Source: a virus
Taxonomy: Duplodnaviria; Caudoviricetes
Length of the DNA stretch: 64,000 bases
Strand: one strand, 5' to 3'
Virus record (IMG/VR): IMGVR_UViG_3300037297_000386
Position numbers and translations under genes: made by a program. Every line of letters starts with the position of its first letter. The first letter of the stretch is position 1. This document shows, piece by piece, positions 1 through 64,000 of this stretch. The notes below the pieces were generated by a model. That model was not told the origin of the DNA. It searched no databases and saw only the letters and a program-made list of their open reading frames with translations.

Positions 1-555
1 TCAACCTTGTAACTTGTAAAACCTGTGTGCATCATAATATTTTCCTTCTATCCAATAATCGTCAGGAATAGTCGCATATTTCTCAAACCCACTCTTTTCT
101 AAAACACGAACAGATCCAACATTTCCATCAACAACGCCTGCCTCTACTTTATGCAAATTCAGTCTATTTAAAGCATAATCAGAAACCAAACCAACCGCTT
201 CTGTTGCAATACCAGCGCCCCAATGTGTTTGTTCTCCAATCATATAACCGATTTCCCCTTTTCTGATAATCCAATCAATACAATGTAAAGAAATAGTTCC
301 TATAAATTCCGAATATAAATCATTTTTGGTGAGTCGATCTCCAGCACTAGATAGATTGCTCATAATGGCAAACATTATATTATTGTTATCATTTCTATTT
401 CTTATTTCTTCTTTTGTAATTGGTATACGGCCTGTAAATAGATACCTATTGACATCGTGATTATTTAACCATTCGATATATTTTGCAGTAATAAATCGAT
501 CAGTAAATTTAACCAATTTTATTTTTTCACCAATCAAGTATGTCATTTTTACCAT
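1..555 (-). CDS. GNAT (RimJ/RimL-like, PseH-like) N-acetyltransferase
   Basis: Motifs FIGTISL..IDW..RKGEIGYMIGE..HWGAGIATEA and N.GSVRVLEKSGF; next to nucleotide-sugar genes; TGA stop at 1-3. Confidence 0.8.
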   Translation of the reverse strand: MVKMTYLIGEKIKLVKFTDRFITAKYIEWLNNHDVNRYLFTGRIPITKEEIRNRNDNNNIMFAIMSNLSSAGDRLTKNDLYSEFIGTISLHCIDWIIRKGEIGYMIGEQTHWGAGIATEAVGLVSDYALNRLNLHKVEAGVVDGNVGSVRVLEKSGFEKYATIPDDYWIEGKYYDAHRFYKLQG

Positions 556-1010
556 CTCTTAAGCGTATTAATAATTTGCATCGTCACAGATTCTACCAGA
601 TCACTTGAACTCTGAATCTTCTCTCCACCTAAACCCCATATTAATTCAACACCCATATTCTCGCATAGAACAGCCTCAGGAGTATTTTTATTTGTCCTAG
701 TTCCACCATTTCCAAAATAATCTGGTCTAATCATTTTTATTGCTTCACACACTGTTCCATCACCGTCATCCACTGGAATAACATCATGTATATTTTTCAT
801 TGCCTTTAATATTTCGGCTCGCTCATTCCATGGCATAAATACATAACCCTTTTTATTTCTTAACCATTCATCACTATTCAAAATCCATATAACCTTTCCA
901 TAAGCAATTGCATCATTGATCATCCTAATGTGCCCAGCGTGCAAACAATCCGCTCCTCCAGATAAACAAATTATCTTACTTTTGGTGTTTTTATCTGTAT
1001 TGCCACTCAT
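549..1010 (-). CDS. Cytidylyltransferase-like protein (HxGH superfamily, TagD/RfaE domain II-like)
   Basis: SGGADCLHAGH, LNSDEWL..KKG..FMPW.ER, KIQSSS. Start moved to ATG 1010, which forms an ATGA overlap with the upstream stop. Confidence 0.75.
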   Translation of the reverse strand: MSGNTDKNTKSKIICLSGGADCLHAGHIRMINDAIAYGKVIWILNSDEWLRNKKGYVFMPWNERAEILKAMKNIHDVIPVDDGDGTVCEAIKMIRPDYFGNGGTRTNKNTPEAVLCENMGVELIWGLGGEKIQSSSDLVESVTMQIINTLKRW

Positions 1011-1771
1011 ACTAATACCCCATTCGGATCTGGCGATGGGTTTGGTTTGACCCATCCATGATTATATGTTTCTATTATTGCTCTGTTTAAATCTTCATGC
1101 TTATCATAATAGTGAGCTATTCTCTTGATAATAAATAGATCTTCTTTAGTATCAAATGAAAAATCAGGGTAATGCATGGATATCATAGTGTTTGGTCTTT
1201 TATTTTCAAAGCTGTAAATATCATATTCGGTTCCTCTACGATACATGAATGGCGTCACATGTTCTCTATGAATCGGATCATTTGTAAGTTGATGTGTTTC
1301 AGATAACATCCAATATGGGAAAATTTCTACATCGCATCCATCGGGTAGCGGATTTTTGGACACTAACTCATTACAAGCCATATAACCATTATATCCTTTT
1401 TTCAAGTATTCAATTAGCATCTCATCGATAATCTTACCCTGAACCAAAGGACAATCAGCAGTAACTCTAATTATCAGATCTAAACCATATCCTCGAGCAG
1501 CTTGAAAATATCTATCTACCAAGTCATCTGGACTTCCAAAATATAAGGCAAATCTGTCATCTATTGCATTATAAAATTCGCCAGAATCACATCTATAAAT
1601 GAATTCTTGTTCATCATATTTTGGCATAGCTAAAATAATTTTGTGAGGAACTTGGGCCTTTTTAACTCCCTCTAGAACTCGGTACAAAGTAGTTTTGCCA
1701 TTTATATCTTCATAAATTTTGCGAGTAAACCTTGAACTTTTTGTTCTAGCTTGTATAACAACTCCTATCAT
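1007..1771 (-). CDS. SpsF/PseF-like acylneuraminate cytidylyltransferase family protein
   Basis: IQARTKSSRF..K, GS.DDLVDRY, RVTADCPL, PDGCDVEIF, REHVTPF, FDTKEDL motifs. Confidence 0.8.
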   Translation of the reverse strand: MIGVVIQARTKSSRFTRKIYEDINGKTTLYRVLEGVKKAQVPHKIILAMPKYDEQEFIYRCDSGEFYNAIDDRFALYFGSPDDLVDRYFQAARGYGLDLIIRVTADCPLVQGKIIDEMLIEYLKKGYNGYMACNELVSKNPLPDGCDVEIFPYWMLSETHQLTNDPIHREHVTPFMYRRGTEYDIYSFENKRPNTMISMHYPDFSFDTKEDLFIIKRIAHYYDKHEDLNRAIIETYNHGWVKPNPSPDPNGVLV

Positions 1772-1780
1772 ATTTTTCTC

Positions 1781-2014
1781 CTAAATCAGATGTTGTCTCA
1801 AAAAATTATTAACTTTATCAGTACCCAATATTGTATGTGATAGCAACCCAGAACTAACACCACAATAATGCAAAGCATCAACAAGCTTTGCATTGTCATG
1901 TAATTTTGTAATTAAATTTCCATTATCATCTACACCACAAATTATACGTGGTATTAGGGTCCAACAATACAAAAATTCTATAATCGGGTCCATATCTTCC
2001 TTTACTTTATTCAA
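1781..2014 (-). CDS. Small hypothetical protein
   Basis: 77-aa ORF tightly packed in the minus-strand operon. Confidence 0.5.
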   Translation of the reverse strand: MNKVKEDMDPIIEFLYCWTLIPRIICGVDDNGNLITKLHDNAKLVDALHYCGVSSGLLSHTILGTDKVNNFLRQHLI

Positions 2015-3179
2015 TAGAATCTAAACCAAAAGTTGACTCAAAATTTTTCAATTCTTCCACAGACAATGTTTCTACTGAATCAGATGTATATTTAAATGGC
2101 TTCATTAAAGGTTCTACAGGATAATTAAAATCCCACCCAATACCTGGAACATTTACATTAGGAGGAATAATTTTATAATATTCTCCACAATCAACCACAT
2201 ATCTACTTTCAGTTTCTGATATCAACTCTTCATGTATTTTTTCATGACCACGTAAGCCGATAATTTTTTTTGGAACATTTGGATATAAAATATTAACGAA
2301 ATCCATTATCTTTATTGATTTCATTTTTGGTATAAAAATTTCTCCACCAATACAATTATTTAAAGTGTATAAAATTAAGTTGACTGCATCATTTAATGAC
2401 ATAAAAAATCTGGTCATTTCCTCATGCGTAATACTTATTTCCCCATTTTCTTCTTTTTGCTTATCAAATATATGTTTAATACTTCCATTGCTACCAAATA
2501 TATTTCCATATCTGACACAGGTAAAAATTGTAGTTCCAGAGGAATAATTATTTCCATTAATAAACATTTGTTCAGATACAAATTTAGTTCCACCATATAA
2601 AGTAGCCGCCGAGGTAGACTTATCTGTGGATATCATCACGACTTTTGGGATACCACTTTCTACACATGCTTCAGCTACATTCATAGAACCAACAACATTT
2701 GTTTTTACAGCTTCAAATGGATTATATGAACAACTATCTATACGTTTATAGCATGCCGCATGAATACAAATATCTACATTAGATAAAGCGAATAACAATC
2801 TATTCTTATCCTTGATATCTCCGAGCATATATCTAATATTATTATATTCTTTAAATTTATTGCACATATTTGCCTGTTTTAATTCACAACGACTAAATAT
2901 TATAATTTTTTTACAGTAGTCACACAATCTTTTTACAAGGGCGTTCCCTAATGATCCGCTGCCACCAGTAATAAGAACGGTTTTCCCTTTTATAGCATCT
3001 AAGTCTTCCCCAGTTCTTTTATATTTATTTTTCCCTGATACTTCAAGATATTGTTCGTGTGTATAATATCTATGACCTGATGGACGACGCTTTGCCACCA
3101 ATCTCTTTGTACTATCCCACCGTCGCAAAGTATCTATAGAAACACTGAGCATTTTGGCCATTTTAGATATAGAATACAC
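2007..3179 (-). CDS. pseB: UDP-N-acetylglucosamine 4,6-dehydratase (PseB/FlaA1-like) with N-terminal MerR/IS607-type HTH
   Basis: GKTVLITGGSGSLG Rossmann motif, STDK..A..LYGGTK, VRYGNIFGSNGS, MTRF, GLRGHEKIHEEL. N-terminal ISKMAKMLSVSIDTLRRWD...PSGHRYYT HTH in the same frame; GTG start after CGGAGA. Confidence 0.8.
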   Translation of the reverse strand: MYSISKMAKMLSVSIDTLRRWDSTKRLVAKRRPSGHRYYTHEQYLEVSGKNKYKRTGEDLDAIKGKTVLITGGSGSLGNALVKRLCDYCKKIIIFSRCELKQANMCNKFKEYNNIRYMLGDIKDKNRLLFALSNVDICIHAACYKRIDSCSYNPFEAVKTNVVGSMNVAEACVESGIPKVVMISTDKSTSAATLYGGTKFVSEQMFINGNNYSSGTTIFTCVRYGNIFGSNGSIKHIFDKQKEENGEISITHEEMTRFFMSLNDAVNLILYTLNNCIGGEIFIPKMKSIKIMDFVNILYPNVPKKIIGLRGHEKIHEELISETESRYVVDCGEYYKIIPPNVNVPGIGWDFNYPVEPLMKPFKYTSDSVETLSVEELKNFESTFGLDSIE

Positions 3180-3300
3180 TATTAAAATCTCCGCAATTTT
3201 CTAATTTTAACTATAATAAATTCTTACATAAATATACATAGATTATTAGTAGAAATGCTTAAAAAAACTACTGATTAATTAGCATTTATAATGTAATAGA

Positions 3301-3498
3301 TCAAATAATAGAAGAAATTGGTGCGTCGGAACCAATTAAATCGAATAATTGCTTTGCTCTATTATTATATATTGGATCTTGGACAGTGCGTAAAATAACA
3401 GAAAGTGCCTTGAGATGCCTAGAATTGAAACTATCCCTATTAGACGCATCAACGACGAGAATGTACAAATATAAAGAATTTATTACTGGATCGATCAT
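3301..3498 (-). CDS. Small hypothetical protein
   Basis: 65-aa ORF overlapping the stop of its upstream neighbour. Confidence 0.5.
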   Translation of the reverse strand: MIDPVINSLYLYILVVDASNRDSFNSRHLKALSVILRTVQDPIYNNRAKQLFDLIGSDAPISSII

Positions 3499-3716
3499 AA
3501 ATCACCACCTGGTGCCCACTGATATATTAACAACTTGATACGCCATAATCGTGGATCATTGTTCATGGAATATCTATTTATAAAATTAAATAATTCATCT
3601 CGTATTTCATAATTATCTTTGACTATATTATATATAAATTGTAAATATATAGTATTTAATTTATGATCGTTCAGTAATAAGAAATTAAAATATATTAATT
3701 TTATAATATTACCCAT
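3495..3716 (-). CDS. Small hypothetical protein
   Basis: 73-aa ORF with overlaps to both neighbours. Confidence 0.5.
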   Translation of the reverse strand: MGNIIKLIYFNFLLLNDHKLNTIYLQFIYNIVKDNYEIRDELFNFINRYSMNNDPRLWRIKLLIYQWAPGGDL

Positions 3717-4788
3717 ATAATATATCCTTTGATATTAGTTTAGCGCCATTTAATTTTGGCCCAATATATTTATCAATCCATTTTTTCATCATCACCGGAT
3801 CTATATTTCGTGGCTCAAATTTACAGTTTCCTAAAAATGTATCCTGATCCACACTTTCTACAACGCCAGGAAATTGGTATATAGACGGAGCAATTGTGGA
3901 AAAATACTCTTTCATTTTAATTTTATCCCAACTCCATCTTTTAAGTGGAAATGTTATGTTGTAGACATAATTTCCACCATATACACATTCATAAATACCA
4001 CTAGAAAAAAACATCACAGTACAATAACATCGTTTTAACAAATCCGATATTACCGTTGGATACATAACGTCTCCATCACTTATAATATCTTTAGCGTATC
4101 TTTTTATTTCATTTGGCAACCATTGCTTTTTCCGCGTCTTAAGAATTAAATTACCCCCGCGTGATATTCTATCTATTATATTAATAAATTGTTTGGCACT
4201 ACCAAATGTAGATTGTACATGTTCTTTACGAATATTAGGCAAAAGAACTAATATATCTTTGCCTTCACTTGGCTTATTAAAAACAGAATCAAATATGGGT
4301 GATCCCAGAAATTTATCCCTATTCATTAAACATTTAATATTAGAGAACTTGTGATGAGTGTTCATGAGATACTTGGAACTATAATATACCTTGGTCAAAC
4401 CATCTACATTGGCCTTCCATAAACTATCTGTCAAATATTGCACGCTATACGTATTTATATCTTGGGTAACCTTTTTATTTAACCATAAACCCAATTCTAC
4501 ACTCACAAGTTTTGAAATTTTATCGATTTTTAATTGTTTGTAAAGTTGTTTATCGTTGCTAAAAGATTTTACATTCTTAGCCCACGATATTATCTTCGGA
4601 GAGGATTTTTTGATATTATTAATAGATGCTCTTAAATATTCTTTTTCTCCACGCGGAGCATCCCAATGATAAATATTAAATGAAGCACCAATATTGTAAA
4701 ATTGTTCACATATTGGATACAATAATTTAAGATATGGGAGATCCCTTATAACAATTGCTAATTGTGTCATATTTTTTTTTATTAACAT
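3709..4788 (-). CDS. Putative GT-B fold glycosyl/phosphotransferase-like protein
   Basis: 359 aa; N-terminal AIVI...LKLLYPI, central LGSPIFD..F then ILVLLP, C-terminal VMFFSSGIYE resemble TagF/UDP-GlcNAc 2-epimerase-like GT-B proteins. Weak similarity plus context. Confidence 0.45.
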   Translation of the reverse strand: MLIKKNMTQLAIVIRDLPYLKLLYPICEQFYNIGASFNIYHWDAPRGEKEYLRASINNIKKSSPKIISWAKNVKSFSNDKQLYKQLKIDKISKLVSVELGLWLNKKVTQDINTYSVQYLTDSLWKANVDGLTKVYYSSKYLMNTHHKFSNIKCLMNRDKFLGSPIFDSVFNKPSEGKDILVLLPNIRKEHVQSTFGSAKQFINIIDRISRGGNLILKTRKKQWLPNEIKRYAKDIISDGDVMYPTVISDLLKRCYCTVMFFSSGIYECVYGGNYVYNITFPLKRWSWDKIKMKEYFSTIAPSIYQFPGVVESVDQDTFLGNCKFEPRNIDPVMMKKWIDKYIGPKLNGAKLISKDILYG

Positions 4789-4820
4789 TTATTATCTAAT
4801 CATATATTGTTAAATATTGT

Positions 4821-4984
4821 CTAAATCAAAAATACTTCGAACTGTTGCCAATCATGCCAACGGAAAAATTCATCTTTACCTTTATCAGTAGAATATCTTT
4901 CTATGAATTTACCACATCAAAAGCCATATAGTAAGTTTTAACATCAAGAAAATATCTATATACATTTAATGTAATTTGACCCAT
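4821..4984 (-). pseudogene. Frameshifted paralog of ORF 5164..5457
   Basis: MGQITLNVYRYFLDVKTYYMAFD continues in another frame as GKFIERYSTDKGKDEFFRWHDWQQFEVFLI, matching FIREYSIKNGKFFCRHDWRQFEI of 5164..5457. Confidence 0.5.
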
Positions 4985-5163
4985 TATTTGCTTCTATGGC
5001 TCCAATGGCACAACCCATCACGATATTTTAAATTTACAGTACATAAAAACCCACCACTTTTTATATCATGTTTGCTAATAAATTCAGAAAATAATCCCGC
5101 ATCTTTTACTTCACATTGTCCTAAAAGTAATAGTCTGTATACCGCAAGTATATGTTTATCCAT
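4984..5163 (-). CDS. 59-aa hypothetical protein, paralog of 5164..5457
   Basis: Below the track cutoff; MDKHILAVYRLLLLGQCEVKDAGLFSEFISKHDIKSGGFLC aligns with LAMYKFLLANNCSVDDSKKAIIFIREYSIKNGKFFC; ATG abuts the upstream TAA. Confidence 0.6.
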   Translation of the reverse strand: MDKHILAVYRLLLLGQCEVKDAGLFSEFISKHDIKSGGFLCTVNLKYRDGLCHWSHRSK

Positions 5164-5457
5164 TTATATATACATAATATATTTACTATAATCAATCATG
5201 CGTTTATCGGGCTTTGCCATACGAGTGTGAATTATTTGACCGCATTTTTCGCATCTAGCCCACGCACCACTTATAAATATATTATGTCCACTTGGTAATA
5301 TTTCAAACTGACGCCAATCATGTCTACAAAAAAATTTGCCATTTTTTATACTATATTCTCTAATAAATATAATGGCTTTTTTAGAATCATCAACACTGCA
5401 ATTATTTGCTAATAAAAATTTATACATTGCAAGAGTATCTGAATTTGTCATATTCAT
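5164..5457 (-). CDS. Hypothetical protein with C-terminal CxxC zinc-ribbon-like motif
   Basis: CRHDW ... RCEKCG. Confidence 0.6.
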   Translation of the reverse strand: MNMTNSDTLAMYKFLLANNCSVDDSKKAIIFIREYSIKNGKFFCRHDWRQFEILPSGHNIFISGAWARCEKCGQIIHTRMAKPDKRMIDYSKYIMYI

Positions 5458-5978
5458 TTACTACCATGATAACATCTGTCACATAATGCTGTATACGATT
5501 CACTACCGCCAACAACAATTTTATCAGTTTTTTCACCAGCAGTGTAAAAAGTATAATTCCCAAAATCAGAACCACATTTTGTACATACAGCGTTTAACTT
5601 TTCTATCTCTTCACAATATGGTATAATTTCAGCAATATTTTGGAACATCTCGCATTCTGACGTCGCGTGCAAGGCAGAGATTATTATATGTTTTCCTGCC
5701 AATGAATTGTTTACACAAAAATTAGTTAGACCTTTATGGAACTGTCCCTCATCGATTCCTACCGTATTTAAGCCATTGGTATTAAAATTATTCAAATTTT
5801 CTACAAATTTTTCTTCAAGCCAAGAAATATTTAATCCAGAGTGACTTAAAAACCCACGTGTGTCAGTAATAGGTCTTAATAATATTGTTTTCTTACCAGC
5901 AATATGGGCCCTATGTAACCTTCTAATTACTTCTGTAGTCTTTCCTGAATACATTGCGCCACAAATTAATGAAATCAT
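5454..5978 (-). CDS. tdk: Thymidine kinase
   Basis: CGAMYSGKTTE P-loop, IDEGQF, KLNAVCTKCG and YTALCDRCY zinc site. Confidence 0.92.
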   Translation of the reverse strand: MISLICGAMYSGKTTEVIRRLHRAHIAGKKTILLRPITDTRGFLSHSGLNISWLEEKFVENLNNFNTNGLNTVGIDEGQFHKGLTNFCVNNSLAGKHIIISALHATSECEMFQNIAEIIPYCEEIEKLNAVCTKCGSDFGNYTFYTAGEKTDKIVVGGSESYTALCDRCYHGSK

Positions 5979-6178
5979 CCTTTACACTCTTTCGTATTTT
6001 TTTCTAACCATGGTAGAATTATAGAATAAAATTCGCGGATATCGTCTTGTGCATATGTAATCGTCGGTGAACAATTACCACAATCACATTCATACCTTAA
6101 ACTAGCGCGTATATCATTTTGAATTCTATTAAGTATCATCCCACATTTTATACACGAATAAAATATATTATTTTCCAT
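5975..6178 (-). CDS. Small Cys-rich (zinc-ribbon-like) protein
   Basis: CIKCG ... ECDCGNC. Confidence 0.55.
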   Translation of the reverse strand: MENNIFYSCIKCGMILNRIQNDIRASLRYECDCGNCSPTITYAQDDIREFYSIILPWLEKNTKECKG

Positions 6179-6620
6179 TCCATTCTCCTGGCTCTACATA
6201 GAATACTAATCTTGGGTCTATATAATATTTATTTGGCTGATAATCAGCATAGGGAACTTTGTTTAACTGATGATATATTTTTGTTTTTTCTTTATCACGT
6301 GTCTCCATCCAAATATATTTCATACCAGATTTTTTTTGCTTTCCGGGCCACTTGTTTTTAATATTTTCCAATATAATTTGATCTTCTGAAACTTCGATAA
6401 AGGGTCCGTAATCGCCTAAAACAATACGACTATATCCTTTGGATATAAGAGTTCCATTTTCATTATGAAAATACAAATCTCCACCATCCAATGGAATTGG
6501 GATCTGTTCAGCGTAAAATTCTCTCACCAATTTGGATTCATCATGTGGCAAAGGAATATATTTTCCGGCTTTTAGATTTTCTCTAACCTTTTTGAGTATT
6601 TCAGCCAATTTAAATTTCAC
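6168..6620 (-). CDS. Hypothetical protein
   Basis: 150-aa ORF with globular composition in the operon. Confidence 0.65.
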   Translation of the reverse strand: MKFKLAEILKKVRENLKAGKYIPLPHDESKLVREFYAEQIPIPLDGGDLYFHNENGTLISKGYSRIVLGDYGPFIEVSEDQIILENIKNKWPGKQKKSGMKYIWMETRDKEKTKIYHQLNKVPYADYQPNKYYIDPRLVFYVEPGEWNGK

Positions 6621-6647
6621 TTAACAATCCTTTTTTATACACTTATA

Positions 6648-7091
6648 TTATTCAACTAAAGAGAATGCCTTAGCAGGACTTGCATATCTAGGAAAGTCAA
6701 GATCTTGCCAGTTCACCAGGGATATGCGTTCCCTTTTTTTAAAATTTATTACAATAGCTGATCCATTTTTCGTAATATCAATGACTAAAACACTATGATA
6801 TCCAAAATCTGGCGCCCAAATGCTTAATTCTACTGGACGATTTTCTTGTATCCTATGATATATCCAACGATTATCATTAGGACCATTTTGAGCTACCAGT
6901 CTCAAATAATAATATGCTTTATTTATACGTAAAGCGGATCCATATCTACAGCATGTTAAGTCAACCAATGTTTCAAACTCTTTTGAATTTGGCATAATTT
7001 CAGTCCGGCCAGTTAGAAAACTTCTAGCATTAAGCGCAGTAAGCAACTGACAAGAAGGATAATCATTATCAGATTGTACCAAGAATTTCAT
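6648..7091 (-). CDS. Hypothetical protein
   Basis: 147-aa ORF; ATGA overlap with the upstream stop. Confidence 0.6.
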   Translation of the reverse strand: MKFLVQSDNDYPSCQLLTALNARSFLTGRTEIMPNSKEFETLVDLTCCRYGSALRINKAYYYLRLVAQNGPNDNRWIYHRIQENRPVELSIWAPDFGYHSVLVIDITKNGSAIVINFKKRERISLVNWQDLDFPRYASPAKAFSLVE

Positions 7092-7852
7092 CTAATAATT
7101 CCATCCGCTATTTTCTTCCATTCCTTTAATTGTTCGTTAGGGTGTTTAAACCCACTTCTTACTGCTTTACCATCTATATTGCTCCCTCTTCCAAAATGGG
7201 CAGCTATACATTTTCCTTTATAATGAAATTCGTCTGATTGAAAATCTCCGTCAAAATATTGACCCTGTCCGCTTTTACAATCTACAAAATCTACCCCATC
7301 CACATAATTTGATTTAATATACTTACATAATCTCCATCCAACATCATTATCCCATTCATAATTTTGACCTGATACCATTGGTTTTTTACCTTTACGGCCG
7401 CCAGCAGAAAAATCAATTGGTCTTCTATTCTTCCATAATCTTTTTGTCTCTGCTACAAAAAAGCACATGTGAAACGTTTGTTCTCGACCATTTTTCAGAG
7501 ACGCTTTAGAATAACAACCGTTTTTTATTTTATACCAATCATGATTTAATACTACAACATCATTTTCAACTACTGCGACATATTTGGTTTTTGCTAGGCT
7601 AAAAATAGCATTGAGCCCAGAAGAGTGTCTATTTGAACCCCCAATTATATTTGGTTCATTTTTAATTATTGTAGGCTCTAAATTGTCAGGAAAACATTTA
7701 TTTATCTTATTTATATTTTTACCATTGGTATTGTCACAAAATATAAACCTTGGGGAAGGGTTTGTGAATTTTAATACAGAACGAACCATGAGTTCAGTTA
7801 ATCCCGGATCATTTTCAACCACTGTTAATACAGTCAAATCACTCGTCACCAA
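7088..7852 (-). CDS. GT-A fold (GT2-like) glycosyltransferase
   Basis: LTVLTVV, FIFCDN, HSSGLNA, YVAVVENDVVVL (DxD-like), late HFGRG. Confidence 0.6.
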   Translation of the reverse strand: MVTSDLTVLTVVENDPGLTELMVRSVLKFTNPSPRFIFCDNTNGKNINKINKCFPDNLEPTIIKNEPNIIGGSNRHSSGLNAIFSLAKTKYVAVVENDVVVLNHDWYKIKNGCYSKASLKNGREQTFHMCFFVAETKRLWKNRRPIDFSAGGRKGKKPMVSGQNYEWDNDVGWRLCKYIKSNYVDGVDFVDCKSGQGQYFDGDFQSDEFHYKGKCIAAHFGRGSNIDGKAVRSGFKHPNEQLKEWKKIADGIIR

Positions 7853-8153
7853 ATCTCTCCTTTACTAGTTCTAATAATACTTGCCCGTGACATATAAAAG
7901 GCTTATCTTTTTCTGTTAATGGAATTTTTCCAGCACACCAACAACCTAGCACTTTTCCTTTAAGATCAGATAAACATTCTAAAAGATCTAGGCGATTTAA
8001 AATATACTCTCTGTATTTCTCAATCGCTTCTTCGCGAGTATCAGTTTTATATTTTGCTAGAGTTCCATCTTTGTGTGAATATGGATTGCCCCATTTGCTT
8101 GGCCTTCCAATATAAACGTCATATTTATCTCGCTTACAGTGAACTACTTTCAT
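7839..8153 (-). CDS. DUF4326 domain protein
   Basis: VVHCKR..YDVYIGRPSKWGNPY, LKGKVLGCWC, CHGQVL signature. Confidence 0.85.
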   Translation of the reverse strand: MKVVHCKRDKYDVYIGRPSKWGNPYSHKDGTLAKYKTDTREEAIEKYREYILNRLDLLECLSDLKGKVLGCWCAGKIPLTEKDKPFICHGQVLLELVKERFGDE

Positions 8154-8424
8154 TACACTTTCTCCTTGCTTTAATTAACCTAGCTGTCCCTTTTACAGCC
8201 ATAATAGTTGTCCAAAAAGAATTCACAGAAAATAATAACACACTCTTGTGATCTCCATCTAATGAAGAATACAATAAACAATTGAAACAAATAGTGCATA
8301 GACTACCACACGCAGTTAATACGTATACTGGCCACAACTTACCTTTAGACAGATACCATTTATCCAAAAAATGAAAAATTAATATTATAGCTGGGAAAAG
8401 ATCCAATAAAAAACTTTTAATCAT
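8134..8424 (-). CDS. Small membrane protein
   Basis: Three hydrophobic segments followed by a basic C-terminus. Confidence 0.55.
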   Translation of the reverse strand: MIKSFLLDLFPAIILIFHFLDKWYLSKGKLWPVYVLTACGSLCTICFNCLLYSSLDGDHKSVLLFSVNSFWTTIMAVKGTARLIKARRKCNESSSL

Positions 8425-8756
8425 AATTCTGGTTTGTTAAAATCCTTTCCTATACTATTAAAAATTTTATTTACCTCTAATTTATCCTCTGGAAACCATA
8501 TACCCTCGTCAGAACAAAATTCCATATTAACTGGATCCGAAGTAATTGCTTGCATTGTATTCCCGTTTGCATCCGTGATTATAACTGAACACCTACATCC
8601 CATCTTTCGATGTTTTACAATTTCATAATCGGCTTCTTCTTCTCCCGGCAAAACGAGCACATATCCAAAAGAAACTTTACAGTTATCATATTTAATCGTA
8701 TTTATTGAAGTTGTATTAAAAAGTAAACTTAATATTACTGATAAAATTATCTTCAT
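8421..8756 (-). CDS. Hypothetical protein with signal-peptide-like N-terminus
   Basis: MKIILSVILSLLF followed by an acidic globular region. Confidence 0.55.
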   Translation of the reverse strand: MKIILSVILSLLFNTTSINTIKYDNCKVSFGYVLVLPGEEEADYEIVKHRKMGCRCSVIITDANGNTMQAITSDPVNMEFCSDEGIWFPEDKLEVNKIFNSIGKDFNKPEL

Positions 8757-8998
8757 CGAAATATTCCTCTTATTTTCCGAATTCCTTGAAATGGTACATA
8801 ATCCCTATATTGTTGTCTAATTTCCGATGAATATTCACTCATAAATTTCGCATAAAATATTTTGCCACGGACAGCATAACGATTAACAAATATACGAGAT
8901 CTCTCTGTATTATAAAATCTTGAAAAGGCCAAACTCGATTTTGGGTCTGGATAAAATAAAAAATATTCATACAAATATATTATGGATTTATGCATCAA
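8753..8998 (-). CDS. Small hypothetical protein
   Basis: 81-aa ORF overlapping both neighbours. Confidence 0.5.
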   Translation of the reverse strand: MMHKSIIYLYEYFLFYPDPKSSLAFSRFYNTERSRIFVNRYAVRGKIFYAKFMSEYSSEIRQQYRDYVPFQGIRKIRGIFR

Positions 8999-9368
8999 AA
9001 TATATCCTTGCTGTAGCCCAACAATATTGTTTTGCTCTTTTCAAAAAATCATATATTCCGATAATTTCATTTATAATAATAGAATTTGAACGTCCAATAT
9101 TATTATTAAATATTTTGTCTCTTTTTATTTTTAAAAGGGCGGTTTTCAATTTCCTTGTATTAGTGTATTCAATTGCATCATCTAAAATAAAATCTGGCAT
9201 ATTCTTCAAAACAAAATTTCTATTTCTATTTATATCAATTAAATAAAAATAGAAAAATATCGGTAAGGAATAATTCATTGTAATTGGTGAGAACCCAATT
9301 CCAGCTCCAAGTGCTCCAAGTGCTCCAACACTAGGAGTAGCAGCTTTTACATTATACTGATTATTCAT
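8988..9368 (-). CDS. Hypothetical protein with Gly/Ala-rich N-terminal extension
   Basis: ATG after AGGA; GALGALGAG encoded by a 9-bp repeat; a second Met at MNYSLPIFF is an alternative start. Confidence 0.5.
   Translation of the reverse strand: MNNQYNVKAATPSVGALGALGAGIGFSPITMNYSLPIFFYFYLIDINRNRNFVLKNMPDFILDDAIEYTNTRKLKTALLKIKRDKIFNNNIGRSNSIIINEIIGIYDFLKRAKQYCWATARIYFDA
9305..9328. repeat. 9-bp tandem repeat (CTCCAAGTG x2.7)
   Basis: ctccaagtg ctccaagtg ctccaa read directly from the + strand. Confidence 0.8.
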
Positions 9369-9621
9369 CTTTCAATCCTGCCAAATCATACATTAGAGCC
9401 CGTTTTTTAATATCATCTCTCCATTCTTGAAGTTTGTCAATCGTCGTATTTATTATCTTCATTCGTTCCTCATAAGTCAAACGCCTGTTTTCTGTATCGC
9501 TGAATAAGCAAACAGACATTAAAAAAGTTCCCATATCATAGTTCACATCACCAGAATTTAAATTCAACCTAGCAGTAAATTTTGGAAACTTTATATCTTC
9601 ATTATAATATTTCTCTCTCAT
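9361..9621 (-). CDS. Small hypothetical protein
   Basis: 86-aa ORF; ATGA overlap with the upstream GT4 stop. Confidence 0.55.
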   Translation of the reverse strand: MREKYYNEDIKFPKFTARLNLNSGDVNYDMGTFLMSVCLFSDTENRRLTYEERMKIINTTIDKLQEWRDDIKKRALMYDLAGLKDE

Positions 9622-10622
9622 ATTCCCATCGCTTTCAGATATTTATCGACCATAATATCAAGGTTTAAATTCGTACAAGCATGTTTTCTTGCACGAATTT
9701 TGTAATTATTAAGATCTGGAATTATTTTTTCTACTCCATCTGCTAATTTTTTAACATAGTCCGGGCCATAATTCCAATGTCCACCACTATCTACTATTAT
9801 ACCCTCTTTACTGTTAGAAATTATCTCCGCATTACCCCCCCAGCGAGGTAAAATTGTAGGGAGGCCTGACGCAAGCGCTTCAGGAATAACATTATCGCTT
9901 GATGAACCCATTCTTGGCGCAAGATAAATATCTCCTTGATTAAATAACTTAGGGGCCATTGTGTTCGGGACAACACCAAGATAACTAATATCTGGATCAG
10001 ATTTGTATTGATTATAAATATTTATGCATTCTGCATCCATATTTCCTGCTATCTTTAATTTAATATTTGAGTGGCCGCGTTTTTTAAGCTCTTTATAAGT
10101 AAAAATAAGTGATTCCATTATGTAACCATCTCTTACTTTTCCTATGTGAAATAACACAATATCTTGATCTGAAGACCTCGGCACTGGTTTAAAAAGATTA
10201 ATATCAACACCATTATGAATTATAGACCAATTTCTATCTTGTCTCTTTATAATTTCTTTATTTATTCTATCCATACTAAATAAACTCTGGAAAATCACAT
10301 GGTCAACGCTTGGTATATCGGTTTTAAGTTTATTGTGCAAAGAATTCATATCGGATCGCCATTCTCTACCTGGGCCACCGTGCCAATATTCTTTAAAATA
10401 TGCACCATCAATTCGTAATACAACCTTCGTCTTTTGTCGATTAATTTTCTTTAATACTCTCCCCGTTTCTATTATACACAACACAACATCTGCCCTGTTT
10501 GGCTTGTCGTATATTACTTTATATCCTCGTTTCTGAACAGCCTGTGCAAATTTATACACGAATACATGAGGGCCACCCCCCGTCGGACTTCCAACAAATG
10601 GCAGGTGAATGATTTTTGACAT
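9618..10622 (-). CDS. GT4 family (GT-B) glycosyltransferase
   Basis: GGGPHVF, IIHNGVDINLF, IYLAP...SSDNVIPEALASGLP motif. Confidence 0.85.
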   Translation of the reverse strand: MSKIIHLPFVGSPTGGGPHVFVYKFAQAVQKRGYKVIYDKPNRADVVLCIIETGRVLKKINRQKTKVVLRIDGAYFKEYWHGGPGREWRSDMNSLHNKLKTDIPSVDHVIFQSLFSMDRINKEIIKRQDRNWSIIHNGVDINLFKPVPRSSDQDIVLFHIGKVRDGYIMESLIFTYKELKKRGHSNIKLKIAGNMDAECINIYNQYKSDPDISYLGVVPNTMAPKLFNQGDIYLAPRMGSSSDNVIPEALASGLPTILPRWGGNAEIISNSKEGIIVDSGGHWNYGPDYVKKLADGVEKIIPDLNNYKIRARKHACTNLNLDIMVDKYLKAMGI

Positions 10623-10672
10623 TATTTTATAACTCCTTCTTCCCTAAATCTTTCTGTCCTTTATTTTATCTA

Positions 10673-10804
10673 TCATGCTATCTCCAATAACTTTCCATTA
10701 CGCCAATCTATTACATATATTTTCGTACGCCCATATAATGTTAATCGCAAGAATTTACCTTGCTGTTTTACACAATCTCCACTAACAAGCTCTTTGGCAA
10801 ACAT
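10673..10804 (-). CDS. Possible 43-aa protein
   Basis: MFAKELVSGDC... fills the gap between glmM and the GT4; the longer track version overlaps glmM. Confidence 0.35.
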   Translation of the reverse strand: MFAKELVSGDCVKQQGKFLRLTLYGRTKIYVIDWRNGKLLEIA

Positions 10805-10832
10805 AATCTTATATATTTTCCACACTGCCCAA

Positions 10833-12194
10833 TTAATCTTGTAAAGAGGTGATAGCTGCCGTTTTGATACATTCTGCAAGCTGTTTTGCCAATTTTGCAT
10901 CATCTGATTCCACCATTATACGCAATTTCATTTCTGTTCCACTGTATCTAACTAAAATGCGTCCTTCACCATTAAGATGATCATATGCTAATTGGATAAC
11001 TTCCTGCATTTCAGTCATCTCTTTTAATGGCATTTTTTTCTCTACTGGCAAATTAATTATATGTTGAGGATACAAACTAAACTCTCCAGAAAGCTCAGAT
11101 GCCTTTATTTGCCTAGATTTCATCATCTCTAATAATTTGAGAGCTGCCACTATTCCATCTCCAGTTGTAGCATAATCCATATATATAATATGACCTGAAT
11201 TTTCTCCGCCAAATTTAATACCATATTCTCGCATTTTATCTATAACATACCTATCACCAACTTTGGTCCGATGCAATTTACAACCCAAAGAAGATGCATA
11301 ATTTCCTAGCCCAGCATTTGACATTGTAGTAACAACTGCTTCTTTAAAGCAAGAATCCTCCAATAGTTTCCCAAGAAGAATATCTCCATCAACCATTATA
11401 CCATTTTCGTCAACAACAACTAATCTATCAGCATCTCCATCTAATGCAATTCCGACATCGCAACTATTACTCGTAACTATATTAGAAAGAAGATTTGGAT
11501 ATATAGCACCACACTCTTCATTTATGTTTGTACCATTTGGTTTGTTTCCAATAACCATTACATTAGCTCCGAGCTCTTCAAATACTGTTGGGGCAATCTT
11601 ATAGGCAGCACCATTAGCACAATCAACAGCTATCTTCGTCCCAACCAAATTCATACTTTTTGGAAATATACTCTTTAAATGTGCAATATATCTGCCACGA
11701 GCGTCTTCTATTTTAAATGCTTTACCGACTAATTCTTCTTTCGGATATGAATTATCCTCAGTAGATATAAGGTTGTCCGTTGAATAATGGCCCAAAATAT
11801 GCTGTTCTATCTCATCTTCCTGTGAGTCTGTGAATTTGAACCCATCTGGCCCGAATACTTTTATACCATTATCCTCAAATGAGTTATGACTGGCCGTGAT
11901 CATAATTCCAGCATCACAACGCATATCAACTGTCAAATAAGCAATTCCAGGTGTTGGTATTGGTCCTGTTAATAATACGTCAGCTCCCATTGAACATACA
12001 CCAGATATTAAAGCTGCCTCAATCATATAACACGACAGCCTAGTGTCCTTACCAATAACAATTTTCGGACGTTTAAATCGCTTGCGCGCTTGATAGGCGA
12101 TTGATCTTCCAAGAGCCAATGCGACTTCGCTAGTCATAGGATACAAATTTGCTGTACCACGAATTCCATCTGTTCCAAAGATCCTCTTTTTCAT
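10833..12194 (-). CDS. glmM: Phosphoglucosamine mutase
   Basis: FGTDGIRG, GKDTRLS, TPG, TASHN (phosphoserine), DGDADR (metal loop), VGDRY, GGENSGH, RYSGTE; ATG 12194 follows GAGGTG. Confidence 0.93.
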   Translation of the reverse strand: MKKRIFGTDGIRGTANLYPMTSEVALALGRSIAYQARKRFKRPKIVIGKDTRLSCYMIEAALISGVCSMGADVLLTGPIPTPGIAYLTVDMRCDAGIMITASHNSFEDNGIKVFGPDGFKFTDSQEDEIEQHILGHYSTDNLISTEDNSYPKEELVGKAFKIEDARGRYIAHLKSIFPKSMNLVGTKIAVDCANGAAYKIAPTVFEELGANVMVIGNKPNGTNINEECGAIYPNLLSNIVTSNSCDVGIALDGDADRLVVVDENGIMVDGDILLGKLLEDSCFKEAVVTTMSNAGLGNYASSLGCKLHRTKVGDRYVIDKMREYGIKFGGENSGHIIYMDYATTGDGIVAALKLLEMMKSRQIKASELSGEFSLYPQHIINLPVEKKMPLKEMTEMQEVIQLAYDHLNGEGRILVRYSGTEMKLRIMVESDDAKLAKQLAECIKTAAITSLQD

Positions 12195-12205
12195 AACCCA
12201 CCTCG

Positions 12206-12958
12206 TCATGACCATTTTCTTGAGCCATCACTATTAAATTTGACGGGAATAGAAAATGGAACATATACACTATTTTTCTTAATATATTTTCTCATATTCT
12301 TAGATACCTTAAGAGCCTGTTTAGAATCTGACCTATGAGCATCTTTTTTATACACATTGTTAGTATCATTAATTCCAAGATGAATTCCTTTATTTAATAT
12401 GTATCCATTAATTAATCCTAAACATCTCATTCGTATATACATATCACAATCTTCGCCACCGTATATAAAATCAGCAGAATAGTATCCAACTTTGTTAAAA
12501 ACTTTGCGTGGTAAACAAATACAAGCACCGCCTATGTTACCGGATTTAAACTGTATACTGACACCATTTTTATTTACTATTGGATAATCATCCTTCTCAA
12601 CGCTAACACCAATCATTCCTAATTCTTTTATGCTATCACAAGCGGTTATTAAATCTTTATCGTATCCAGGTGGTACTAATATATCGTTGTCTATTGTCAT
12701 TATATATTTACCTAAAGCATGAATCATACCAGAATTACGACCACCGGGAACGCCATAGTTATATTTGTTAAAGATAAGCAGTTCACGTTTAGCATTAGTT
12801 TTACCCTTTAACGACCGTAAGTATAACCTAGTAGAACTTGTTGAATTGTTATCTACGAAAATAAACTCATGCCTTACCGTAGTATTAGTTATCAAATTAC
12901 TAATAGTCTTCTTTGTGTATTCTAATCTATTGCGACACAAAACAATAATTGATAACAT
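12206..12958 (-). CDS. GT2 family glycosyltransferase
   Basis: SIIVL..NRLEY, FVDNNS, GVPGGRNSG, IDNDILV, GGEDCD. Confidence 0.85.
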   Translation of the reverse strand: MLSIIVLCRNRLEYTKKTISNLITNTTVRHEFIFVDNNSTSSTRLYLRSLKGKTNAKRELLIFNKYNYGVPGGRNSGMIHALGKYIMTIDNDILVPPGYDKDLITACDSIKELGMIGVSVEKDDYPIVNKNGVSIQFKSGNIGGACICLPRKVFNKVGYYSADFIYGGEDCDMYIRMRCLGLINGYILNKGIHLGINDTNNVYKKDAHRSDSKQALKVSKNMRKYIKKNSVYVPFSIPVKFNSDGSRKWS

Positions 12959-12967
12959 ATTATAAAA

Positions 12968-13162
12968 TCATCTCCCAGACAACATAACATCTTCTGGCTT
13001 GAGTTGTAATATTCTACCTATTTTCCTATCTACCATATACTTATTCACAAATGAATGGGCTCCCCAATAAAAGAGCGCCGAAAGTGAATCACCATTTTGT
13101 TTAACATTACATCTGTATCTTAGCATAATCCTGTACAAATCTTTTACACATCCATCTTCCAT
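12968..13162 (-). CDS. 64-aa hypothetical protein
   Basis: ATG 13162 in a TAATG overlap with the upstream stop; the track's longer version is a frame overlap. Confidence 0.5.
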   Translation of the reverse strand: MEDGCVKDLYRIMLRYRCNVKQNGDSLSALFYWGAHSFVNKYMVDRKIGRILQLKPEDVMLSGR

Positions 13163-13929
13163 TACACAAGTCCTAATTTTGTCCATCGCTCTCTGAACAA
13201 CTTTTGCATATTTCTCCAATCTGCAGTTTGTTGTGGGCTGTGCTGACGTTCCACCTGCTGATCGTGCTGACGCCATTGATATAAAACCTTATTAATTTTA
13301 ACAACCGGATATCTTTCCAACATACGTCCAGCAGCATTATAATCAGTAGCATATTGATATACTGTATCAAAACCACCAATGTCGTTCAAACATCTAATTC
13401 TAAAAGATCTCTGATGTCCTATGGGATTTTGGGTTAAAAAAATCCGTCGCAATAGATTTTGCCCTTCTGGTGTGAATTGATTTTTGACTAGTTTTGCTTT
13501 TGGGTGATCTTTAATTTTTATTTTATCATGTTTATTTATAATATTAAATCCACTATAAGTTTGTCCTATTTCAGGATGAGCATCAAACATTTTTTCTACT
13601 TCTTCGAGAGCATTCGGCATCAAAAGGTCATCACTATCTAATACTGATAAAATTTTGGCATTTTTAGCATTGTCTGGTATCCATTTATTCAATACATAAT
13701 TGTACGCTTTTTGTTGGCCTAAATTAGTATTCATACGAACAAAATACATATGTTTGTATTTTTTACAAAATATTTCGCAAACTTTGTCAGCACCATCATT
13801 AGAATTATTATCAATAACTAAATGAATCCATTTGTTTTTGTTCAGTGTCTGGTTTACAGCAGATTGTAGAGATTTACCAACAAGTGATCTTCTGTTATGA
13901 ACAAGGGTCACCAAAACTATTTTAACCAT
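13162..13929 (-). CDS. GT2 family glycosyltransferase
   Basis: VTLVHNR, VIDNNSNDG, LDSDDLL, ATDY, LYQWRQH. Confidence 0.85.
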   Translation of the reverse strand: MVKIVLVTLVHNRRSLVGKSLQSAVNQTLNKNKWIHLVIDNNSNDGADKVCEIFCKKYKHMYFVRMNTNLGQQKAYNYVLNKWIPDNAKNAKILSVLDSDDLLMPNALEEVEKMFDAHPEIGQTYSGFNIINKHDKIKIKDHPKAKLVKNQFTPEGQNLLRRIFLTQNPIGHQRSFRIRCLNDIGGFDTVYQYATDYNAAGRMLERYPVVKINKVLYQWRQHDQQVERQHSPQQTADWRNMQKLFRERWTKLGLV

Positions 13930-14531
13930 TAAGCAACACTCCTAGCGAAATCTACAGCCATCTGCCGACAATCCTCAAGTGTCTTGGCTTCCCATTCGCC
14001 ACGGCCGGTATTTATTATATAACTATTTATTATTGGATCAGAACATTTAAGGTCACTATCCGGATTATTAGGGTCTATAGGAACTGCTTTGTAAGAATAA
14101 TGTTCTATCGTCAATCCATTTATATCTGCACCTATAATCCTTTTCCTTTCGCTATCAGTAAGACCAGCATATAGTTCTAATATATTTCTAGGAGTATATG
14201 CACAGTCTCCTTTTCGAACTTTTGATCCTATTCCAAAACCATACATTGCACGATGCGAAAAGCCCCACCACTTTTGTTCTTCTTCAGAGAAACCTATCGA
14301 ACAGACGTTGTAATCTGGACTTATTTTTTCTAATTTGAGCCCTTTCTTTTTACACAAAAAGTGCGCAATTTTTGGATCACCTATATAGTCTCCAGAATGT
14401 GTGTAAGCAGTCTTCATAATAAAATCAGAACCATTATATTCAGATCCATCACACAATTCTTCCCTTACTTCATATCCTGCTTTGTATCTTCTCTTACTCA
14501 ATATTTTTTTACATGTCATCTTATGTACCAC
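13929..14531 (-). CDS. Phage hypothetical protein
   Basis: CSIGFSEEEQKWWGFSHRAMYGFGIG motif that I recall from phage hypothetical proteins; function unknown. Confidence 0.6.
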   Translation of the reverse strand: MVHKMTCKKILSKRRYKAGYEVREELCDGSEYNGSDFIMKTAYTHSGDYIGDPKIAHFLCKKKGLKLEKISPDYNVCSIGFSEEEQKWWGFSHRAMYGFGIGSKVRKGDCAYTPRNILELYAGLTDSERKRIIGADINGLTIEHYSYKAVPIDPNNPDSDLKCSDPIINSYIINTGRGEWEAKTLEDCRQMAVDFARSVA

Positions 14532-14713
14532 CTATTAGTAATATAAATAAGATCATTGTGTTTCTCACGAATATAACTAATCAAATATTTATTTGTATAT
14601 TCGACCAAGCACCACATTGTCTTTATAATTAATCTACTTTTTAACTCCGATTCTAATTTGATATTATATTTTCTTGTTATATCATTTATTAGTTTAGCTA
14701 TTCTATTAAACAT
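14516..14713 (-). CDS. Small hypothetical protein
   Basis: 65-aa ORF in the operon. Confidence 0.45.
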   Translation of the reverse strand: MFNRIAKLINDITRKYNIKLESELKSRLIIKTMWCLVEYTNKYLISYIREKHNDLIYITNRWYIR

Positions 14714-15105
14714 TATTTTTTGTGCCCATTTCTTCAGGATAAATTAAATCATCATATTCTCCATGAATGTAACTAGCTAAACATTTCCTAGACCATTTCA
14801 TTTGTTCTGAATTATAATCCCATTTCCTACCGTATTTAGTAGCTTCAGTCAATCCAGTTTCCCACGCACACCCTTCATCTGACAATGTACTCATTGAATA
14901 TTTTCTTCCACTTTGACGTAAACTATTTCCGTTTATTATGTGTCCTAGTTCATGCCAAAAACACAATTCTTTAATCCATTGTTTATTAGATGGGAAAACC
15001 CATATCGTATCGATAGTACACCCACCACAATCTCTCCGTCCCGATTCTTTATCATAAATTAACTTGACATCGTATTTTTTTTTTTTTTTTTGCTACACTT
15101 CGCAT
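14706..15105 (-). pseudogene. HEXXH zincin/ImmA-IrrE-like metallopeptidase interrupted by an A17 tract
   Basis: AAAAGAG-ATG CGA AGT GTA GC(A17)TAC; removing one A gives a 132-aa ORF MRSVAKKKKKYDVKLIY...ELCFWHELGH...SDEGCAW. With 17 A the ATG frame stops after 17 codons. Confidence 0.7.
15075..15091. repeat. T17/A17 homopolymer
   Basis: Counted directly from the sequence. Confidence 0.95.
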
Positions 15106-15125
15106 CTCTTTTAATAACAAGCTTT

Positions 15126-15395
15126 TCAAGATTCCTGCCCTAAATCTTTAAGAAGTTTCTCCTTGCGATCATACCACTCAACAGCTGCAACAGCCAAAGC
15201 AGCTACTCTAATCATCTGAGCCCTAAAAATATTACCGTTCCAAGGCCACATAACCGTCTTACCAAGATGTTTTATTATAAAGGCGGCCCAATCATGACTA
15301 CCGTGCTGATCATCGTGAAAATCTCCGCCCCATTTATTATCCTGATTTTTACGTTCTCCTAGGACTTCCTTTACGATTTTTTCTTGATTTGTCAT
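15126..15395 (-). CDS. MazG-like all-alpha NTP pyrophosphohydrolase family protein
   Basis: EVLGERKNQDNKWG..H...DWAAFI ... MIRVAALAVAAVEW pattern. Confidence 0.6.
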   Translation of the reverse strand: MTNQEKIVKEVLGERKNQDNKWGGDFHDDQHGSHDWAAFIIKHLGKTVMWPWNGNIFRAQMIRVAALAVAAVEWYDRKEKLLKDLGQES

Positions 15396-15397
15396 TT

Positions 15398-15878
15398 TTA
15401 TTGCTCCTTTATTCCAGCTAAATTTAAAATCATTGACTTCTTATATACTTCTTTCATTTCTTCTTTAGCCATATCTATAGAAGACGTATATGCATCTAAT
15501 TGTTTTTTACCCATTTTATGTTTATTGATATTAACATATTCATTAACAAAGTAAACATATTTTTTTTAAAAAATAATATTGATCAGAATAATTTAGAGAA
15601 TCTGGAATAAACCCGTTGTTTTCCATATAAACAGACAAACGCTCTGACCTATCTGAACTATCCCAGGTATATTTATGGTTTAATCTCAAAATAGTAAAAA
15701 TCAATTCACAGACGATACAATCTAATATAGCAAATAATCCAATTATAATGCCTTTAAGGTTTAGTAATTCACTTGGTATTTCCCAATTATTACCATCAAC
15801 AGCGCATAAAAAAGCACAGACTGCTAATTGAGGACGTACTAGTAATTTGTTGTATAGTATCTTAGATATTTTGTTCAT
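15398..15878 (-). pseudogene. Frameshifted paralog of 15900..16352 (extra A in an A8 run)
   Basis: Removing one A at 15560-15567 extends the ORF to 159 aa ending MAKEEMKEVYKKSMILNLAGIKEQ, matching AKKEMKELYEDALVLGLAEIEK of the neighbour. Confidence 0.7.
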
Positions 15879-15899
15879 ATTATAATTATTTCTTTATGT

Positions 15900-16352
15900 T
15901 TATTTTTCTATTTCAGCGAGACCCAGAACAAGTGCATCTTCATAAAGTTCCTTCATTTCTTTTTTTGCTTTTGCGATAAGATTATGATAAATGCTCAAAT
16001 CTTGTTTCATTTCTATTCCACTCATAATATAACGTACCCATAATATATATTTCTTTAAAAAATAATATTTATCGGCACTAGTGAGTCGGTATTTACTATA
16101 ACCATTTTTTTCTATATATTCCATAGCATCTTTATGTTTTTTAGTATCTATAAATTTTTTATCATCCCATCGCATGACGAAGCACAAAATTATATAAAAA
16201 CATTGATGTAATATGTTTACACAAGAAGCTAGGACGCCTTTAATATTTAATATTTTATCGGGTATTTTGTAACCAAATGCATCAATAAATAAGGGTACAG
16301 CTACAAACAATTGTGGTCGAACCCACCATTTATTGTATATTTTCTTGAGCAT
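15900..16352 (-). CDS. Hypothetical protein (tandem duplicate)
   Basis: YNK..VRPQL, IP..LLN.KG and YYFLKK are shared with the adjacent copy. Confidence 0.7.
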   Translation of the reverse strand: MLKKIYNKWWVRPQLFVAVPLFIDAFGYKIPDKILNIKGVLASCVNILHQCFYIILCFVMRWDDKKFIDTKKHKDAMEYIEKNGYSKYRLTSADKYYFLKKYILWVRYIMSGIEMKQDLSIYHNLIAKAKKEMKELYEDALVLGLAEIEK

Positions 16353-17179
16353 TATTTTCTATCTTTCATTATCAAATCGTTTGTAAAAATATCTTTATCG
16401 ACTGGGTTATAACCTTTAGGATCTAAATATGGTGTATAAATATTTTTAGTTTTTCTCATCTCAATAACAGCTTTTGATAATTCCATCAATTGTATTGATT
16501 TTTTTCTATGAGCATTATTTTTAGCCAATCTGTATTTCTTATCCTTATCCTTATCTAAATGAATCCCTTTTCCTGGGATATAAGCACTAATCAAACCAAG
16601 AATATCTAATTTTGATCTTAAAAAACTATCTTCATGCCCATATATAGTGCCTTTACCGAATCCATAATATCCTACTCTTTTAAAAACCCTGTATGGAAGG
16701 GCAAGAGCAGCACCACCAAGATTGCCAATACTTTTAATTTGGACATCGACTCCATTTATATTTTTTATAGGATACTTAGTATTTTCAACGTTAACACCAG
16801 TAAGACCAATTTTTGGTACTTTATTACATATCTCCATAATTTTTTTGTCATAATTATCTGGGACCAACACATCATCATCTATATTGAATATAACATTATA
16901 TTTATACTTACTTTGTTCGACTGCATAAATACCACTATTTCGTCCGCCCGAAACACCAAGATTAGTGAAATTATCTACATATAAAACATCTTCTGCATTA
17001 GTATTTTGTCTTGTAATACTATGCAAGTAATCTTTCACTCCAGTTTTTTTAGCACTATTATTATCAACAAGAATCAAAATATGTGGAACTGTTGTCTTTT
17101 TAATTATACATTCTATTGTAGAACGACTGTATTCCAATCTGTTCCAATTGAGAATTATTATACTCATTAAATTATTCAT
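16352..17179 (-). CDS. GT2 family glycosyltransferase, paralog of 12206..12958
   Basis: SIIILNWNRLEY, LVDNNS, GVSGGRNSG, IDDDVLV, GHEDS. Confidence 0.85.
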   Translation of the reverse strand: MNNLMSIIILNWNRLEYSRSTIECIIKKTTVPHILILVDNNSAKKTGVKDYLHSITRQNTNAEDVLYVDNFTNLGVSGGRNSGIYAVEQSKYKYNVIFNIDDDVLVPDNYDKKIMEICNKVPKIGLTGVNVENTKYPIKNINGVDVQIKSIGNLGGAALALPYRVFKRVGYYGFGKGTIYGHEDSFLRSKLDILGLISAYIPGKGIHLDKDKDKKYRLAKNNAHRKKSIQLMELSKAVIEMRKTKNIYTPYLDPKGYNPVDKDIFTNDLIMKDRK

Positions 17180-19323
17180 TTAGATTTGAACCTCACGAAA
17201 GTGCGAACTGATCTTCTCCTAATAATAGATGTCGGCGTACGTATAGTTGGAAACTGAGGTCTCCACTTTTTTGCTAATGCATTAAGCAATCTCATAAACT
17301 CTCTTTTGCCAGACATTAAACTACCGGACGCTGAATCATGAACCAACGGGCAGAGAATCCCAAAATTCATAAATCCTTTACTTAATGCGTCTAAGCACAC
17401 GTCCGGGCCATAGAAATGCCATCCATCTAGGATCTTTTCATCGAATCTCAATCCAGAACTCTTTCTTATTATCATACAATGTTCATCTACCGTTTGCACA
17501 GGATAATATGTTGCACGTTTTGATGCCTGCCATTGCAAACTACCCTTCATATTATGTACTACACCGACTGTATCATCTCTTTTACTAATTCCTGCAGTAC
17601 CAAGAACACCCCATTTTTTTGTTCTCTTTTCAACTTCACTGATACGCTCAAACAACATGTCTACCCAATCTTCATAAAATAAGACATCTTGATGACATAA
17701 TACTACTATATCGCTACGTGCCCTATCGATACCAATATTAAGAGCCTGAGATGCTGAATATGGATTACCAAAATTAAATATAGGTATTATTTCATAATTA
17801 AGTTTAGTTTTACTTTTAAACAAGGATCCGGCAACATAATTCCTATATTGTACAACATTATTAACACATGTAACAAATGAAACATCTATTTTACTTAATC
17901 CTCTATCTTTATATTTTTGATATAATCCAAAATCACACTCTACTTTAGACATCCATCGTTCTTTAAACGCCTTAATACCGATTTGCTGTTTCTCTCCAGC
18001 AGTTTTGTGTTTATTCTGCGTTACACTTTCAGCATGGAAAACTACCGCATTGGCTGCATACAAAATATTTTTGCCGAGCCGATATTTTATTTTTAAACAT
18101 AGATCAACATCCTCATAACAAAAATAATATATCGGATCAAATCCACCAACAGAGTTGAAATCTGATTTGCTAATAAGTAAACAAGCAGCTGTTACTGCTT
18201 GATAGAATCTGTCTTGACGAGCAAATCCTTTTGAGAAAGAACTTAAGACCGCTTTACCTAAATTTGCTGGACCTTGTGGAATAAATGCTATACCAGCATG
18301 TTGTATCTTATTCTTATTATACATAAGTTTGGCGCCAACAATTCCTATTTTTTCATTGCGATGTATTTTAGATACCATTTCGTATAGCCAAAATGGTTGT
18401 GGCTCAGTATCATTATTTAAAAATAACAAATAATCCCCATTCGCAAATTCTACAAGTTCATTGTTAATTGATGAAAAAGAACCATCAACTGTGCCACGCT
18501 CAACTAATTTTATTCTAGAGTCTTCCCATGACTTAACCATACTTACCGTGTTGTCAGTAGATTCACTATCACCTATAATCCATTCCCAGTTTGGATATGA
18601 CGTATTAGCATCTAATGCCTTATAACATTTTTTGAGTAGTTCGGCACCATCTCTGGTGGGGGTTATAATACTAACCTTTGGAACATCTGATGACTTACGA
18701 ACAAGTACTTTCTCGGCATTTTCTGTAATTCTCTTTGCCCTATATGGTTTAAATCTCATTATCTTATTTTCCCTAACAACCGGCTTCTCCGGTCTTTTTC
18801 TCACTCTATCTCTGATACTTGGTAATGTAGATCTTTTATTAACTCTTGGCCTAGGTTTTTCAATATACTTCTTTTTAGATGGCACCCTTTCTAGTCTGGG
18901 TTCTTTTGGTATATTTGGACGGCCACCTATCTTTTCACATGTTATATGCTGTATAAAAACATTTCCAGTAGCATTATCTGGTCGCCACATTCTTAAATAC
19001 ATAGGTAAACTTTTTGGAAATTTTGGAACCGCAACAGCTACAGTATAATCGCGCATTTCTGAGCTAATAATATTTACTGATATTGGATTACCATCATAAT
19101 TTTTTCCCCCAAAAAAATTTACCAAAAGAGCACCATTACCGCTACTCTTACAAGCACGCACAGTAACTTTATATTGAATACTTTGATGAACAGAAATTGG
19201 CGCCATAATAATAGAATCGCGCCTCGGCATTGACACACATGTGATATTATTTCGTCTTATAGTTCGAATGGATCGCCCACGCCACCTGTACCCATTACCC
19301 CCTATTGCAATTGGTGCAGCCAA
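17176..19323 (-). CDS. Multidomain glycosyltransferase: beta-sandwich-like N-terminus, basic linker, GT2 domain, second GT-A (Glyco_tranf_2_5-like) domain
   Basis: TTG start 7 nt after GAGGAGG; VSIITPT, LFLNND, AVTAACLL, YEDVDLC; second domain VLCHQDV, VQTVDE, WHFYGPDVC. Confidence 0.85.
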   Translation of the reverse strand: MAAPIAIGGNGYRWRGRSIRTIRRNNITCVSMPRRDSIIMAPISVHQSIQYKVTVRACKSSGNGALLVNFFGGKNYDGNPISVNIISSEMRDYTVAVAVPKFPKSLPMYLRMWRPDNATGNVFIQHITCEKIGGRPNIPKEPRLERVPSKKKYIEKPRPRVNKRSTLPSIRDRVRKRPEKPVVRENKIMRFKPYRAKRITENAEKVLVRKSSDVPKVSIITPTRDGAELLKKCYKALDANTSYPNWEWIIGDSESTDNTVSMVKSWEDSRIKLVERGTVDGSFSSINNELVEFANGDYLLFLNNDTEPQPFWLYEMVSKIHRNEKIGIVGAKLMYNKNKIQHAGIAFIPQGPANLGKAVLSSFSKGFARQDRFYQAVTAACLLISKSDFNSVGGFDPIYYFCYEDVDLCLKIKYRLGKNILYAANAVVFHAESVTQNKHKTAGEKQQIGIKAFKERWMSKVECDFGLYQKYKDRGLSKIDVSFVTCVNNVVQYRNYVAGSLFKSKTKLNYEIIPIFNFGNPYSASQALNIGIDRARSDIVVLCHQDVLFYEDWVDMLFERISEVEKRTKKWGVLGTAGISKRDDTVGVVHNMKGSLQWQASKRATYYPVQTVDEHCMIIRKSSGLRFDEKILDGWHFYGPDVCLDALSKGFMNFGILCPLVHDSASGSLMSGKREFMRLLNALAKKWRPQFPTIRTPTSIIRRRSVRTFVRFKSK

Positions 19324-19360
19324 TGTATTGCCTCCTCGTAGGATTATATGTTTTGTTTTT

Positions 19361-20191
19361 TTAAGTAATTTTATATTCCATGAACCGATTATTACTTAAA
19401 TAAAGTTCAAGATCATTATAATAAAGACCAGTATACTTTTCCCTAAATGTCTCTATATTCTTACTAAACTTAGGGTTCTGTTTTCCATCCTTACTAATTC
19501 CTTCATGATGAATTAATACAGCATTTGGGTTAAATAAACATGTTTGATTCAGCTTGTTCTTTATATCAAGACAAAGTCCTATATCCTCATACATATAAAA
19601 AAAATCTTCTGAAAACCCACCGACACTTTCGAATGAATCCCTTCTTACCAACATACAGGCGCCAGTAACAGCTTGATAATATCTTGGAACTTTTACAAAA
19701 TTACCAACAGATGATAAATTCTGTCTATACATCATATGATATGGTAAACTGTTAGTTTTATTGCTGAAAAATACGCCACAGTGCTGTATCGTCTTCTTGT
19801 CCGGATACAATAAAAGAGCACCAACAATTCCTATTTTTGGATTCTTGTCCATAACTTGTGTCATATTTAACAACCAAGCATCATTCAACGGTTCAATGTC
19901 ATCATTCAAAAACAATATGTATTCAGAATTTCCTTCTAAAGCGGCTTCATTATTATTAGATGAAAAAGAACCATCATTATTATCATTAAAAATCGGCTCA
20001 ATTCGATCATTAAATAATATGTTATCTATAAACATAGAATCATGAATAATTTGTTTGACTTCTTTATTTGGATCATTTGCCCACAAATACCATTTATAAT
20101 CGACAAATTTTGTTTTTTCGGTTACAGAATTAAGACAAATCTTAAGCTTGTCTGTATTTCGAAATGTAGTCGTTATAATATCAACTGCCAT
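19361..20191 (-). CDS. GT2 family glycosyltransferase, paralog of the central domain of 17176..19323
   Basis: LFLNDDIEP, IGIVGA, IQHCG, AVTGACML, YEDIGLC. Confidence 0.85.
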   Translation of the reverse strand: MAVDIITTTFRNTDKLKICLNSVTEKTKFVDYKWYLWANDPNKEVKQIIHDSMFIDNILFNDRIEPIFNDNNDGSFSSNNNEAALEGNSEYILFLNDDIEPLNDAWLLNMTQVMDKNPKIGIVGALLLYPDKKTIQHCGVFFSNKTNSLPYHMMYRQNLSSVGNFVKVPRYYQAVTGACMLVRRDSFESVGGFSEDFFYMYEDIGLCLDIKNKLNQTCLFNPNAVLIHHEGISKDGKQNPKFSKNIETFREKYTGLYYNDLELYLSNNRFMEYKIT

Positions 20192-20208
20192 GTTGTACCT
20201 TTCCTATA

Positions 20209-20472
20209 TTACTCGCTAATTAAAGACCACCACTTATTATTTTGATTAAATTTAATTTGTTTTTGGTGACCCATTTTTGTAAATATATAGTTCATAATTT
20301 CTTCTATATGATAGGTAGTGTTTTGATGTTTTTCTAATTTAGGTATAATTTCTTCTAATTCTTTCCCAACTTTATTACATAAATTCTGTGAAATTTTATC
20401 CTTGAAAAGAACTGATACATCTCCAGTATCATCCCACCATTCTACAATCTCAAATCTTGGTCTATAAAACAT
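20209..20472 (-). CDS. Small hypothetical protein
   Basis: 87 aa after a GGAA RBS-like site; weakly similar to 21978..22316. Confidence 0.55.
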   Translation of the reverse strand: MFYRPRFEIVEWWDDTGDVSVLFKDKISQNLCNKVGKELEEIIPKLEKHQNTTYHIEEIMNYIFTKMGHQKQIKFNQNNKWWSLISE

Positions 20473-20487
20473 TCTATTTCCTTTCTT

Positions 20488-20709
20488 TCACCTGATATCG
20501 GCAATATCTATTATCATTTCATTTTTAAATTTTTCTATGGCATTGTTTAAAACAGGTTGATCTAATTTTGACATAAACCATTCTATAACTTTTGTAGATT
20601 GCGACTTAACTTGATCATATAATTCTCCATCAGCATTTACCAAACAACGCGCCAATATTTGCTTATCGATTGGAGTATAGTTCCCTAAAATATGGTCATT
20701 TATGACCAC
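20488..20709 (-). CDS. Small hypothetical protein (start uncertain; overlaps the tnpB 3' end)
   Basis: GTG start lies inside the tnpB terminal hairpin. Confidence 0.4.
   Translation of the reverse strand: MVINDHILGNYTPIDKQILARCLVNADGELYDQVKSQSTKVIEWFMSKLDQPVLNNAIEKFKNEMIIDIADIR
20693..20708. other. Perfect 7-bp inverted repeat at the tnpB stop (candidate right-end/omegaRNA hairpin)
   Basis: TGGTCAT-TT-ATGACCA on the + strand contains the tnpB TGA; its role as an element end is inferred. Confidence 0.5.
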
Positions 20710-21913
20710 TGGATTCTTGGGTAGAGGAGACTATAGGCTTCCCCCTTGAAACATTCCAATAGAAACCTTTTCTATTTTTATGCTTCAATCGTTGCTTCTG
20801 GCTAATAGCCATCAACGGCGTAGCGATATTACAAGCAGCGTTATAATCCGAATCGCACTTGAACTTACATGCTTCGCATTTAAATTGCTTACCTTTTCTA
20901 TTGCTACTACGAACCCAGCCACAATTTGAACACCTTTGTGAAGTGTAAGTAGGATTTGTGTAATTAATAGAACATCCATTAGATTTACATAAGTCTTCTA
21001 ACTTACGGTAGATTTCGGTGTAGGTAAAGTGGCTTAAGTATCTTGAGTATTTTGTTTTGTATCTTAAATATTTTATATTTTCTAATTTAAGTGTTTTAGT
21101 ATTATCCAGATTAATTTGATTAAGTGACCAGTTGATGTAATTAGTTCTATGCTGTTGGACTTTTAGGAAAGCCTTGGAAGCTTTGGTTTTCCTGGATAAC
21201 TTTTGATTTATTGTTTGTAAAGTATGGCCGTGTTTGCAAGGTTGCGAAGCAACGCCATTGGATAGGGTGAAGGTATTTAGTATTCCTATGTCTAATCCTA
21301 ATGGTTGTCCTGTTTGTTTAGGTTTGACTTCTGGTAAATCAAACACCAGGGTTATAGTTTTCTTGGAAAGCCTAAGGCCGGGTTTTAGCTGGCCGCCTGC
21401 GGCGGCTAGTTTATTAAAATGTTTAGTAGCTTTTACTGGAATAGGAATTTTTAATTTGTTTCCTAATGAAGTTATGGTAATTATACCATCAAACGATGTT
21501 TGATTCTGCCAGTCTTGTTTAATAAAGCGTGAATCTAATTCTGGTTCTACTTGGTTAATGTTAGGTTTAGAAACATTGGTTTCGTCTATTATAGATTTTA
21601 GTTTTCGTGCCTGTTTGGTTTTATTTTCTGCTAATAACTTGCTATAAACATACAAACGTTTTTGTTGTCTCCTACGAGTACCTCGCACTATACCGGAAGC
21701 TTGTTTGGCAGCGGCTTGAACAGCCCTGGCTGAAAGCCAGGTTGTGATTTGGGAAGTTGTGGTTTTAGGTAATAGTTTTGGGATATTAGGTTGAAGCCAA
21801 ACGATATCAATGAATTGGGAAACTACCCGACGATATTCGTCGATGAACAAGTTTAAATTATCCAATTTAATTTTATTAGTAAATTTTGTGGATAACTTGG
21901 TAGACTTGATCAT
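20696..21913 (-). mobile_element. tnpB: Solo TnpB (IS200/IS605/IS607 OrfB-type RNA-guided RuvC nuclease), no adjacent tnpA
   Basis: RuvC-I LGLDIG, RuvC-II KLENIK, zinc ribbon YTSQRCSNCG...FKCEACK, RuvC-III DSDYNAACNI; 405 aa; visibly more G+C-rich than its neighbours. Confidence 0.9.
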
Positions 21914-21977
21914 TGGGGGTTTCCTTATAATAATTTTATAAAATATTAATAGATTTGGCTATATTTGGGTATAAATA

Positions 21978-22316
21978 TTAGAAAAGAATATTATACCAAG
22001 GGACATCCTCTGTCATTTTACCATAACGAATAGTATGTGATAGTCTATTAGCAACAAATTCAACTATATTGACACGCCACTCGTCATTAGCAAGCTTAAA
22101 TATATAACCATTACGACACATTTCTTCCAGCACACAGGCTATCTTAATACGCATGGTATCTAACATATTATGTGTCATAGTCTCTCCTAAAAATTGTTTA
22201 CATATTTCATGCTCGATAGCTGGTAAAATAGGTACTAAATTATATTGATAACTGAACCATATACGCACTCCTCCCATAACATCGTCTCTCATAATATTAA
22301 ATTCAGGTAATTTCAT
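21978..22316 (-). CDS. Hypothetical protein
   Basis: 112-aa ORF after a GAAGAAAA purine tract. Confidence 0.6.
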   Translation of the reverse strand: MKLPEFNIMRDDVMGGVRIWFSYQYNLVPILPAIEHEICKQFLGETMTHNMLDTMRIKIACVLEEMCRNGYIFKLANDEWRVNIVEFVANRLSHTIRYGKMTEDVPWYNILF

Positions 22317-22326
22317 TATTTTTTTC

Positions 22327-23073
22327 TTAGATCAAATAATCTTCTATTTTCGGCAATTGGCAATCTTCTTGACCATTTTGAATCTTCAAAAATATTTCTC
22401 TATTTTTTTCATATAATTTTGACAAATTGGCACCTATAGCTTTAAACGTTTTATGCTCTTCATGATGTATTCCTAAATCTACAATGGCTCCCATCTTGTA
22501 TCCGAGCTTATCCAATATAATAGCATACATGGTATCTTCCCAATAACCTCTGCCAAAATTGGTCGGGAAAAGTCCAACTTGTTCAAACACACTCCTTTTA
22601 ACCATCATACACCATCCGACTGGATACTTAAATATTTTATTTTTAACAGTTTCTCTATTGGACTTAGGAATATACTGCCAATTTCTCTTACTAATAACAC
22701 CTACATCTGCTGATACAACATCATTTCCACCATTTTCTATACTATCAATCATTCTTTCAAGCCAACCATTTTTAGTAAATGTTATATCATTGTTTAACAG
22801 CAATATTAAATCATATTTTGCATTCGCTATACCAGTGTTTATAGAATGCGCAAATCCTACATTTTCCCTATTATGAATCCATTTTACATGTTTGTCGCAT
22901 TTCTTTTTTAATATTTCAACCAATTTTTTATTGGGAGAACAATCATCAACAATGATTAATTCGACATCTATATTGTATATATTTGTCATTATATAATCTA
23001 TACAATATTTTGTAATTAAAAAAAATCTATGATCTATAATATAAACAGGAATTACTATACTTACTTTTTTCAT
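22327..23073 (-). CDS. GT2 family glycosyltransferase
   Basis: VSIVIPVY, IIVDDCSP, NVGFAHSINTG, LLLNNDI, YWED; ATG 23073 in an ATGA overlap. Confidence 0.88.
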   Translation of the reverse strand: MKKVSIVIPVYIIDHRFFLITKYCIDYIMTNIYNIDVELIIVDDCSPNKKLVEILKKKCDKHVKWIHNRENVGFAHSINTGIANAKYDLILLLNNDITFTKNGWLERMIDSIENGGNDVVSADVGVISKRNWQYIPKSNRETVKNKIFKYPVGWCMMVKRSVFEQVGLFPTNFGRGYWEDTMYAIILDKLGYKMGAIVDLGIHHEEHKTFKAIGANLSKLYEKNREIFLKIQNGQEDCQLPKIEDYLI

Positions 23074-24269
23074 TTCGGCCACCAATTATATGTACCAGGA
23101 ATATAATGTTCAGATTTTCCTTCAACAGCATCTATCATAAGTTGAGCTGCGTATTCCCAACTAAATTTTCTGACCATTTTATCCATGTTAGGTTTAAATT
23201 TTTTCATTAATACATTGTGTTCTTTATAAGCTTTTTTCATTAATTCAGCAGTATGGTTTATATCAACTTCCCCTATCTGACTTCTAGGATCAAATGCCCA
23301 ATATTGTTCTACATTTTTAGCCGGCCGCAATTTTGTATTTATCAATAGAGAATTTTTTTTATCCATATAATCTAAATGTCCAGAATAATTTGGAACTATA
23401 TTTAGTAGCCCACAACTGAACGATTCAATTCCTGGCATAAAAAATCCTTCAGCCCCAGTGGTGCTGATATGACAATCACATGAATTATATATACTAGCTA
23501 CATTTTCAACATGTCCATCTAATAATTCAATTTCAGGAATATTTTTACCATGTTTTTTTACTAATTCTCTAAACACATCTCCCAAAATTATTTCAAATGC
23601 CTTACGACCTTTTGGATTGTTTTGCATATGATAAATTCCATCCGAATGTCTGTATACTTTTGTCTTCAAAACAAGACAAACATCATCTTTTTTAGTAAAT
23701 GCTCTGCAGTACGCATCTAGAAGTGCTGGAATATTTTTTCTATAATGTGGCGCAACTACCGAAACAAACTTATATTTTTTTCTTGTACGTAATTTAATCT
23801 TTGAAATATTTGGATTAAATACTCTTGTGTCAACACCATGCGGTATAACATATATTTTTTCTTGTGGTATTCTATTAATATGAAATATTTCAGCTGAGAA
23901 ATTTGAGCTAGGAAAATAATAATCCACTATATAATAGAATTGGGCCCATTTTGGATCCCAATAATGTGTTTCATAATTATAAATTGCGCACTTGTGTTTG
24001 GAATTAGTGAGGAATCGCTTTGGAAAATTAGAGGGTACAGTATAACAAAAATCCATATCTATTGGCCGCCGTCCAATCCCGAATTTTTGAAGAGCTATTG
24101 TAGACTCTATCATCTTTTTTTCAGTAAAATATGGGTCACTATTACGAATACCATTAGTAGATATCGTATACACATTGTGCCCTAATTCTTCTAGAGCCTG
24201 ACACAATCTTGCAGAAACATAGGCCCACGATAACATTCCTTGGATCCATGTATAAGTTCTTATATTCAT
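23070..24269 (-). CDS. GT4 family (GT-B) glycosyltransferase
   Basis: VIPHGVD, RKNIPALLDAY, EGFFMPGIESFSCG, VPNYSGHLDY; AAGGAGAG RBS. Confidence 0.85.
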   Translation of the reverse strand: MNIRTYTWIQGMLSWAYVSARLCQALEELGHNVYTISTNGIRNSDPYFTEKKMIESTIALQKFGIGRRPIDMDFCYTVPSNFPKRFLTNSKHKCAIYNYETHYWDPKWAQFYYIVDYYFPSSNFSAEIFHINRIPQEKIYVIPHGVDTRVFNPNISKIKLRTRKKYKFVSVVAPHYRKNIPALLDAYCRAFTKKDDVCLVLKTKVYRHSDGIYHMQNNPKGRKAFEIILGDVFRELVKKHGKNIPEIELLDGHVENVASIYNSCDCHISTTGAEGFFMPGIESFSCGLLNIVPNYSGHLDYMDKKNSLLINTKLRPAKNVEQYWAFDPRSQIGEVDINHTAELMKKAYKEHNVLMKKFKPNMDKMVRKFSWEYAAQLMIDAVEGKSEHYIPGTYNWWPK

Positions 24270-24347
24270 TGAACTTTTCTCTCCTTAAATTTTGAACAAG
24301 ATTCCAAGCTCTTATTCAAATACATTATACACCAATTATGCTAAAAG

Positions 24348-27173
24348 TTACACTAGTGTTAATAATTCTTGAAGTCTAGAAGAAGTTACCGAAACTTCGT
24401 CATTTATAAACCCAGCTTTTTTCAAATACACTGTGAGAACAATTTTAGTCCGCAATTCTGGACGAGTGACAATATTCCTAATATTATTTGCTCGTATTCT
24501 TAATATTCCAGAATTCTGTGTATATAATACGGCAACAGTTGTTTCAATTGCCTCATACCCGTCAACCGATTGAAAATCATAACCATCTGAATCCTTAACA
24601 AATGATTGCACACTAGGAATTATTTTTACCTGATTCGCATCAAGAGCTCCACTAGTTACTAGCGTACCATCATAAAAATACATTTGATTTTTAACGAAAT
24701 TACTAAATACATCTACCTCTCCTTGCGTTGATCCCTCCGGAAGATCAATGACAATACTATTAATTTCTAAGTCAATTGGATATGTTGTTCCATCTACTGA
24801 TAATATATCTCCACCTAACAATACATCTCCTGGAATAAATGACGTGTTTTTACCACCCGTTGGAATATCTGATGTTATATCACTAGATTCTAATTGAGTA
24901 AATGTTTTTGGAATAAATCTTCTCAAATCGGTCAGTTCTAAATTATATGAAAACCAAAGTGGAACAAAGTCGATCCTAAATCCAATAGAATTAAATGGCA
25001 CAGCATTAAATGAACTATCCAATGATAGTATATTAGGAGTAGTAGTAAGTGGATTGGTCAAATTCTCTACTGTTAGTACTGCACGAGTAAAAGTACTTCC
25101 AGCCGTAAATCCGGTACCAAGAGCAATATTTTGTTGAATCATCTGCGGATCAAAAATGTTTATATATCCATTGTCAGTTACATCGGCCCTTAAAATTTCT
25201 TCGATCGTAACTGTACTAGACACTATAGCATTTCTTTGATCTATTGAAGCCAGTGAACCAGATTCTAGGTCTTTCCCATATCCATCTAATGCTTGGGCTC
25301 GAGCCACATCGTTAAGGTCTATTAAACCATCCCCATTAACATCGCCATAAGCATCAGTAAATATTTCTGTTTTTATAATACGATATTTTAAATCCGGTTC
25401 ATTAACATTTGGAACTAAGATTGATCCGATAAGATTATTCAGTGTTATATCTGAATTAGGCTGTATAATTGTAAATGTGTTGGATCTAACTAAACCAGGA
25501 AATTCAGTATAACCACTAATAGATGGATTGTCTACTGGATTTGTGTCTACTACAGATCCTATTATAATAGGTTCATTACCTGCATCAATTAATGTTGTCA
25601 AATCTGTTTCTGATATAATGGATACATCTGGCACATCTTTGATACGGGTGAATACTAAATTACCTGTTGATGGATGAGGAACACTATCTGTATATTCTAC
25701 AGATTTTTGTAACACGACATAATTGTTTGCTGTTGACGAGACATCTATCAGACTGTGATGCCCTTCTATATATGACTCATCCAAATTAGTTGTTGTATTC
25801 TTAGAAACACGTGGAGATGTTATTCGAACACCACTATCAAAGGCTGTCCCATCAGTTATTCTTACCGCATTAGTATAAACTTTAAACCACAAGTCACTTT
25901 CAGGTACATCAACCCACTTATTTTGAGAAAATATTGACATTCTCATCTCATCAGTATCAGTTGGTGCAGCATTTGTATTGGCCGCTTCTTGTAAAATAAC
26001 ATTTCCAACACTAATATTACCAGAACGACGTATAGTGATTATATAATATTTACCCACTTCAATATTTGGTTCAATATTAGGATTCGCTAATAATGACTGG
26101 GTAAATATAAAATCTACTATCTGAGGAGAATCTGTTAATGCAATACCTAACTCAGCCAACTCATCTTGATCAAAGGATACCTCTGCAATAGGAGATGGTT
26201 GCGGATCAAACTCTATCGATGTATTAGGAATCGTATCAGTGGGACACGTTGTCGTAGTTTGTAAAGCTCTTACACCTACAACAATATCTCCAGACCAATC
26301 AAATTCATGTCCTGGTAATGCTAAAGTGTTTTCTTCAATTGATAATAGAATAGATATTTTTTGTATATTATTTGTAGTCGCCTTAAATTTTTGCCCAATA
26401 ATTAGCCCAGTGCTATCATTTGCAGAAAGACCACGTGTCGTTGTAGCTGTAACATTAATTTTTAAGTCATCAGCATCTAATGACTCTGTATCAGCAATTT
26501 CATCTAATAAAATATCCAATGTTTTTGAAGCTGTTGCTGGTTTAAAATTAACATAATTCATATTTGGTTCTACAGATTGTTCAGCCATAATAGGATCTCT
26601 GGCCAGTGTCATTGGTAATGATTCTAATATTCGTAACCGACCACTGTAATTTCGACTTTTTATACCATCAATAGTTGTATTTTGATTGCCCCTAAAATCC
26701 TGTGCCATTATAGCGACTATATTTGTGAAATATTGTCTAGTTAGCTGTGATTCATTTTGTTCAAACACAATAACTTCATGAATAAAACCGCCTCCAAATG
26801 TTTGTCCAAATAAAAACACTTTTGTCGTTGGAGTTCCATCTAGCGACGAACTAGATAATTCGACTTCTAATTGATTACCAGAGGAACTATCTGATGGCTG
26901 TTCATATACAGTGAGACCAAATGTATCAACCGGATAAATCGGCTCACCGTCAAAATTTTGATTATTAATCAAGCTTTGTACTGAAGAGGGCACATCGTTT
27001 GTGTCAAATAAAACTCTTTGGACCGCAAACTCTTGTTCGATCCCACTGCCAGCTTGAAAATCAGTATTATTGGCAAGACTATCATGCCATGCAGCCTGTT
27101 CAACATCCATATCTGTCTCATTAATTTCTTGCCCATCATAATAATTAACATATGGAAGTATAGATCTAGTCAT
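24348..27173 (-). CDS. Baseplate-associated virion protein with a dockerin-like paired EF-hand
   Basis: Last gene of the tail module; GDVNGDGLIDLND and ADVTDNGYINIFD repeats; acidic and beta-rich. Confidence 0.65.
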   Translation of the reverse strand: MTRSILPYVNYYDGQEINETDMDVEQAAWHDSLANNTDFQAGSGIEQEFAVQRVLFDTNDVPSSVQSLINNQNFDGEPIYPVDTFGLTVYEQPSDSSSGNQLEVELSSSSLDGTPTTKVFLFGQTFGGGFIHEVIVFEQNESQLTRQYFTNIVAIMAQDFRGNQNTTIDGIKSRNYSGRLRILESLPMTLARDPIMAEQSVEPNMNYVNFKPATASKTLDILLDEIADTESLDADDLKINVTATTTRGLSANDSTGLIIGQKFKATTNNIQKISILLSIEENTLALPGHEFDWSGDIVVGVRALQTTTTCPTDTIPNTSIEFDPQPSPIAEVSFDQDELAELGIALTDSPQIVDFIFTQSLLANPNIEPNIEVGKYYIITIRRSGNISVGNVILQEAANTNAAPTDTDEMRMSIFSQNKWVDVPESDLWFKVYTNAVRITDGTAFDSGVRITSPRVSKNTTTNLDESYIEGHHSLIDVSSTANNYVVLQKSVEYTDSVPHPSTGNLVFTRIKDVPDVSIISETDLTTLIDAGNEPIIIGSVVDTNPVDNPSISGYTEFPGLVRSNTFTIIQPNSDITLNNLIGSILVPNVNEPDLKYRIIKTEIFTDAYGDVNGDGLIDLNDVARAQALDGYGKDLESGSLASIDQRNAIVSSTVTIEEILRADVTDNGYINIFDPQMIQQNIALGTGFTAGSTFTRAVLTVENLTNPLTTTPNILSLDSSFNAVPFNSIGFRIDFVPLWFSYNLELTDLRRFIPKTFTQLESSDITSDIPTGGKNTSFIPGDVLLGGDILSVDGTTYPIDLEINSIVIDLPEGSTQGEVDVFSNFVKNQMYFYDGTLVTSGALDANQVKIIPSVQSFVKDSDGYDFQSVDGYEAIETTVAVLYTQNSGILRIRANNIRNIVTRPELRTKIVLTVYLKKAGFINDEVSVTSSRLQELLTLV

Positions 27174-27266
27174 TTTATTCTCCTATTTTTTACAATCTGT
27201 CATTTTTTTTGTTGACAAAACCTAACTTTGCCGTAATAAAGATCTATGATCACACAAAAAGGGAAA

Positions 27267-30200
27267 TCACTTTTTATAAGAGATAATACTCTCACAATGT
27301 GAAGGTTTAATAACATTAATAAGTTCTTCTAATAGTTCTTCTAAATCTGTATTCCCTATAATCTTGTCAAATGAATCTACTACTTCAACAGAAAATCTAA
27401 AAATACCCCTTTCTGAATTTATAATTGTAGCAAGATATTCTATATCGTTCTCTGTATTATCAAAATTATATATTCCTGTAGTATATATATCTTCTACAAC
27501 TGGTGAAGCAAATTCATGATTTTGTATATAATTAATATCTATAGTATCAGTAGTTGTCCTTTTTATGGATTGTAATCTCTGAAGTTCAGAAAATCTCATA
27601 TTATCTATACGGGCTCTCGCTCCCTTTAATCCATATACATCTGTGCCTATATAAATCTTAGAAAACGTGTCAGTTAAATCTATATTATCTACCAAAAATT
27701 TATTAACACCGGGTCTAACCTCAGCTTGTCCCCATATAATTCCAGTGCCATAAATAAGGCCAGTGCCATATTTTATTGTTCCTCTCTCACTACCATCAAC
27801 AAATAATCTTAATCTATCTTGGTTATTTTCACTATTCATTTTCCACATTGCCATTATTCTATGCCATGTGTGTCGTTTCCATGCCATTGGGACAGAAATT
27901 ATATGTTCAATACCAGATGCTTTCACAAAAAAACATATACGACCATTTGGATCCCTAAACAAACTAACTCTGTCTCCCTGACTATTTAATGGAATATATG
28001 TAATTTTTAATGCTACATTTTGTGCTGGTAATGGTATTCCTAAAGTTATAGTCTTATAATCTACATTTGATACATATCCACCAGTATAATAATTTGTTCC
28101 AGTATTATATATATCTGTTATTAATCTAATGCTTTCCACTTCTCTTATTCTTTGATTAGTAATAACATTTAACGATGAGATAGATTCTATCTCTTCTTCT
28201 ACAACAGCGGACATGTCTATATAATAATGAAAATTTGGGTCACCACGTGAATCATCTAACGGACTTAACCAAAATTCAACAGTTCCTTCTTCAGAATTGA
28301 AAATATAATTAGCATTATTTATTATATATGGTTTATCTTGAACAAACTTGATTGAAGTCCCAAACGAATCATTCACACTAGAAGCTGATTCAAAACCGCT
28401 ATTGTATCTGTCTCTAAACACAGAATCATCGGCCACTTCATCGCCAAAATGCATTAGTAATAGTGTATTTTCATTATTATCTTGGGACTGTGATAAATTA
28501 TAGCTAGTTGTTACAGATGGAACGTTAGAATTAGCAATCTCTCCTGGTCTTGTATCATCAGACATTATATCTATTACTTTAAATTCATCAATAATACCAT
28601 CAAAGTTATTACTACCTGTGTAATCGCTACCAATATAAAAAGTATCTGGAATAGCATCTAACCTGATTCGTAACCTAGAAGGATAATCAACTTCGTACAT
28701 ACATCCATTAAGTATGAATGGTTGTCCAGCTGTTCCATATGTTTCTAATCTGAATATACCATTAGAATACTCAACAACCTCTGCAAAATCACCATTATTC
28801 TCGGATATAGTTATAGGGTTGTATTCTCTAATTTCTATTGACCCAACATATTGTGACGCATCAATTGGAATTACAGATACAGTTATTGAATCAATACTTT
28901 TCCAATATTCATCAGTAATTATTGTGGTGCTTTCTGTAAAAAGTATTGTTTCTTTAACAGCTCCCGAAAATGTCTTGCCTGATATGATTACTTGATTTCC
29001 AGGAATATTATAGTTAAAATTGTCACCGGAAAGTTTAACAGACAGTTTCCTACCAGATGATTGATTACTTGGTTGACAGACATTATCAAAGTAGGACTGC
29101 AACATTGTTACAAGCTGTGCCCCAATTATAGTACCAACTAAACCAAATCCACCACCAGCTTTAATCAAAGTTCTATCTAATATTATAGCAGTTATTTTAA
29201 CATCACCAAGTGATACTGGTGCAGACGAATTCAGTCTTATCTCATCATAACCGCCATCATATACATATACTTTTTCTTTACATCTCTGTAATACTAACCC
29301 TAATGGACGAATTATTACTGAGTCTCCAGTAGAGACTCCATTATTTATTGTAATTACGTGTGTATTATTTCCACCTCTTCTGACAGAATAATCTGGATAT
29401 TCTGCATCAACGCCATACAATTCTGTTTCATTACCGTCTGAATCAACCGATATTACCACAAAATCTTGTATATTTACTGGTGTCGACACAGTAGATGTTA
29501 ACGAATTAATACTATATTGTAAATTGCCGAGTGTTAGTGTAAATGCTCTATTTAATGTTAATGTGGTAGTTCCAACACCTGTTATTGTGTATGGTGCACC
29601 AAAATTGGGTTCTCCTATCCCATCTGCGGTTTCATCTAATAAATATAATTGATGACCAATCTGTATTCCAATTTCTGTGAAATCTGATGATGGTGAATAA
29701 AATATCTTAGATCCTGAAACCGTTGAACCATCAATTCCGCCGACAATTGGGTTAACAGATGACATCGTAATAATCTCTTCGGCAATATTACCAAAATCAT
29801 AAGATGAGTTAGCTTTCGGGTTTCCACCATATTTAAAGAGATTTGTGACTTCTTCTCCATCGACAAACATATGTATTTCATCTTGTTCATCTGAAGAATT
29901 AAATTTCCAAGAGATTGCTATGTGATGTAGCAGGTTAGCTTGCCAATCTCTAATATTTTTTGAAATATTGTACAAGCCGGCGTGTTTACCATATTTAAGT
30001 CTATTATCAAATACCTGAAAATTTAAGTACCCTGTTCCATCTTTGAATAAAGACATTCTGTTTGTTGCTGAATCTTCAGCAATATCAAAAATATAATGTA
30101 ATTTTCCAGATGAAAAAGATATACCATCTACATAATATGGAGAAGATCCGCCTATATCATCTACATCATCTATAAAAGCTGTAAAACTAATGCCATTAGT

Positions 30201-33200
30201 TGTGCTCGTTATAACATCTGTAATTTCATTTATTTCATATCCATCTGGGCCGGTTGGCTTTGCGATATTAAAAAACTCTCCATCAGTTGAAATTGATCCA
30301 GTAAATTCTACTATATTATTAGCATTTTCACGCCAACGAACATTCCATAAATCTGTGAATTCATCAAACCAAATAAAAAACCCAGTATCATTATTAATAT
30401 TAGAAGGTTCTCCAGATACAGAAATGTCACTATTGTTTATAGATAAAGTAAATGGCATTTCAACTGGATTTGCACCAGAAAAACCAATATATATACTAGA
30501 TAAATCTTCATACCCATCTATAAGTAAATTCGAGAATGTTAGACTAGCATCATTTGAAAGCCCCTTCCAATTTGGCCGTATCCAAGTTTCCAACGTACCT
30601 TCATCTAATCTAAGATGAGCTAAAGCTGGAACTTGAATATTGTTATCCGAAATAATAGCACCATTATCAAATTTACCAAGATCGAATGTCTGATTACTAT
30701 CATAAATAGGACTGCGCAAATGCAGATTATCCCTTCCAAGAACCCAATTATCAAAGGCAGCTTCATTTATGTTTGGAGTTACATCAGTAAAAGATTCGAC
30801 TAACCTCTCTAATGACGGAATTGTTGGTCCTTTAATAAATGATTGAAGAGCACCTCCAACAATTGACCTATATATTTCTCTATCTAAATTAGGTGAAAAT
30901 GTTGTAAGTTGGTCAATTTGTGTAAGTGATCCAAAGTTTGATAATAGTGACTCTCGAAGAGCACCATATTTGTAGGTTATATAGTATTCATCACCATTAT
31001 TTAATGAATCACTAATACTCCAGTCTAAACTATTAGCGCCATATTCATACGATATTATTAGCTCATCTTGTAAATATCTATAATCTATAAATAAATTTCC
31101 TGGATTGTAATCTACAATAATCGCATCGCCAACTTTCAATGGATTACTATTCCCAAGTGTAATAACATTACCATCAATTGAATCACGATTAATATCAAAA
31201 TATCCATCTAAATCTTCTGCTGGCAATGTGCCTAATTGTGTTACGGTATAAATATTTTTTACTGATACAATATCATGTCCAAGAGTAATAGTTTTTGGTG
31301 AATTAGAAGATATGTCTACTATCGTCCATATTCTGCCGTTTTTAGTATAATTAAAACTTTGAGATACAGTTATTTCATGGTCGTTAATTATATTTGTTAT
31401 TTCTACTTCTTGTACTGGTGTTTGAGATGATGACCCAACTATTAATATCCTTCCTATATCATCTGACGTAAATACACCACTATTAGATACAAAAGAATAG
31501 GATCCATTTAATGTTATTCCATCTTCGCCACTTTGGTGTGTACCAATCAATAATGTGCGTGTTGAATTATTATTTATAAACCGTTCCCCTACTTGTTCTA
31601 ATCCAACAATATTTGCAGTTGTATCGGTAATATTTCCTATATTGTATGTATTAACATTGATTTCTGAAGAACTCTTACTCCGATATATATTGTTAACATT
31701 CAAAATATGATCATTTACGGTATCGACACAAGAATACTGATAACTTATATCACCAAGATCGGTTCCTTCATCAGATGTAACAGCGACATATACAATTCCA
31801 TTTGTATAATCAATTATATAGTCTCCAATTTTCTGTAATTTATTAATATTTGTATTAACATTTGTGTATAATCTGTTTTCGTAGAAAAATTCTCTAATAA
31901 ACAAATCTGTTCTGGAAAATATCACTGATGTATTAAAATTGGCACCAACAAATCTATTTTGACTATCGGATATTCCATTGTTGGATAAATCTATTTTAAA
32001 AATTCTAATACTTGATGAATTTGTTAGTTCATCGGACACCAATAATATTTCTTGTGGAACCCGAGAAAAAGTAACACGTTCCCTAGTTACATCACGTTGT
32101 CTTGGGGCATTCCTACCGGAAAAAGAAACAGATGTGTTATTAAAGCGATCTAAAGTATATAACTCACCAGTTGTTTCGTTTAAAATTCTAAAGACATCTG
32201 TTACGGGGAAATGGTTAGTTTCAATTTTAAAAGAGTCAATTAATTTATTATTAACCCTTTCATTAAGAACCTCAACATGAGATAATACATTATAATCTGT
32301 TCCTTCAGCAAATGTATCTTCATAACTAAATGTTATCTTAGCTTCAATTCCAGAAATATTTCTAGTAGATCTTATTGCTATTTCATCTCTATCACTATTA
32401 AATGTATAATCCAAATCTTCGGAAAATATTTCACGATATGTATAGTTAGCAACAGGAGCGTTTTCACCAGTACCAGAATTATGTTCATCTTCACCATATA
32501 CATACACTTCACCAGTGTTATGGTTTATTGTATATTCCCCAACTTTTGATGGCAATCTAGTTATATCGTAAGGTAATTCTTTTTTGAAGGCTGGGTGTAC
32601 AGTTGTAAATGCAAGCTTCCCATTAGATGACTGTGTGTTGAGAAATTCTACAGAATTTGTGGAAGCTATTTCATCCAATTGTGTAACTATTGGAGCATGG
32701 TTAAGCGAAAATTTGTTTATAACTGGAGGCGTAGCTTCACGTACAACATTTTTCATTCGTGTAAATAAAATAGATTCTGTGTCCACATCGCGTCCTAATT
32801 TTTTATATATATATGATATATATATTTCATCCCCAGATCTTGGGATTAAAAATCCGCCTTCCGATCCAGTAACTGAGCTTAATGATAGTTCTATTTCATT
32901 ATCATCAAAATTTACATTACTAGATGCAGAATTTGTATCATACCTATTGTTTTTCAATGTATACCCAAATCTTTCTATATCATACTCAATATATTCTCCA
33001 TCTCTAAATAGGGAAACCGAAATAACCTGAATAACTGGTAAATTTGATACCTTGATATTGAGTCCATTAAAATGATTTGTAATATCTATATCATCAGTAA
33101 TTTTTTCATTTATAACATCAATAGACTGTAAACTTATGGGATCGGATGTAACGGTCGACACTATTGAGTTTACTATTGTAGAACTCCTAATTTTAAAAGA

Positions 33201-33827
33201 TTGAGATCTATTCGCATTAAACTCAATATATGTGATTTTGTTGGACCCAGTAGGCGTTCTAGCAACACGAAGTATTTCAAAGGCGCCACCATTATCTAAT
33301 TTGTCTATTGGACCATCATCTCTTTCTTTTAATTCATCTGTCACTAGAACAGATAAATAATTACCTGAACGTACAGTTTCTATAGAATCTCTTGCTTTTT
33401 GTAATTCGTCAGCAGTAGATGAAATTAAATCTCTAACTAGCGTTGTTTCTCCTGTCTCATACAAAGTAGAAACATCATTAAACATTGCATCTCTAATATC
33501 ATTTTGTTCTTCCCCAGGACTATTAAAAAAGAATGAATTTCTGTTACCATCCTCAGTAATTATTTCTCCATTAACTGTTTGAAAAGGAGTAGTATTGGTA
33601 CTACTAAATGTTATTTTATATTGAACGTTTGGGAACAATGGTCGAAATGTTATTTTTACTATATCATTTTCAACGCTAACAGATTTTATCTCTGGGTTGT
33701 TAATGCTATCAATTCCAGACACAATAGATATATTATTGACACCGATATTTGTGTCTACATCATCGTTAAATAGTATCTGTATACTTGATACCGTCAGTTC
33801 AAGTGTACGCACATAAGCAAAAGCCAT
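27267..33827 (-). CDS. Giant baseplate wedge protein (gp7/gpI-like) with LamG/concanavalin-like domains
   Basis: Follows baseplate J; EGTLETWIRP, HHIAISW..MFVDG, FDGIIDEF, EGTVEFW, WHRIMAMW..LFVDG, IDNMRFS; C-terminal INVIKPSH like Tail_P2_I. Confidence 0.7.
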   Translation of the reverse strand: MAFAYVRTLELTVSSIQILFNDDVDTNIGVNNISIVSGIDSINNPEIKSVSVENDIVKITFRPLFPNVQYKITFSSTNTTPFQTVNGEIITEDGNRNSFFFNSPGEEQNDIRDAMFNDVSTLYETGETTLVRDLISSTADELQKARDSIETVRSGNYLSVLVTDELKERDDGPIDKLDNGGAFEILRVARTPTGSNKITYIEFNANRSQSFKIRSSTIVNSIVSTVTSDPISLQSIDVINEKITDDIDITNHFNGLNIKVSNLPVIQVISVSLFRDGEYIEYDIERFGYTLKNNRYDTNSASSNVNFDDNEIELSLSSVTGSEGGFLIPRSGDEIYISYIYKKLGRDVDTESILFTRMKNVVREATPPVINKFSLNHAPIVTQLDEIASTNSVEFLNTQSSNGKLAFTTVHPAFKKELPYDITRLPSKVGEYTINHNTGEVYVYGEDEHNSGTGENAPVANYTYREIFSEDLDYTFNSDRDEIAIRSTRNISGIEAKITFSYEDTFAEGTDYNVLSHVEVLNERVNNKLIDSFKIETNHFPVTDVFRILNETTGELYTLDRFNNTSVSFSGRNAPRQRDVTRERVTFSRVPQEILLVSDELTNSSSIRIFKIDLSNNGISDSQNRFVGANFNTSVIFSRTDLFIREFFYENRLYTNVNTNINKLQKIGDYIIDYTNGIVYVAVTSDEGTDLGDISYQYSCVDTVNDHILNVNNIYRSKSSSEINVNTYNIGNITDTTANIVGLEQVGERFINNNSTRTLLIGTHQSGEDGITLNGSYSFVSNSGVFTSDDIGRILIVGSSSQTPVQEVEITNIINDHEITVSQSFNYTKNGRIWTIVDISSNSPKTITLGHDIVSVKNIYTVTQLGTLPAEDLDGYFDINRDSIDGNVITLGNSNPLKVGDAIIVDYNPGNLFIDYRYLQDELIISYEYGANSLDWSISDSLNNGDEYYITYKYGALRESLLSNFGSLTQIDQLTTFSPNLDREIYRSIVGGALQSFIKGPTIPSLERLVESFTDVTPNINEAAFDNWVLGRDNLHLRSPIYDSNQTFDLGKFDNGAIISDNNIQVPALAHLRLDEGTLETWIRPNWKGLSNDASLTFSNLLIDGYEDLSSIYIGFSGANPVEMPFTLSINNSDISVSGEPSNINNDTGFFIWFDEFTDLWNVRWRENANNIVEFTGSISTDGEFFNIAKPTGPDGYEINEITDVITSTTNGISFTAFIDDVDDIGGSSPYYVDGISFSSGKLHYIFDIAEDSATNRMSLFKDGTGYLNFQVFDNRLKYGKHAGLYNISKNIRDWQANLLHHIAISWKFNSSDEQDEIHMFVDGEEVTNLFKYGGNPKANSSYDFGNIAEEIITMSSVNPIVGGIDGSTVSGSKIFYSPSSDFTEIGIQIGHQLYLLDETADGIGEPNFGAPYTITGVGTTTLTLNRAFTLTLGNLQYSINSLTSTVSTPVNIQDFVVISVDSDGNETELYGVDAEYPDYSVRRGGNNTHVITINNGVSTGDSVIIRPLGLVLQRCKEKVYVYDGGYDEIRLNSSAPVSLGDVKITAIILDRTLIKAGGGFGLVGTIIGAQLVTMLQSYFDNVCQPSNQSSGRKLSVKLSGDNFNYNIPGNQVIISGKTFSGAVKETILFTESTTIITDEYWKSIDSITVSVIPIDASQYVGSIEIREYNPITISENNGDFAEVVEYSNGIFRLETYGTAGQPFILNGCMYEVDYPSRLRIRLDAIPDTFYIGSDYTGSNNFDGIIDEFKVIDIMSDDTRPGEIANSNVPSVTTSYNLSQSQDNNENTLLLMHFGDEVADDSVFRDRYNSGFESASSVNDSFGTSIKFVQDKPYIINNANYIFNSEEGTVEFWLSPLDDSRGDPNFHYYIDMSAVVEEEIESISSLNVITNQRIREVESIRLITDIYNTGTNYYTGGYVSNVDYKTITLGIPLPAQNVALKITYIPLNSQGDRVSLFRDPNGRICFFVKASGIEHIISVPMAWKRHTWHRIMAMWKMNSENNQDRLRLFVDGSERGTIKYGTGLIYGTGIIWGQAEVRPGVNKFLVDNIDLTDTFSKIYIGTDVYGLKGARARIDNMRFSELQRLQSIKRTTTDTIDINYIQNHEFASPVVEDIYTTGIYNFDNTENDIEYLATIINSERGIFRFSVEVVDSFDKIIGNTDLEELLEELINVIKPSHCESIISYKK

Positions 33828-33828
33828 A

Positions 33829-36800
33829 TTATCGTTCCTCTACCTCTATAGTAACTGTTCCAGCATCTAAATACTGATTTTTTTCTGCAGTAACACTTAA
33901 CAAATTTCCACTGTTTCCGACACTAAAATTAATAATTCTTACGCGATCAATTCCATTAACTGAATACAATTTATTAATAACATCAGACGCATCCACTGTT
34001 GTTCCAAGACTACTAGCTGTCAGAAAACTTGTTACAGCTTCTATAGCATCTTGTACCACTGTTAATGACTGAGTTTGGTATTCTGATAATAACACAATTT
34101 TTGAATATACATTAATAATAACCGGCTCAGCAATTTTCACTAAGACGTCAGCAGTAATAGGCCTGACATTTTCAATAGCATTGGTAGCATCATTTGCCAA
34201 GGTATTATGATTAAATGTAACTGTTATACGTTCATTTTCCTTAGGTGCGGTATAATCATAGCTTACATTATATACTGTATTATTAACAGGTTGATTAAAA
34301 TTTGACACAGTTATATTTCCAGATATACTGCCAGAAGAATCTTTGAATCCTGATGCAAGTGATACTCTGCTTATATCTATAAAATATTTATCAGTAATAT
34401 GTGTTCCATCTTTTGAAAAATATAATTGTTCATAATTATTAGTATAAATATAATAGAATGTTGCTCGAACAATATCTCCAGTATTCAATCTAGCTTCAAC
34501 ATTTTCGGATGTTTGTGGTAAGACTACTTTCGTCTTACTGATAGATGAATTTTCTAGTGACACATCTAAATCATACGAATTATTTTTAAGATAATAATTT
34601 ACTATATCATAATTATTATCTATATAATCTACTTGGCCAGAATTATCTAGTAGTACTCTTTCTAGACTAACTAACTTCATAATCTGAATATTTGACGATA
34701 TTGAGGTTGTATTTAGATCTGTCTTAATTGCTGACTGCAAATCTATTTCGTATCCGGATCCAGATGTTACAACTACTAATGCGTCCGTTACTTTATGTAC
34801 AGTTGTACCTGATATAGTTATTATTCCTTCTGACGGAATTGATGAAACAGCCACTTTAATGTTGGATCCGGCTCGGCGTAGATTGCTAGTGAAATTATTA
34901 TCATCATCAATTAAATTGGATGTTGGCTGTTCCCCACTCACTTCTCCGGCTACTAGAAATTTATTATTATTTTTAGTGAACGGTAAATTACTTAATTCAT
35001 CTTCTGGAACTAGAGTTAATACATTTGCTATGTAATTAACCAAAACACTGGTGCCGAACGATGTCACATTTTCTGGTAATATTATCGTTGTACCAGTAAA
35101 TGTACCTTCATTATACCCATCTGGAGCAAACATGTCAGATGCATTGAATCTAACCTTTACTGTATCACCATCTTCTGCAATTGAATCGGTTGGCAACACA
35201 ATGGCTGATGTGCCAGATAATGTTCCACCTCTAGCATCTGTATTAAACAATTCTGCATTATCTGATATTCGTCTTATGTCGACAACATTTGTTACTGTAT
35301 CATTTGTAGTTACCGTACCATTACTAATATTAGTAATACTAGTATCGAATGAATTTACTGATAATACTTTGAATATTGGGTGTGTAACTGTAATAGCCAA
35401 ATTACCATAGCCATCATCTACAACGGTTGACGGCTCGTTCTTTACTAAATTACCAAAGCCCCAATCAACAGAATCTTGAACCCGGCGAGACTCATTATAG
35501 TTACCTAGGCTATCGAAATCAAACACATTATCAAAGTTTTTAACCCATGTATAATCTACTTGCAATATATCAGTACCAACTGGAAGTGTACTACCGCTGA
35601 TCATAATTTTCCCAGTAGTGTTTAAACCACCTTCTTCACCATCCGGGTTTTGATATTCAACAATATATCTTTCTCCAGTTGTAAGATTTACTATCCTACT
35701 AACATTTCTGATTGGAGTATGACGTAATGTAACATAACTTCTATTAGATGTACTTGTAATAGAATTTTCATTAGTAACTAAATAATCCTGAGTTATGTCC
35801 CTAATTTCACCTACATCCGAAAAATTTAATGAATCTATTCCATTGAAAACACCTTTTGTAACGTTTTCATTATCTAATTCAATATAATCTGATACCCAAT
35901 GTAATTTATCAAAACCAAACGGACTACCACTAAAATTTCCCGTGTCCGTTACAAGTTCATAATTACCATGTTCGCGGCCTTGTTCATCAGTATACTTTTC
36001 TACAAAATTAGCACCCGAAGAACTGCCACTAACGCTAATTATATTATCAATTGGTTGATATGGTAAATCATTAGAAGAAATTAAAGTAACCCGGCGTTGG
36101 GCAGCATTCAGTGTTGTATCTTGCCCTTTTTGTCCTAATATGTAATCATTGGATGGATCGGTTGGATCATTTTTACCACTTTGATCATTAAATATAAATG
36201 AATCTATCTGACTTTCTAAATTACTACCGAGAATATATATATCTACTTTCCCACCACTACCAGGGTCAGATACAACCAAATTCCCATCACTATTTGTTGA
36301 AACTTGTGTGCCATCCCGAATTAATAATGGATCCCCAGGAACTACTATTTCTGAATCTAATATACCAGGAACAATACCAACAGCATTTGTATAACCGAGA
36401 GATGTTCCGGTATTACTGCCAGCAAAAATACTAAGAATACGGGATCTAAATTCATCATCACTCTCAGAATTACTACCTCCACTGAACGAATTTAGATTAG
36501 TTACATTTGAGATAGAATCTATATTATGTGATGTGATAGAGAATCTACCAATATTTCCAGAAGTACCTGCAGTTAGTGATTGAACAGTAATTTCTACAGC
36601 AAATTCATCTGTAATACCAGCAAGTTCAAGATCGGCGCGTAAACGGGTAGCTGTAGCTCTATACACATTAGCATTAGTTGCAGTCATAATTACGTTTTCC
36701 TGGGTAGCAAAATTAACGCCATTACGTGCAGTAACTATAGATCCGCTGGAAATTAGTATATCTACATCCATATTGTTTGTAGTAAATACCACAGTCCCAC

Positions 36801-37059
36801 TAGCGCTACCGCCACTAATGCGAGAGACACTATAGTTAGATGCCAATTTGTTTAGATCTGTCCCAGATATAGAAAATATTGATGATAAATTTGATATAGT
36901 TCTAAGTTGTGAATATAAATTAGCGATTTGTTGGGATGGTGTGTCCACAAAAACATCACGCGATACCGTTCCAGGTTTTGTATCTAGCTCAGGTTGTACA
37001 AGTCGCAAATATTCTATAGCTGATATAACCAAATCGTTAAAAGATTTAAAAATAGCCAT
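33829..37059 (-). CDS. Baseplate J-like wedge protein (gp6/gpJ)
   Basis: DTKPGTVSRD, VVFT, GTSGNI, FSGGSNSESDDEFRSR, GGKVDIYI; C-terminal GTTVDASDVI...GIDRV. Confidence 0.85.
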   Translation of the reverse strand: MAIFKSFNDLVISAIEYLRLVQPELDTKPGTVSRDVFVDTPSQQIANLYSQLRTISNLSSIFSISGTDLNKLASNYSVSRISGGSASGTVVFTTNNMDVDILISSGSIVTARNGVNFATQENVIMTATNANVYRATATRLRADLELAGITDEFAVEITVQSLTAGTSGNIGRFSITSHNIDSISNVTNLNSFSGGSNSESDDEFRSRILSIFAGSNTGTSLGYTNAVGIVPGILDSEIVVPGDPLLIRDGTQVSTNSDGNLVVSDPGSGGKVDIYILGSNLESQIDSFIFNDQSGKNDPTDPSNDYILGQKGQDTTLNAAQRRVTLISSNDLPYQPIDNIISVSGSSSGANFVEKYTDEQGREHGNYELVTDTGNFSGSPFGFDKLHWVSDYIELDNENVTKGVFNGIDSLNFSDVGEIRDITQDYLVTNENSITSTSNRSYVTLRHTPIRNVSRIVNLTTGERYIVEYQNPDGEEGGLNTTGKIMISGSTLPVGTDILQVDYTWVKNFDNVFDFDSLGNYNESRRVQDSVDWGFGNLVKNEPSTVVDDGYGNLAITVTHPIFKVLSVNSFDTSITNISNGTVTTNDTVTNVVDIRRISDNAELFNTDARGGTLSGTSAIVLPTDSIAEDGDTVKVRFNASDMFAPDGYNEGTFTGTTIILPENVTSFGTSVLVNYIANVLTLVPEDELSNLPFTKNNNKFLVAGEVSGEQPTSNLIDDDNNFTSNLRRAGSNIKVAVSSIPSEGIITISGTTVHKVTDALVVVTSGSGYEIDLQSAIKTDLNTTSISSNIQIMKLVSLERVLLDNSGQVDYIDNNYDIVNYYLKNNSYDLDVSLENSSISKTKVVLPQTSENVEARLNTGDIVRATFYYIYTNNYEQLYFSKDGTHITDKYFIDISRVSLASGFKDSSGSISGNITVSNFNQPVNNTVYNVSYDYTAPKENERITVTFNHNTLANDATNAIENVRPITADVLVKIAEPVIINVYSKIVLLSEYQTQSLTVVQDAIEAVTSFLTASSLGTTVDASDVINKLYSVNGIDRVRIINFSVGNSGNLLSVTAEKNQYLDAGTVTIEVEER

Positions 37060-37072
37060 TGCGTGTCTCCAA

Positions 37073-37501
37073 TTATAATTCTAATGAAAATATTTCTTCT
37101 ATTTTTGTTAATCGTCTGGAATATACCTCAACCCTTATCTTTATCTGTCGTGGATCGCTTGGATCTCGATATACATCAATATTTCCTATACTATTTATAA
37201 GTTCAGCCAAACTAACCTTTTGAGTTGTTTGTTGTTGCTGTTGTAATTTTTTTAATTTATCTAAACTCTGAAATATACTAGTGCGTATATCATTTAAAAT
37301 TATATTATCTGGCAAATTTTTACCTATTATATTGTCTGATAATACGCATCCATACCATGGATGAAATCTGTTTGACCCAAGTAATGTTATTAATATCTTT
37401 AAAATATCTTGTCTGAGCTTATCTGTGTCTTGAACAGTTTTTATACTACCATCGGATATAATTTTCAAATCACCATTAATAAGTGCCAAATCGAATGACA
37501 T
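37073..37501 (-). CDS. gp25/GPW-like baseplate wedge protein
   Basis: DLKI..DG, LRQDILKILIT.LGSN.FHPWYG, DPRQIKIRV; immediately precedes baseplate J. Confidence 0.8.
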   Translation of the reverse strand: MSFDLALINGDLKIISDGSIKTVQDTDKLRQDILKILITLLGSNRFHPWYGCVLSDNIIGKNLPDNIILNDIRTSIFQSLDKLKKLQQQQQTTQKVSLAELINSIGNIDVYRDPSDPRQIKIRVEVYSRRLTKIEEIFSLEL

Positions 37502-38824
37502 TTATTGTTCTCCTTCTGAATATCTATTACGTACTTTGTCTTCATGTTTAATAGTTTTTATGTATCCAGATAATTCATCAAATATTTTAGTAATTTCAGT
37601 TTGTAATTTATTAATTGACTCACTTAAGCCTTTAGCATTTGTTACAGCAGGAAGATTTTGTCCTTTTATATCTTTCAATCTGTCTTGCGATTTTTTATTC
37701 AACAAACCCGTCAAATATGTTGAGTCTAATTCAAAAAGTGCAATTATTGTAACTAATATATCAATTCCAGAGATTCCACTAAATGTTCCGAACATAAGAT
37801 CCATAGATCTAAATATTTCTTTAATTTCCAAGTGAACCTTATCTTGCTGAATATTAAGATTGCGTCTCTGTTTCTTGGTCCTATTTTGGGGAACTAACAT
37901 TTCAAGGAATAAATCAACCAAACCTTCCCCTTGTAAATTACGAGTATCAAGGTTTATATTGTCGTCGAACTGAAATAAAGATAAAACAGAATTTTGAAAA
38001 CTTTCTTTTATTGTTTGTTGATTTATTCTGTAATCTAATAGTCCAATTTGTTCATCAATACTTTGCATACTTAGGTTTTGCTGCGCAATATTAGGAACGT
38101 TAGGAATAACAACTTTTCCACTTAATCCTCTTAAATAATTTATCTTTTGAACAGTTCTTTCAAATGTATGAGAGACAGTATACAAGGTTTTGCGCAACCT
38201 TATCGATGCATTATTGCTTAGGTCTCCTAATGCAATATTTTGAAAAGCAGCACTTGTGTTGACCTGTTTAGAACTATCAATAGAATTTTCCCCTTTCAAT
38301 TTAAAATATAATATTGATTCTATGAATGGTTTTTTATATTTTATCATCTCATGCTTTAAATCTCTATTCGACATAAAAGCTCCGCCAACTCGTCTACTCT
38401 GTGGAAATATATTTATTCTACCATCCACAATCATAGGAAATAATACTCCACGATATCTATAATTGCTTTCATTTTTTGATAAACTAGATTTAATATTTTG
38501 TCTATTTAAATCTAAAAAGTTATTAATTTCTTCATTTGTCGCCTTTCTATCGAATAATCCGATACGTTCATCTAAATCAGCCTTATATGAAATAAAATTC
38601 AAATTATTGATATTTCCATTGTTAAATTCATCTGTTTTTCCATCAATCCAATCTCGTTCATTTTCTGGAATGACAGTCGGAAGGCCAAGAGCCCTATAAA
38701 AAGCATTAATTCTAGATTCATTTGGTTTAGTACCTGACTTACCAAATGACCTTAACGAATCTATATAACGAATAGCTCGAACAGAAAAGTTTTCAAAGTT
38801 GAAATCATTATTTTGATTAGACAT
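37502..38824 (-). CDS. Hypothetical protein in the baseplate module
   Basis: 440-aa mainly helical ORF between the hydrophobic protein and gp25. Confidence 0.6.
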   Translation of the reverse strand: MSNQNNDFNFENFSVRAIRYIDSLRSFGKSGTKPNESRINAFYRALGLPTVIPENERDWIDGKTDEFNNGNINNLNFISYKADLDERIGLFDRKATNEEINNFLDLNRQNIKSSLSKNESNYRYRGVLFPMIVDGRINIFPQSRRVGGAFMSNRDLKHEMIKYKKPFIESILYFKLKGENSIDSSKQVNTSAAFQNIALGDLSNNASIRLRKTLYTVSHTFERTVQKINYLRGLSGKVVIPNVPNIAQQNLSMQSIDEQIGLLDYRINQQTIKESFQNSVLSLFQFDDNINLDTRNLQGEGLVDLFLEMLVPQNRTKKQRRNLNIQQDKVHLEIKEIFRSMDLMFGTFSGISGIDILVTIIALFELDSTYLTGLLNKKSQDRLKDIKGQNLPAVTNAKGLSESINKLQTEITKIFDELSGYIKTIKHEDKVRNRYSEGEQ

Positions 38825-40785
38825 TATCTATTTCCAGGCTCCCTCTCATTAATTATGCCAGAGCTCACTTTCCTGTTATGAGATGGTCTAGATATAGTAC
38901 GTCGTTTAGGCATTATAGCATCAGCAACAAACTTGACGCGTTCAGTCTTAATCGATTCATTTTCACCGTCAAAATTAGTTATAAAATCCGTGTTTACTTT
39001 AGCTGTTATATTGGCTATTCCAGGGAATGGAGATATTAATTCAGCAGTTATCATACCGGTATTGTTATCTCTATACTGGTTTTGTAAAGTACCAAAATCA
39101 GTAAATATTTCAACGCTTATATCTGAACCAGTAGGTAAATTCTGAGCGACAGCAACGCCACCCGCTTCTCTTGGTACTATTTGTATAAGCGCTTTATCAA
39201 TACCACCAGCTTTTACTATATGTTTATCAACCTCAAATGTACTTGTTATTTTATCGGTAATCCTAGATAATAATATGTTTAATCTATCGGTCATCTTTCC
39301 CACAACAGCAAATAATAAATTCACCATTTCATCTCCTAATTCTTCAATGATTGGTATATCATCTAATGATGGGTCTTCGACCAATGATTGTACTCTTTTT
39401 AAATTATTATTTAATTTATCTGACATATCTGTATATATTTCAGGAATATCTCCAAGCTCAGGGTATTTCGACAATCCAGATATCTCTAAATTATCGAATC
39501 GCTGTTGTATATTGTTTTTCACGCGCAATACGTCTGGATGACAACCAACAGCAATAATATTTCTGCCAACTAATTGTTCATAATTTGGTTCAATACAATA
39601 ATCCACTATGCCACGATAAGATGTTAAATTTACATTATTTACTAATACTTTTCCTTTACTTGTAATAGATGCTATTGGTACGACAATACTGCCAATTGGT
39701 TCTGTTGGTGTTGTCGATGTTACACAATATTTTTGTCCACGTCTACCAAGAATTCTTAATCTAAAATGAGCAGCGTCATATTTTGATCCTACTGGTACAG
39801 CCTCATCTATTGGCTCATCTAATTGTGGATTAAGCTGAGATTTTAAATCTTGTAAATAGGGTCTAAGTTTTTTTATATTACTATGCCCAGTTATTGGAAC
39901 TAATTGCCAGCACCACAATGGTGGTGCATCACCAAAAAAGGTAGGTGTTAGCACGGCTCTACCACTCGGTGGATTTGCGATTTCTGGTGGACATTGTGAA
40001 TTATTACAACACGAAGTATCTTCAATAGTTTGGTCAAAAGATGGTGTTCCTTGTGTCATTACGGGTAATTTCTTACTAGATGTTTTCCCACTCCCACACG
40101 GAAATCCAGATACTAATCCTAAAATTAAAAATACTAGGTCAAGCAATGGTTTTGCTACAGATAGAATACCTATCCTATTCAAGAAATCAATTAACAAAGC
40201 GGCAAGTTTTTGTTTACCAGCATTAGCTTTAGCTTCATTACCAGAAGAAAATGCCTCTACAACCATTCTTATATTTTTGATTACTAACTGGATTGTTGGT
40301 ACTATTTCAGTCAATATAAAATACACCATAGCCAATATTAATTTAATTGTACTAGCAATAATTACTGCTCCAGCAATTGGCGGAAACAATGAAATGAATG
40401 GTGGTATCCATTTGGTGAATAGCCTAATAACGGCCGGAATTACACAAAATGGATTCATCAAGCAACACAAAATCTCTATTATACCTCGTATCACCCCAAG
40501 AATTGGCAATAATAATCCATAGGCCGAAATAACTGGTCCTAAAGATGTCAACAAACTACTTATTACCCATCCCATAGTAGGCGTAGATGCTGGATTTGAC
40601 ATACTACGAATTGTAGTTCCGCCAGGACAATTATACTGTGTTAATGATTCATCACTTTTGGCTACTCCATCTGTCGGTTGAGCAGACGAATCGTAGGGAG
40701 CATTAAAGTTAGGACCAGCCATATTTAAAATGGTTGCTATTATTTGTAATGCTGTTGGATCATCGATAAAATGAAAATCTCCCAT
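38824..40785 (-). CDS. Baseplate-module protein with long hydrophobic N-terminal helices and a C-terminal Big_1/invasin-like Ig domain
   Basis: AAGGAG 7 nt before ATG 40785; about 100 aa of near-continuous hydrophobic sequence; ALIQIVPREAGG...FGTL...ITAELIS..PGIANITAKV. Confidence 0.6.
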   Translation of the reverse strand: MGDFHFIDDPTALQIIATILNMAGPNFNAPYDSSAQPTDGVAKSDESLTQYNCPGGTTIRSMSNPASTPTMGWVISSLLTSLGPVISAYGLLLPILGVIRGIIEILCCLMNPFCVIPAVIRLFTKWIPPFISLFPPIAGAVIIASTIKLILAMVYFILTEIVPTIQLVIKNIRMVVEAFSSGNEAKANAGKQKLAALLIDFLNRIGILSVAKPLLDLVFLILGLVSGFPCGSGKTSSKKLPVMTQGTPSFDQTIEDTSCCNNSQCPPEIANPPSGRAVLTPTFFGDAPPLWCWQLVPITGHSNIKKLRPYLQDLKSQLNPQLDEPIDEAVPVGSKYDAAHFRLRILGRRGQKYCVTSTTPTEPIGSIVVPIASITSKGKVLVNNVNLTSYRGIVDYCIEPNYEQLVGRNIIAVGCHPDVLRVKNNIQQRFDNLEISGLSKYPELGDIPEIYTDMSDKLNNNLKRVQSLVEDPSLDDIPIIEELGDEMVNLLFAVVGKMTDRLNILLSRITDKITSTFEVDKHIVKAGGIDKALIQIVPREAGGVAVAQNLPTGSDISVEIFTDFGTLQNQYRDNNTGMITAELISPFPGIANITAKVNTDFITNFDGENESIKTERVKFVADAIMPKRRTISRPSHNRKVSSGIINEREPGNR

Positions 40786-40796
40786 ATACAATCTCC

Positions 40797-42770
40797 TTAC
40801 ATGTGATCAGGTATTCCATTACGCAATACCATTCGTTCAAATCCTGTTGCAGAACGTGTTCCATCAACGGATGAATCAAAAGATCCATAATTCCAAATTA
40901 ATTCTCCTGCTAATGTTAATAATCCGCCGGCCCCAAGAGTCAAGTTTCCGCTAGACGATAATAACATATTCCCTTGAACATCTATAGTCATACCATCTTC
41001 ATCAATAATTATTTTTTGGCTTGGTTTGTTTTTCCCAGTGTTCAAATGTATTTCAAGTCTACCAGGATTATTGTTGTTACCAATTTGCATAAGAACGTCC
41101 CCATCCGATTGATGTATGAGGCTCCTTCCTCTATTATCAGTGCCATAACAAGATATTACTGCCCCTTCCAAGTCTAATACAAGAGATTTTTTGTCTGCCG
41201 AATCTGATCCTATAGATATTTCGGCACTACCATCTAAATTAGTGTGCAAACTTTTTCCGCCCGCATTGGCCTGATTAGATCCAATTTTATTATTTATAGA
41301 TGATGTCATACGATCTCCAGAACTTTTCCATTTTCCTTCGGAAAATATCAATGAAGCAATTGTCATTAAATCATGATAAGCTGTCCCAGCAGTAGTAATA
41401 TTACTATCGTTTATTGTAGTTGGTGAATATTCTGAATTTAAAATTTGTTGTGTTTTTTGTCCAAACGGAATAGCACGAATATCAATAAAATCTTCGTCTT
41501 TAAAACTTCCGCTATTCCGATCCGATTCTATGGCATTCCCATCTTTATCGGACGAAACAGAGTTTAAATATCTAGCTAACAAAGGTATATTTCCGGTATT
41601 AGAAGAGGCCGGGATATTAATTTTTGTCAAACCTTCACCATCAACATCAATACTCCAGCGACTGTGTTCTCGCCCATATTCTGAGATATTATCTATAGTT
41701 CTAGGTGGTTCATTGCCATCTATTTCTTTTCTTGAATTAATTTCAAAATGATATTTTATAGATCTTCGCATATATCTATATAAATTTTGCAATGATTTTG
41801 TTGTACCATTTTTTGTATCAAGTGTATTAACATCAGGTATATTAATGATATTACGATTAATATCCAATACATTACCATAAATATCTACTACAGTACCAAG
41901 TACATGCTCTGCAAGATGGTTATAATTGAACATGTTAAGGTTTAACACGTCTGTTCTTCGATTAGATCTGTCACCATTAACAACTACTAGATTTTCTGTA
42001 CCATCGGTATTCTCCATTGTAATCATGGCCTTAGCTTCCGATGTAATATTTCTAACACCAAAACTATTGGCATATTCATATATTATGCTACGTTTTTCTA
42101 CAAGAGCAGGATTACGTATAAAATCTCTAATTATTGTTGTAGTTCGATTCTGCACTTCATCTGTCGGGGATCGACCTATAGGACTTAACAAATCATCATA
42201 CAGATCGCCAGATAAAAAATTTAATATACTAGTGTCAAACTCATATTCTGTCTTATTTTTATCTCTTTTTATTATTCCATCAATTGATCTACCAGCTTCT
42301 GTAAATTCATATTTATTATTGGACCTTGAAAACAATGCCTTAGCTGAAGTAGATAATTCTAAATCACCTTCATCATCTCCAGATCTAGCATCTAAGATAA
42401 TATTACCATACGATGGTAAATCTATAAAAGATCCGGAACGACTAGAACGAATCATTAATTCGCCTTCTTCTAATTCAGGAATAGGTTGTTGATAAAATGG
42501 AACATCTTGGACGCCGTCCATATTGTAATAAGTAGTTCGCCATGGCAAATAAGATACAATAAACTTTTCTTCGCTTGGACCAGTTCCTATTAACACTAAA
42601 GTTCCAATTTCAATACCTTGTAGAAAACCCCCACCATTACTGATATATGGGTAGGATATTGGACATCGTATTGTTTTCTCTCCAGTATTACCGAGATAAT
42701 CACATTGTACAAATGTACGTGTAACACTACGAACCATTGCCACACGTAAGCTTAATATAGGAACTCCCAT
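40797..42770 (-). CDS. Baseplate central spike (gp5/gpV-like)
   Basis: N-terminal OB-fold-like region (GGGFLQGIEIGTLVLIG); C-terminal short beta repeats (MTIDVQGNMLLSSSGNLTLGAGGLLTLAG); follows the hub. Start at ATG 42770 after GGAG. Confidence 0.7.
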   Translation of the reverse strand: MGVPILSLRVAMVRSVTRTFVQCDYLGNTGEKTIRCPISYPYISNGGGFLQGIEIGTLVLIGTGPSEEKFIVSYLPWRTTYYNMDGVQDVPFYQQPIPELEEGELMIRSSRSGSFIDLPSYGNIILDARSGDDEGDLELSTSAKALFSRSNNKYEFTEAGRSIDGIIKRDKNKTEYEFDTSILNFLSGDLYDDLLSPIGRSPTDEVQNRTTTIIRDFIRNPALVEKRSIIYEYANSFGVRNITSEAKAMITMENTDGTENLVVVNGDRSNRRTDVLNLNMFNYNHLAEHVLGTVVDIYGNVLDINRNIINIPDVNTLDTKNGTTKSLQNLYRYMRRSIKYHFEINSRKEIDGNEPPRTIDNISEYGREHSRWSIDVDGEGLTKINIPASSNTGNIPLLARYLNSVSSDKDGNAIESDRNSGSFKDEDFIDIRAIPFGQKTQQILNSEYSPTTINDSNITTAGTAYHDLMTIASLIFSEGKWKSSGDRMTSSINNKIGSNQANAGGKSLHTNLDGSAEISIGSDSADKKSLVLDLEGAVISCYGTDNRGRSLIHQSDGDVLMQIGNNNNPGRLEIHLNTGKNKPSQKIIIDEDGMTIDVQGNMLLSSSGNLTLGAGGLLTLAGELIWNYGSFDSSVDGTRSATGFERMVLRNGIPDHM

Positions 42771-42782
42771 AAATATCTCCAA

Positions 42783-45700
42783 TTATTCCAACATTAATAC
42801 TATTTCTATTATATTAGTTGGATCTCTATCATCCTCTGGTAGAGCGTTATATACTTCTTCACTTGGTATTCTAAATCTTTCTAAATCTTCACCCTCAAGT
42901 TCTTTAGATAAATTAACCGGCTCTACCGGCTTCTTACCTTCTTCTTGAGTATTTTTAACAATATGGTTATATATTTGGTTATTTTCTAGCTTTTTGTATT
43001 GATTACCAATTACAATATATCTTGATCTATCATCTCTTTCAAATTTAAGCCATCTCCCAACTGGTTGGCCAAACCATGTAACAACAGCATCCATACGTTT
43101 TTGGACTTTATCTATATTGGCTTCATCTAAACACCACCCGCGTATTTCTATTTTTGGAAATATATCTTTATCATTCGATACAATATAATTATGCGCTGTA
43201 AGTAAAGAGCGCTTTAATTCACGTATATTGAATCTTGCGAACCTACTAGATAACATAGATTTATGTTCATCATCACTTTCTTCGTTCTCAAAAATTACCA
43301 TACCTAAATGAACTCCAAGGTCAATACTAGAGGTCTCCCTGGACATTATTACTTTGTTAAACCTTTTTTGATTCCGGATTAATGACTCCCCTATAATATC
43401 AAACGGAGTAGGTATATATTCTCCAAGAGGATGCCCATATCTTAAGTCTAATGTTGTTGTGAAATTACCACTACTATAATCAAAACTATGTGATACATTA
43501 TTTACATAGAATAATAAATCTTTTGCGTTTATGTAAACAACATCTCCGAGCTGATAATATTCATTTCCATATAATGTAATACGCCCTCGTAATATATCCT
43601 TGCGAGCGCGAGATAACAAGAATAAGGCATAAGGAGCACATTGGCTTTGGGCATCTTTTAAAAACGGTTTGTTTTGTGTAGGTAAGGAACGATAACCGTA
43701 TTGTCTCCACATATCAAAATCGGTTGCTCCAGCCCATATATTAGGCATATTTTTGGTTAGAGATCCTGGAGATCCAACTAAATTATGTTGCCCAGTAACA
43801 TCTGCTCTACAAGTAGCATTCTGTTCATCTTCAGTAAATTCGAAACTTATAATTTGATCATCATATATTATAAATCTGCTAGCTGATCCGGGGCCTAAAA
43901 AGTCTGTATAATCGTCCTCTATCAAATTACCAAATGGAGCCAACAATTCATTTAATGAATCTTGTGAAGCTGGCGAGAAATCAGCAAAATTGATTTCATA
44001 TGCCTTTCCTTGGGCATCCAGTTTATCTTTTAAATCACTAAGTTGTTGTTTTCTGCTTAACAACATCTTAATTTCATTAGCAAGTTTTAATCTCATAGAA
44101 TTGACATTGGGCGTCGCTGGATTATTGTACTTTTCAACTTCTAATTCAACCTGATCTTCATTTTGAAATTTCCCTTTAAATCCCGTCTTCAGTTCTAGAC
44201 TATTAGATAATTTGATTATTTCTTTGGATATTGATTTCGAATCTATGTTTGTAGACGATGTTAAATATTGCCCACGCACAATTTGGTCACTAGCTGATTC
44301 ACTCTTTACAGTGCTTAATAAAACATCGGTATCTTGGTATTCAGAACCAAGATTCAATAAATATGCTTTTATCCTTATCTCGATATCAACTATATCTATT
44401 TCTTCTCTGGTAGTTATTTCTCTACTTTTGAACAATTGTTTTAAAAAATCTGGATACAATTGTACTCCTTTTCTGTCGTTCAACATAAACATTTTCAATA
44501 TTAATGAAAGAGGAATCTTGTTATACTGTTGTGGTCTAAATCTTAAATGTCCTTGCGAATCACAGTAGAATTCCATATTCAATGTTTCCGCAACGGTCCT
44601 ACAAATTTCAATTGGATGCTTAAACTCACTATTAAATAAACTGAATGGTTGATTTTGTAATCCTACCACAAATGCCTGTATATTAGCGTTAGTATCATAT
44701 TCATCTGATACAATTAATAAATTTTTATCTTCATTAAATTTACATGCATACTGCGACCGGACCTGTAAAAATTTATTTTTAAGCCTAACATTTTTATTTT
44801 GCTCCGCATGAGCACTAGTTTCTATACCGCTCGACAAAGAAGCTAAATTAAAAACTACATCATCTACATCCCTTATTATACCTTGTTCTTTAGCACTTTT
44901 TAGGTTCTTATAAATAAATTCTTCTTCCGAATCTATTTGTTCAACAAGGTTGTCTCTATATGTCTCCCACGCTTTTTGGCTTCTTTGCCTATCCTGTTCG
45001 TCAATATCATTGCTTAATCGATTGGTCTCTTTATCATGAATACTTCTATTTATACTTAAAAGATAGTCTTGTGCTTTAGCTAACTCTTTTCTCAAACGTT
45101 CTATTTCTGAATAACTTTTTTGTATTGTCCCACGTAAAGCTAGTTGTTTGGTAAAAGCCATACCATCTGTTACAATTTCTCTGAATGGTTCAAAGTTTCC
45201 TAATGCTTTATTTGTTGACCTCGTTATATCAAAAAAAGAATGAAAAAAACTTGGGCTAGCATTAGAACCGGTTGCTTTGAATGTCCCAACAGTATTGGCG
45301 GCTTTATAAAATCTTTCAGCGCTATGTGGATATCCAGTGACTAGAAGACTTATTATATCAGCAGCATCTAGTCCAGCAAATGGATTTTCTACTACAGTCA
45401 ATCCAACATACCTTTTAAGTGCCTTATTATCATCTTCACTCCCTTGTAAAGATTTATCTAAATTGGCATCAATAGTTGCAACCATAGTTCCTGGTTTCCA
45501 CTTGTATATCATTCCAGGCGCATGTTTCCAAATCGGTGTAAGCCCACTTTCTATTTTTGCATAATCTTGTTCCCAATTATTCAGAGAAACTAATTTACAT
45601 TTATTGGTACCGGATTTGAATCTTAATCTTGCTACATTTGCAGTTTCAGATGTTTCACTTTCCTTTTCCGATGCCATAACTGCAGAATTACCTGGTAATG

Positions 45701-47558
45701 GTTCTGGTTTTTCTGATATTAGTCCAGTTGCGGGATCTATTTTATACGAAAATGCTGTAAGAGGATCTTCTAATAATCCTTGTGGTTGGCTTAGACTTGG
45801 TTTGATATTAACTCTGGATAAATTTAACCATCTAGCATTACTTTTACCAGAAACATTTGTAATGTATACTCCACTACCAGCATCATATCGTTCGTTAACT
45901 GATGTAACTAATCCGCCAAATACATGCATTCCAGCATTACGCATAAAACTTCCAGTTCTAATAGTTCTATAAAAATCTACATCTAATCCAAGGTCATCTA
46001 ATCCAAATTGTCGCATTTCTTCTATAAGTACAGCATCTGTTGCATTTGGATCATTGGCGGCATTTTTAATAAAAGCTGATCCATTCAACAAATGACTAAG
46101 AGGCCCAACAACTTCTCCATGTTTATATGTATTACCACGAATATATATGTGTAAGCCATCCATTGCTTGTATAATTGATTTACCAAGATAATGTAATCGT
46201 AAATTACGTCTAGCGTGTTTTACATGTTCGTTAGAATTTAATTCCATTAAATCATTATTAAGATGTTCGACAGCTGCCGAATATTCGCCTAATAACTTAA
46301 AAATTTCACCAACAAGCTCTCTTTCCTCTACAGTAAGTTGTTGTTCAACTGGAAAGTCTATCATAGATAGTACTAACTGATCTCTATTATAAGATGGTTT
46401 TGCTAAAGATGTTGTATATGCAACAACCTTATTTTGTGCATAGGATGTTGGACTTATCTCAAAAATTATTTCCGATATATTCGAAGAACCTATAATACTT
46501 TTATTCGTGCCAAGGAGCTCCGCAATTCTATTTTCTCTGATATCACGAAGAATTTTTTCTTTATTACGTGCTTGTTCTAATATAGTCTGTGGCCCTTTTA
46601 ATGATACCCAATTTCCAGAACTATCTGTATTTTTCATACTTTCTATTTCTGAATGAGCTGAAGATAATGACATCTCTATATCATCAGTAGTAATTTTCAT
46701 TAGGTTGTATGGATCCTGTATGCTAAAACTTACTTGGCCCTCAATATTATCGAAGCCTAATGACGTAGACAAGTTATTAAACATAGTTAATTCTATCACA
46801 CCGCTACCACGACCGATGTTAAAAATATCTAATTGATCTGGGTCTATTACCCAGTTTGTATTTACAGCTTGTTTTAATTTATTCTGTTTTTGACAGATTT
46901 CTCTTAAAGCGTCAACAATCGGAGAAATTTTTGTCGTATTATTTTTTAAATCATTTAATTGAGTAATTATTTGTTCATTAAAAGATATATTATTTGGGTC
47001 AATAGAAATTGCAGTAGCAGCATCTTTTTCAAGATTGTATAGTCTATCTTCTATGAATTCGTCTAACAAGTCAATAATTTGTTCTATCCTAATTGCATCT
47101 AAGTCGGCATCTTCAGATACGAGTTTAGAAACTTTTGTCAAAGCTTCATAAGAGGCAAGTTGATTACACTTTTTTTCAAATAATATTTTTGTTGCACGTA
47201 AATATAATTTTTCTCCTTTATCCATAAACCGTGTATCATTTTCATCAGCTAGTCCCCAAAAAGCGCGCTTTTTAATGTATATAGTTGCATGCGGTTCCTG
47301 AGAGGAGATTCTTCGTTGTTTTATATCATCAACATTATCTATTGTAGACCCAACATACGATGTACCAGGGACATTTTCAAAACCATCGTCAATATGTACC
47401 TTTTCTAATATTGGCGCTGGAGGAGGCCAATTATCTGGACTGTATAATCCTTGGTTTAGTGTATTTACCAGATCATCAAATTTTTTACTAATCTCTGATA
47501 AAAAACCATAATATGAATTTTCTACAATTCCAGCATCACCACCAAAAACGATTGCCAT
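42783..47558 (-). CDS. Large baseplate hub protein (gp27/gp44/gpD-like)
   Basis: CRTVAE.LNMEFYCDSQGHLRFRP and GRITLYG..YYQLGDVV...FYVNNVSHSFDY..FTTTLDL hub motifs; position after TMP and initiator. Confidence 0.7.
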   Translation of the reverse strand: MAIVFGGDAGIVENSYYGFLSEISKKFDDLVNTLNQGLYSPDNWPPPAPILEKVHIDDGFENVPGTSYVGSTIDNVDDIKQRRISSQEPHATIYIKKRAFWGLADENDTRFMDKGEKLYLRATKILFEKKCNQLASYEALTKVSKLVSEDADLDAIRIEQIIDLLDEFIEDRLYNLEKDAATAISIDPNNISFNEQIITQLNDLKNNTTKISPIVDALREICQKQNKLKQAVNTNWVIDPDQLDIFNIGRGSGVIELTMFNNLSTSLGFDNIEGQVSFSIQDPYNLMKITTDDIEMSLSSAHSEIESMKNTDSSGNWVSLKGPQTILEQARNKEKILRDIRENRIAELLGTNKSIIGSSNISEIIFEISPTSYAQNKVVAYTTSLAKPSYNRDQLVLSMIDFPVEQQLTVEERELVGEIFKLLGEYSAAVEHLNNDLMELNSNEHVKHARRNLRLHYLGKSIIQAMDGLHIYIRGNTYKHGEVVGPLSHLLNGSAFIKNAANDPNATDAVLIEEMRQFGLDDLGLDVDFYRTIRTGSFMRNAGMHVFGGLVTSVNERYDAGSGVYITNVSGKSNARWLNLSRVNIKPSLSQPQGLLEDPLTAFSYKIDPATGLISEKPEPLPGNSAVMASEKESETSETANVARLRFKSGTNKCKLVSLNNWEQDYAKIESGLTPIWKHAPGMIYKWKPGTMVATIDANLDKSLQGSEDDNKALKRYVGLTVVENPFAGLDAADIISLLVTGYPHSAERFYKAANTVGTFKATGSNASPSFFHSFFDITRSTNKALGNFEPFREIVTDGMAFTKQLALRGTIQKSYSEIERLRKELAKAQDYLLSINRSIHDKETNRLSNDIDEQDRQRSQKAWETYRDNLVEQIDSEEEFIYKNLKSAKEQGIIRDVDDVVFNLASLSSGIETSAHAEQNKNVRLKNKFLQVRSQYACKFNEDKNLLIVSDEYDTNANIQAFVVGLQNQPFSLFNSEFKHPIEICRTVAETLNMEFYCDSQGHLRFRPQQYNKIPLSLILKMFMLNDRKGVQLYPDFLKQLFKSREITTREEIDIVDIEIRIKAYLLNLGSEYQDTDVLLSTVKSESASDQIVRGQYLTSSTNIDSKSISKEIIKLSNSLELKTGFKGKFQNEDQVELEVEKYNNPATPNVNSMRLKLANEIKMLLSRKQQLSDLKDKLDAQGKAYEINFADFSPASQDSLNELLAPFGNLIEDDYTDFLGPGSASRFIIYDDQIISFEFTEDEQNATCRADVTGQHNLVGSPGSLTKNMPNIWAGATDFDMWRQYGYRSLPTQNKPFLKDAQSQCAPYALFLLSRARKDILRGRITLYGNEYYQLGDVVYINAKDLLFYVNNVSHSFDYSSGNFTTTLDLRYGHPLGEYIPTPFDIIGESLIRNQKRFNKVIMSRETSSIDLGVHLGMVIFENEESDDEHKSMLSSRFARFNIRELKRSLLTAHNYIVSNDKDIFPKIEIRGWCLDEANIDKVQKRMDAVVTWFGQPVGRWLKFERDDRSRYIVIGNQYKKLENNQIYNHIVKNTQEEGKKPVEPVNLSKELEGEDLERFRIPSEEVYNALPEDDRDPTNIIEIVLMLE

Positions 47559-47569
47559 GATTATTCCTT

Positions 47570-48691
47570 TTATAACATATTAGCTATAGTAGAAGCAGAA
47601 TCTGTTCCTAGTTCAGATCCTCCAAAACTTAGTGGAGCTGATTCTGGGTGGAACTGTGGCGGGTTTTGTGCTTGTTCTGGTAACCCGACCGCACTTCTAA
47701 TTGAATTTCCAACGGCATTTAAAACACCAGATGCTAATTGAGCTCCAGGACTATCAGCCAGTGGCTCTTTATGCCAAGCCATAAAGTTTTCCCTCGTTCC
47801 TCTAATTTCTGTAACTACAAAAGTTATATTATAGTCAAACAAACCAAGTTTCGCTGTGCTCTCGGTCATAGTAAAATCAGTAAAAAATCCTTTATATTGT
47901 ATGCCTTGATAAAATAGCAAAATACTTAGTGCTAATGAAGCCAAAGAGGGACGTAAAATAAAAGAACTATTACGCAAATCATTAGCAAAATGCGATACTA
48001 CTGCTGAAGCATTATCAATAGTCAACCCATCAGAAATTAAATCGGTCAGTGAATTTATTTGAGTTGCCGCTATCAGTTCGAAAGCTCGATTTTCTGCCCT
48101 ATATATATCTCTTAATACTTGAATTCCCTTTATACCAGAAGATCCGGTAGTCCCAGATATAGTAAGTCTGGTTAAATTATCTCCCCAATATTGTACCACA
48201 AAACCACCTTTCGTACGTGTATGGTTTATTTGTTTACTTTCAGCAACAACAAAATTTTGTGGATTTATATACATTTGAACAGAACTTCCATTTGGCAATC
48301 TCCATGTCATTATCTGTTTATCCCTATTAGTAACACCTGATGCTGATCTATAATTTGGAGATTCTTCAAAATAATTTAAGAAAGATCCAATATCTTCTCG
48401 GACCTGTTCATGCCACTTTTTATTATCATCATTGGAAGTTGCCTTTTTTGTTCCATTATGCGTGCGTATTATATTATCTAATTTCTTTTTATCAATCGAA
48501 GATAACTCGTTACTATATGTAATAGATATATTGTCTCCATTCCTAGATGCAGAAACAAAATTAGCAACAATATTACCATACGACACTCTAGCAACACTAC
48601 TAGATCTGATCTCAACGTTTAAAGTACCTAAGTGCACTTTTTTATTTGGAAAATTAGTTGATATACTATATACATATGATTTGTAAGCCAT
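47570..48691 (-). CDS. Tail tube initiator-like baseplate protein with an extra N-terminal domain
   Basis: MYINPQN..V.ESK.I...RTKGGFVVQYWG..L..LTISGTTG, YKGFF.DF...E, FDYNITF: tube-like fold directly after the TMP. Confidence 0.65.
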   Translation of the reverse strand: MAYKSYVYSISTNFPNKKVHLGTLNVEIRSSSVARVSYGNIVANFVSASRNGDNISITYSNELSSIDKKKLDNIIRTHNGTKKATSNDDNKKWHEQVREDIGSFLNYFEESPNYRSASGVTNRDKQIMTWRLPNGSSVQMYINPQNFVVAESKQINHTRTKGGFVVQYWGDNLTRLTISGTTGSSGIKGIQVLRDIYRAENRAFELIAATQINSLTDLISDGLTIDNASAVVSHFANDLRNSSFILRPSLASLALSILLFYQGIQYKGFFTDFTMTESTAKLGLFDYNITFVVTEIRGTRENFMAWHKEPLADSPGAQLASGVLNAVGNSIRSAVGLPEQAQNPPQFHPESAPLSFGGSELGTDSASTIANML

Positions 48692-48703
48692 CGAAACCTC
48701 TTA

Positions 48704-51226
48704 TTAATCTATTATTTCTCCAGTCACCCTCTTAGCTACTTCAGCCATTCTTGCTTCATCCACTTCTATAGTTACAGTTTGCCTATCTGGCACGACTTTA
48801 AGTACAATCTTTTTTTCTATTGTTTCTGGTGTTTGGGTAATATTCTCTTTAGAAACATTTTTAATTTCGCGAGCAGCTTGTTGGGCCTCTTCCACTTGAA
48901 TGCGTGCCGGACGCCTAGCAACATGTCGTAGTTGCTCTTCCATATTATTAGCAATATTCCTATTATACATAGACAATTGTTTCTCAATTACATCATCTAT
49001 TCTTGGCTGTTTCAAAATATCTTGAGTTGGGACAGTTCGTCTTTCTAATGTAGCCATTTTCGGCATACGTCGATTAATGGTTGGAGGAAGATTATATTTT
49101 GTATATTGATTAACGTCGCCAACTTCAGATAAATTTATCCTCTTTTGTCTAGCCATGCCTTGTAATTGTTGTTCTGACTGTCTCAGTGTGACAAGTTTTG
49201 CGGCTTGGGCTTGCGTAAGATTTCCTGTCTGTTTAATCTCTTGCAGTTTGCTAATTTCTTGTGTAATTGCTTTAATAGTATTTTGTATATCTTTTTTAAC
49301 GAATCTTGTATTTATTTCTTGCCCAGCAGCCATTCGTGTAACCACATTAGGCCGTCCGCGCATTTCTTTAAAACCTCCTGGACCACCAGCAATAGTAACA
49401 TCACGCTTTCTAGCTAATTCTCCCATTAATTGATTAACAAATAACAAACCAGATTCTTTGCCTATTCTTATAATATCTGGTTCTTCTTTCATTCTAGTTC
49501 TTCTTCCAGTTAATCTTTCAACTTTTCCAGATATATCTGTTGAGCTAATATCTGTTATAAATTCTTTAATACCGCGCAATCCGCTAATATCTCCAGTAGC
49601 CATTTTAGTTGTAGCACGTTGGGCAGATCTAACAACTCTTCGGGCACCAGAAGATTTCATTAGATTATTTATAACATTTGCTATTTGTTTTCCTTGTGTG
49701 TGAATAGCAGCTTCTACTTTGAGTGTAGCATTTACCATATCATTGGTGGTAGCTTTTCTAGTATCCTCACCACTTTTTGTTAATTCATTAAGACGTTCTT
49801 TAGCGTTCTCAACACCTTCAATTCCATTTTCATCTATTTTTTGAAGTATTTCTATCATTTGGTTAGCTTCAGCGGTTGAGGAACCAGTCATTTGTTCTAA
49901 TAATTGACGTTGAATCATGAATTGGTTTTCTAGTGCCGGATTTTCTAAAACTTGTTCTCTAGTTAACATCTGTCCGCCAGTAAATTCTTTTATAGTATTG
50001 ATAAGTTTTTCTGACATTTCTGCCATTCCTTCCGGACCCTTTTCCATCAATGCTTCCATTTGCAATGCTGCACCAATAGCTGTGCCACCACCGCCACCAC
50101 CCATCCCAGCAGTTAGACCAATTAATGCTCTCATTTCAACTTGCATATCTCTAATACCTTGCATATATCTATTAAATAATGGTTCTACTAACCCTTTTCT
50201 TCCTTCACCAAGAGCATCTGAAAATGCCTTAAAGGTAGGAGTTACCGATGCAACAGTTCCTCCCCACAATTTCATATTATCAGTAGCACCCATAATAAGA
50301 TCAGCAACCTTGGAAAATTGCATACCAGAATTTTCAGCCGCTTGATCAATTTGCCCGAATATTAGAGCCGCAGTTTCAACAGATTCTCCTAGGTTCAAAT
50401 GTGCATTGGCCAACATATCAGCAGCTTTCGTAGCTTCCATTCCTCTGGCAGTACTAGCTAGAATAGCAATATTAGCTAGATTCATAGCTGAATGCATCTT
50501 ATTAGTACCATCTCTTAAATTTTCGATTCCAGTAAATGTATCTCTAGCCGAAAATGCCTGTTTAAGTGTTTCGCCAACTTCTAAAACATCCTTGCGCAAA
50601 GTATTAGTAGTTACCATTGTTTGGCCAAATTGTGTTTGTATATCTTCTACACTTCCTTGTGCGTCTCTAAATCCTTCGCCTATACCCATACTTGCCTGCA
50701 ATGCATACTTGTGAACATCGATTAAACTTTGTTGCAATTTAGAAAATACTTTTGTTCTAGTATCAATTCCTCCTAGTACTTTTTCTATCCCTATTAACAC
50801 ACCAAGAGCTGTACCAGAACCCAATATTCGGTTAAATTCATCAGCATGGTTTGATATACCCTTAAATGTCTTTTCAATTAATCTACCCATTGGCCCAGTA
50901 TTTTTAATAACATTCTGTAAACCACTTTCTACGGCAGTAAAACCAGGTGAATTTCTCATACTATCTAGTGTTCTTTTGAATCGATTAGCCCCGCGTTGAG
51001 CTTGTCTAAAGGCTTGATCAGTTCCTGGGGGTAATGGTAACTTAACATCTGGAGACTCAACTAACCTACCAAGCATTTGTGAATATTGCCCAGCAGATTC
51101 GCGCAAATTTATTGCTGCCTCTTTAATTCTAGATGTTTGATCAGCTAATTGCTCTGCACTTGCTTCAGGAATATTTATATTTACATTAATATCCTGCATA
51201 GTATTTGGCGCATTTTCATCAGCCAT
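48704..51226 (-). CDS. Tape measure protein
   Basis: 840 aa, Ala/Gly/Gln/Met-rich helical; canonical position after tube and chaperones. Confidence 0.8.
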   Translation of the reverse strand: MADENAPNTMQDINVNINIPEASAEQLADQTSRIKEAAINLRESAGQYSQMLGRLVESPDVKLPLPPGTDQAFRQAQRGANRFKRTLDSMRNSPGFTAVESGLQNVIKNTGPMGRLIEKTFKGISNHADEFNRILGSGTALGVLIGIEKVLGGIDTRTKVFSKLQQSLIDVHKYALQASMGIGEGFRDAQGSVEDIQTQFGQTMVTTNTLRKDVLEVGETLKQAFSARDTFTGIENLRDGTNKMHSAMNLANIAILASTARGMEATKAADMLANAHLNLGESVETAALIFGQIDQAAENSGMQFSKVADLIMGATDNMKLWGGTVASVTPTFKAFSDALGEGRKGLVEPLFNRYMQGIRDMQVEMRALIGLTAGMGGGGGGTAIGAALQMEALMEKGPEGMAEMSEKLINTIKEFTGGQMLTREQVLENPALENQFMIQRQLLEQMTGSSTAEANQMIEILQKIDENGIEGVENAKERLNELTKSGEDTRKATTNDMVNATLKVEAAIHTQGKQIANVINNLMKSSGARRVVRSAQRATTKMATGDISGLRGIKEFITDISSTDISGKVERLTGRRTRMKEEPDIIRIGKESGLLFVNQLMGELARKRDVTIAGGPGGFKEMRGRPNVVTRMAAGQEINTRFVKKDIQNTIKAITQEISKLQEIKQTGNLTQAQAAKLVTLRQSEQQLQGMARQKRINLSEVGDVNQYTKYNLPPTINRRMPKMATLERRTVPTQDILKQPRIDDVIEKQLSMYNRNIANNMEEQLRHVARRPARIQVEEAQQAAREIKNVSKENITQTPETIEKKIVLKVVPDRQTVTIEVDEARMAEVAKRVTGEIID

Positions 51227-51229
51227 AAT

Positions 51230-51682
51230 TTACTCCAGATTGAGATTTAACCAAAATTCATAATCTACAAATTTTCTTGGGTGTTCAGATTTTGATTTAT
51301 TCACTTTATAATTATCTGATCGTCTAATAGTAGATTTTGGATCTATATTATGCGTCTCCGAATTTTTACGCTTTTCTTTAGGAAGATTAATTTGTCTGCC
51401 AAAGAAATACTCAATACCAGCAACAAATTCATCATGAGGAACTTCTACTGATTCTTCACGCGCTTCTCTAATTTTACGTACAGCCTCGGGCTCCATAAAA
51501 CTAGCATGATATTCTATAAAGTCTCGGTATTGATTGTATTTCTCTTCTTCATCTTCGAAAAAATTATGATAATACCACATCCATTGAGCGGTATTGATCT
51601 CATTAAATTGTTCGTGGTCTACCGGCACATTCCACATTTTGCAAAGTTTCCAACGGAGCCTGTGCCAAGGCTCCTTTACAAG
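51230..51682 (-). CDS. Tail assembly chaperone -1 frame extension (gpT-like)
   Basis: Open in the -1 frame from the slippery site: LVKEPWHRLRWKLCK-MWNVPVDH...; predicted fusion is 339 aa. Confidence 0.85.
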   Translation of the reverse strand, partial: LVKEPWHRLRWKLCKMWNVPVDHEQFNEINTAQWMWYYHNFFEDEEEKYNQYRDFIEYHASFMEPEAVRKIREAREESVEVPHDEFVAGIEYFFGRQINLPKEKRKNSETHNIDPKSTIRRSDNYKVNKSKSEHPRKFVDYEFWLNLNLE

Positions 51683-51688
51683 TTTTTT
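51655..51688 (-). other. Programmed -1 ribosomal frameshift signal
   Basis: A AAA AAC heptamer (51688-51682) in frame, 7-nt spacer, then GGAGCCT-TGGCAC-AGGCTCC 7-bp hairpin (51674-51655). Confidence 0.9.
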
Positions 51689-52248
51689 AGTTCTTCATCA
51701 TTTTTAGATATTTCTTCTTCTTCGCCAGTTAATTTTTCATATGCTTCATATAATTTGCTAACCACAGAAATTTGTAGATTATCAATTATAGAAGTTCGTT
51801 TATGAAAATCGCTTTCAAACTCACCATCAATATCTATATCATCAAGAAACATACCATCTATTTTCTTAACTGCATTTGCAAGTGTAAGAATTCTCAAAGT
51901 AAATAAATCTGCCGCATCCGAGAAATTGTACATCATCTTGACTATCTGATTATTTTCCCGATTCGTTAGAGTACTCACTTCAAATTTTATATTATCTATT
52001 TCCACTTCTTCTGTTAATCTTCCTATAAATATCAGTTTTTCTAGTGTTTTTGAAACTGGCTTTTTTGGAGGAAGAGGGAACCCTATTTCGGTTTTTTGTG
52101 GTTGTACAGGTGCTTCAAATTGCGCCATGCGTTCATCAATAGACGAAACAGATGGTTGTGTTGCATCATCAACAACATACGTATGTGGTTTAGTCTGTCT
52201 CGGCTCTTCTCTTGTCGTATTCATATCTTGATGTCTAAGTGTAGCCAT
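51676..52248 (-). CDS. Tail assembly chaperone (gpG-like)
   Basis: Between tube and TMP; AAAGGAGA RBS; ends LKNL* at the slippery site. Confidence 0.8.
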   Translation of the reverse strand: MATLRHQDMNTTREEPRQTKPHTYVVDDATQPSVSSIDERMAQFEAPVQPQKTEIGFPLPPKKPVSKTLEKLIFIGRLTEEVEIDNIKFEVSTLTNRENNQIVKMMYNFSDAADLFTLRILTLANAVKKIDGMFLDDIDIDGEFESDFHKRTSIIDNLQISVVSKLYEAYEKLTGEEEEISKNDEELKNL

Positions 52249-52390
52249 GAACTTTCTCCTTTATAAAATTATTTTTCAATAATCCATTTTTATTATTTAC
52301 TATTTTTTATTCAAATATTTTTTTGTTTTCACATAATAAGTGATGCCATTATAGAATTTTGACAATTTTCTTTTTAAAGATATCTATAAA

Positions 52391-52438
52391 ATTAATACAC
52401 AACGCCTGTGTTGTGACAGGCGCGTGTTTTGTGTTAAT
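52391..52438 (-). terminator. Hairpin after the tail tube gene (intrinsic terminator-like, alternative folds possible)
   Basis: Minus strand ACAC-G-CGCCTGT-CACAAC-ACAGGCG-TT-GTGT-ATTAATTTT within a 250-nt gap; the U-tract is imperfect. Confidence 0.5.
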
Positions 52439-52498
52439 GTACCAATGGATAAAATCAAACGGAGGGAGCTTACTCATTTTGAACTTTATATAGAATTA

Positions 52499-53152
52499 CT
52501 ATGTCGATGGGTATTCAACAGCTTCTTCGCCTTCGAATAGAGAATTAACCAATCCTGCAGCATCAAGAGAGCCACGGCGATTTCCATAATTAACATCAGC
52601 CTCTATGCCGGCATTATCAGTCTGCCGTTCAACTGGACGCAATGAGCCATCTCGCCCGATTTGTACTAGATAAGCAGTTTCACACCATATAGTTGCAGAT
52701 TCAGTGATAATATAATTGTCAGCAGCATATGGCGTTTCGTATCTAGTAAACCAACAATTTTTATAAGTCGATACAACCTTATTGCTGTCATCATCCGGCG
52801 CGTTTGGATCTGTGCCGCTGATATCAATAACATCTATGTCAAATGGGACCCTCTGGGCTGCAATAAATCTAAATCCTCGTGAAAATGATTCAGGTAAGCG
52901 TAATTGGTCAAATACAATTCGATTAGCAGTTAATTCATACGTTGTTGCCGCATTTGGAACAATTTCAATTATACCGTCTGTGCCAATTTCTGGTATACGG
53001 TATAACGGTCTATTTTGAGCGACAGACAAGTTTTGTAGAGCACCTACTGGCGAATTATAAACCTTTATAATAATTTGTGTTGAAAGGCCCGAATTAGTAC
53101 GATTTCCGGCATTTATGAAGGTTCCGGTGTTTGGGAAACCATTATCAGTCAT
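52499..53152 (-). CDS. Tail tube protein
   Basis: VGALQNLSVAQNR....EIG, TYELTANRI, PFDIDV, YKNCWF...Y....IITESATI; ATG 53152 overlaps the endonuclease TGA (GTG 53164 is an alternative). Confidence 0.85.
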   Translation of the reverse strand: MTDNGFPNTGTFINAGNRTNSGLSTQIIIKVYNSPVGALQNLSVAQNRPLYRIPEIGTDGIIEIVPNAATTYELTANRIVFDQLRLPESFSRGFRFIAAQRVPFDIDVIDISGTDPNAPDDDSNKVVSTYKNCWFTRYETPYAADNYIITESATIWCETAYLVQIGRDGSLRPVERQTDNAGIEADVNYGNRRGSLDAAGLVNSLFEGEEAVEYPST

Positions 53153-53973
53153 TTCTTGGTACACTCCTGTAATTTATATTTTTTATATCTTTCATATTTT
53201 CTATCTAAACGAGTTTGTTCTGTTGAACCAGCATACAGCCAATCTAGAATTGAATAAGTTTGTAGACCAGAATATTCTAAATTGTGTTTGTTTCCAAGGC
53301 ATTTAATTTTTGGATTACCAGTAATGTTTTCTTTTTCAATTATACTTTTAAGCCATTTTATTATATATTTAGATCCAGAAACTATGTGTATTCTTGGTTT
53401 ATTACTATGTTTGTGCCAACCTATAGAACCATCACCATCAATATATCCACGAATATAATGATTAATCATATTATCAGGAATATTTGGAGGTTGTAAAACA
53501 AATGTTTTGTTTGGTACAATGTTAAATTTTTCAGCAACATCTTTGACAATTTTATTAGACACAATTGACATAGTTACATATTTAAATGTTTTTATTCCTC
53601 TTAATCTAGATCTTTCCCATAACATTGTATCCCGATTTACAAATCTGCATAGTTTTTCTAAATGTCTATAATCAGAATATTGCAATTCAACATGGATCAT
53701 GTTTTTAGAAACATTGCCATCTGCCGCTATAAAACCTGCCCAATAACATGATTCTTTTGTAAATTTATTAAAAGAATCATGGTTTACAAAATGGCGCATA
53801 TTTTTTCTTATACCAAGTTTTCTTAATCTGTCTAACACGGTCCAACGGGAAATATTGAATTTTTCGCCTATTTCTTTCATAGTAAGATTATCTACCAAAT
53901 ATAATCTTACTATTTCTTTGTTATCAATATTGTATCCTTTGCAACCGACCTTATTAAGATTTCTTCTATCCAT
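53149..53973 (-). CDS. Free-standing LAGLIDADG homing endonuclease with N-terminal HTH
   Basis: YWAGFIAADG and YIRGYIDGDG double motif, final LDRKY; HTH LTMKEIGEKFNISRWTV. Confidence 0.9.
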   Translation of the reverse strand: MDRRNLNKVGCKGYNIDNKEIVRLYLVDNLTMKEIGEKFNISRWTVLDRLRKLGIRKNMRHFVNHDSFNKFTKESCYWAGFIAADGNVSKNMIHVELQYSDYRHLEKLCRFVNRDTMLWERSRLRGIKTFKYVTMSIVSNKIVKDVAEKFNIVPNKTFVLQPPNIPDNMINHYIRGYIDGDGSIGWHKHSNKPRIHIVSGSKYIIKWLKSIIEKENITGNPKIKCLGNKHNLEYSGLQTYSILDWLYAGSTEQTRLDRKYERYKKYKLQECTKK

Positions 53974-53989
53974 TTTATTCTATTGATTT

Positions 53990-56557
53990 TTATAACAATC
54001 CTACCGAAACATCGATAAAAATCCAATTCACAGGATAGTTAGGAGAAACCTCAACGGAAACATTAAATTGCCTTGGATCCACGTCATCGCGGCCAACGTT
54101 CAAATTCCTGAATGTAGTTAATATTCCTTGTGCAATCAGAGCCTGCAAAGCCTTAGTTACCATTGCAGCAATTGAAGCAACTAATGTTGGATCTTCTGGT
54201 TGACCGATAAATCCTTGAAGAACATTTCGTAATACTTTAGCAGTTCTATCTCGAATAAATACAATTGATAACTCTTCTTCTTCTGCCAGACCACTAGATG
54301 TAGTTGTCTTACCATGTAACATTTTACCGCCACCAACTATTGGCTGTACTACTATAACTCCATTGTCACCAAGTTCATTTAATTCAATTGGTCGTAAGAT
54401 CTTACTACGTAAAATCACAAATCCTGTCAAATTTTTCTTGGTTAGGGGCTGTGCAACATTCGGTTCTGATGCTAACAATCCACCAGCAGCAGCTGCCATG
54501 TAGAATCCAGGTATTGTAGTACGAGTACCACTAATTACTCTAATGATTTCATCTGGCCAGAAATATGCACATCTAAAAGTATGGCCATAATTGGTACTAA
54601 CGTCAAAATTTTGTAAATCTTCAATATTATTTGCTAATACTTCTTCAGCGTCGTCACCCTGTATGCCTTCAACAACGCCAATATCCTCAACCGCTACTAG
54701 TTCTCTGCCAGCTAAAGCCGCATTTGTAACACCAGGTTGAGCACCTATCAATGCCACTCGTTCATATTTATTTGCTGTATTACTCATCAAAATACAATGT
54801 GATACTGTAGCCTGTTGGATAGCACTATAACAACAATTTGGTAGCGGCACTACCATCTGAACATCAATTGCTTCAAGTGATTCAAGTGCAGCAGCCCAAT
54901 TATTGTCGTAAAAGTCAGCATCATCTTGATCAATATAACTAATTTTTAGACCATCTCGTTGCCTGATTGTTCCATTAGTATATAAATCACCAGTTAGTAA
55001 CAATCTAGCTGACTGATCAGCATCATCTACCAGTTCCCACCTAAGGTCAGTTAATGAAGCAGTCCACCCAGAGAACCCAGTTTTTGTAACTGTAATGATC
55101 GAGTCGTCACCAGCTCCATCACCAACTGCAGTAATAGTATATTCTCCGGCTACATCACTAGCATCATTTCCATATCTATCGCGACTCAAAATTCTTAATT
55201 TTTTAAGAGTATCAACTTCTCCAGCCTCTATATTATAAGCCGCAAAAGATGCCGAGTCGGCTTGAAAAGTGTATTGACCAGCAACAGTTATACCATCGTG
55301 CCCTTCGTCTTCAACTTGGCCATCTAAAATAACTGTGTAACTATACGTATAATTCGGATTATCTATGAAACCATTAAATGGATCAGATGTAATACCGGAA
55401 TTAAAAAATTCTACTTTAGTTGGAAATATTTGAGTTTCTGTGTTACTATCATCTCTATCTATCACAAAAATATTAACAACTGTATCTGTATCAGGTATAC
55501 CGCCATCAATAGTGTACCTAAAAGCATCTATGTCACTTGAAGACAGTGGGATTCCAACTGGAGGAAAACCCTCTGTCGAGGTTGACAATGGATTATCAGA
55601 CTCTAAGAGTACCTCAGTAGTTCTTCTCGGAATAGGAGGTTTTGTTTGTAATGCAAGAATACCAAAGGCACCGTTCTCAAAAGCCATTTCAGCGCCAAGA
55701 GACAAAGTATTCGTAGCAGATGGAGTACCATGTTTTGCATAAAGTTTATTCGAATCTACGAAAAATTGTGGATCCAATAAATCTTCATTGGCTATGTATC
55801 TAGCTTCCAACAGGTCTCCTTCAGATAAAACGCGACTTGAAACTCTAACAGTGAAACGGTCGCCACGTTCGAAGGCTACTGATCCCTCAGTAATTGCAAC
55901 TCTTAGGATTCCGTTGTCGCGAACTTCACCATCACTAATAAAAACGACTGGGGCCCCATAGGCATCAACTGGTTGGCCTGATTCTGACCCTGTAGCCGTA
56001 AATACAGTGACTCCTGGGACTGGGTCACCGTAAGCATCTCGTATTACACTCGTGGCTCTAAATGTCCATGTTTCGGTCGGAGCATTGGCATCAATGAGTT
56101 CAATAGTAGACATAGACCCATCACCAACATTTGACGTACCAGGAGGAGCATACATACCACCCTGGTCAACAAGAGAGGCTCGTTGTAATTCTAAACGACC
56201 AGTGGATGGTTCTAAACGATAGTCATATCTATTATCGAAAGGATCAGTATCTATCGTATCTTCAAATCCAGTCAATGGAATGCCATTTAAATATACCGAT
56301 GTTCTTTTAGATACTAGATTGATTTTAGATAGTTCAAAATGTCTTCCATCGGAGGCACTGGATCCAGAGAAATCTGGGTTTACACCGTCAGCACCATCGC
56401 CCTCAGCGCTGAGAACTACCGTTTCTTCACGTTCTCCTAGTCCTATAATAGCTAAAATACGTAAGCCTCCTGGTATCGATATACCACGTCTGAAAGTGCG
56501 CACACGTGAAAAGACTCCTATTTGTGAATAGCCAGCGAGTCCAGGGATATTTGCCAT
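53990..56557 (-). CDS. Contractile tail sheath protein
   Basis: N-terminal GVFSRV..ILAIIG; C-terminal YMAAAAGG, PLT.K, LNELGDNGV.V, EELSIVFIRD, VSPNYPVNWIFI; precedes the tube. Confidence 0.9.
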   Translation of the reverse strand: MANIPGLAGYSQIGVFSRVRTFRRGISIPGGLRILAIIGLGEREETVVLSAEGDGADGVNPDFSGSSASDGRHFELSKINLVSKRTSVYLNGIPLTGFEDTIDTDPFDNRYDYRLEPSTGRLELQRASLVDQGGMYAPPGTSNVGDGSMSTIELIDANAPTETWTFRATSVIRDAYGDPVPGVTVFTATGSESGQPVDAYGAPVVFISDGEVRDNGILRVAITEGSVAFERGDRFTVRVSSRVLSEGDLLEARYIANEDLLDPQFFVDSNKLYAKHGTPSATNTLSLGAEMAFENGAFGILALQTKPPIPRRTTEVLLESDNPLSTSTEGFPPVGIPLSSSDIDAFRYTIDGGIPDTDTVVNIFVIDRDDSNTETQIFPTKVEFFNSGITSDPFNGFIDNPNYTYSYTVILDGQVEDEGHDGITVAGQYTFQADSASFAAYNIEAGEVDTLKKLRILSRDRYGNDASDVAGEYTITAVGDGAGDDSIITVTKTGFSGWTASLTDLRWELVDDADQSARLLLTGDLYTNGTIRQRDGLKISYIDQDDADFYDNNWAAALESLEAIDVQMVVPLPNCCYSAIQQATVSHCILMSNTANKYERVALIGAQPGVTNAALAGRELVAVEDIGVVEGIQGDDAEEVLANNIEDLQNFDVSTNYGHTFRCAYFWPDEIIRVISGTRTTIPGFYMAAAAGGLLASEPNVAQPLTKKNLTGFVILRSKILRPIELNELGDNGVIVVQPIVGGGKMLHGKTTTSSGLAEEEELSIVFIRDRTAKVLRNVLQGFIGQPEDPTLVASIAAMVTKALQALIAQGILTTFRNLNVGRDDVDPRQFNVSVEVSPNYPVNWIFIDVSVGLL

Positions 56558-56572
56558 CGTTCAATTCTCCTA

Positions 56573-57496
56573 TTAATAGCTTATTTTTGATCCTTTTTTA
56601 AAATTATCTGTTGCCCATAATGGCTGTAAATTAGTATAATGACATGCCTCAAGAAATTGTTTTCTATCCGTCAAATCAAAACTCGCTAACGGACGAATAT
56701 GATCTATATGCCAACCGCCAAATCCATAATTTTCCCAAGTCATTCCATATTGAAATTTGGTTTCTAGATATTGTTTTAGATCTGCTATCGAACAACCCAA
56801 ATCTCGGACTGCTGATCCAGATTTTTGATTATTTCGTATAGCATCGCCTAATCTTGTCCGTAATCTGCATGCCAATTTATATTGTATATCGGTTCTTTCT
56901 CTATTATTACGATATTTACAAGCCCGAGATAAAATTTTAAGCTTATTTTTCTTATAATATTTTTTATTTCGTTCTATTATTTTTTCTTTATTATTGACAC
57001 GATATTGTCTGTCTCGTTCTATTATTTTTTCTTTATTATTACAGCGATATTCACTTTTTTGGGCATTTATTTTATTTCTATTTTTGGATCTATATATTTT
57101 TTGATTGATATTTATTTTTTCTTTATTTCTAATATAATATGCTCTTCTACTATTCTTAGAATTCTCATTTTTAGATATCTTATTATTTATTATATTAGTA
57201 CAAGTTTTACATTCAGACCTGTATTTCTTAGTATCTTCTCTAAAATAAAACTCAAATATAGGTTTTATTTCATCGCATTTTCGACACTGTTTACTTCCAG
57301 ACTCTACTTCTTCTCTATATTTCTGTAATTTTTGTTTCCTTTTAGCTCTTCTTTCATCTATATTTATACAATATTCTTTATGACGTATATTATCACATTT
57401 TTTACAACAATTACGATATTTACTTGTGTCCTTCCGAAAAGAGAAATCTAATAATGTTTTTATTTTACCACATTTTATACATTTCTTACTATCCAT
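56573..57496 (-). CDS. Free-standing HNH-family homing endonuclease with two N-terminal CxxC...CxxC repeats
   Basis: KKCIKCG...CCKKC and KQCRKC...ECKTC; LGCSI..LK.YLE.KF..GMTWENYG..WHIDHIRP...HYTNLQPLWA.DN..K. Confidence 0.88.
   Translation of the reverse strand: MDSKKCIKCGKIKTLLDFSFRKDTSKYRNCCKKCDNIRHKEYCINIDERRAKRKQKLQKYREEVESGSKQCRKCDEIKPIFEFYFREDTKKYRSECKTCTNIINNKISKNENSKNSRRAYYIRNKEKININQKIYRSKNRNKINAQKSEYRCNNKEKIIERDRQYRVNNKEKIIERNKKYYKKNKLKILSRACKYRNNRERTDIQYKLACRLRTRLGDAIRNNQKSGSAVRDLGCSIADLKQYLETKFQYGMTWENYGFGGWHIDHIRPLASFDLTDRKQFLEACHYTNLQPLWATDNFKKGSKISY
56970..57040. repeat. 26-bp exact direct repeat with a 45-bp period inside the HNH gene
   Basis: cgttctattattttttctttattatt at 56970-56995 and 57015-57040 (NNKEKIIER twice). 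Confidence 0.9.
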
Positions 57497-57561
57497 TAAA
57501 TAAACCTCTATCTACACCTAATATGTAAATATTGATAGATTTTATACATTATTTGATAGGT

Positions 57562-58338
57562 TTATATTATATCAGCCATGGTAATCTGTTCATTAACAGT
57601 CAAAGCATCAGATGTTTCTCCATCTATTGTCCCAAATGCCAAACATACACCAATCCGCTCCACAATATTACTAATTGGTATATGCACTTTCCATTCACTT
57701 CTCGTATCCAAATTGACTGAAACCATATATAAATAATCATTAGCATATGGTTCTTCAATCTCACCAGATGTAGAAAGAGATTTTATAAATAGCCCTGCCC
57801 TTTGTAAATCCATGCGTTTTGTACCCATAAGAGTTACTTGAACAATATCAGCTATTTCTTCACGATCTATTTCATTCTCTGATACAATTTTAACTTCAAA
57901 TGTCTGATCCCAAGCTCCGACAAGTGTATGATAAGCAGGAGTATAAATAACAGAACTGTTGCCATAACCATCTGTAATTATTTCTTTTCTATTAATAACA
58001 CCTAATAAATTTTGGTTAAATGAAATAGGAACATATCTACTACCAGTATTTTTAACAATAATAGATGGATTAAATTTTATATCATATCTGTATGTACTTC
58101 CTATAAAAATTCGCGTAGTTTCTTCATCATCTAATCCGGCATTAGGATCAAGGCCTAAATGATAAGGAGTCTTGGGAAACCCAAAAACAGAGGAAACATA
58201 CTTATACTCTCTATCTTGTGAAAAAATTTCACGAAGTGTATCGATTAAAATACTTTTACCATGAAATATTCCAGTTTGTTGTACAACATGTTGTAAATTA
58301 AAAATATCAGATATTGCACGATGTGAAACAAGTGTCAT
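57562..58338 (-). CDS. Tail completion/terminator-like protein
   Basis: Upstream of the sheath; PSIIV, FEVKIVSEN..DREEIADIV, V.LD.R.EW pattern resembles tail-terminator folds. Confidence 0.5.
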   Translation of the reverse strand: MTLVSHRAISDIFNLQHVVQQTGIFHGKSILIDTLREIFSQDREYKYVSSVFGFPKTPYHLGLDPNAGLDDEETTRIFIGSTYRYDIKFNPSIIVKNTGSRYVPISFNQNLLGVINRKEIITDGYGNSSVIYTPAYHTLVGAWDQTFEVKIVSENEIDREEIADIVQVTLMGTKRMDLQRAGLFIKSLSTSGEIEEPYANDYLYMVSVNLDTRSEWKVHIPISNIVERIGVCLAFGTIDGETSDALTVNEQITMADII

Positions 58339-58352
58339 ATTTTCCTCAACAA

Positions 58353-58952
58353 TTATGTTATTTCTAATTCAGTTTGGCCATCTGGAAGTTTTTCTGGAAC
58401 TTCAAAATTAATATTTTGAGGAAGCAATTTCTTTCCATTAATTTCTCCTTCAAATAAAGCAACATATCTACCGGAAGGTAATTGGCTCATCCAATGCCCA
58501 GCCCTATTTGTTTTTGTTTGTTTTATCAATTTATCTTTTTCATCGTATATTTTTACTGATGCATTGGCTAATGGAACCGCACTTTCTCCTTTTGCAATTT
58601 TTAATTTTCCTTTTACCATAATACTTTTTGATTTTTTTAAAACAGGCCTATTTGTTTTATTTTTTATGCGATTATCTTTTAATTTTGCCGCGTCAACTGG
58701 TTCAAAATTAAAATTTTGAAATCCAGATTTTTGTTTTATTTTGTCTATCTTTTTATTTACATCAGATATACCAGGTGCTGTGGCTCGGGCCCACCCATCT
58801 AAAGGCGTATTGGTTGCTTTCTCAACCAACTCGGCCAAATTTGTACTATTTATAATAGTTTTTATATTATTATCCATTACATCTAATCTTTTTTCTAAAT
58901 TCACCAAATGAGATAATATTTCTTCTAACATATCAATTCCAGATCTTGTCAT
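58353..58952 (-). CDS. Hypothetical protein with a C-terminal carboxypeptidase-regulatory/prealbumin-like beta sandwich
   Basis: PLANASVKIYD......TKTNRAGHW...LPSGRY. Confidence 0.6.
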   Translation of the reverse strand: MTRSGIDMLEEILSHLVNLEKRLDVMDNNIKTIINSTNLAELVEKATNTPLDGWARATAPGISDVNKKIDKIKQKSGFQNFNFEPVDAAKLKDNRIKNKTNRPVLKKSKSIMVKGKLKIAKGESAVPLANASVKIYDEKDKLIKQTKTNRAGHWMSQLPSGRYVALFEGEINGKKLLPQNINFEVPEKLPDGQTELEIT

Positions 58953-58970
58953 TTCTTACTCTCCATAATA

Positions 58971-61900
58971 TTAATATCTAAATCTTATAGTAACCCCATA
59001 AACTCTAATATTATCCATACTTGTTGGATTCACGTAAAAATGTGTAATCCGAACATAATATCTAAAAGCGTTATGGTTAATAACCTCTGTTAAACCGCTA
59101 ATTTCTCCGGCGCCACCCGTTATATGGGCATATCCGAAATAACCACTAACATTCATTTCATTAGAACCAACTGTAGTTCCTATTACTTCGGATTCAAATT
59201 CGGATTCAAGTAATTTTCTCTTTATTATTTCTGCATTAAAATATTCACTGCCAGATTGTGGAGCGTTTCTTCCTTGTACTTGTATTCCAGTCAATGTTGA
59301 GCCATTCGGTATATTAGATATAGGAAAATATAAATATCGTGTATATATGCCAGAATTATCTGATATAGTCCAATAGTCTCTCGTACCATCCATTCTCCAC
59401 TGTGCTTCATATCCATCATATCCTGGGACCGCTGACGAAGCTGGTAAGCCAACAGCATCAGGTAAACCACGGTTTATTCCTATAGTATTATTGTTTGTAT
59501 AAAGTGATAATTGAGAAATGGTTGGCCCAATTTGCAAGCTACTAGCACTATACGTAGACGTATCTGGTAAACTATTTCCAATAAACATACATCCTGATAC
59601 TTCAACATTCGGCATTCTAATTGGGGCACCAGTTAAATTAGTCGTAATTATAGAATTATTTGTGATAGTGACATTTGTTACTTTGTTGGCCGCATATATA
59701 CCATGTGTCCCTTGACCTTCTAAAATATTTCCTGTTATTGTTGTACTGTCCATATTTTGTTCCATATTAATAAACACAGTATCAGCGGTTGCTTTACTAT
59801 CATTCTTTAATCTATTGCCAGAAACAATATGATAATTACCATTCAAATTAATAAGAACTGACATGGTTGTTCCTTCAATAGTATTACCAATTATTTTCAT
59901 TCCTTCGTTAGCCGTGCTTTTATTAGATATACCAACTGAATTCTCATTTACCATATCCATAATAGAATTATTCACAATATCAATGTAACTGGATTCAGCA
60001 TAAATACCATAATTGAAAGAATAATCAGTTGATGGGTCGGGCGTACTAAAATGATTGGTAGAAATTTTACTGCGTTCGCCTTTCCAATAAATTCCATAAT
60101 TTCCTGGGCCAATTAATTTATTGTCTGATATATTTGCCCTATGTGCATTACCATATATATATCTAGCATTAGTATTTCCGATTCTATCTAATGTATTACC
60201 AATGATTGACGCCAATGTAGAAGTATTCTTAACGTAAATACCATAACGAGCCTCACTGTTGATCAACATGTTATTTTCTATGTTAATAGAATCAACACTA
60301 TCGTCTATCCAAACAAGAGCTGTATTGTCATAATTTGAATCATAAACTATCGAGTTCGATATAGTATTACCATGCAACATCGCATGTTCGACATCTTCTA
60401 TGTAAATGCCATATACAAAGCTGTCTCGCAATTTAATGTTATTTATATAATTATTAAATAATGAAAGATATGATATTTTATTACCAGTTGCTGATTCACT
60501 TATAACCCTAATTCCATTAGATATTCGATTTTCTTCCCCACTATCTAGTTCCCCAGTTATAGTATTATTATTAATTCTTAATGTCTCTATACTTTCGCCT
60601 ATATCTACATAAATACCACGAATATCTGTATTATTTACATCAAGTGCCTTGATAGTGTTCCTGGTTATTTGTATATTATTGGATGATCGAACAGATGTTC
60701 CAACTTTTATCCCGTTAGAAACTCCAATTCCAGAAACATTAGTAATATTATTATTATCAATTATCATATTATTACATCCAGTATCACATATTATACCAGA
60801 ATAAATATTATCAATTTTGTTATTAATGATACTTACATTGTCTGATGCGTTTATTGTGATACCTATATCATAACTATTGGTCGATATTGTATCGCCAAAT
60901 CTAAACAGACATCTTTCGATATTAACATTTGAACCATCAATCAATATAAGTGATCCCTGCAAACCAACAGTAGCGCTTAGAATTTCGATATTTTCGAGAT
61001 TATTATTTCCCTCTAGAGTAATAAAATTATCACCATGTTCTAACTCATTTATTATTTGACTTTTCCCGTTTCCACCAAATGGTACATTTCCAATAATAGA
61101 AACACCATTTGGTACGACTAATGGATTTTTAGGATAGACTGGATTTATTATTCGTATTATTAACTTTTCTTTATTTGGATAATGGTTCGCATACAACAAT
61201 GCGCCTTCAAGACTTCTAAAGTTTCCAATTACATTATTTGTTTCATCAACTATGATATCTATTTTATCATCTAGATTGTTGGTAAATTTTCTAATATCTA
61301 CCACATTTTCAATATTACCATTATTTACGGTTATTTGATACAATGGCAATATTTTACCAAATGTTGCATCGGCATTATATCCATCAGTCAGTATTTCACC
61401 AAGTTCATCACTTAATACTTGTATAGATCCAAAATCATTTATTCCAACTATTCGTATAGAATTGTTTAATATTATTCCTTCTGAATCTTGCACATTTACT
61501 ATAACTTTTTGAGTCTCTATTGCTAAACGAACCCCATTGACATAGGCAATTCCACCACGCAACGGTAAAGCTGCCATATCAGTAACAGAATCATAATATG
61601 GAATATCAAGAAGATCGAAACCACGTACAATACCATTAGAGCGCAACTCAGATGTTGGCCTTTGACTGAATATCTCGATAAAGTCATCTCTTATTTCATT
61701 CGAACTAATATTACCAAATAAACGATTATCTATTATATTTGTAATCGAATGGGTACCATCAAAATGTACAGTAGCTAATAAAAAGGCCTCATCTGGTGGA
61801 ATAGACTCACTTATAGTTGCAATTTCTAATCCCCCTGGTATATTTCCTGGAATGATTTTAAAAAGCATATAATCTAGACCGTTTGGATGATATAATTTAA

Positions 61901-64000
61901 AACTACCTATAAAATTTTCATGTATCCTTACAGTTTCTCCAGAGACAGTATCATCTACAATATTAAAATCTACAAAATCACCGTCCAGGGTTACTAATAT
62001 CATTACATCGCCAATTGGAAATGAATCAGATATATTTATAATCTGAACGCCCGAGCCAAGTGTAGTTCCGTAGATTAATTTTTGATGAACAAATGTCTCC
62101 CCACCAGCACTAATAAGAACTTGTACTAGCCCCATATCAGTTTCTGTACTTTCTAGTATATCTAATGGAATATTAGAAGATGATACTCTAACATTAAAAG
62201 TTGTAGGATTATTAGGAGAATCAATTTTTTCTTTACTAAATAATGACACACTTGTTGAATTAGATGAAAGAACGACATAACTACCATTAGTATCTAATGT
62301 TGGGTGCCCAGTAATATGTAAAATCGACCCGGGCCCAATACCATATCTGATTGGATTCACAAGTAATCCATTTTTCCATAACATAAATGTACTTGATTCG
62401 CTAGTTATACTAGCGTATCCATCGAAGGTGTCAGATAATCCGGTCAGAGAAACGCCATTAATTGAATATTTGGTATTATTATTTCCATAAATCTTCTGAT
62501 CGACGATATTAGCACCATAGGCATCAAATCCTAATGGATAATTACCAGTATAACCATCAACTATTTCAAGTGTGTAATCTGGACCAATCCAATTGTGTGC
62601 AATAGCTAACTCATTTCCTATCCTAAATGCTGTAATTGGAAAATGGTACCCTAAATCAGGGTCACTCACATAGGCATTAATTCTTTCTGCTACAGAGCTA
62701 GAATCCACTGGATCTGCTTGACCAGTCCCCAATCGTTCTTGATGTAACCCAGGAATTATTATTTCTCTATAAAGAGAATTACCCATACCCACTTTAATAG
62801 CAATTTCATATCCATCGGAATTCAAAATAGATCCATTAAATCCTATACTCGTAGCTCTGGCAGAGCAAGGATTCATAATAGAAATCGTATCTACAATATT
62901 TTCATTACCAATTGAAGTACAAGCTAATGGGGCATATTCGCTAGAAATTGCTGATGGTTTGTATATGTTTACAACAACATTATCTCCATAGGATCTACTT
63001 TCAGAAAAAATGTGAAACACAAGTAATTCATCATTATCTAATTGTGGTAAATTACCAAGTGTTTTAGAACTGGTTAATGGGCCAATAGCACTAATTTGAT
63101 ATGTTCCACTATCAATTATACCACTTTGTTGGACAATTTCCAAAATATCGCCAGCTTCTACCCCTAAAGTAGCAAACGATGTTATATTAGGGATCTTAAT
63201 AACACTAGTCCCTTCAGTATAAGAGGCCCCAGATATAGTGTCAACCAAGCGACGATTAGAATTATAATAATTGCCAGAATTAATTTCTTTTAAAATTCCA
63301 TTCGAATGAAATTCGTCAATATGAGCAACACCAAGAGCCCCAGCACTTGCATCCATACTGTCTAATGCTTCTTGCACATTTATTGATGTTCTGTCTATGC
63401 TAACAAAATCGGTTGTATCAATGCCAATTTCAGATGCAATATGTTTAAATTGAGACGGTATGTTGCTATTAATATGCGGTACTATAGTATCGTTGCCAGA
63501 GATAATAATACCGGATAATTCGTTTATAGCATCTCCTATAGTAGTAGCTTCAAGTCCAGCAACGCCAATACTACTACCAACGTTTATTTTTATATTATAC
63601 CCATCATGATAATAGCCGCGCCCCAATGTGTGAATATTTAACATAGATGTTGAGCTAGACAAACCGGAAGATATGCCATTGAGATCAGTACGCATAGAAT
63701 CGACAAGATTTTTTAAATATGTCGTTCCATAATCTAATGCTAATTTTGATTCTTGTATACCAGCGGTTGCACCGATGTGTTTATTTAAAACAGGTAATGT
63801 TAGTAGTCCAATATTTTCAAGAGATGACGGTTTTATTCGCCCATTGGGATCTATTGATACATTAACTCTATCCACAAAAGATGAACGATTGCCTTGTGGA
63901 TTTAATCCGACCGTTTTTTGAATAATAAAAATCGCATCTCGCAGAGAATTAATAACATCGCCACTAATTTCACTGACATTTTGGTTAATGCGCGGTATTT
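58971..64000 (-). CDS. Giant virion protein with a C-terminal right-handed parallel beta-helix (5' end outside the window)
   Basis: Frame is open to the window edge (IPRINQNVSEISGDVINSLRD...); many PbH1-type repeats (I.NN.I, I.GN.L) in the C-terminal half. Confidence 0.8.
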   Translation of the reverse strand, partial: IPRINQNVSEISGDVINSLRDAIFIIQKTVGLNPQGNRSSFVDRVNVSIDPNGRIKPSSLENIGLLTLPVLNKHIGATAGIQESKLALDYGTTYLKNLVDSMRTDLNGISSGLSSSTSMLNIHTLGRGYYHDGYNIKINVGSSIGVAGLEATTIGDAINELSGIIISGNDTIVPHINSNIPSQFKHIASEIGIDTTDFVSIDRTSINVQEALDSMDASAGALGVAHIDEFHSNGILKEINSGNYYNSNRRLVDTISGASYTEGTSVIKIPNITSFATLGVEAGDILEIVQQSGIIDSGTYQISAIGPLTSSKTLGNLPQLDNDELLVFHIFSESRSYGDNVVVNIYKPSAISSEYAPLACTSIGNENIVDTISIMNPCSARATSIGFNGSILNSDGYEIAIKVGMGNSLYREIIIPGLHQERLGTGQADPVDSSSVAERINAYVSDPDLGYHFPITAFRIGNELAIAHNWIGPDYTLEIVDGYTGNYPLGFDAYGANIVDQKIYGNNNTKYSINGVSLTGLSDTFDGYASITSESSTFMLWKNGLLVNPIRYGIGPGSILHITGHPTLDTNGSYVVLSSNSTSVSLFSKEKIDSPNNPTTFNVRVSSSNIPLDILESTETDMGLVQVLISAGGETFVHQKLIYGTTLGSGVQIINISDSFPIGDVMILVTLDGDFVDFNIVDDTVSGETVRIHENFIGSFKLYHPNGLDYMLFKIIPGNIPGGLEIATISESIPPDEAFLLATVHFDGTHSITNIIDNRLFGNISSNEIRDDFIEIFSQRPTSELRSNGIVRGFDLLDIPYYDSVTDMAALPLRGGIAYVNGVRLAIETQKVIVNVQDSEGIILNNSIRIVGINDFGSIQVLSDELGEILTDGYNADATFGKILPLYQITVNNGNIENVVDIRKFTNNLDDKIDIIVDETNNVIGNFRSLEGALLYANHYPNKEKLIIRIINPVYPKNPLVVPNGVSIIGNVPFGGNGKSQIINELEHGDNFITLEGNNNLENIEILSATVGLQGSLILIDGSNVNIERCLFRFGDTISTNSYDIGITINASDNVSIINNKIDNIYSGIICDTGCNNMIIDNNNITNVSGIGVSNGIKVGTSVRSSNNIQITRNTIKALDVNNTDIRGIYVDIGESIETLRINNNTITGELDSGEENRISNGIRVISESATGNKISYLSLFNNYINNIKLRDSFVYGIYIEDVEHAMLHGNTISNSIVYDSNYDNTALVWIDDSVDSINIENNMLINSEARYGIYVKNTSTLASIIGNTLDRIGNTNARYIYGNAHRANISDNKLIGPGNYGIYWKGERSKISTNHFSTPDPSTDYSFNYGIYAESSYIDIVNNSIMDMVNENSVGISNKSTANEGMKIIGNTIEGTTMSVLINLNGNYHIVSGNRLKNDSKATADTVFINMEQNMDSTTITGNILEGQGTHGIYAANKVTNVTITNNSIITTNLTGAPIRMPNVEVSGCMFIGNSLPDTSTYSASSLQIGPTISQLSLYTNNNTIGINRGLPDAVGLPASSAVPGYDGYEAQWRMDGTRDYWTISDNSGIYTRYLYFPISNIPNGSTLTGIQVQGRNAPQSGSEYFNAEIIKRKLLESEFESEVIGTTVGSNEMNVSGYFGYAHITGGAGEISGLTEVINHNAFRYYVRITHFYVNPTSMDNIRVYGVTIRFRY

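Follow-up and report, generated by a model that had tools for sequence, protein, structure and literature searches.

An Asp-Gly-Tyr tripeptide enriched in outer virion proteins of uncultured jumbo phages is probably a tag read by a phage-encoded glycosyltransferase

Results

Gene content of the locus

The sequence analyzed here, which we call the window, is a stretch of 64,000 nt of the IMG/VR record IMGVR_UViG_3300037297_000386 (Caudoviricetes) from an uncultured jumbo phage. Five of its virion proteins carry the tripeptide Asp-Gly-Tyr (DGY), and next to their genes lies a block of glycosyltransferase (GT) and sugar-metabolism genes (Table 1). All DGY sites of the window are on the minus strand, and the low coordinate of each serves as its position. 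For the 258-aa carrier, Pfam and PHROG searches were without match. One site of the 941-aa protein, at aa 630, falls within a Dockerin_1 match (residues 609-683, E 0.004, below the Pfam cut-off), in line with the dockerin context proposed in the initial annotation. The adjacent glycosyltransferases named in that annotation are also real and are part of a large glycan toolkit comprising at least six GT2 genes, two GT1/GT4 genes, a PseB-like dehydratase, two cytidylyltransferases, a GNAT and a PGM/PMM.

Table 1. Genes of the window with their DGY sites (residue number, then nucleotide position)
Feature	Position	Strand	DGY sites	Match or remark
Glycan toolkit apart from the GT4 and GT2 pair	1-20191	-		Pfam matches
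GNAT	1-555	-		Pfam
Cytidylyltransferases	549-1055, 1007-1771	-		Pfam
MerR-HTH fused to PseB-like dehydratase	2007-3179	-		Pfam
GT1	9618-10622	-	10122-10130	Pfam; sole non-virion DGY of the window
PGM/PMM	10833-12215	-		Pfam
GT2 genes	12206-12958, 13162-13929, 16352-17179, 17176-19323 (double GT2), 19361-20191	-		Pfam
GT2 (GT-A) glycosyltransferase	22327-23085	-		Glycos_transf_2 E 1e-23; overlaps GT4 stop
GT4-family (GT-B) glycosyltransferase	23070-24269	-		Weak Pfam Glyco_transf_4, Glyco_trans_1_4; directly downstream of 941-aa gene
941-aa protein	24348-27173	-	aa 630, 25278-25286; aa 863, 24579-24587; aa 871, 24555-24563	Final gene of baseplate block; weak dockerin-like segment
2186-aa giant wedge/baseplate protein (P0076)	27267-33827	-	aa 874, 31200-31208; aa 1104, 30510-30518; aa 1195, 30237-30245	ConA-like lectin domain, Laminin_G_3 E 5e-12
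Baseplate J-like wedge subunit, 1076 aa	33829-37059	-	aa 549, 35407-35415; aa 647, 35113-35121	Pfam Baseplate_J E 4e-21; PHROG baseplate wedge E 2e-29
258-aa virion-module protein	57562-58338	-	aa 123, 57964-57972	
Beta-helix tailspike-like protein (P0075)	58971-63998	-	aa 132, 63597-63605; aa 395, 62808-62816; aa 481, 62550-62558; aa 526, 62415-62423; aa 872, 61377-61385; aa 1528, 59409-59417	Pfam Beta_helix E 7e-13; PHROG tail spike; 1675 aa visible, about 14 N-terminal aa beyond window edge

DGY excess in the window

The initial annotation had counted 15 DGY among about 48 DG dipeptides in the five virion proteins. Our recount gives 15 DGY in exactly 48 DG (11 in the 941-aa protein, 18 in the 2186-aa wedge, 7 in Baseplate J, 2 in the 258-aa protein and 10 in the beta-helix protein), and all 15 positions were reproduced exactly by recomputation. 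The single DGY of the left 24 kb, in the GT1 gene (context VRDGYIM), was recovered too, as were the related DAYG sequences in the sheath (aa 174 and 198), the 941-aa protein (aa 607) and the beta-helix protein (aa 492). The reported lack of DGY in sheath and tape-measure-type proteins is borne out by the scan of the window, in which the sheath-like 855-aa, the 1591-aa tape-measure-like, the tube-initiator-like, the sheath initiator and the other inner tail proteins contain 0 DGY.

Since the five proteins had been chosen post hoc, their DGY excess might be an artefact of chance or composition, and the whole-window count under a Markov-1 model (16 vs 5.0 expected, P 6.7e-5) taken alone fails a Bonferroni factor of 8000. 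However, with no selection of proteins DGY ranks first of the 5686 tripeptides observed in the window, with 16 occurrences against 3.5 expected from composition (P 9.7e-7), and only 3 of 1000 within-protein shuffles yield any tripeptide this extreme (family-wise P ~0.003). Tyr follows DG in 16 of 121 cases compared with 3.2% after other x-G dipeptides (P 2e-6), and the flanks of the 16 sites are unrelated to one another, thus the sites are not copies of one repeat. The excess survives correction for composition; since it recurs independently in the 80 related loci and in five whole genomes, and given the conserved sites and order specificity described below, we regard the artefact reading as ruled out for all practical purposes.

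DGY enrichment across related jumbo phages

The 80 related jumbo-phage loci contain 1127 DGY where 93 would be expected (z 56 vs 28 for the next tripeptide), and the motif is limited to the wedge, 941-aa, Baseplate-J, 655-aa and fibre-like families. The wedge family totals 509 DGY vs 42 expected over 111 distinct alignment columns, the 941-aa family 395 vs 16 over 50 columns and the Baseplate J family 81 vs 13, and one 3634-aa protein of one relative contains 57. Whole genomes of relatives have 69-165 DGY on the coding strand vs 1-9 on the opposite strand, and 12-44 matches to the reversed pattern used as a control. In the relative collinear with the window (G004), 17 proteins hold 148 DGY vs 6.5 expected and the remaining 148 proteins hold 9 vs 7.2 expected; the DGY-positive and DGY-negative genes are identical between this genome and the window. 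Inner tail proteins and enzymes of the clade are at background level. These data establish that the enrichment is real, is under selection at the protein level and is restricted to outer virion proteins, and that DGY is a positively selected short linear motif on outward-facing tail, baseplate and fibre proteins.

The clade is uncultured and is represented by hundreds of metagenomic contigs (sediment, soil, freshwater and wetland); a homolog of the wedge protein was not found in deposited phage genomes, and we found no publication describing a DGY motif. In the cultured phage G there is a mild DGY excess across gp423-427 (11 vs 1.5 expected, in a region picked post hoc), and its GT matches are only sub-threshold.

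Strictness of the tripeptide

Across the 80 loci DGY is enriched 12-14x, and its close variants are not: DGF stands at 0.9-0.97x, DGW at 0.3-0.4x and DSY at 0.84x. Among DG-X tripeptides Y alone is enriched, and among X-GY tripeptides D alone, with EGY at 0.2-0.4x and NGY at 0.8x. Other orders of D, G and Y reach about 0.4-1.5x after masking. Every synonymous codon is used at DGY sites, hence selection acts on the protein. Conserved sites, where they decay, change mostly to DAY, DDY or DSY, and Tyr is scarcely ever replaced by Phe (9 of ~300). Because only DGY is enriched and Tyr-to-Phe changes are so scarce, the pattern points to a need for both the Tyr hydroxyl and the Asp carboxylate. A generic type I' beta-turn followed by a strand aromatic would allow interchange of Asn with Asp and among Phe, Trp and Tyr; no such interchange is seen, and the beta-turn alternative offered in the initial annotation is accordingly disfavoured.

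Conservation, turnover and placement of the sites

Some sites are deeply conserved and many others come and go. Four sites of the beta-helix protein hardly vary even in homologs of only 39% identity: of 49 homologs (39-92% identity), 47 have DGY at aa 132, 48 at aa 395, 44 at aa 481 and 48 at aa 872. At aa 526 it is found in 25 of the 49, the alternatives being SGT, SGY and TGT, and at aa 1528 in 2. The AF2 model of this protein (pLDDT 70) puts aa 395 after the end of a helix, aa 481 after a strand, aa 526 within a strand and aa 872 in a 3-residue turn. The site of the 258-aa protein is retained in its 70%-identical ortholog in the collinear genome (IITDGYGNS vs LIMDGYGNK). For Baseplate J (78 sequences), DGY is present in 22 at aa 647 and in 5 at aa 549, where 9 others have DAY and 6 DSY. 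The 39 homologs of the giant wedge protein keep DGY at aa 874 in 19, aa 1104 in 26 and aa 1195 in 31, and carry additional tandem copies within insertions; the 69 sequences of the 941-aa family have it at aa 871 in 42, aa 863 in 31 and aa 630 in 10, with 2-4 tandem copies in the C-terminal loop of relatives.

Tandem arrangement is common, in that 350 of the 1127 sites have a second DGY within 10 residues, and runs such as DGYDGYDGY or 8 copies in 36 residues occur. The gap fraction around the Tyr of DGY is 0.35-0.49 vs 0.10-0.23 for other Tyr. Being variable and indel-rich, these regions are read as loop-like, so that DGY appears to lie mostly in variable surface loops, as the initial annotation supposed, with exposure judged from indel density. 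In its combination of invariant sites, column turnover and tandem arrays, the motif behaves like a sequon in these alignments.

Some sites nevertheless look structural, being invariant, in or next to strands, or fixed in Ig-like repeats, and they bring up a reading without any reader. DGY could be an intrinsic structural module, either an Asp-capped turn with local Tyr packing or a site for Ca2+ or another metal, which stiffens the loops and linkers of giant extracellular fibre proteins and is simply the loop-closing device preferred by this clade. Several invariant sites do lie at strand ends or tight turns, and in a giant protein of G004 with Ig-like (Big_5-type) repeats each repeat has DGY at two or three fixed positions, followed by alternating Y-x-V-x-I. 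The tandem arrays are Asp-rich, like Ca-binding linkers, and some copies in the 941-aa family coincide with positions 5-7 of dockerin/EF-hand loops (DVNGDGYITxxD). However, the EF-hand-like context [DN]-x-[DN]-x-DGY, taken from the loop pattern D-x-[DN]-x-[DN]-G-x-[ILV]-x-x-x-[DE], is found at 46 of 1127 clade sites and at 0 of the 16 window sites, so an EF-hand-type form of the Ca-binding alternative raised earlier does not hold as a general explanation and describes only some copies in homologs of the 941-aa protein. The generic turn former NGY is not enriched and Phe hardly ever substitutes for Tyr; most sites are indel-rich and shift between columns, as an element that determines a fold does not usually do; baseplate proteins of the outgroup have homologous domains and manage without DGY, and in the DGY-bearing phages themselves the inner tail proteins and enzymes do not use it above background. 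On balance we consider a purely structural role unlikely.

The glycosyltransferase block and its association with the motif

The GT4 gene adjoining the baseplate genes has a homolog after the baseplate block in 34 of 40 loci with enough flank, and 0-6 kb further on in 4 of 5 other loci, while the adjacent GT2 gene (22327-23085) has 35 homologs in the 80 loci. The GT4 and GT2 pair thus accompanies the baseplate genes in almost every relative, and the whole toolkit block is collinear with 71.6-93.5 kb of G004. The AF2 model of GT4 has a pLDDT of 95 and is matched by Foldseek to retaining GT-B enzymes (E 1e-15 to 1e-11); its sequence gave no match in the PDB, and among the top Foldseek matches there was no GT41 or BAHT, with GtfA (4pqg) at rank 39. 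Such a generic GT-B fold is uninformative on the acceptor. The best PDB sequence match of the GT2 is a weak one to GalT1 of the Fap1 adhesin glycosylation pathway (5hea, E 2e-5). GT4 itself has 0 DGY, and the GT families of the window are not convincingly depleted of the motif.

In each of the five ingroup genomes, 3-8 GT2 genes are clustered at the baseplate region, whereas two outgroup huge phages show neither DGY enrichment nor GT2/GT1 matches above the family cut-off. Within the clade no relative was found with DGY and without GTs, or the reverse, and for this reason the link between GTs and motif consists of synteny and of one contrast between ingroup and outgroup, equivalent to a single evolutionary event.

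This association bears on two further readings. DGY may be a binding element, that is, a Tyr/Asp 'paratope' for host polysaccharide or a docking peptide for a virion or assembly protein such as a decoration, lectin-like or chaperone component. Restriction to outward-facing, receptor-proximal proteins, placement in variable loops, multivalent tandem arrays, and carriers with ConA-like lectin, Ig-like and beta-helix domains typical of adhesion modules would all agree with that. On the other hand, host-binding loops usually diversify, and here one exact tripeptide is kept across many habitats and presumably different hosts; the GTs are the only candidate reader seen co-varying, and a fixed GT block beside the baseplate module would be left unexplained. 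We hold a binding role to be improbable. Alternatively, the Tyr may receive another modification (sulfation, phosphorylation, nucleotidylation, DOPA oxidation or cross-linking) by a host enzyme or an unrecognised phage enzyme, with the GT cluster serving DNA or host-envelope modification. The hydroxyl-specific signature fits any O-linked Tyr chemistry, the acidic residues around it (D before; E, D or N after) recall the surroundings of sulfation sites, and most proteins of these genomes have no assigned function. Yet Sulfotransfer_3 and Fic domains are absent in all five ingroup genomes and a protein kinase is present in one of the five, and the GT block is the only enzyme class seen travelling with the motif, hence we assign this reading a low probability. 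A search for tyrosinase in the ingroup genomes gave no match, and its control was also silent.

Discussion

In view of the strict tripeptide, its restriction to outer virion proteins and the conserved GT pair beside them, DGY is probably an undescribed tag read by a phage sugar-transferase of the adjoining block. The best reading is that the Tyr of DGY is O-glycosylated by phage-encoded enzymes, where we infer the modification of Tyr, its nature as a sugar and the enzyme alike; we put its probability at roughly 45%. According to this reading, a soluble phage-encoded glycosyltransferase would recognise Asp-Gly-Tyr in exposed loops during cytoplasmic assembly and place a sugar on the tyrosine hydroxyl. 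The leading candidate for the reader is the conserved GT4, possibly together with its GT2 partner, and the remaining GTs would lengthen the glycan with nucleotide sugars, which might be supplied by the neighbouring dehydratase, cytidylyltransferase, GNAT and mutase genes. The outcome would be a glycan coat on the virion parts which meet the host surface and the environment. The fuller proposal, a previously unknown protein-glycosylation system in which a soluble GT-B/GT-A pair glycosylates the DGY tyrosines at dozens to hundreds of sites per virion, we put forward tentatively.

The initial annotation had likewise proposed that the adjacent GTs decorate surface loops marked by DGY, which would give the virion a self-encoded glycan shield. 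Enrichment, outer-protein restriction, loop-like sites and the GT toolkit all stand in favour of it, whereas the part concerning the enzyme gains nothing from the predicted GT4 structure, which is a generic GT-B without special likeness to protein O-glycosyltransferases. To our knowledge, no GT-B or GT2 enzyme is known to glycosylate tyrosine. Phage GT clusters may also serve DNA hypermodification or host-surface alteration (PMC12619734).

If glycosylation is true, DGY would be the first sequence rule, that is a defined sequon, for Tyr O-glycosylation in any system, and its reader the first Tyr-directed GT4 or GT2 enzyme, giving a new acceptor specificity to common GT families and providing a three-residue tag with which proteins could be glyco-engineered in the cytoplasm of bacteria. 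In that case a widespread clade of uncultured jumbo phages would also be coating its host-contacting organelles with sugars, with bearing on adsorption, stability and evasion of recognition by hosts or grazers. Even without a GT reader, a strict motif enriched 12-14x in outer virion proteins is a testable signal of an unknown recognition event, and is usable as a sequence-only marker of virion-exposed proteins in poorly annotated genomes.

Regarding known systems, bacterial adhesins are modified by HMW1C/NGT enzymes on Asn-X-Ser/Thr, by the TibC/AAH heptosyltransferases on autotransporter repeats, and by GtfA/B with GalT1 on serine-rich repeat adhesins. The DGY phages resemble them in having many copies of a short, here putative, acceptor motif on giant surface proteins (1127 DGY, up to 57 per protein) and a neighbouring gene for a candidate cytoplasmic transferase, together with GTs which may extend the glycan. 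However, the adhesin acceptors are Asn or Ser/Thr and the initiators GT41 or BAHT enzymes, while here the proposed acceptor is Tyr, GT4 is a generic GT-B and the match to GalT1 is weak. The general O-glycosylation sequon of Bacteroidota, D-(S/T)-(A/I/L/V/M/T), is used in the periplasm by a host enzyme. Like DGY it has three residues with Asp first, a hydroxyl acceptor (for DGY a proposed one) and many surface proteins as targets, but its Ser/Thr acceptor comes right after Asp, whereas DGY has an intervening Gly and Tyr as the putative acceptor, and DSY is not enriched in these phages.

Tyr-linked O-glycans themselves are known from S-layer proteins of Paenibacillus alvei and Thermoanaerobacter (PMC2943079; Zarschler et al. 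2010, PMC4397588), where Tyr is the acceptor on a self-assembling surface protein, as we propose for DGY. The glycan is first assembled there on a lipid carrier, from which a membrane O-oligosaccharyltransferase passes it en bloc to the protein outside the cytoplasm, and few sites are glycosylated, for which the review gives no sequon (PMC2943079). The S-layer precedent cited in the initial annotation therefore stands as proof that Tyr O-glycosylation exists, but its lipid-linked route cannot apply to a virion assembled in the cytoplasm, which would need a direct, soluble transferase. No initiating phosphoglycosyl transferase or Wzy_C-type OTase is present among the window proteins scanned with Pfam, in which the Wzy_C, PglL and Bac_transf families are all absent; ORFs below 100 aa, nine ORFs of 102-150 aa and the neighbours of the 307-aa protein that gave no hits are without assignment. 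That such direct chemistry is feasible in the cytoplasm is seen from the soluble toxin GTs Afp18 of Yersinia ruckeri and PaTox of Photorhabdus, which put a single sugar straight onto a Rho tyrosine (PMC4518317), although these are GT-A domains acting on one Tyr of a host Rho GTPase, with no repeated motif and no virion role.

The phage precedent is the glycosylation of mycobacteriophage capsid and tail-tube proteins by phage GTs (Freeman et al. 2023, PMC10527164, as cited in PMC12619734). As described in that citing work, the glycans are shown on siphoviruses of actinobacteria, in C-terminal regions of capsid and tail-tube subunits, whereas DGY occurs in baseplate, wedge, spike and fibre proteins of unrelated, uncultured, jumbo myovirus-like phages known from sequence only. 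Unlike the mycobacteriophage acceptors, the inner tail and sheath-like proteins of the window contain no DGY, the capsid gene lying outside it. As far as the same account goes, the two systems are alike in that phage GT genes lie beside structural genes, here the GT4 and GT2 after the baseplate block, and in that virion proteins would be coated with glycans in the cytoplasm during assembly.

Enrichment of DGY in the window

The initial annotation had counted and located 15 DGY (Asp-Gly-Tyr) sites among 48 DG dipeptides in five proteins, namely the 941-aa protein, the 2186-aa wedge, Baseplate J, a 258-aa protein and the beta-helix protein, and our recount agrees with it in every number and coordinate. 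The DAYG sites and the DGY site of the dockerin region also lie where it had placed them; one extra DGY is found in a GT1 and zero in the inner tail proteins. The five proteins had been chosen after inspection, and the enrichment was retested over the whole window with no protein selection. Among the 5686 tripeptides observed, DGY is the most over-represented, with 16 occurrences where composition predicts 3.5 and a Markov-1 model 5.0. Any tripeptide as extreme as this arose in 3 of 1000 within-protein shuffles, and of 121 DG dipeptides 16 are followed by Tyr, compared with 3.2% for other x-G dipeptides; we consider an origin of the enrichment by chance to be practically negligible. The sequences on either side of the 16 sites bear no relation to one another, hence there is no duplicated module and a repeat-module origin is ruled out. 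A nucleotide motif acting at the DNA level is also ruled out, every synonymous codon being present in the related records.

Gene content of the window

All substantial ORFs of the window lie on the minus strand, with a GC content of ~32%. The right 40 kb constitutes a contractile-tail and baseplate module, including Baseplate J, a sheath initiator, a tube-initiator-like protein, a sheath-like 855-aa protein, a tape-measure-like 1591-aa protein, the 2186-aa wedge with a ConA-like domain and the 1675-aa beta-helix spike. The left 24 kb is occupied by a glycan toolkit. Besides at least six GT2 and two GT1/GT4 enzymes it includes two cytidylyltransferases, a GNAT, a PGM/PMM and a PseB-like dehydratase with a fused MerR HTH; genes for a thymidine kinase, a Tad6 Thoeris inhibitor and a TnpB/Cas12f-like protein are scattered among them. 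The window belongs to a jumbo phage, as its wedge protein is on record from a 311,797-bp contig.

Several genes deserve mention in their own right (see the table). The Tad6 gene is a predicted anti-defence gene within the sugar operon. The fused dehydratase is an unusual joining of a DNA-binding domain with a nucleotide-sugar enzyme, and is kept with 60% identity in G004, a 206-kb contig collinear with the window (50-71% protein identity in the tail module) which we used as a whole-genome stand-in. The TnpB/Cas12f-like gene has homologs in just 2 of 80 related loci, thus it is probably a recent mobile insertion. The match of the LAGLIDADG-like gene in G004 (27% identity) sits elsewhere in that contig, which indicates a mobile element; one of the related loci, L016, likewise has a LAGLIDADG_2 gene after its baseplate block.

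Features with coordinates in the window, in the collinear contig G004 and in Bacillus phage G
Genome	Coordinates	Strand	Feature	Remarks
Window	2007-3179	-	PseB-like Polysacc_synt_2 dehydratase (E 3e-80)	N-terminal MerR-type HTH (E 3e-9)
Window	13929-14531	-	Type I Thoeris inhibitor Tad6, 200 aa	PF25188, E 5e-52; flanked by GT2 genes
Window	20696-21913	-	TnpB/Cas12f-like protein	Inside GT cluster; Cas12f1-like TNB domain E 1e-15, weak OrfB_IS605
Window	22327-23085	-	GT2 partner of GT4	
Window	23070-24269	-	GT4	Immediately downstream of 941-aa gene
Window	38824-40791	-	655-aa Invasin_D3-like protein	0 DGY, as in G004
Window	53149-53973	-	LAGLIDADG homing-endonuclease-like protein	N-terminal HTH; between tail genes
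Window	63000-63998	-	Beta-helix protein, aa 120-235	Invariant H123, H131, H186, H226, H231; H175 nearly invariant
G004	1493-12394	-	3634-aa protein	57 DGY; two ConA-like domains, Big_5-like repeats of ~115 aa
G004	148299-159731		3811-aa protein	33 DGY
Phage G	322000-347000		gp423-gp427, five large adjacent proteins	11 DGY vs 1.5 expected; region picked for its matches

Replication in relatives

The DGY observation is confirmed in relatives, and is much stronger than a single window could show. The beta-helix protein has ~55 full-length metagenomic homologs and the wedge has hundreds. Across 80 wedge-centred IMG/VR loci, whose ORFs total 505,522 aa, we counted 1127 DGY, where composition alone predicts 93 and the Markov-1 model 245; the z-score of DGY is 56, and the runner-up tripeptide reaches 28. 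By family, the observed and expected numbers in these loci are 395 vs 16 for the 941-aa protein, 509 vs 42 for the wedge, 81 vs 13 for Baseplate J and 83 vs 4.8 for the 655-aa Invasin_D3-like protein; all GT families pooled (~40,000 aa) have 1 DGY vs ~6 expected. The 83 sites of the 655-aa family all come from more distant relatives, which means that the set of tagged proteins varies between sub-lineages. In five whole related records the pattern GAYGGNTAY is found 69-165 times on the coding strand vs 1-9 times on the opposite strand and 12-44 times for a reversed-pattern control, and all synonymous codons are used for DGY, so the constraint acts at the protein level.

In G004, 17 proteins carry 148 DGY vs 6.5 expected, and the remaining 148 proteins carry 9 vs 7.2; DGY-positive and DGY-free status agrees gene for gene between the window and this contig. 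Some G004 proteins beyond the window-equivalent region are much richer still; the 3634-aa one has 8 DGY within 36 residues and includes the run DGYIDGYVDVDGYIDGYFVPDGYQLDGYFDDGYDGY. Compared with G004, the window therefore displays the enrichment in its milder form only. Counterparts of these giant proteins probably exist in the window's genome, outside the window. For the DGY-rich proteins of G004, Pfam and PHROG gave mostly no matches, and a PDB sequence search with the Ig-like repeats gave none. Wedge homologs are absent from GenBank phages and no cultured member of the clade was identified. Some wedge homologs are filed as MAG proteins of "Patescibacteria group bacterium" on contigs of 180-247 kb; these contigs probably derive from jumbo phages and were mis-binned as CPR bacteria.

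A strict motif on outer virion proteins

We regard it as almost certain that DGY is under selection as a motif and that it is specific to the outer virion proteins. Its strictness, its conservation together with turnover, and its location speak for a motif that is read rather than one that merely follows from fold or composition. In the 80 loci, Tyr alone is enriched after DG (12.1x; Phe 0.9, Trp 0.3), Asp alone is enriched before GY (Glu 0.4, Asn 0.8), and between D and Y the ratio is 12.1x for Gly and 1.8x for Ala; the remaining five orderings of the three residues stay at ~0.4-1.5x after masking of DGY. These values bear on the reading of DGY as an intrinsic structural or metal-binding module, which some sites at fixed positions of Ig-like repeats and dockerin-type loops would favour. 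However, a generic type-I' turn would admit Asn-Gly and a core aromatic would admit Phe, whereas NGY and DGF are unenriched, and an EF-hand context surrounds only 46 of the 1127 sites, so that we regard such a module as unlikely.

Regarding conservation, four beta-helix sites are DGY in 44-48 of 49 homologs at identity down to 39%, and the window sites of the wedge and the 941-aa protein are retained in a quarter to four-fifths of homologs. At the same time, DGY is spread over 111 distinct alignment columns among wedge homologs and over 50 among those of the 941-aa protein, and a second DGY lies within 10 residues at 350 of the 1127 sites. Conserved sites that have decayed tend to keep D and Y (DAY 43, DDY 18, DSY 10), and they seldom exchange Tyr for Phe (9). 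DGT is enriched 2.7x and DAY mildly (1.8-1.9x) in the 80 loci, and at aa 526 of the beta-helix protein DGY alternates with SGT, TGT and SGY, which have hydroxyl residues too; taken together, these substitutions hint at a looser D/S-G-[Y/T] acceptor class.

As for location, the gap fraction around DGY Tyr is 0.35-0.49 vs 0.10-0.23 for the remaining Tyr of these proteins, and the sequence around DGY is far less conserved; the P-values of this comparison are inflated by shared ancestry, but the effect sizes are large. With indel density as a proxy for solvent exposure, the DGY neighbourhoods are loop-like and probably exposed. That DGY serves as a binding or docking loop is a further reading, to which we give a low probability. 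In an AF2 model of the N-terminal 960 aa of the beta-helix protein, the sites modelled with usable confidence occupy the end of a helix, the stretch following a strand, a strand itself and a turn of three residues. The invariant histidines of this protein surround an invariant FHDGY site, in a region whose monomer model folds poorly (pLDDT <50), and this His-rich part might bind a metal or mediate oligomer contacts.

Proposed link with glycosyltransferases

In 34 of the 40 loci whose flank is long enough, the 941-aa gene is followed by homologs of GT4 and GT2. The other six have no adjacent GT by BLAST and contain inserted genes; in 4 of 5 such records GT4 is located 0-6 kb further on behind the insertion, and the fifth is a short fragment. 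Clusters of 3-8 GT2 genes lie just downstream of the baseplate in 5 of 5 ingroup genomes, and a search for a DGY-rich but GT-free member within the clade found none. The outgroup huge phages Bacillus phage G and LR745208.1, which have the Baseplate-J N-terminal domain alone in common with the clade, show background DGY in their baseplate proteins and no GT2/GT1 above the Pfam cut-off, a contrast which in effect sets one clade against two outgroups and is weak as independent evidence. The gp423-gp427 region of phage G is only a lead to a possible cultured model.

The GT4 model (pLDDT 95) has a standard retaining GT-B fold, structurally closest to glycogen synthase, PglA, BshA and MshA; a chlorovirus GT ranks 11th and GtfA 39th. 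The modelled fold confirms the enzyme identity and does not reveal the acceptor. PDB sequence searches gave no match for GT4 and a weak best match for GT2, GalT1 of a serine-rich-adhesin glycosylation pathway (E 2e-5). A complex prediction of GT4 with the DGY-bearing C-terminus (aa 835-941) of the 941-aa protein scored 0.00; as the partner's own fold had a pLDDT of just 35-40, this score counts neither for nor against an interaction. Another modification of the tyrosine is improbable as the role of DGY: phage-encoded enzymes for rival Tyr chemistries lack conservation in the clade, family searches finding Sulfotransfer_3 and Fic in 0 of 5 ingroup genomes, while 1 of 5 encodes a protein kinase; no weight attaches to the tyrosinase family search, whose control was silent everywhere.

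Proposed mechanism

We put at about 0.45 the probability of direct O-glycosylation of the DGY tyrosine by a soluble phage GT, with initiation, extension and sugar supply as follows. A soluble enzyme, the conserved GT4 and/or GT2, would begin the glycan on the tyrosine, the remaining GTs would lengthen it, and the neighbouring nucleotide-sugar genes would supply the donors. This reading is based on a signature specific for the hydroxyl, on site turnover and tandem arrays as expected of a sequon, on the restriction of targets and on the fixed GT synteny. The initial annotation had taken DGY as a candidate tyrosine glycosylation sequon used by the adjacent phage glycosyltransferases, and it stands in part: the selected outer-virion motif and the fixed synteny support it, while the reader of the motif is what we infer. 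The readings of DGY are mutually compatible: an enzyme could have come to recognise what began as a structural DGY turn.

Comparison with known systems

The logic of DGY is closest to adhesin hyperglycosylation, in which dedicated soluble transferases act at repeated short motifs; those transferases come from other GT families and have Asn or Ser/Thr as acceptors. The nearest functional precedent, as far as it is relayed in PMC12619734, is in mycobacteriophages, whose virions are glycosylated by phage GTs (Freeman et al. 2023); the acceptors in that account are the capsid and tail-tube C-termini, whereas DGY sits on outer virion proteins. The same "moraphage" paper reports core GTs in another jumbo lineage (PMC12619734). 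Tyr-linked glycans are established on S-layer proteins, where glycosylation is lipid-linked, OTase-dependent and outside the cell, and the review states no sequon (PMC2943079); soluble Tyr-glycosylating GTs are known as toxins (PMC4518317). A full-text literature search found no paper on a DGY motif in phages. The proposed DGY system would fall under virion glycosylation or sequon-directed protein modification, and, if the tyrosine sequon is real, its chemistry would be new.
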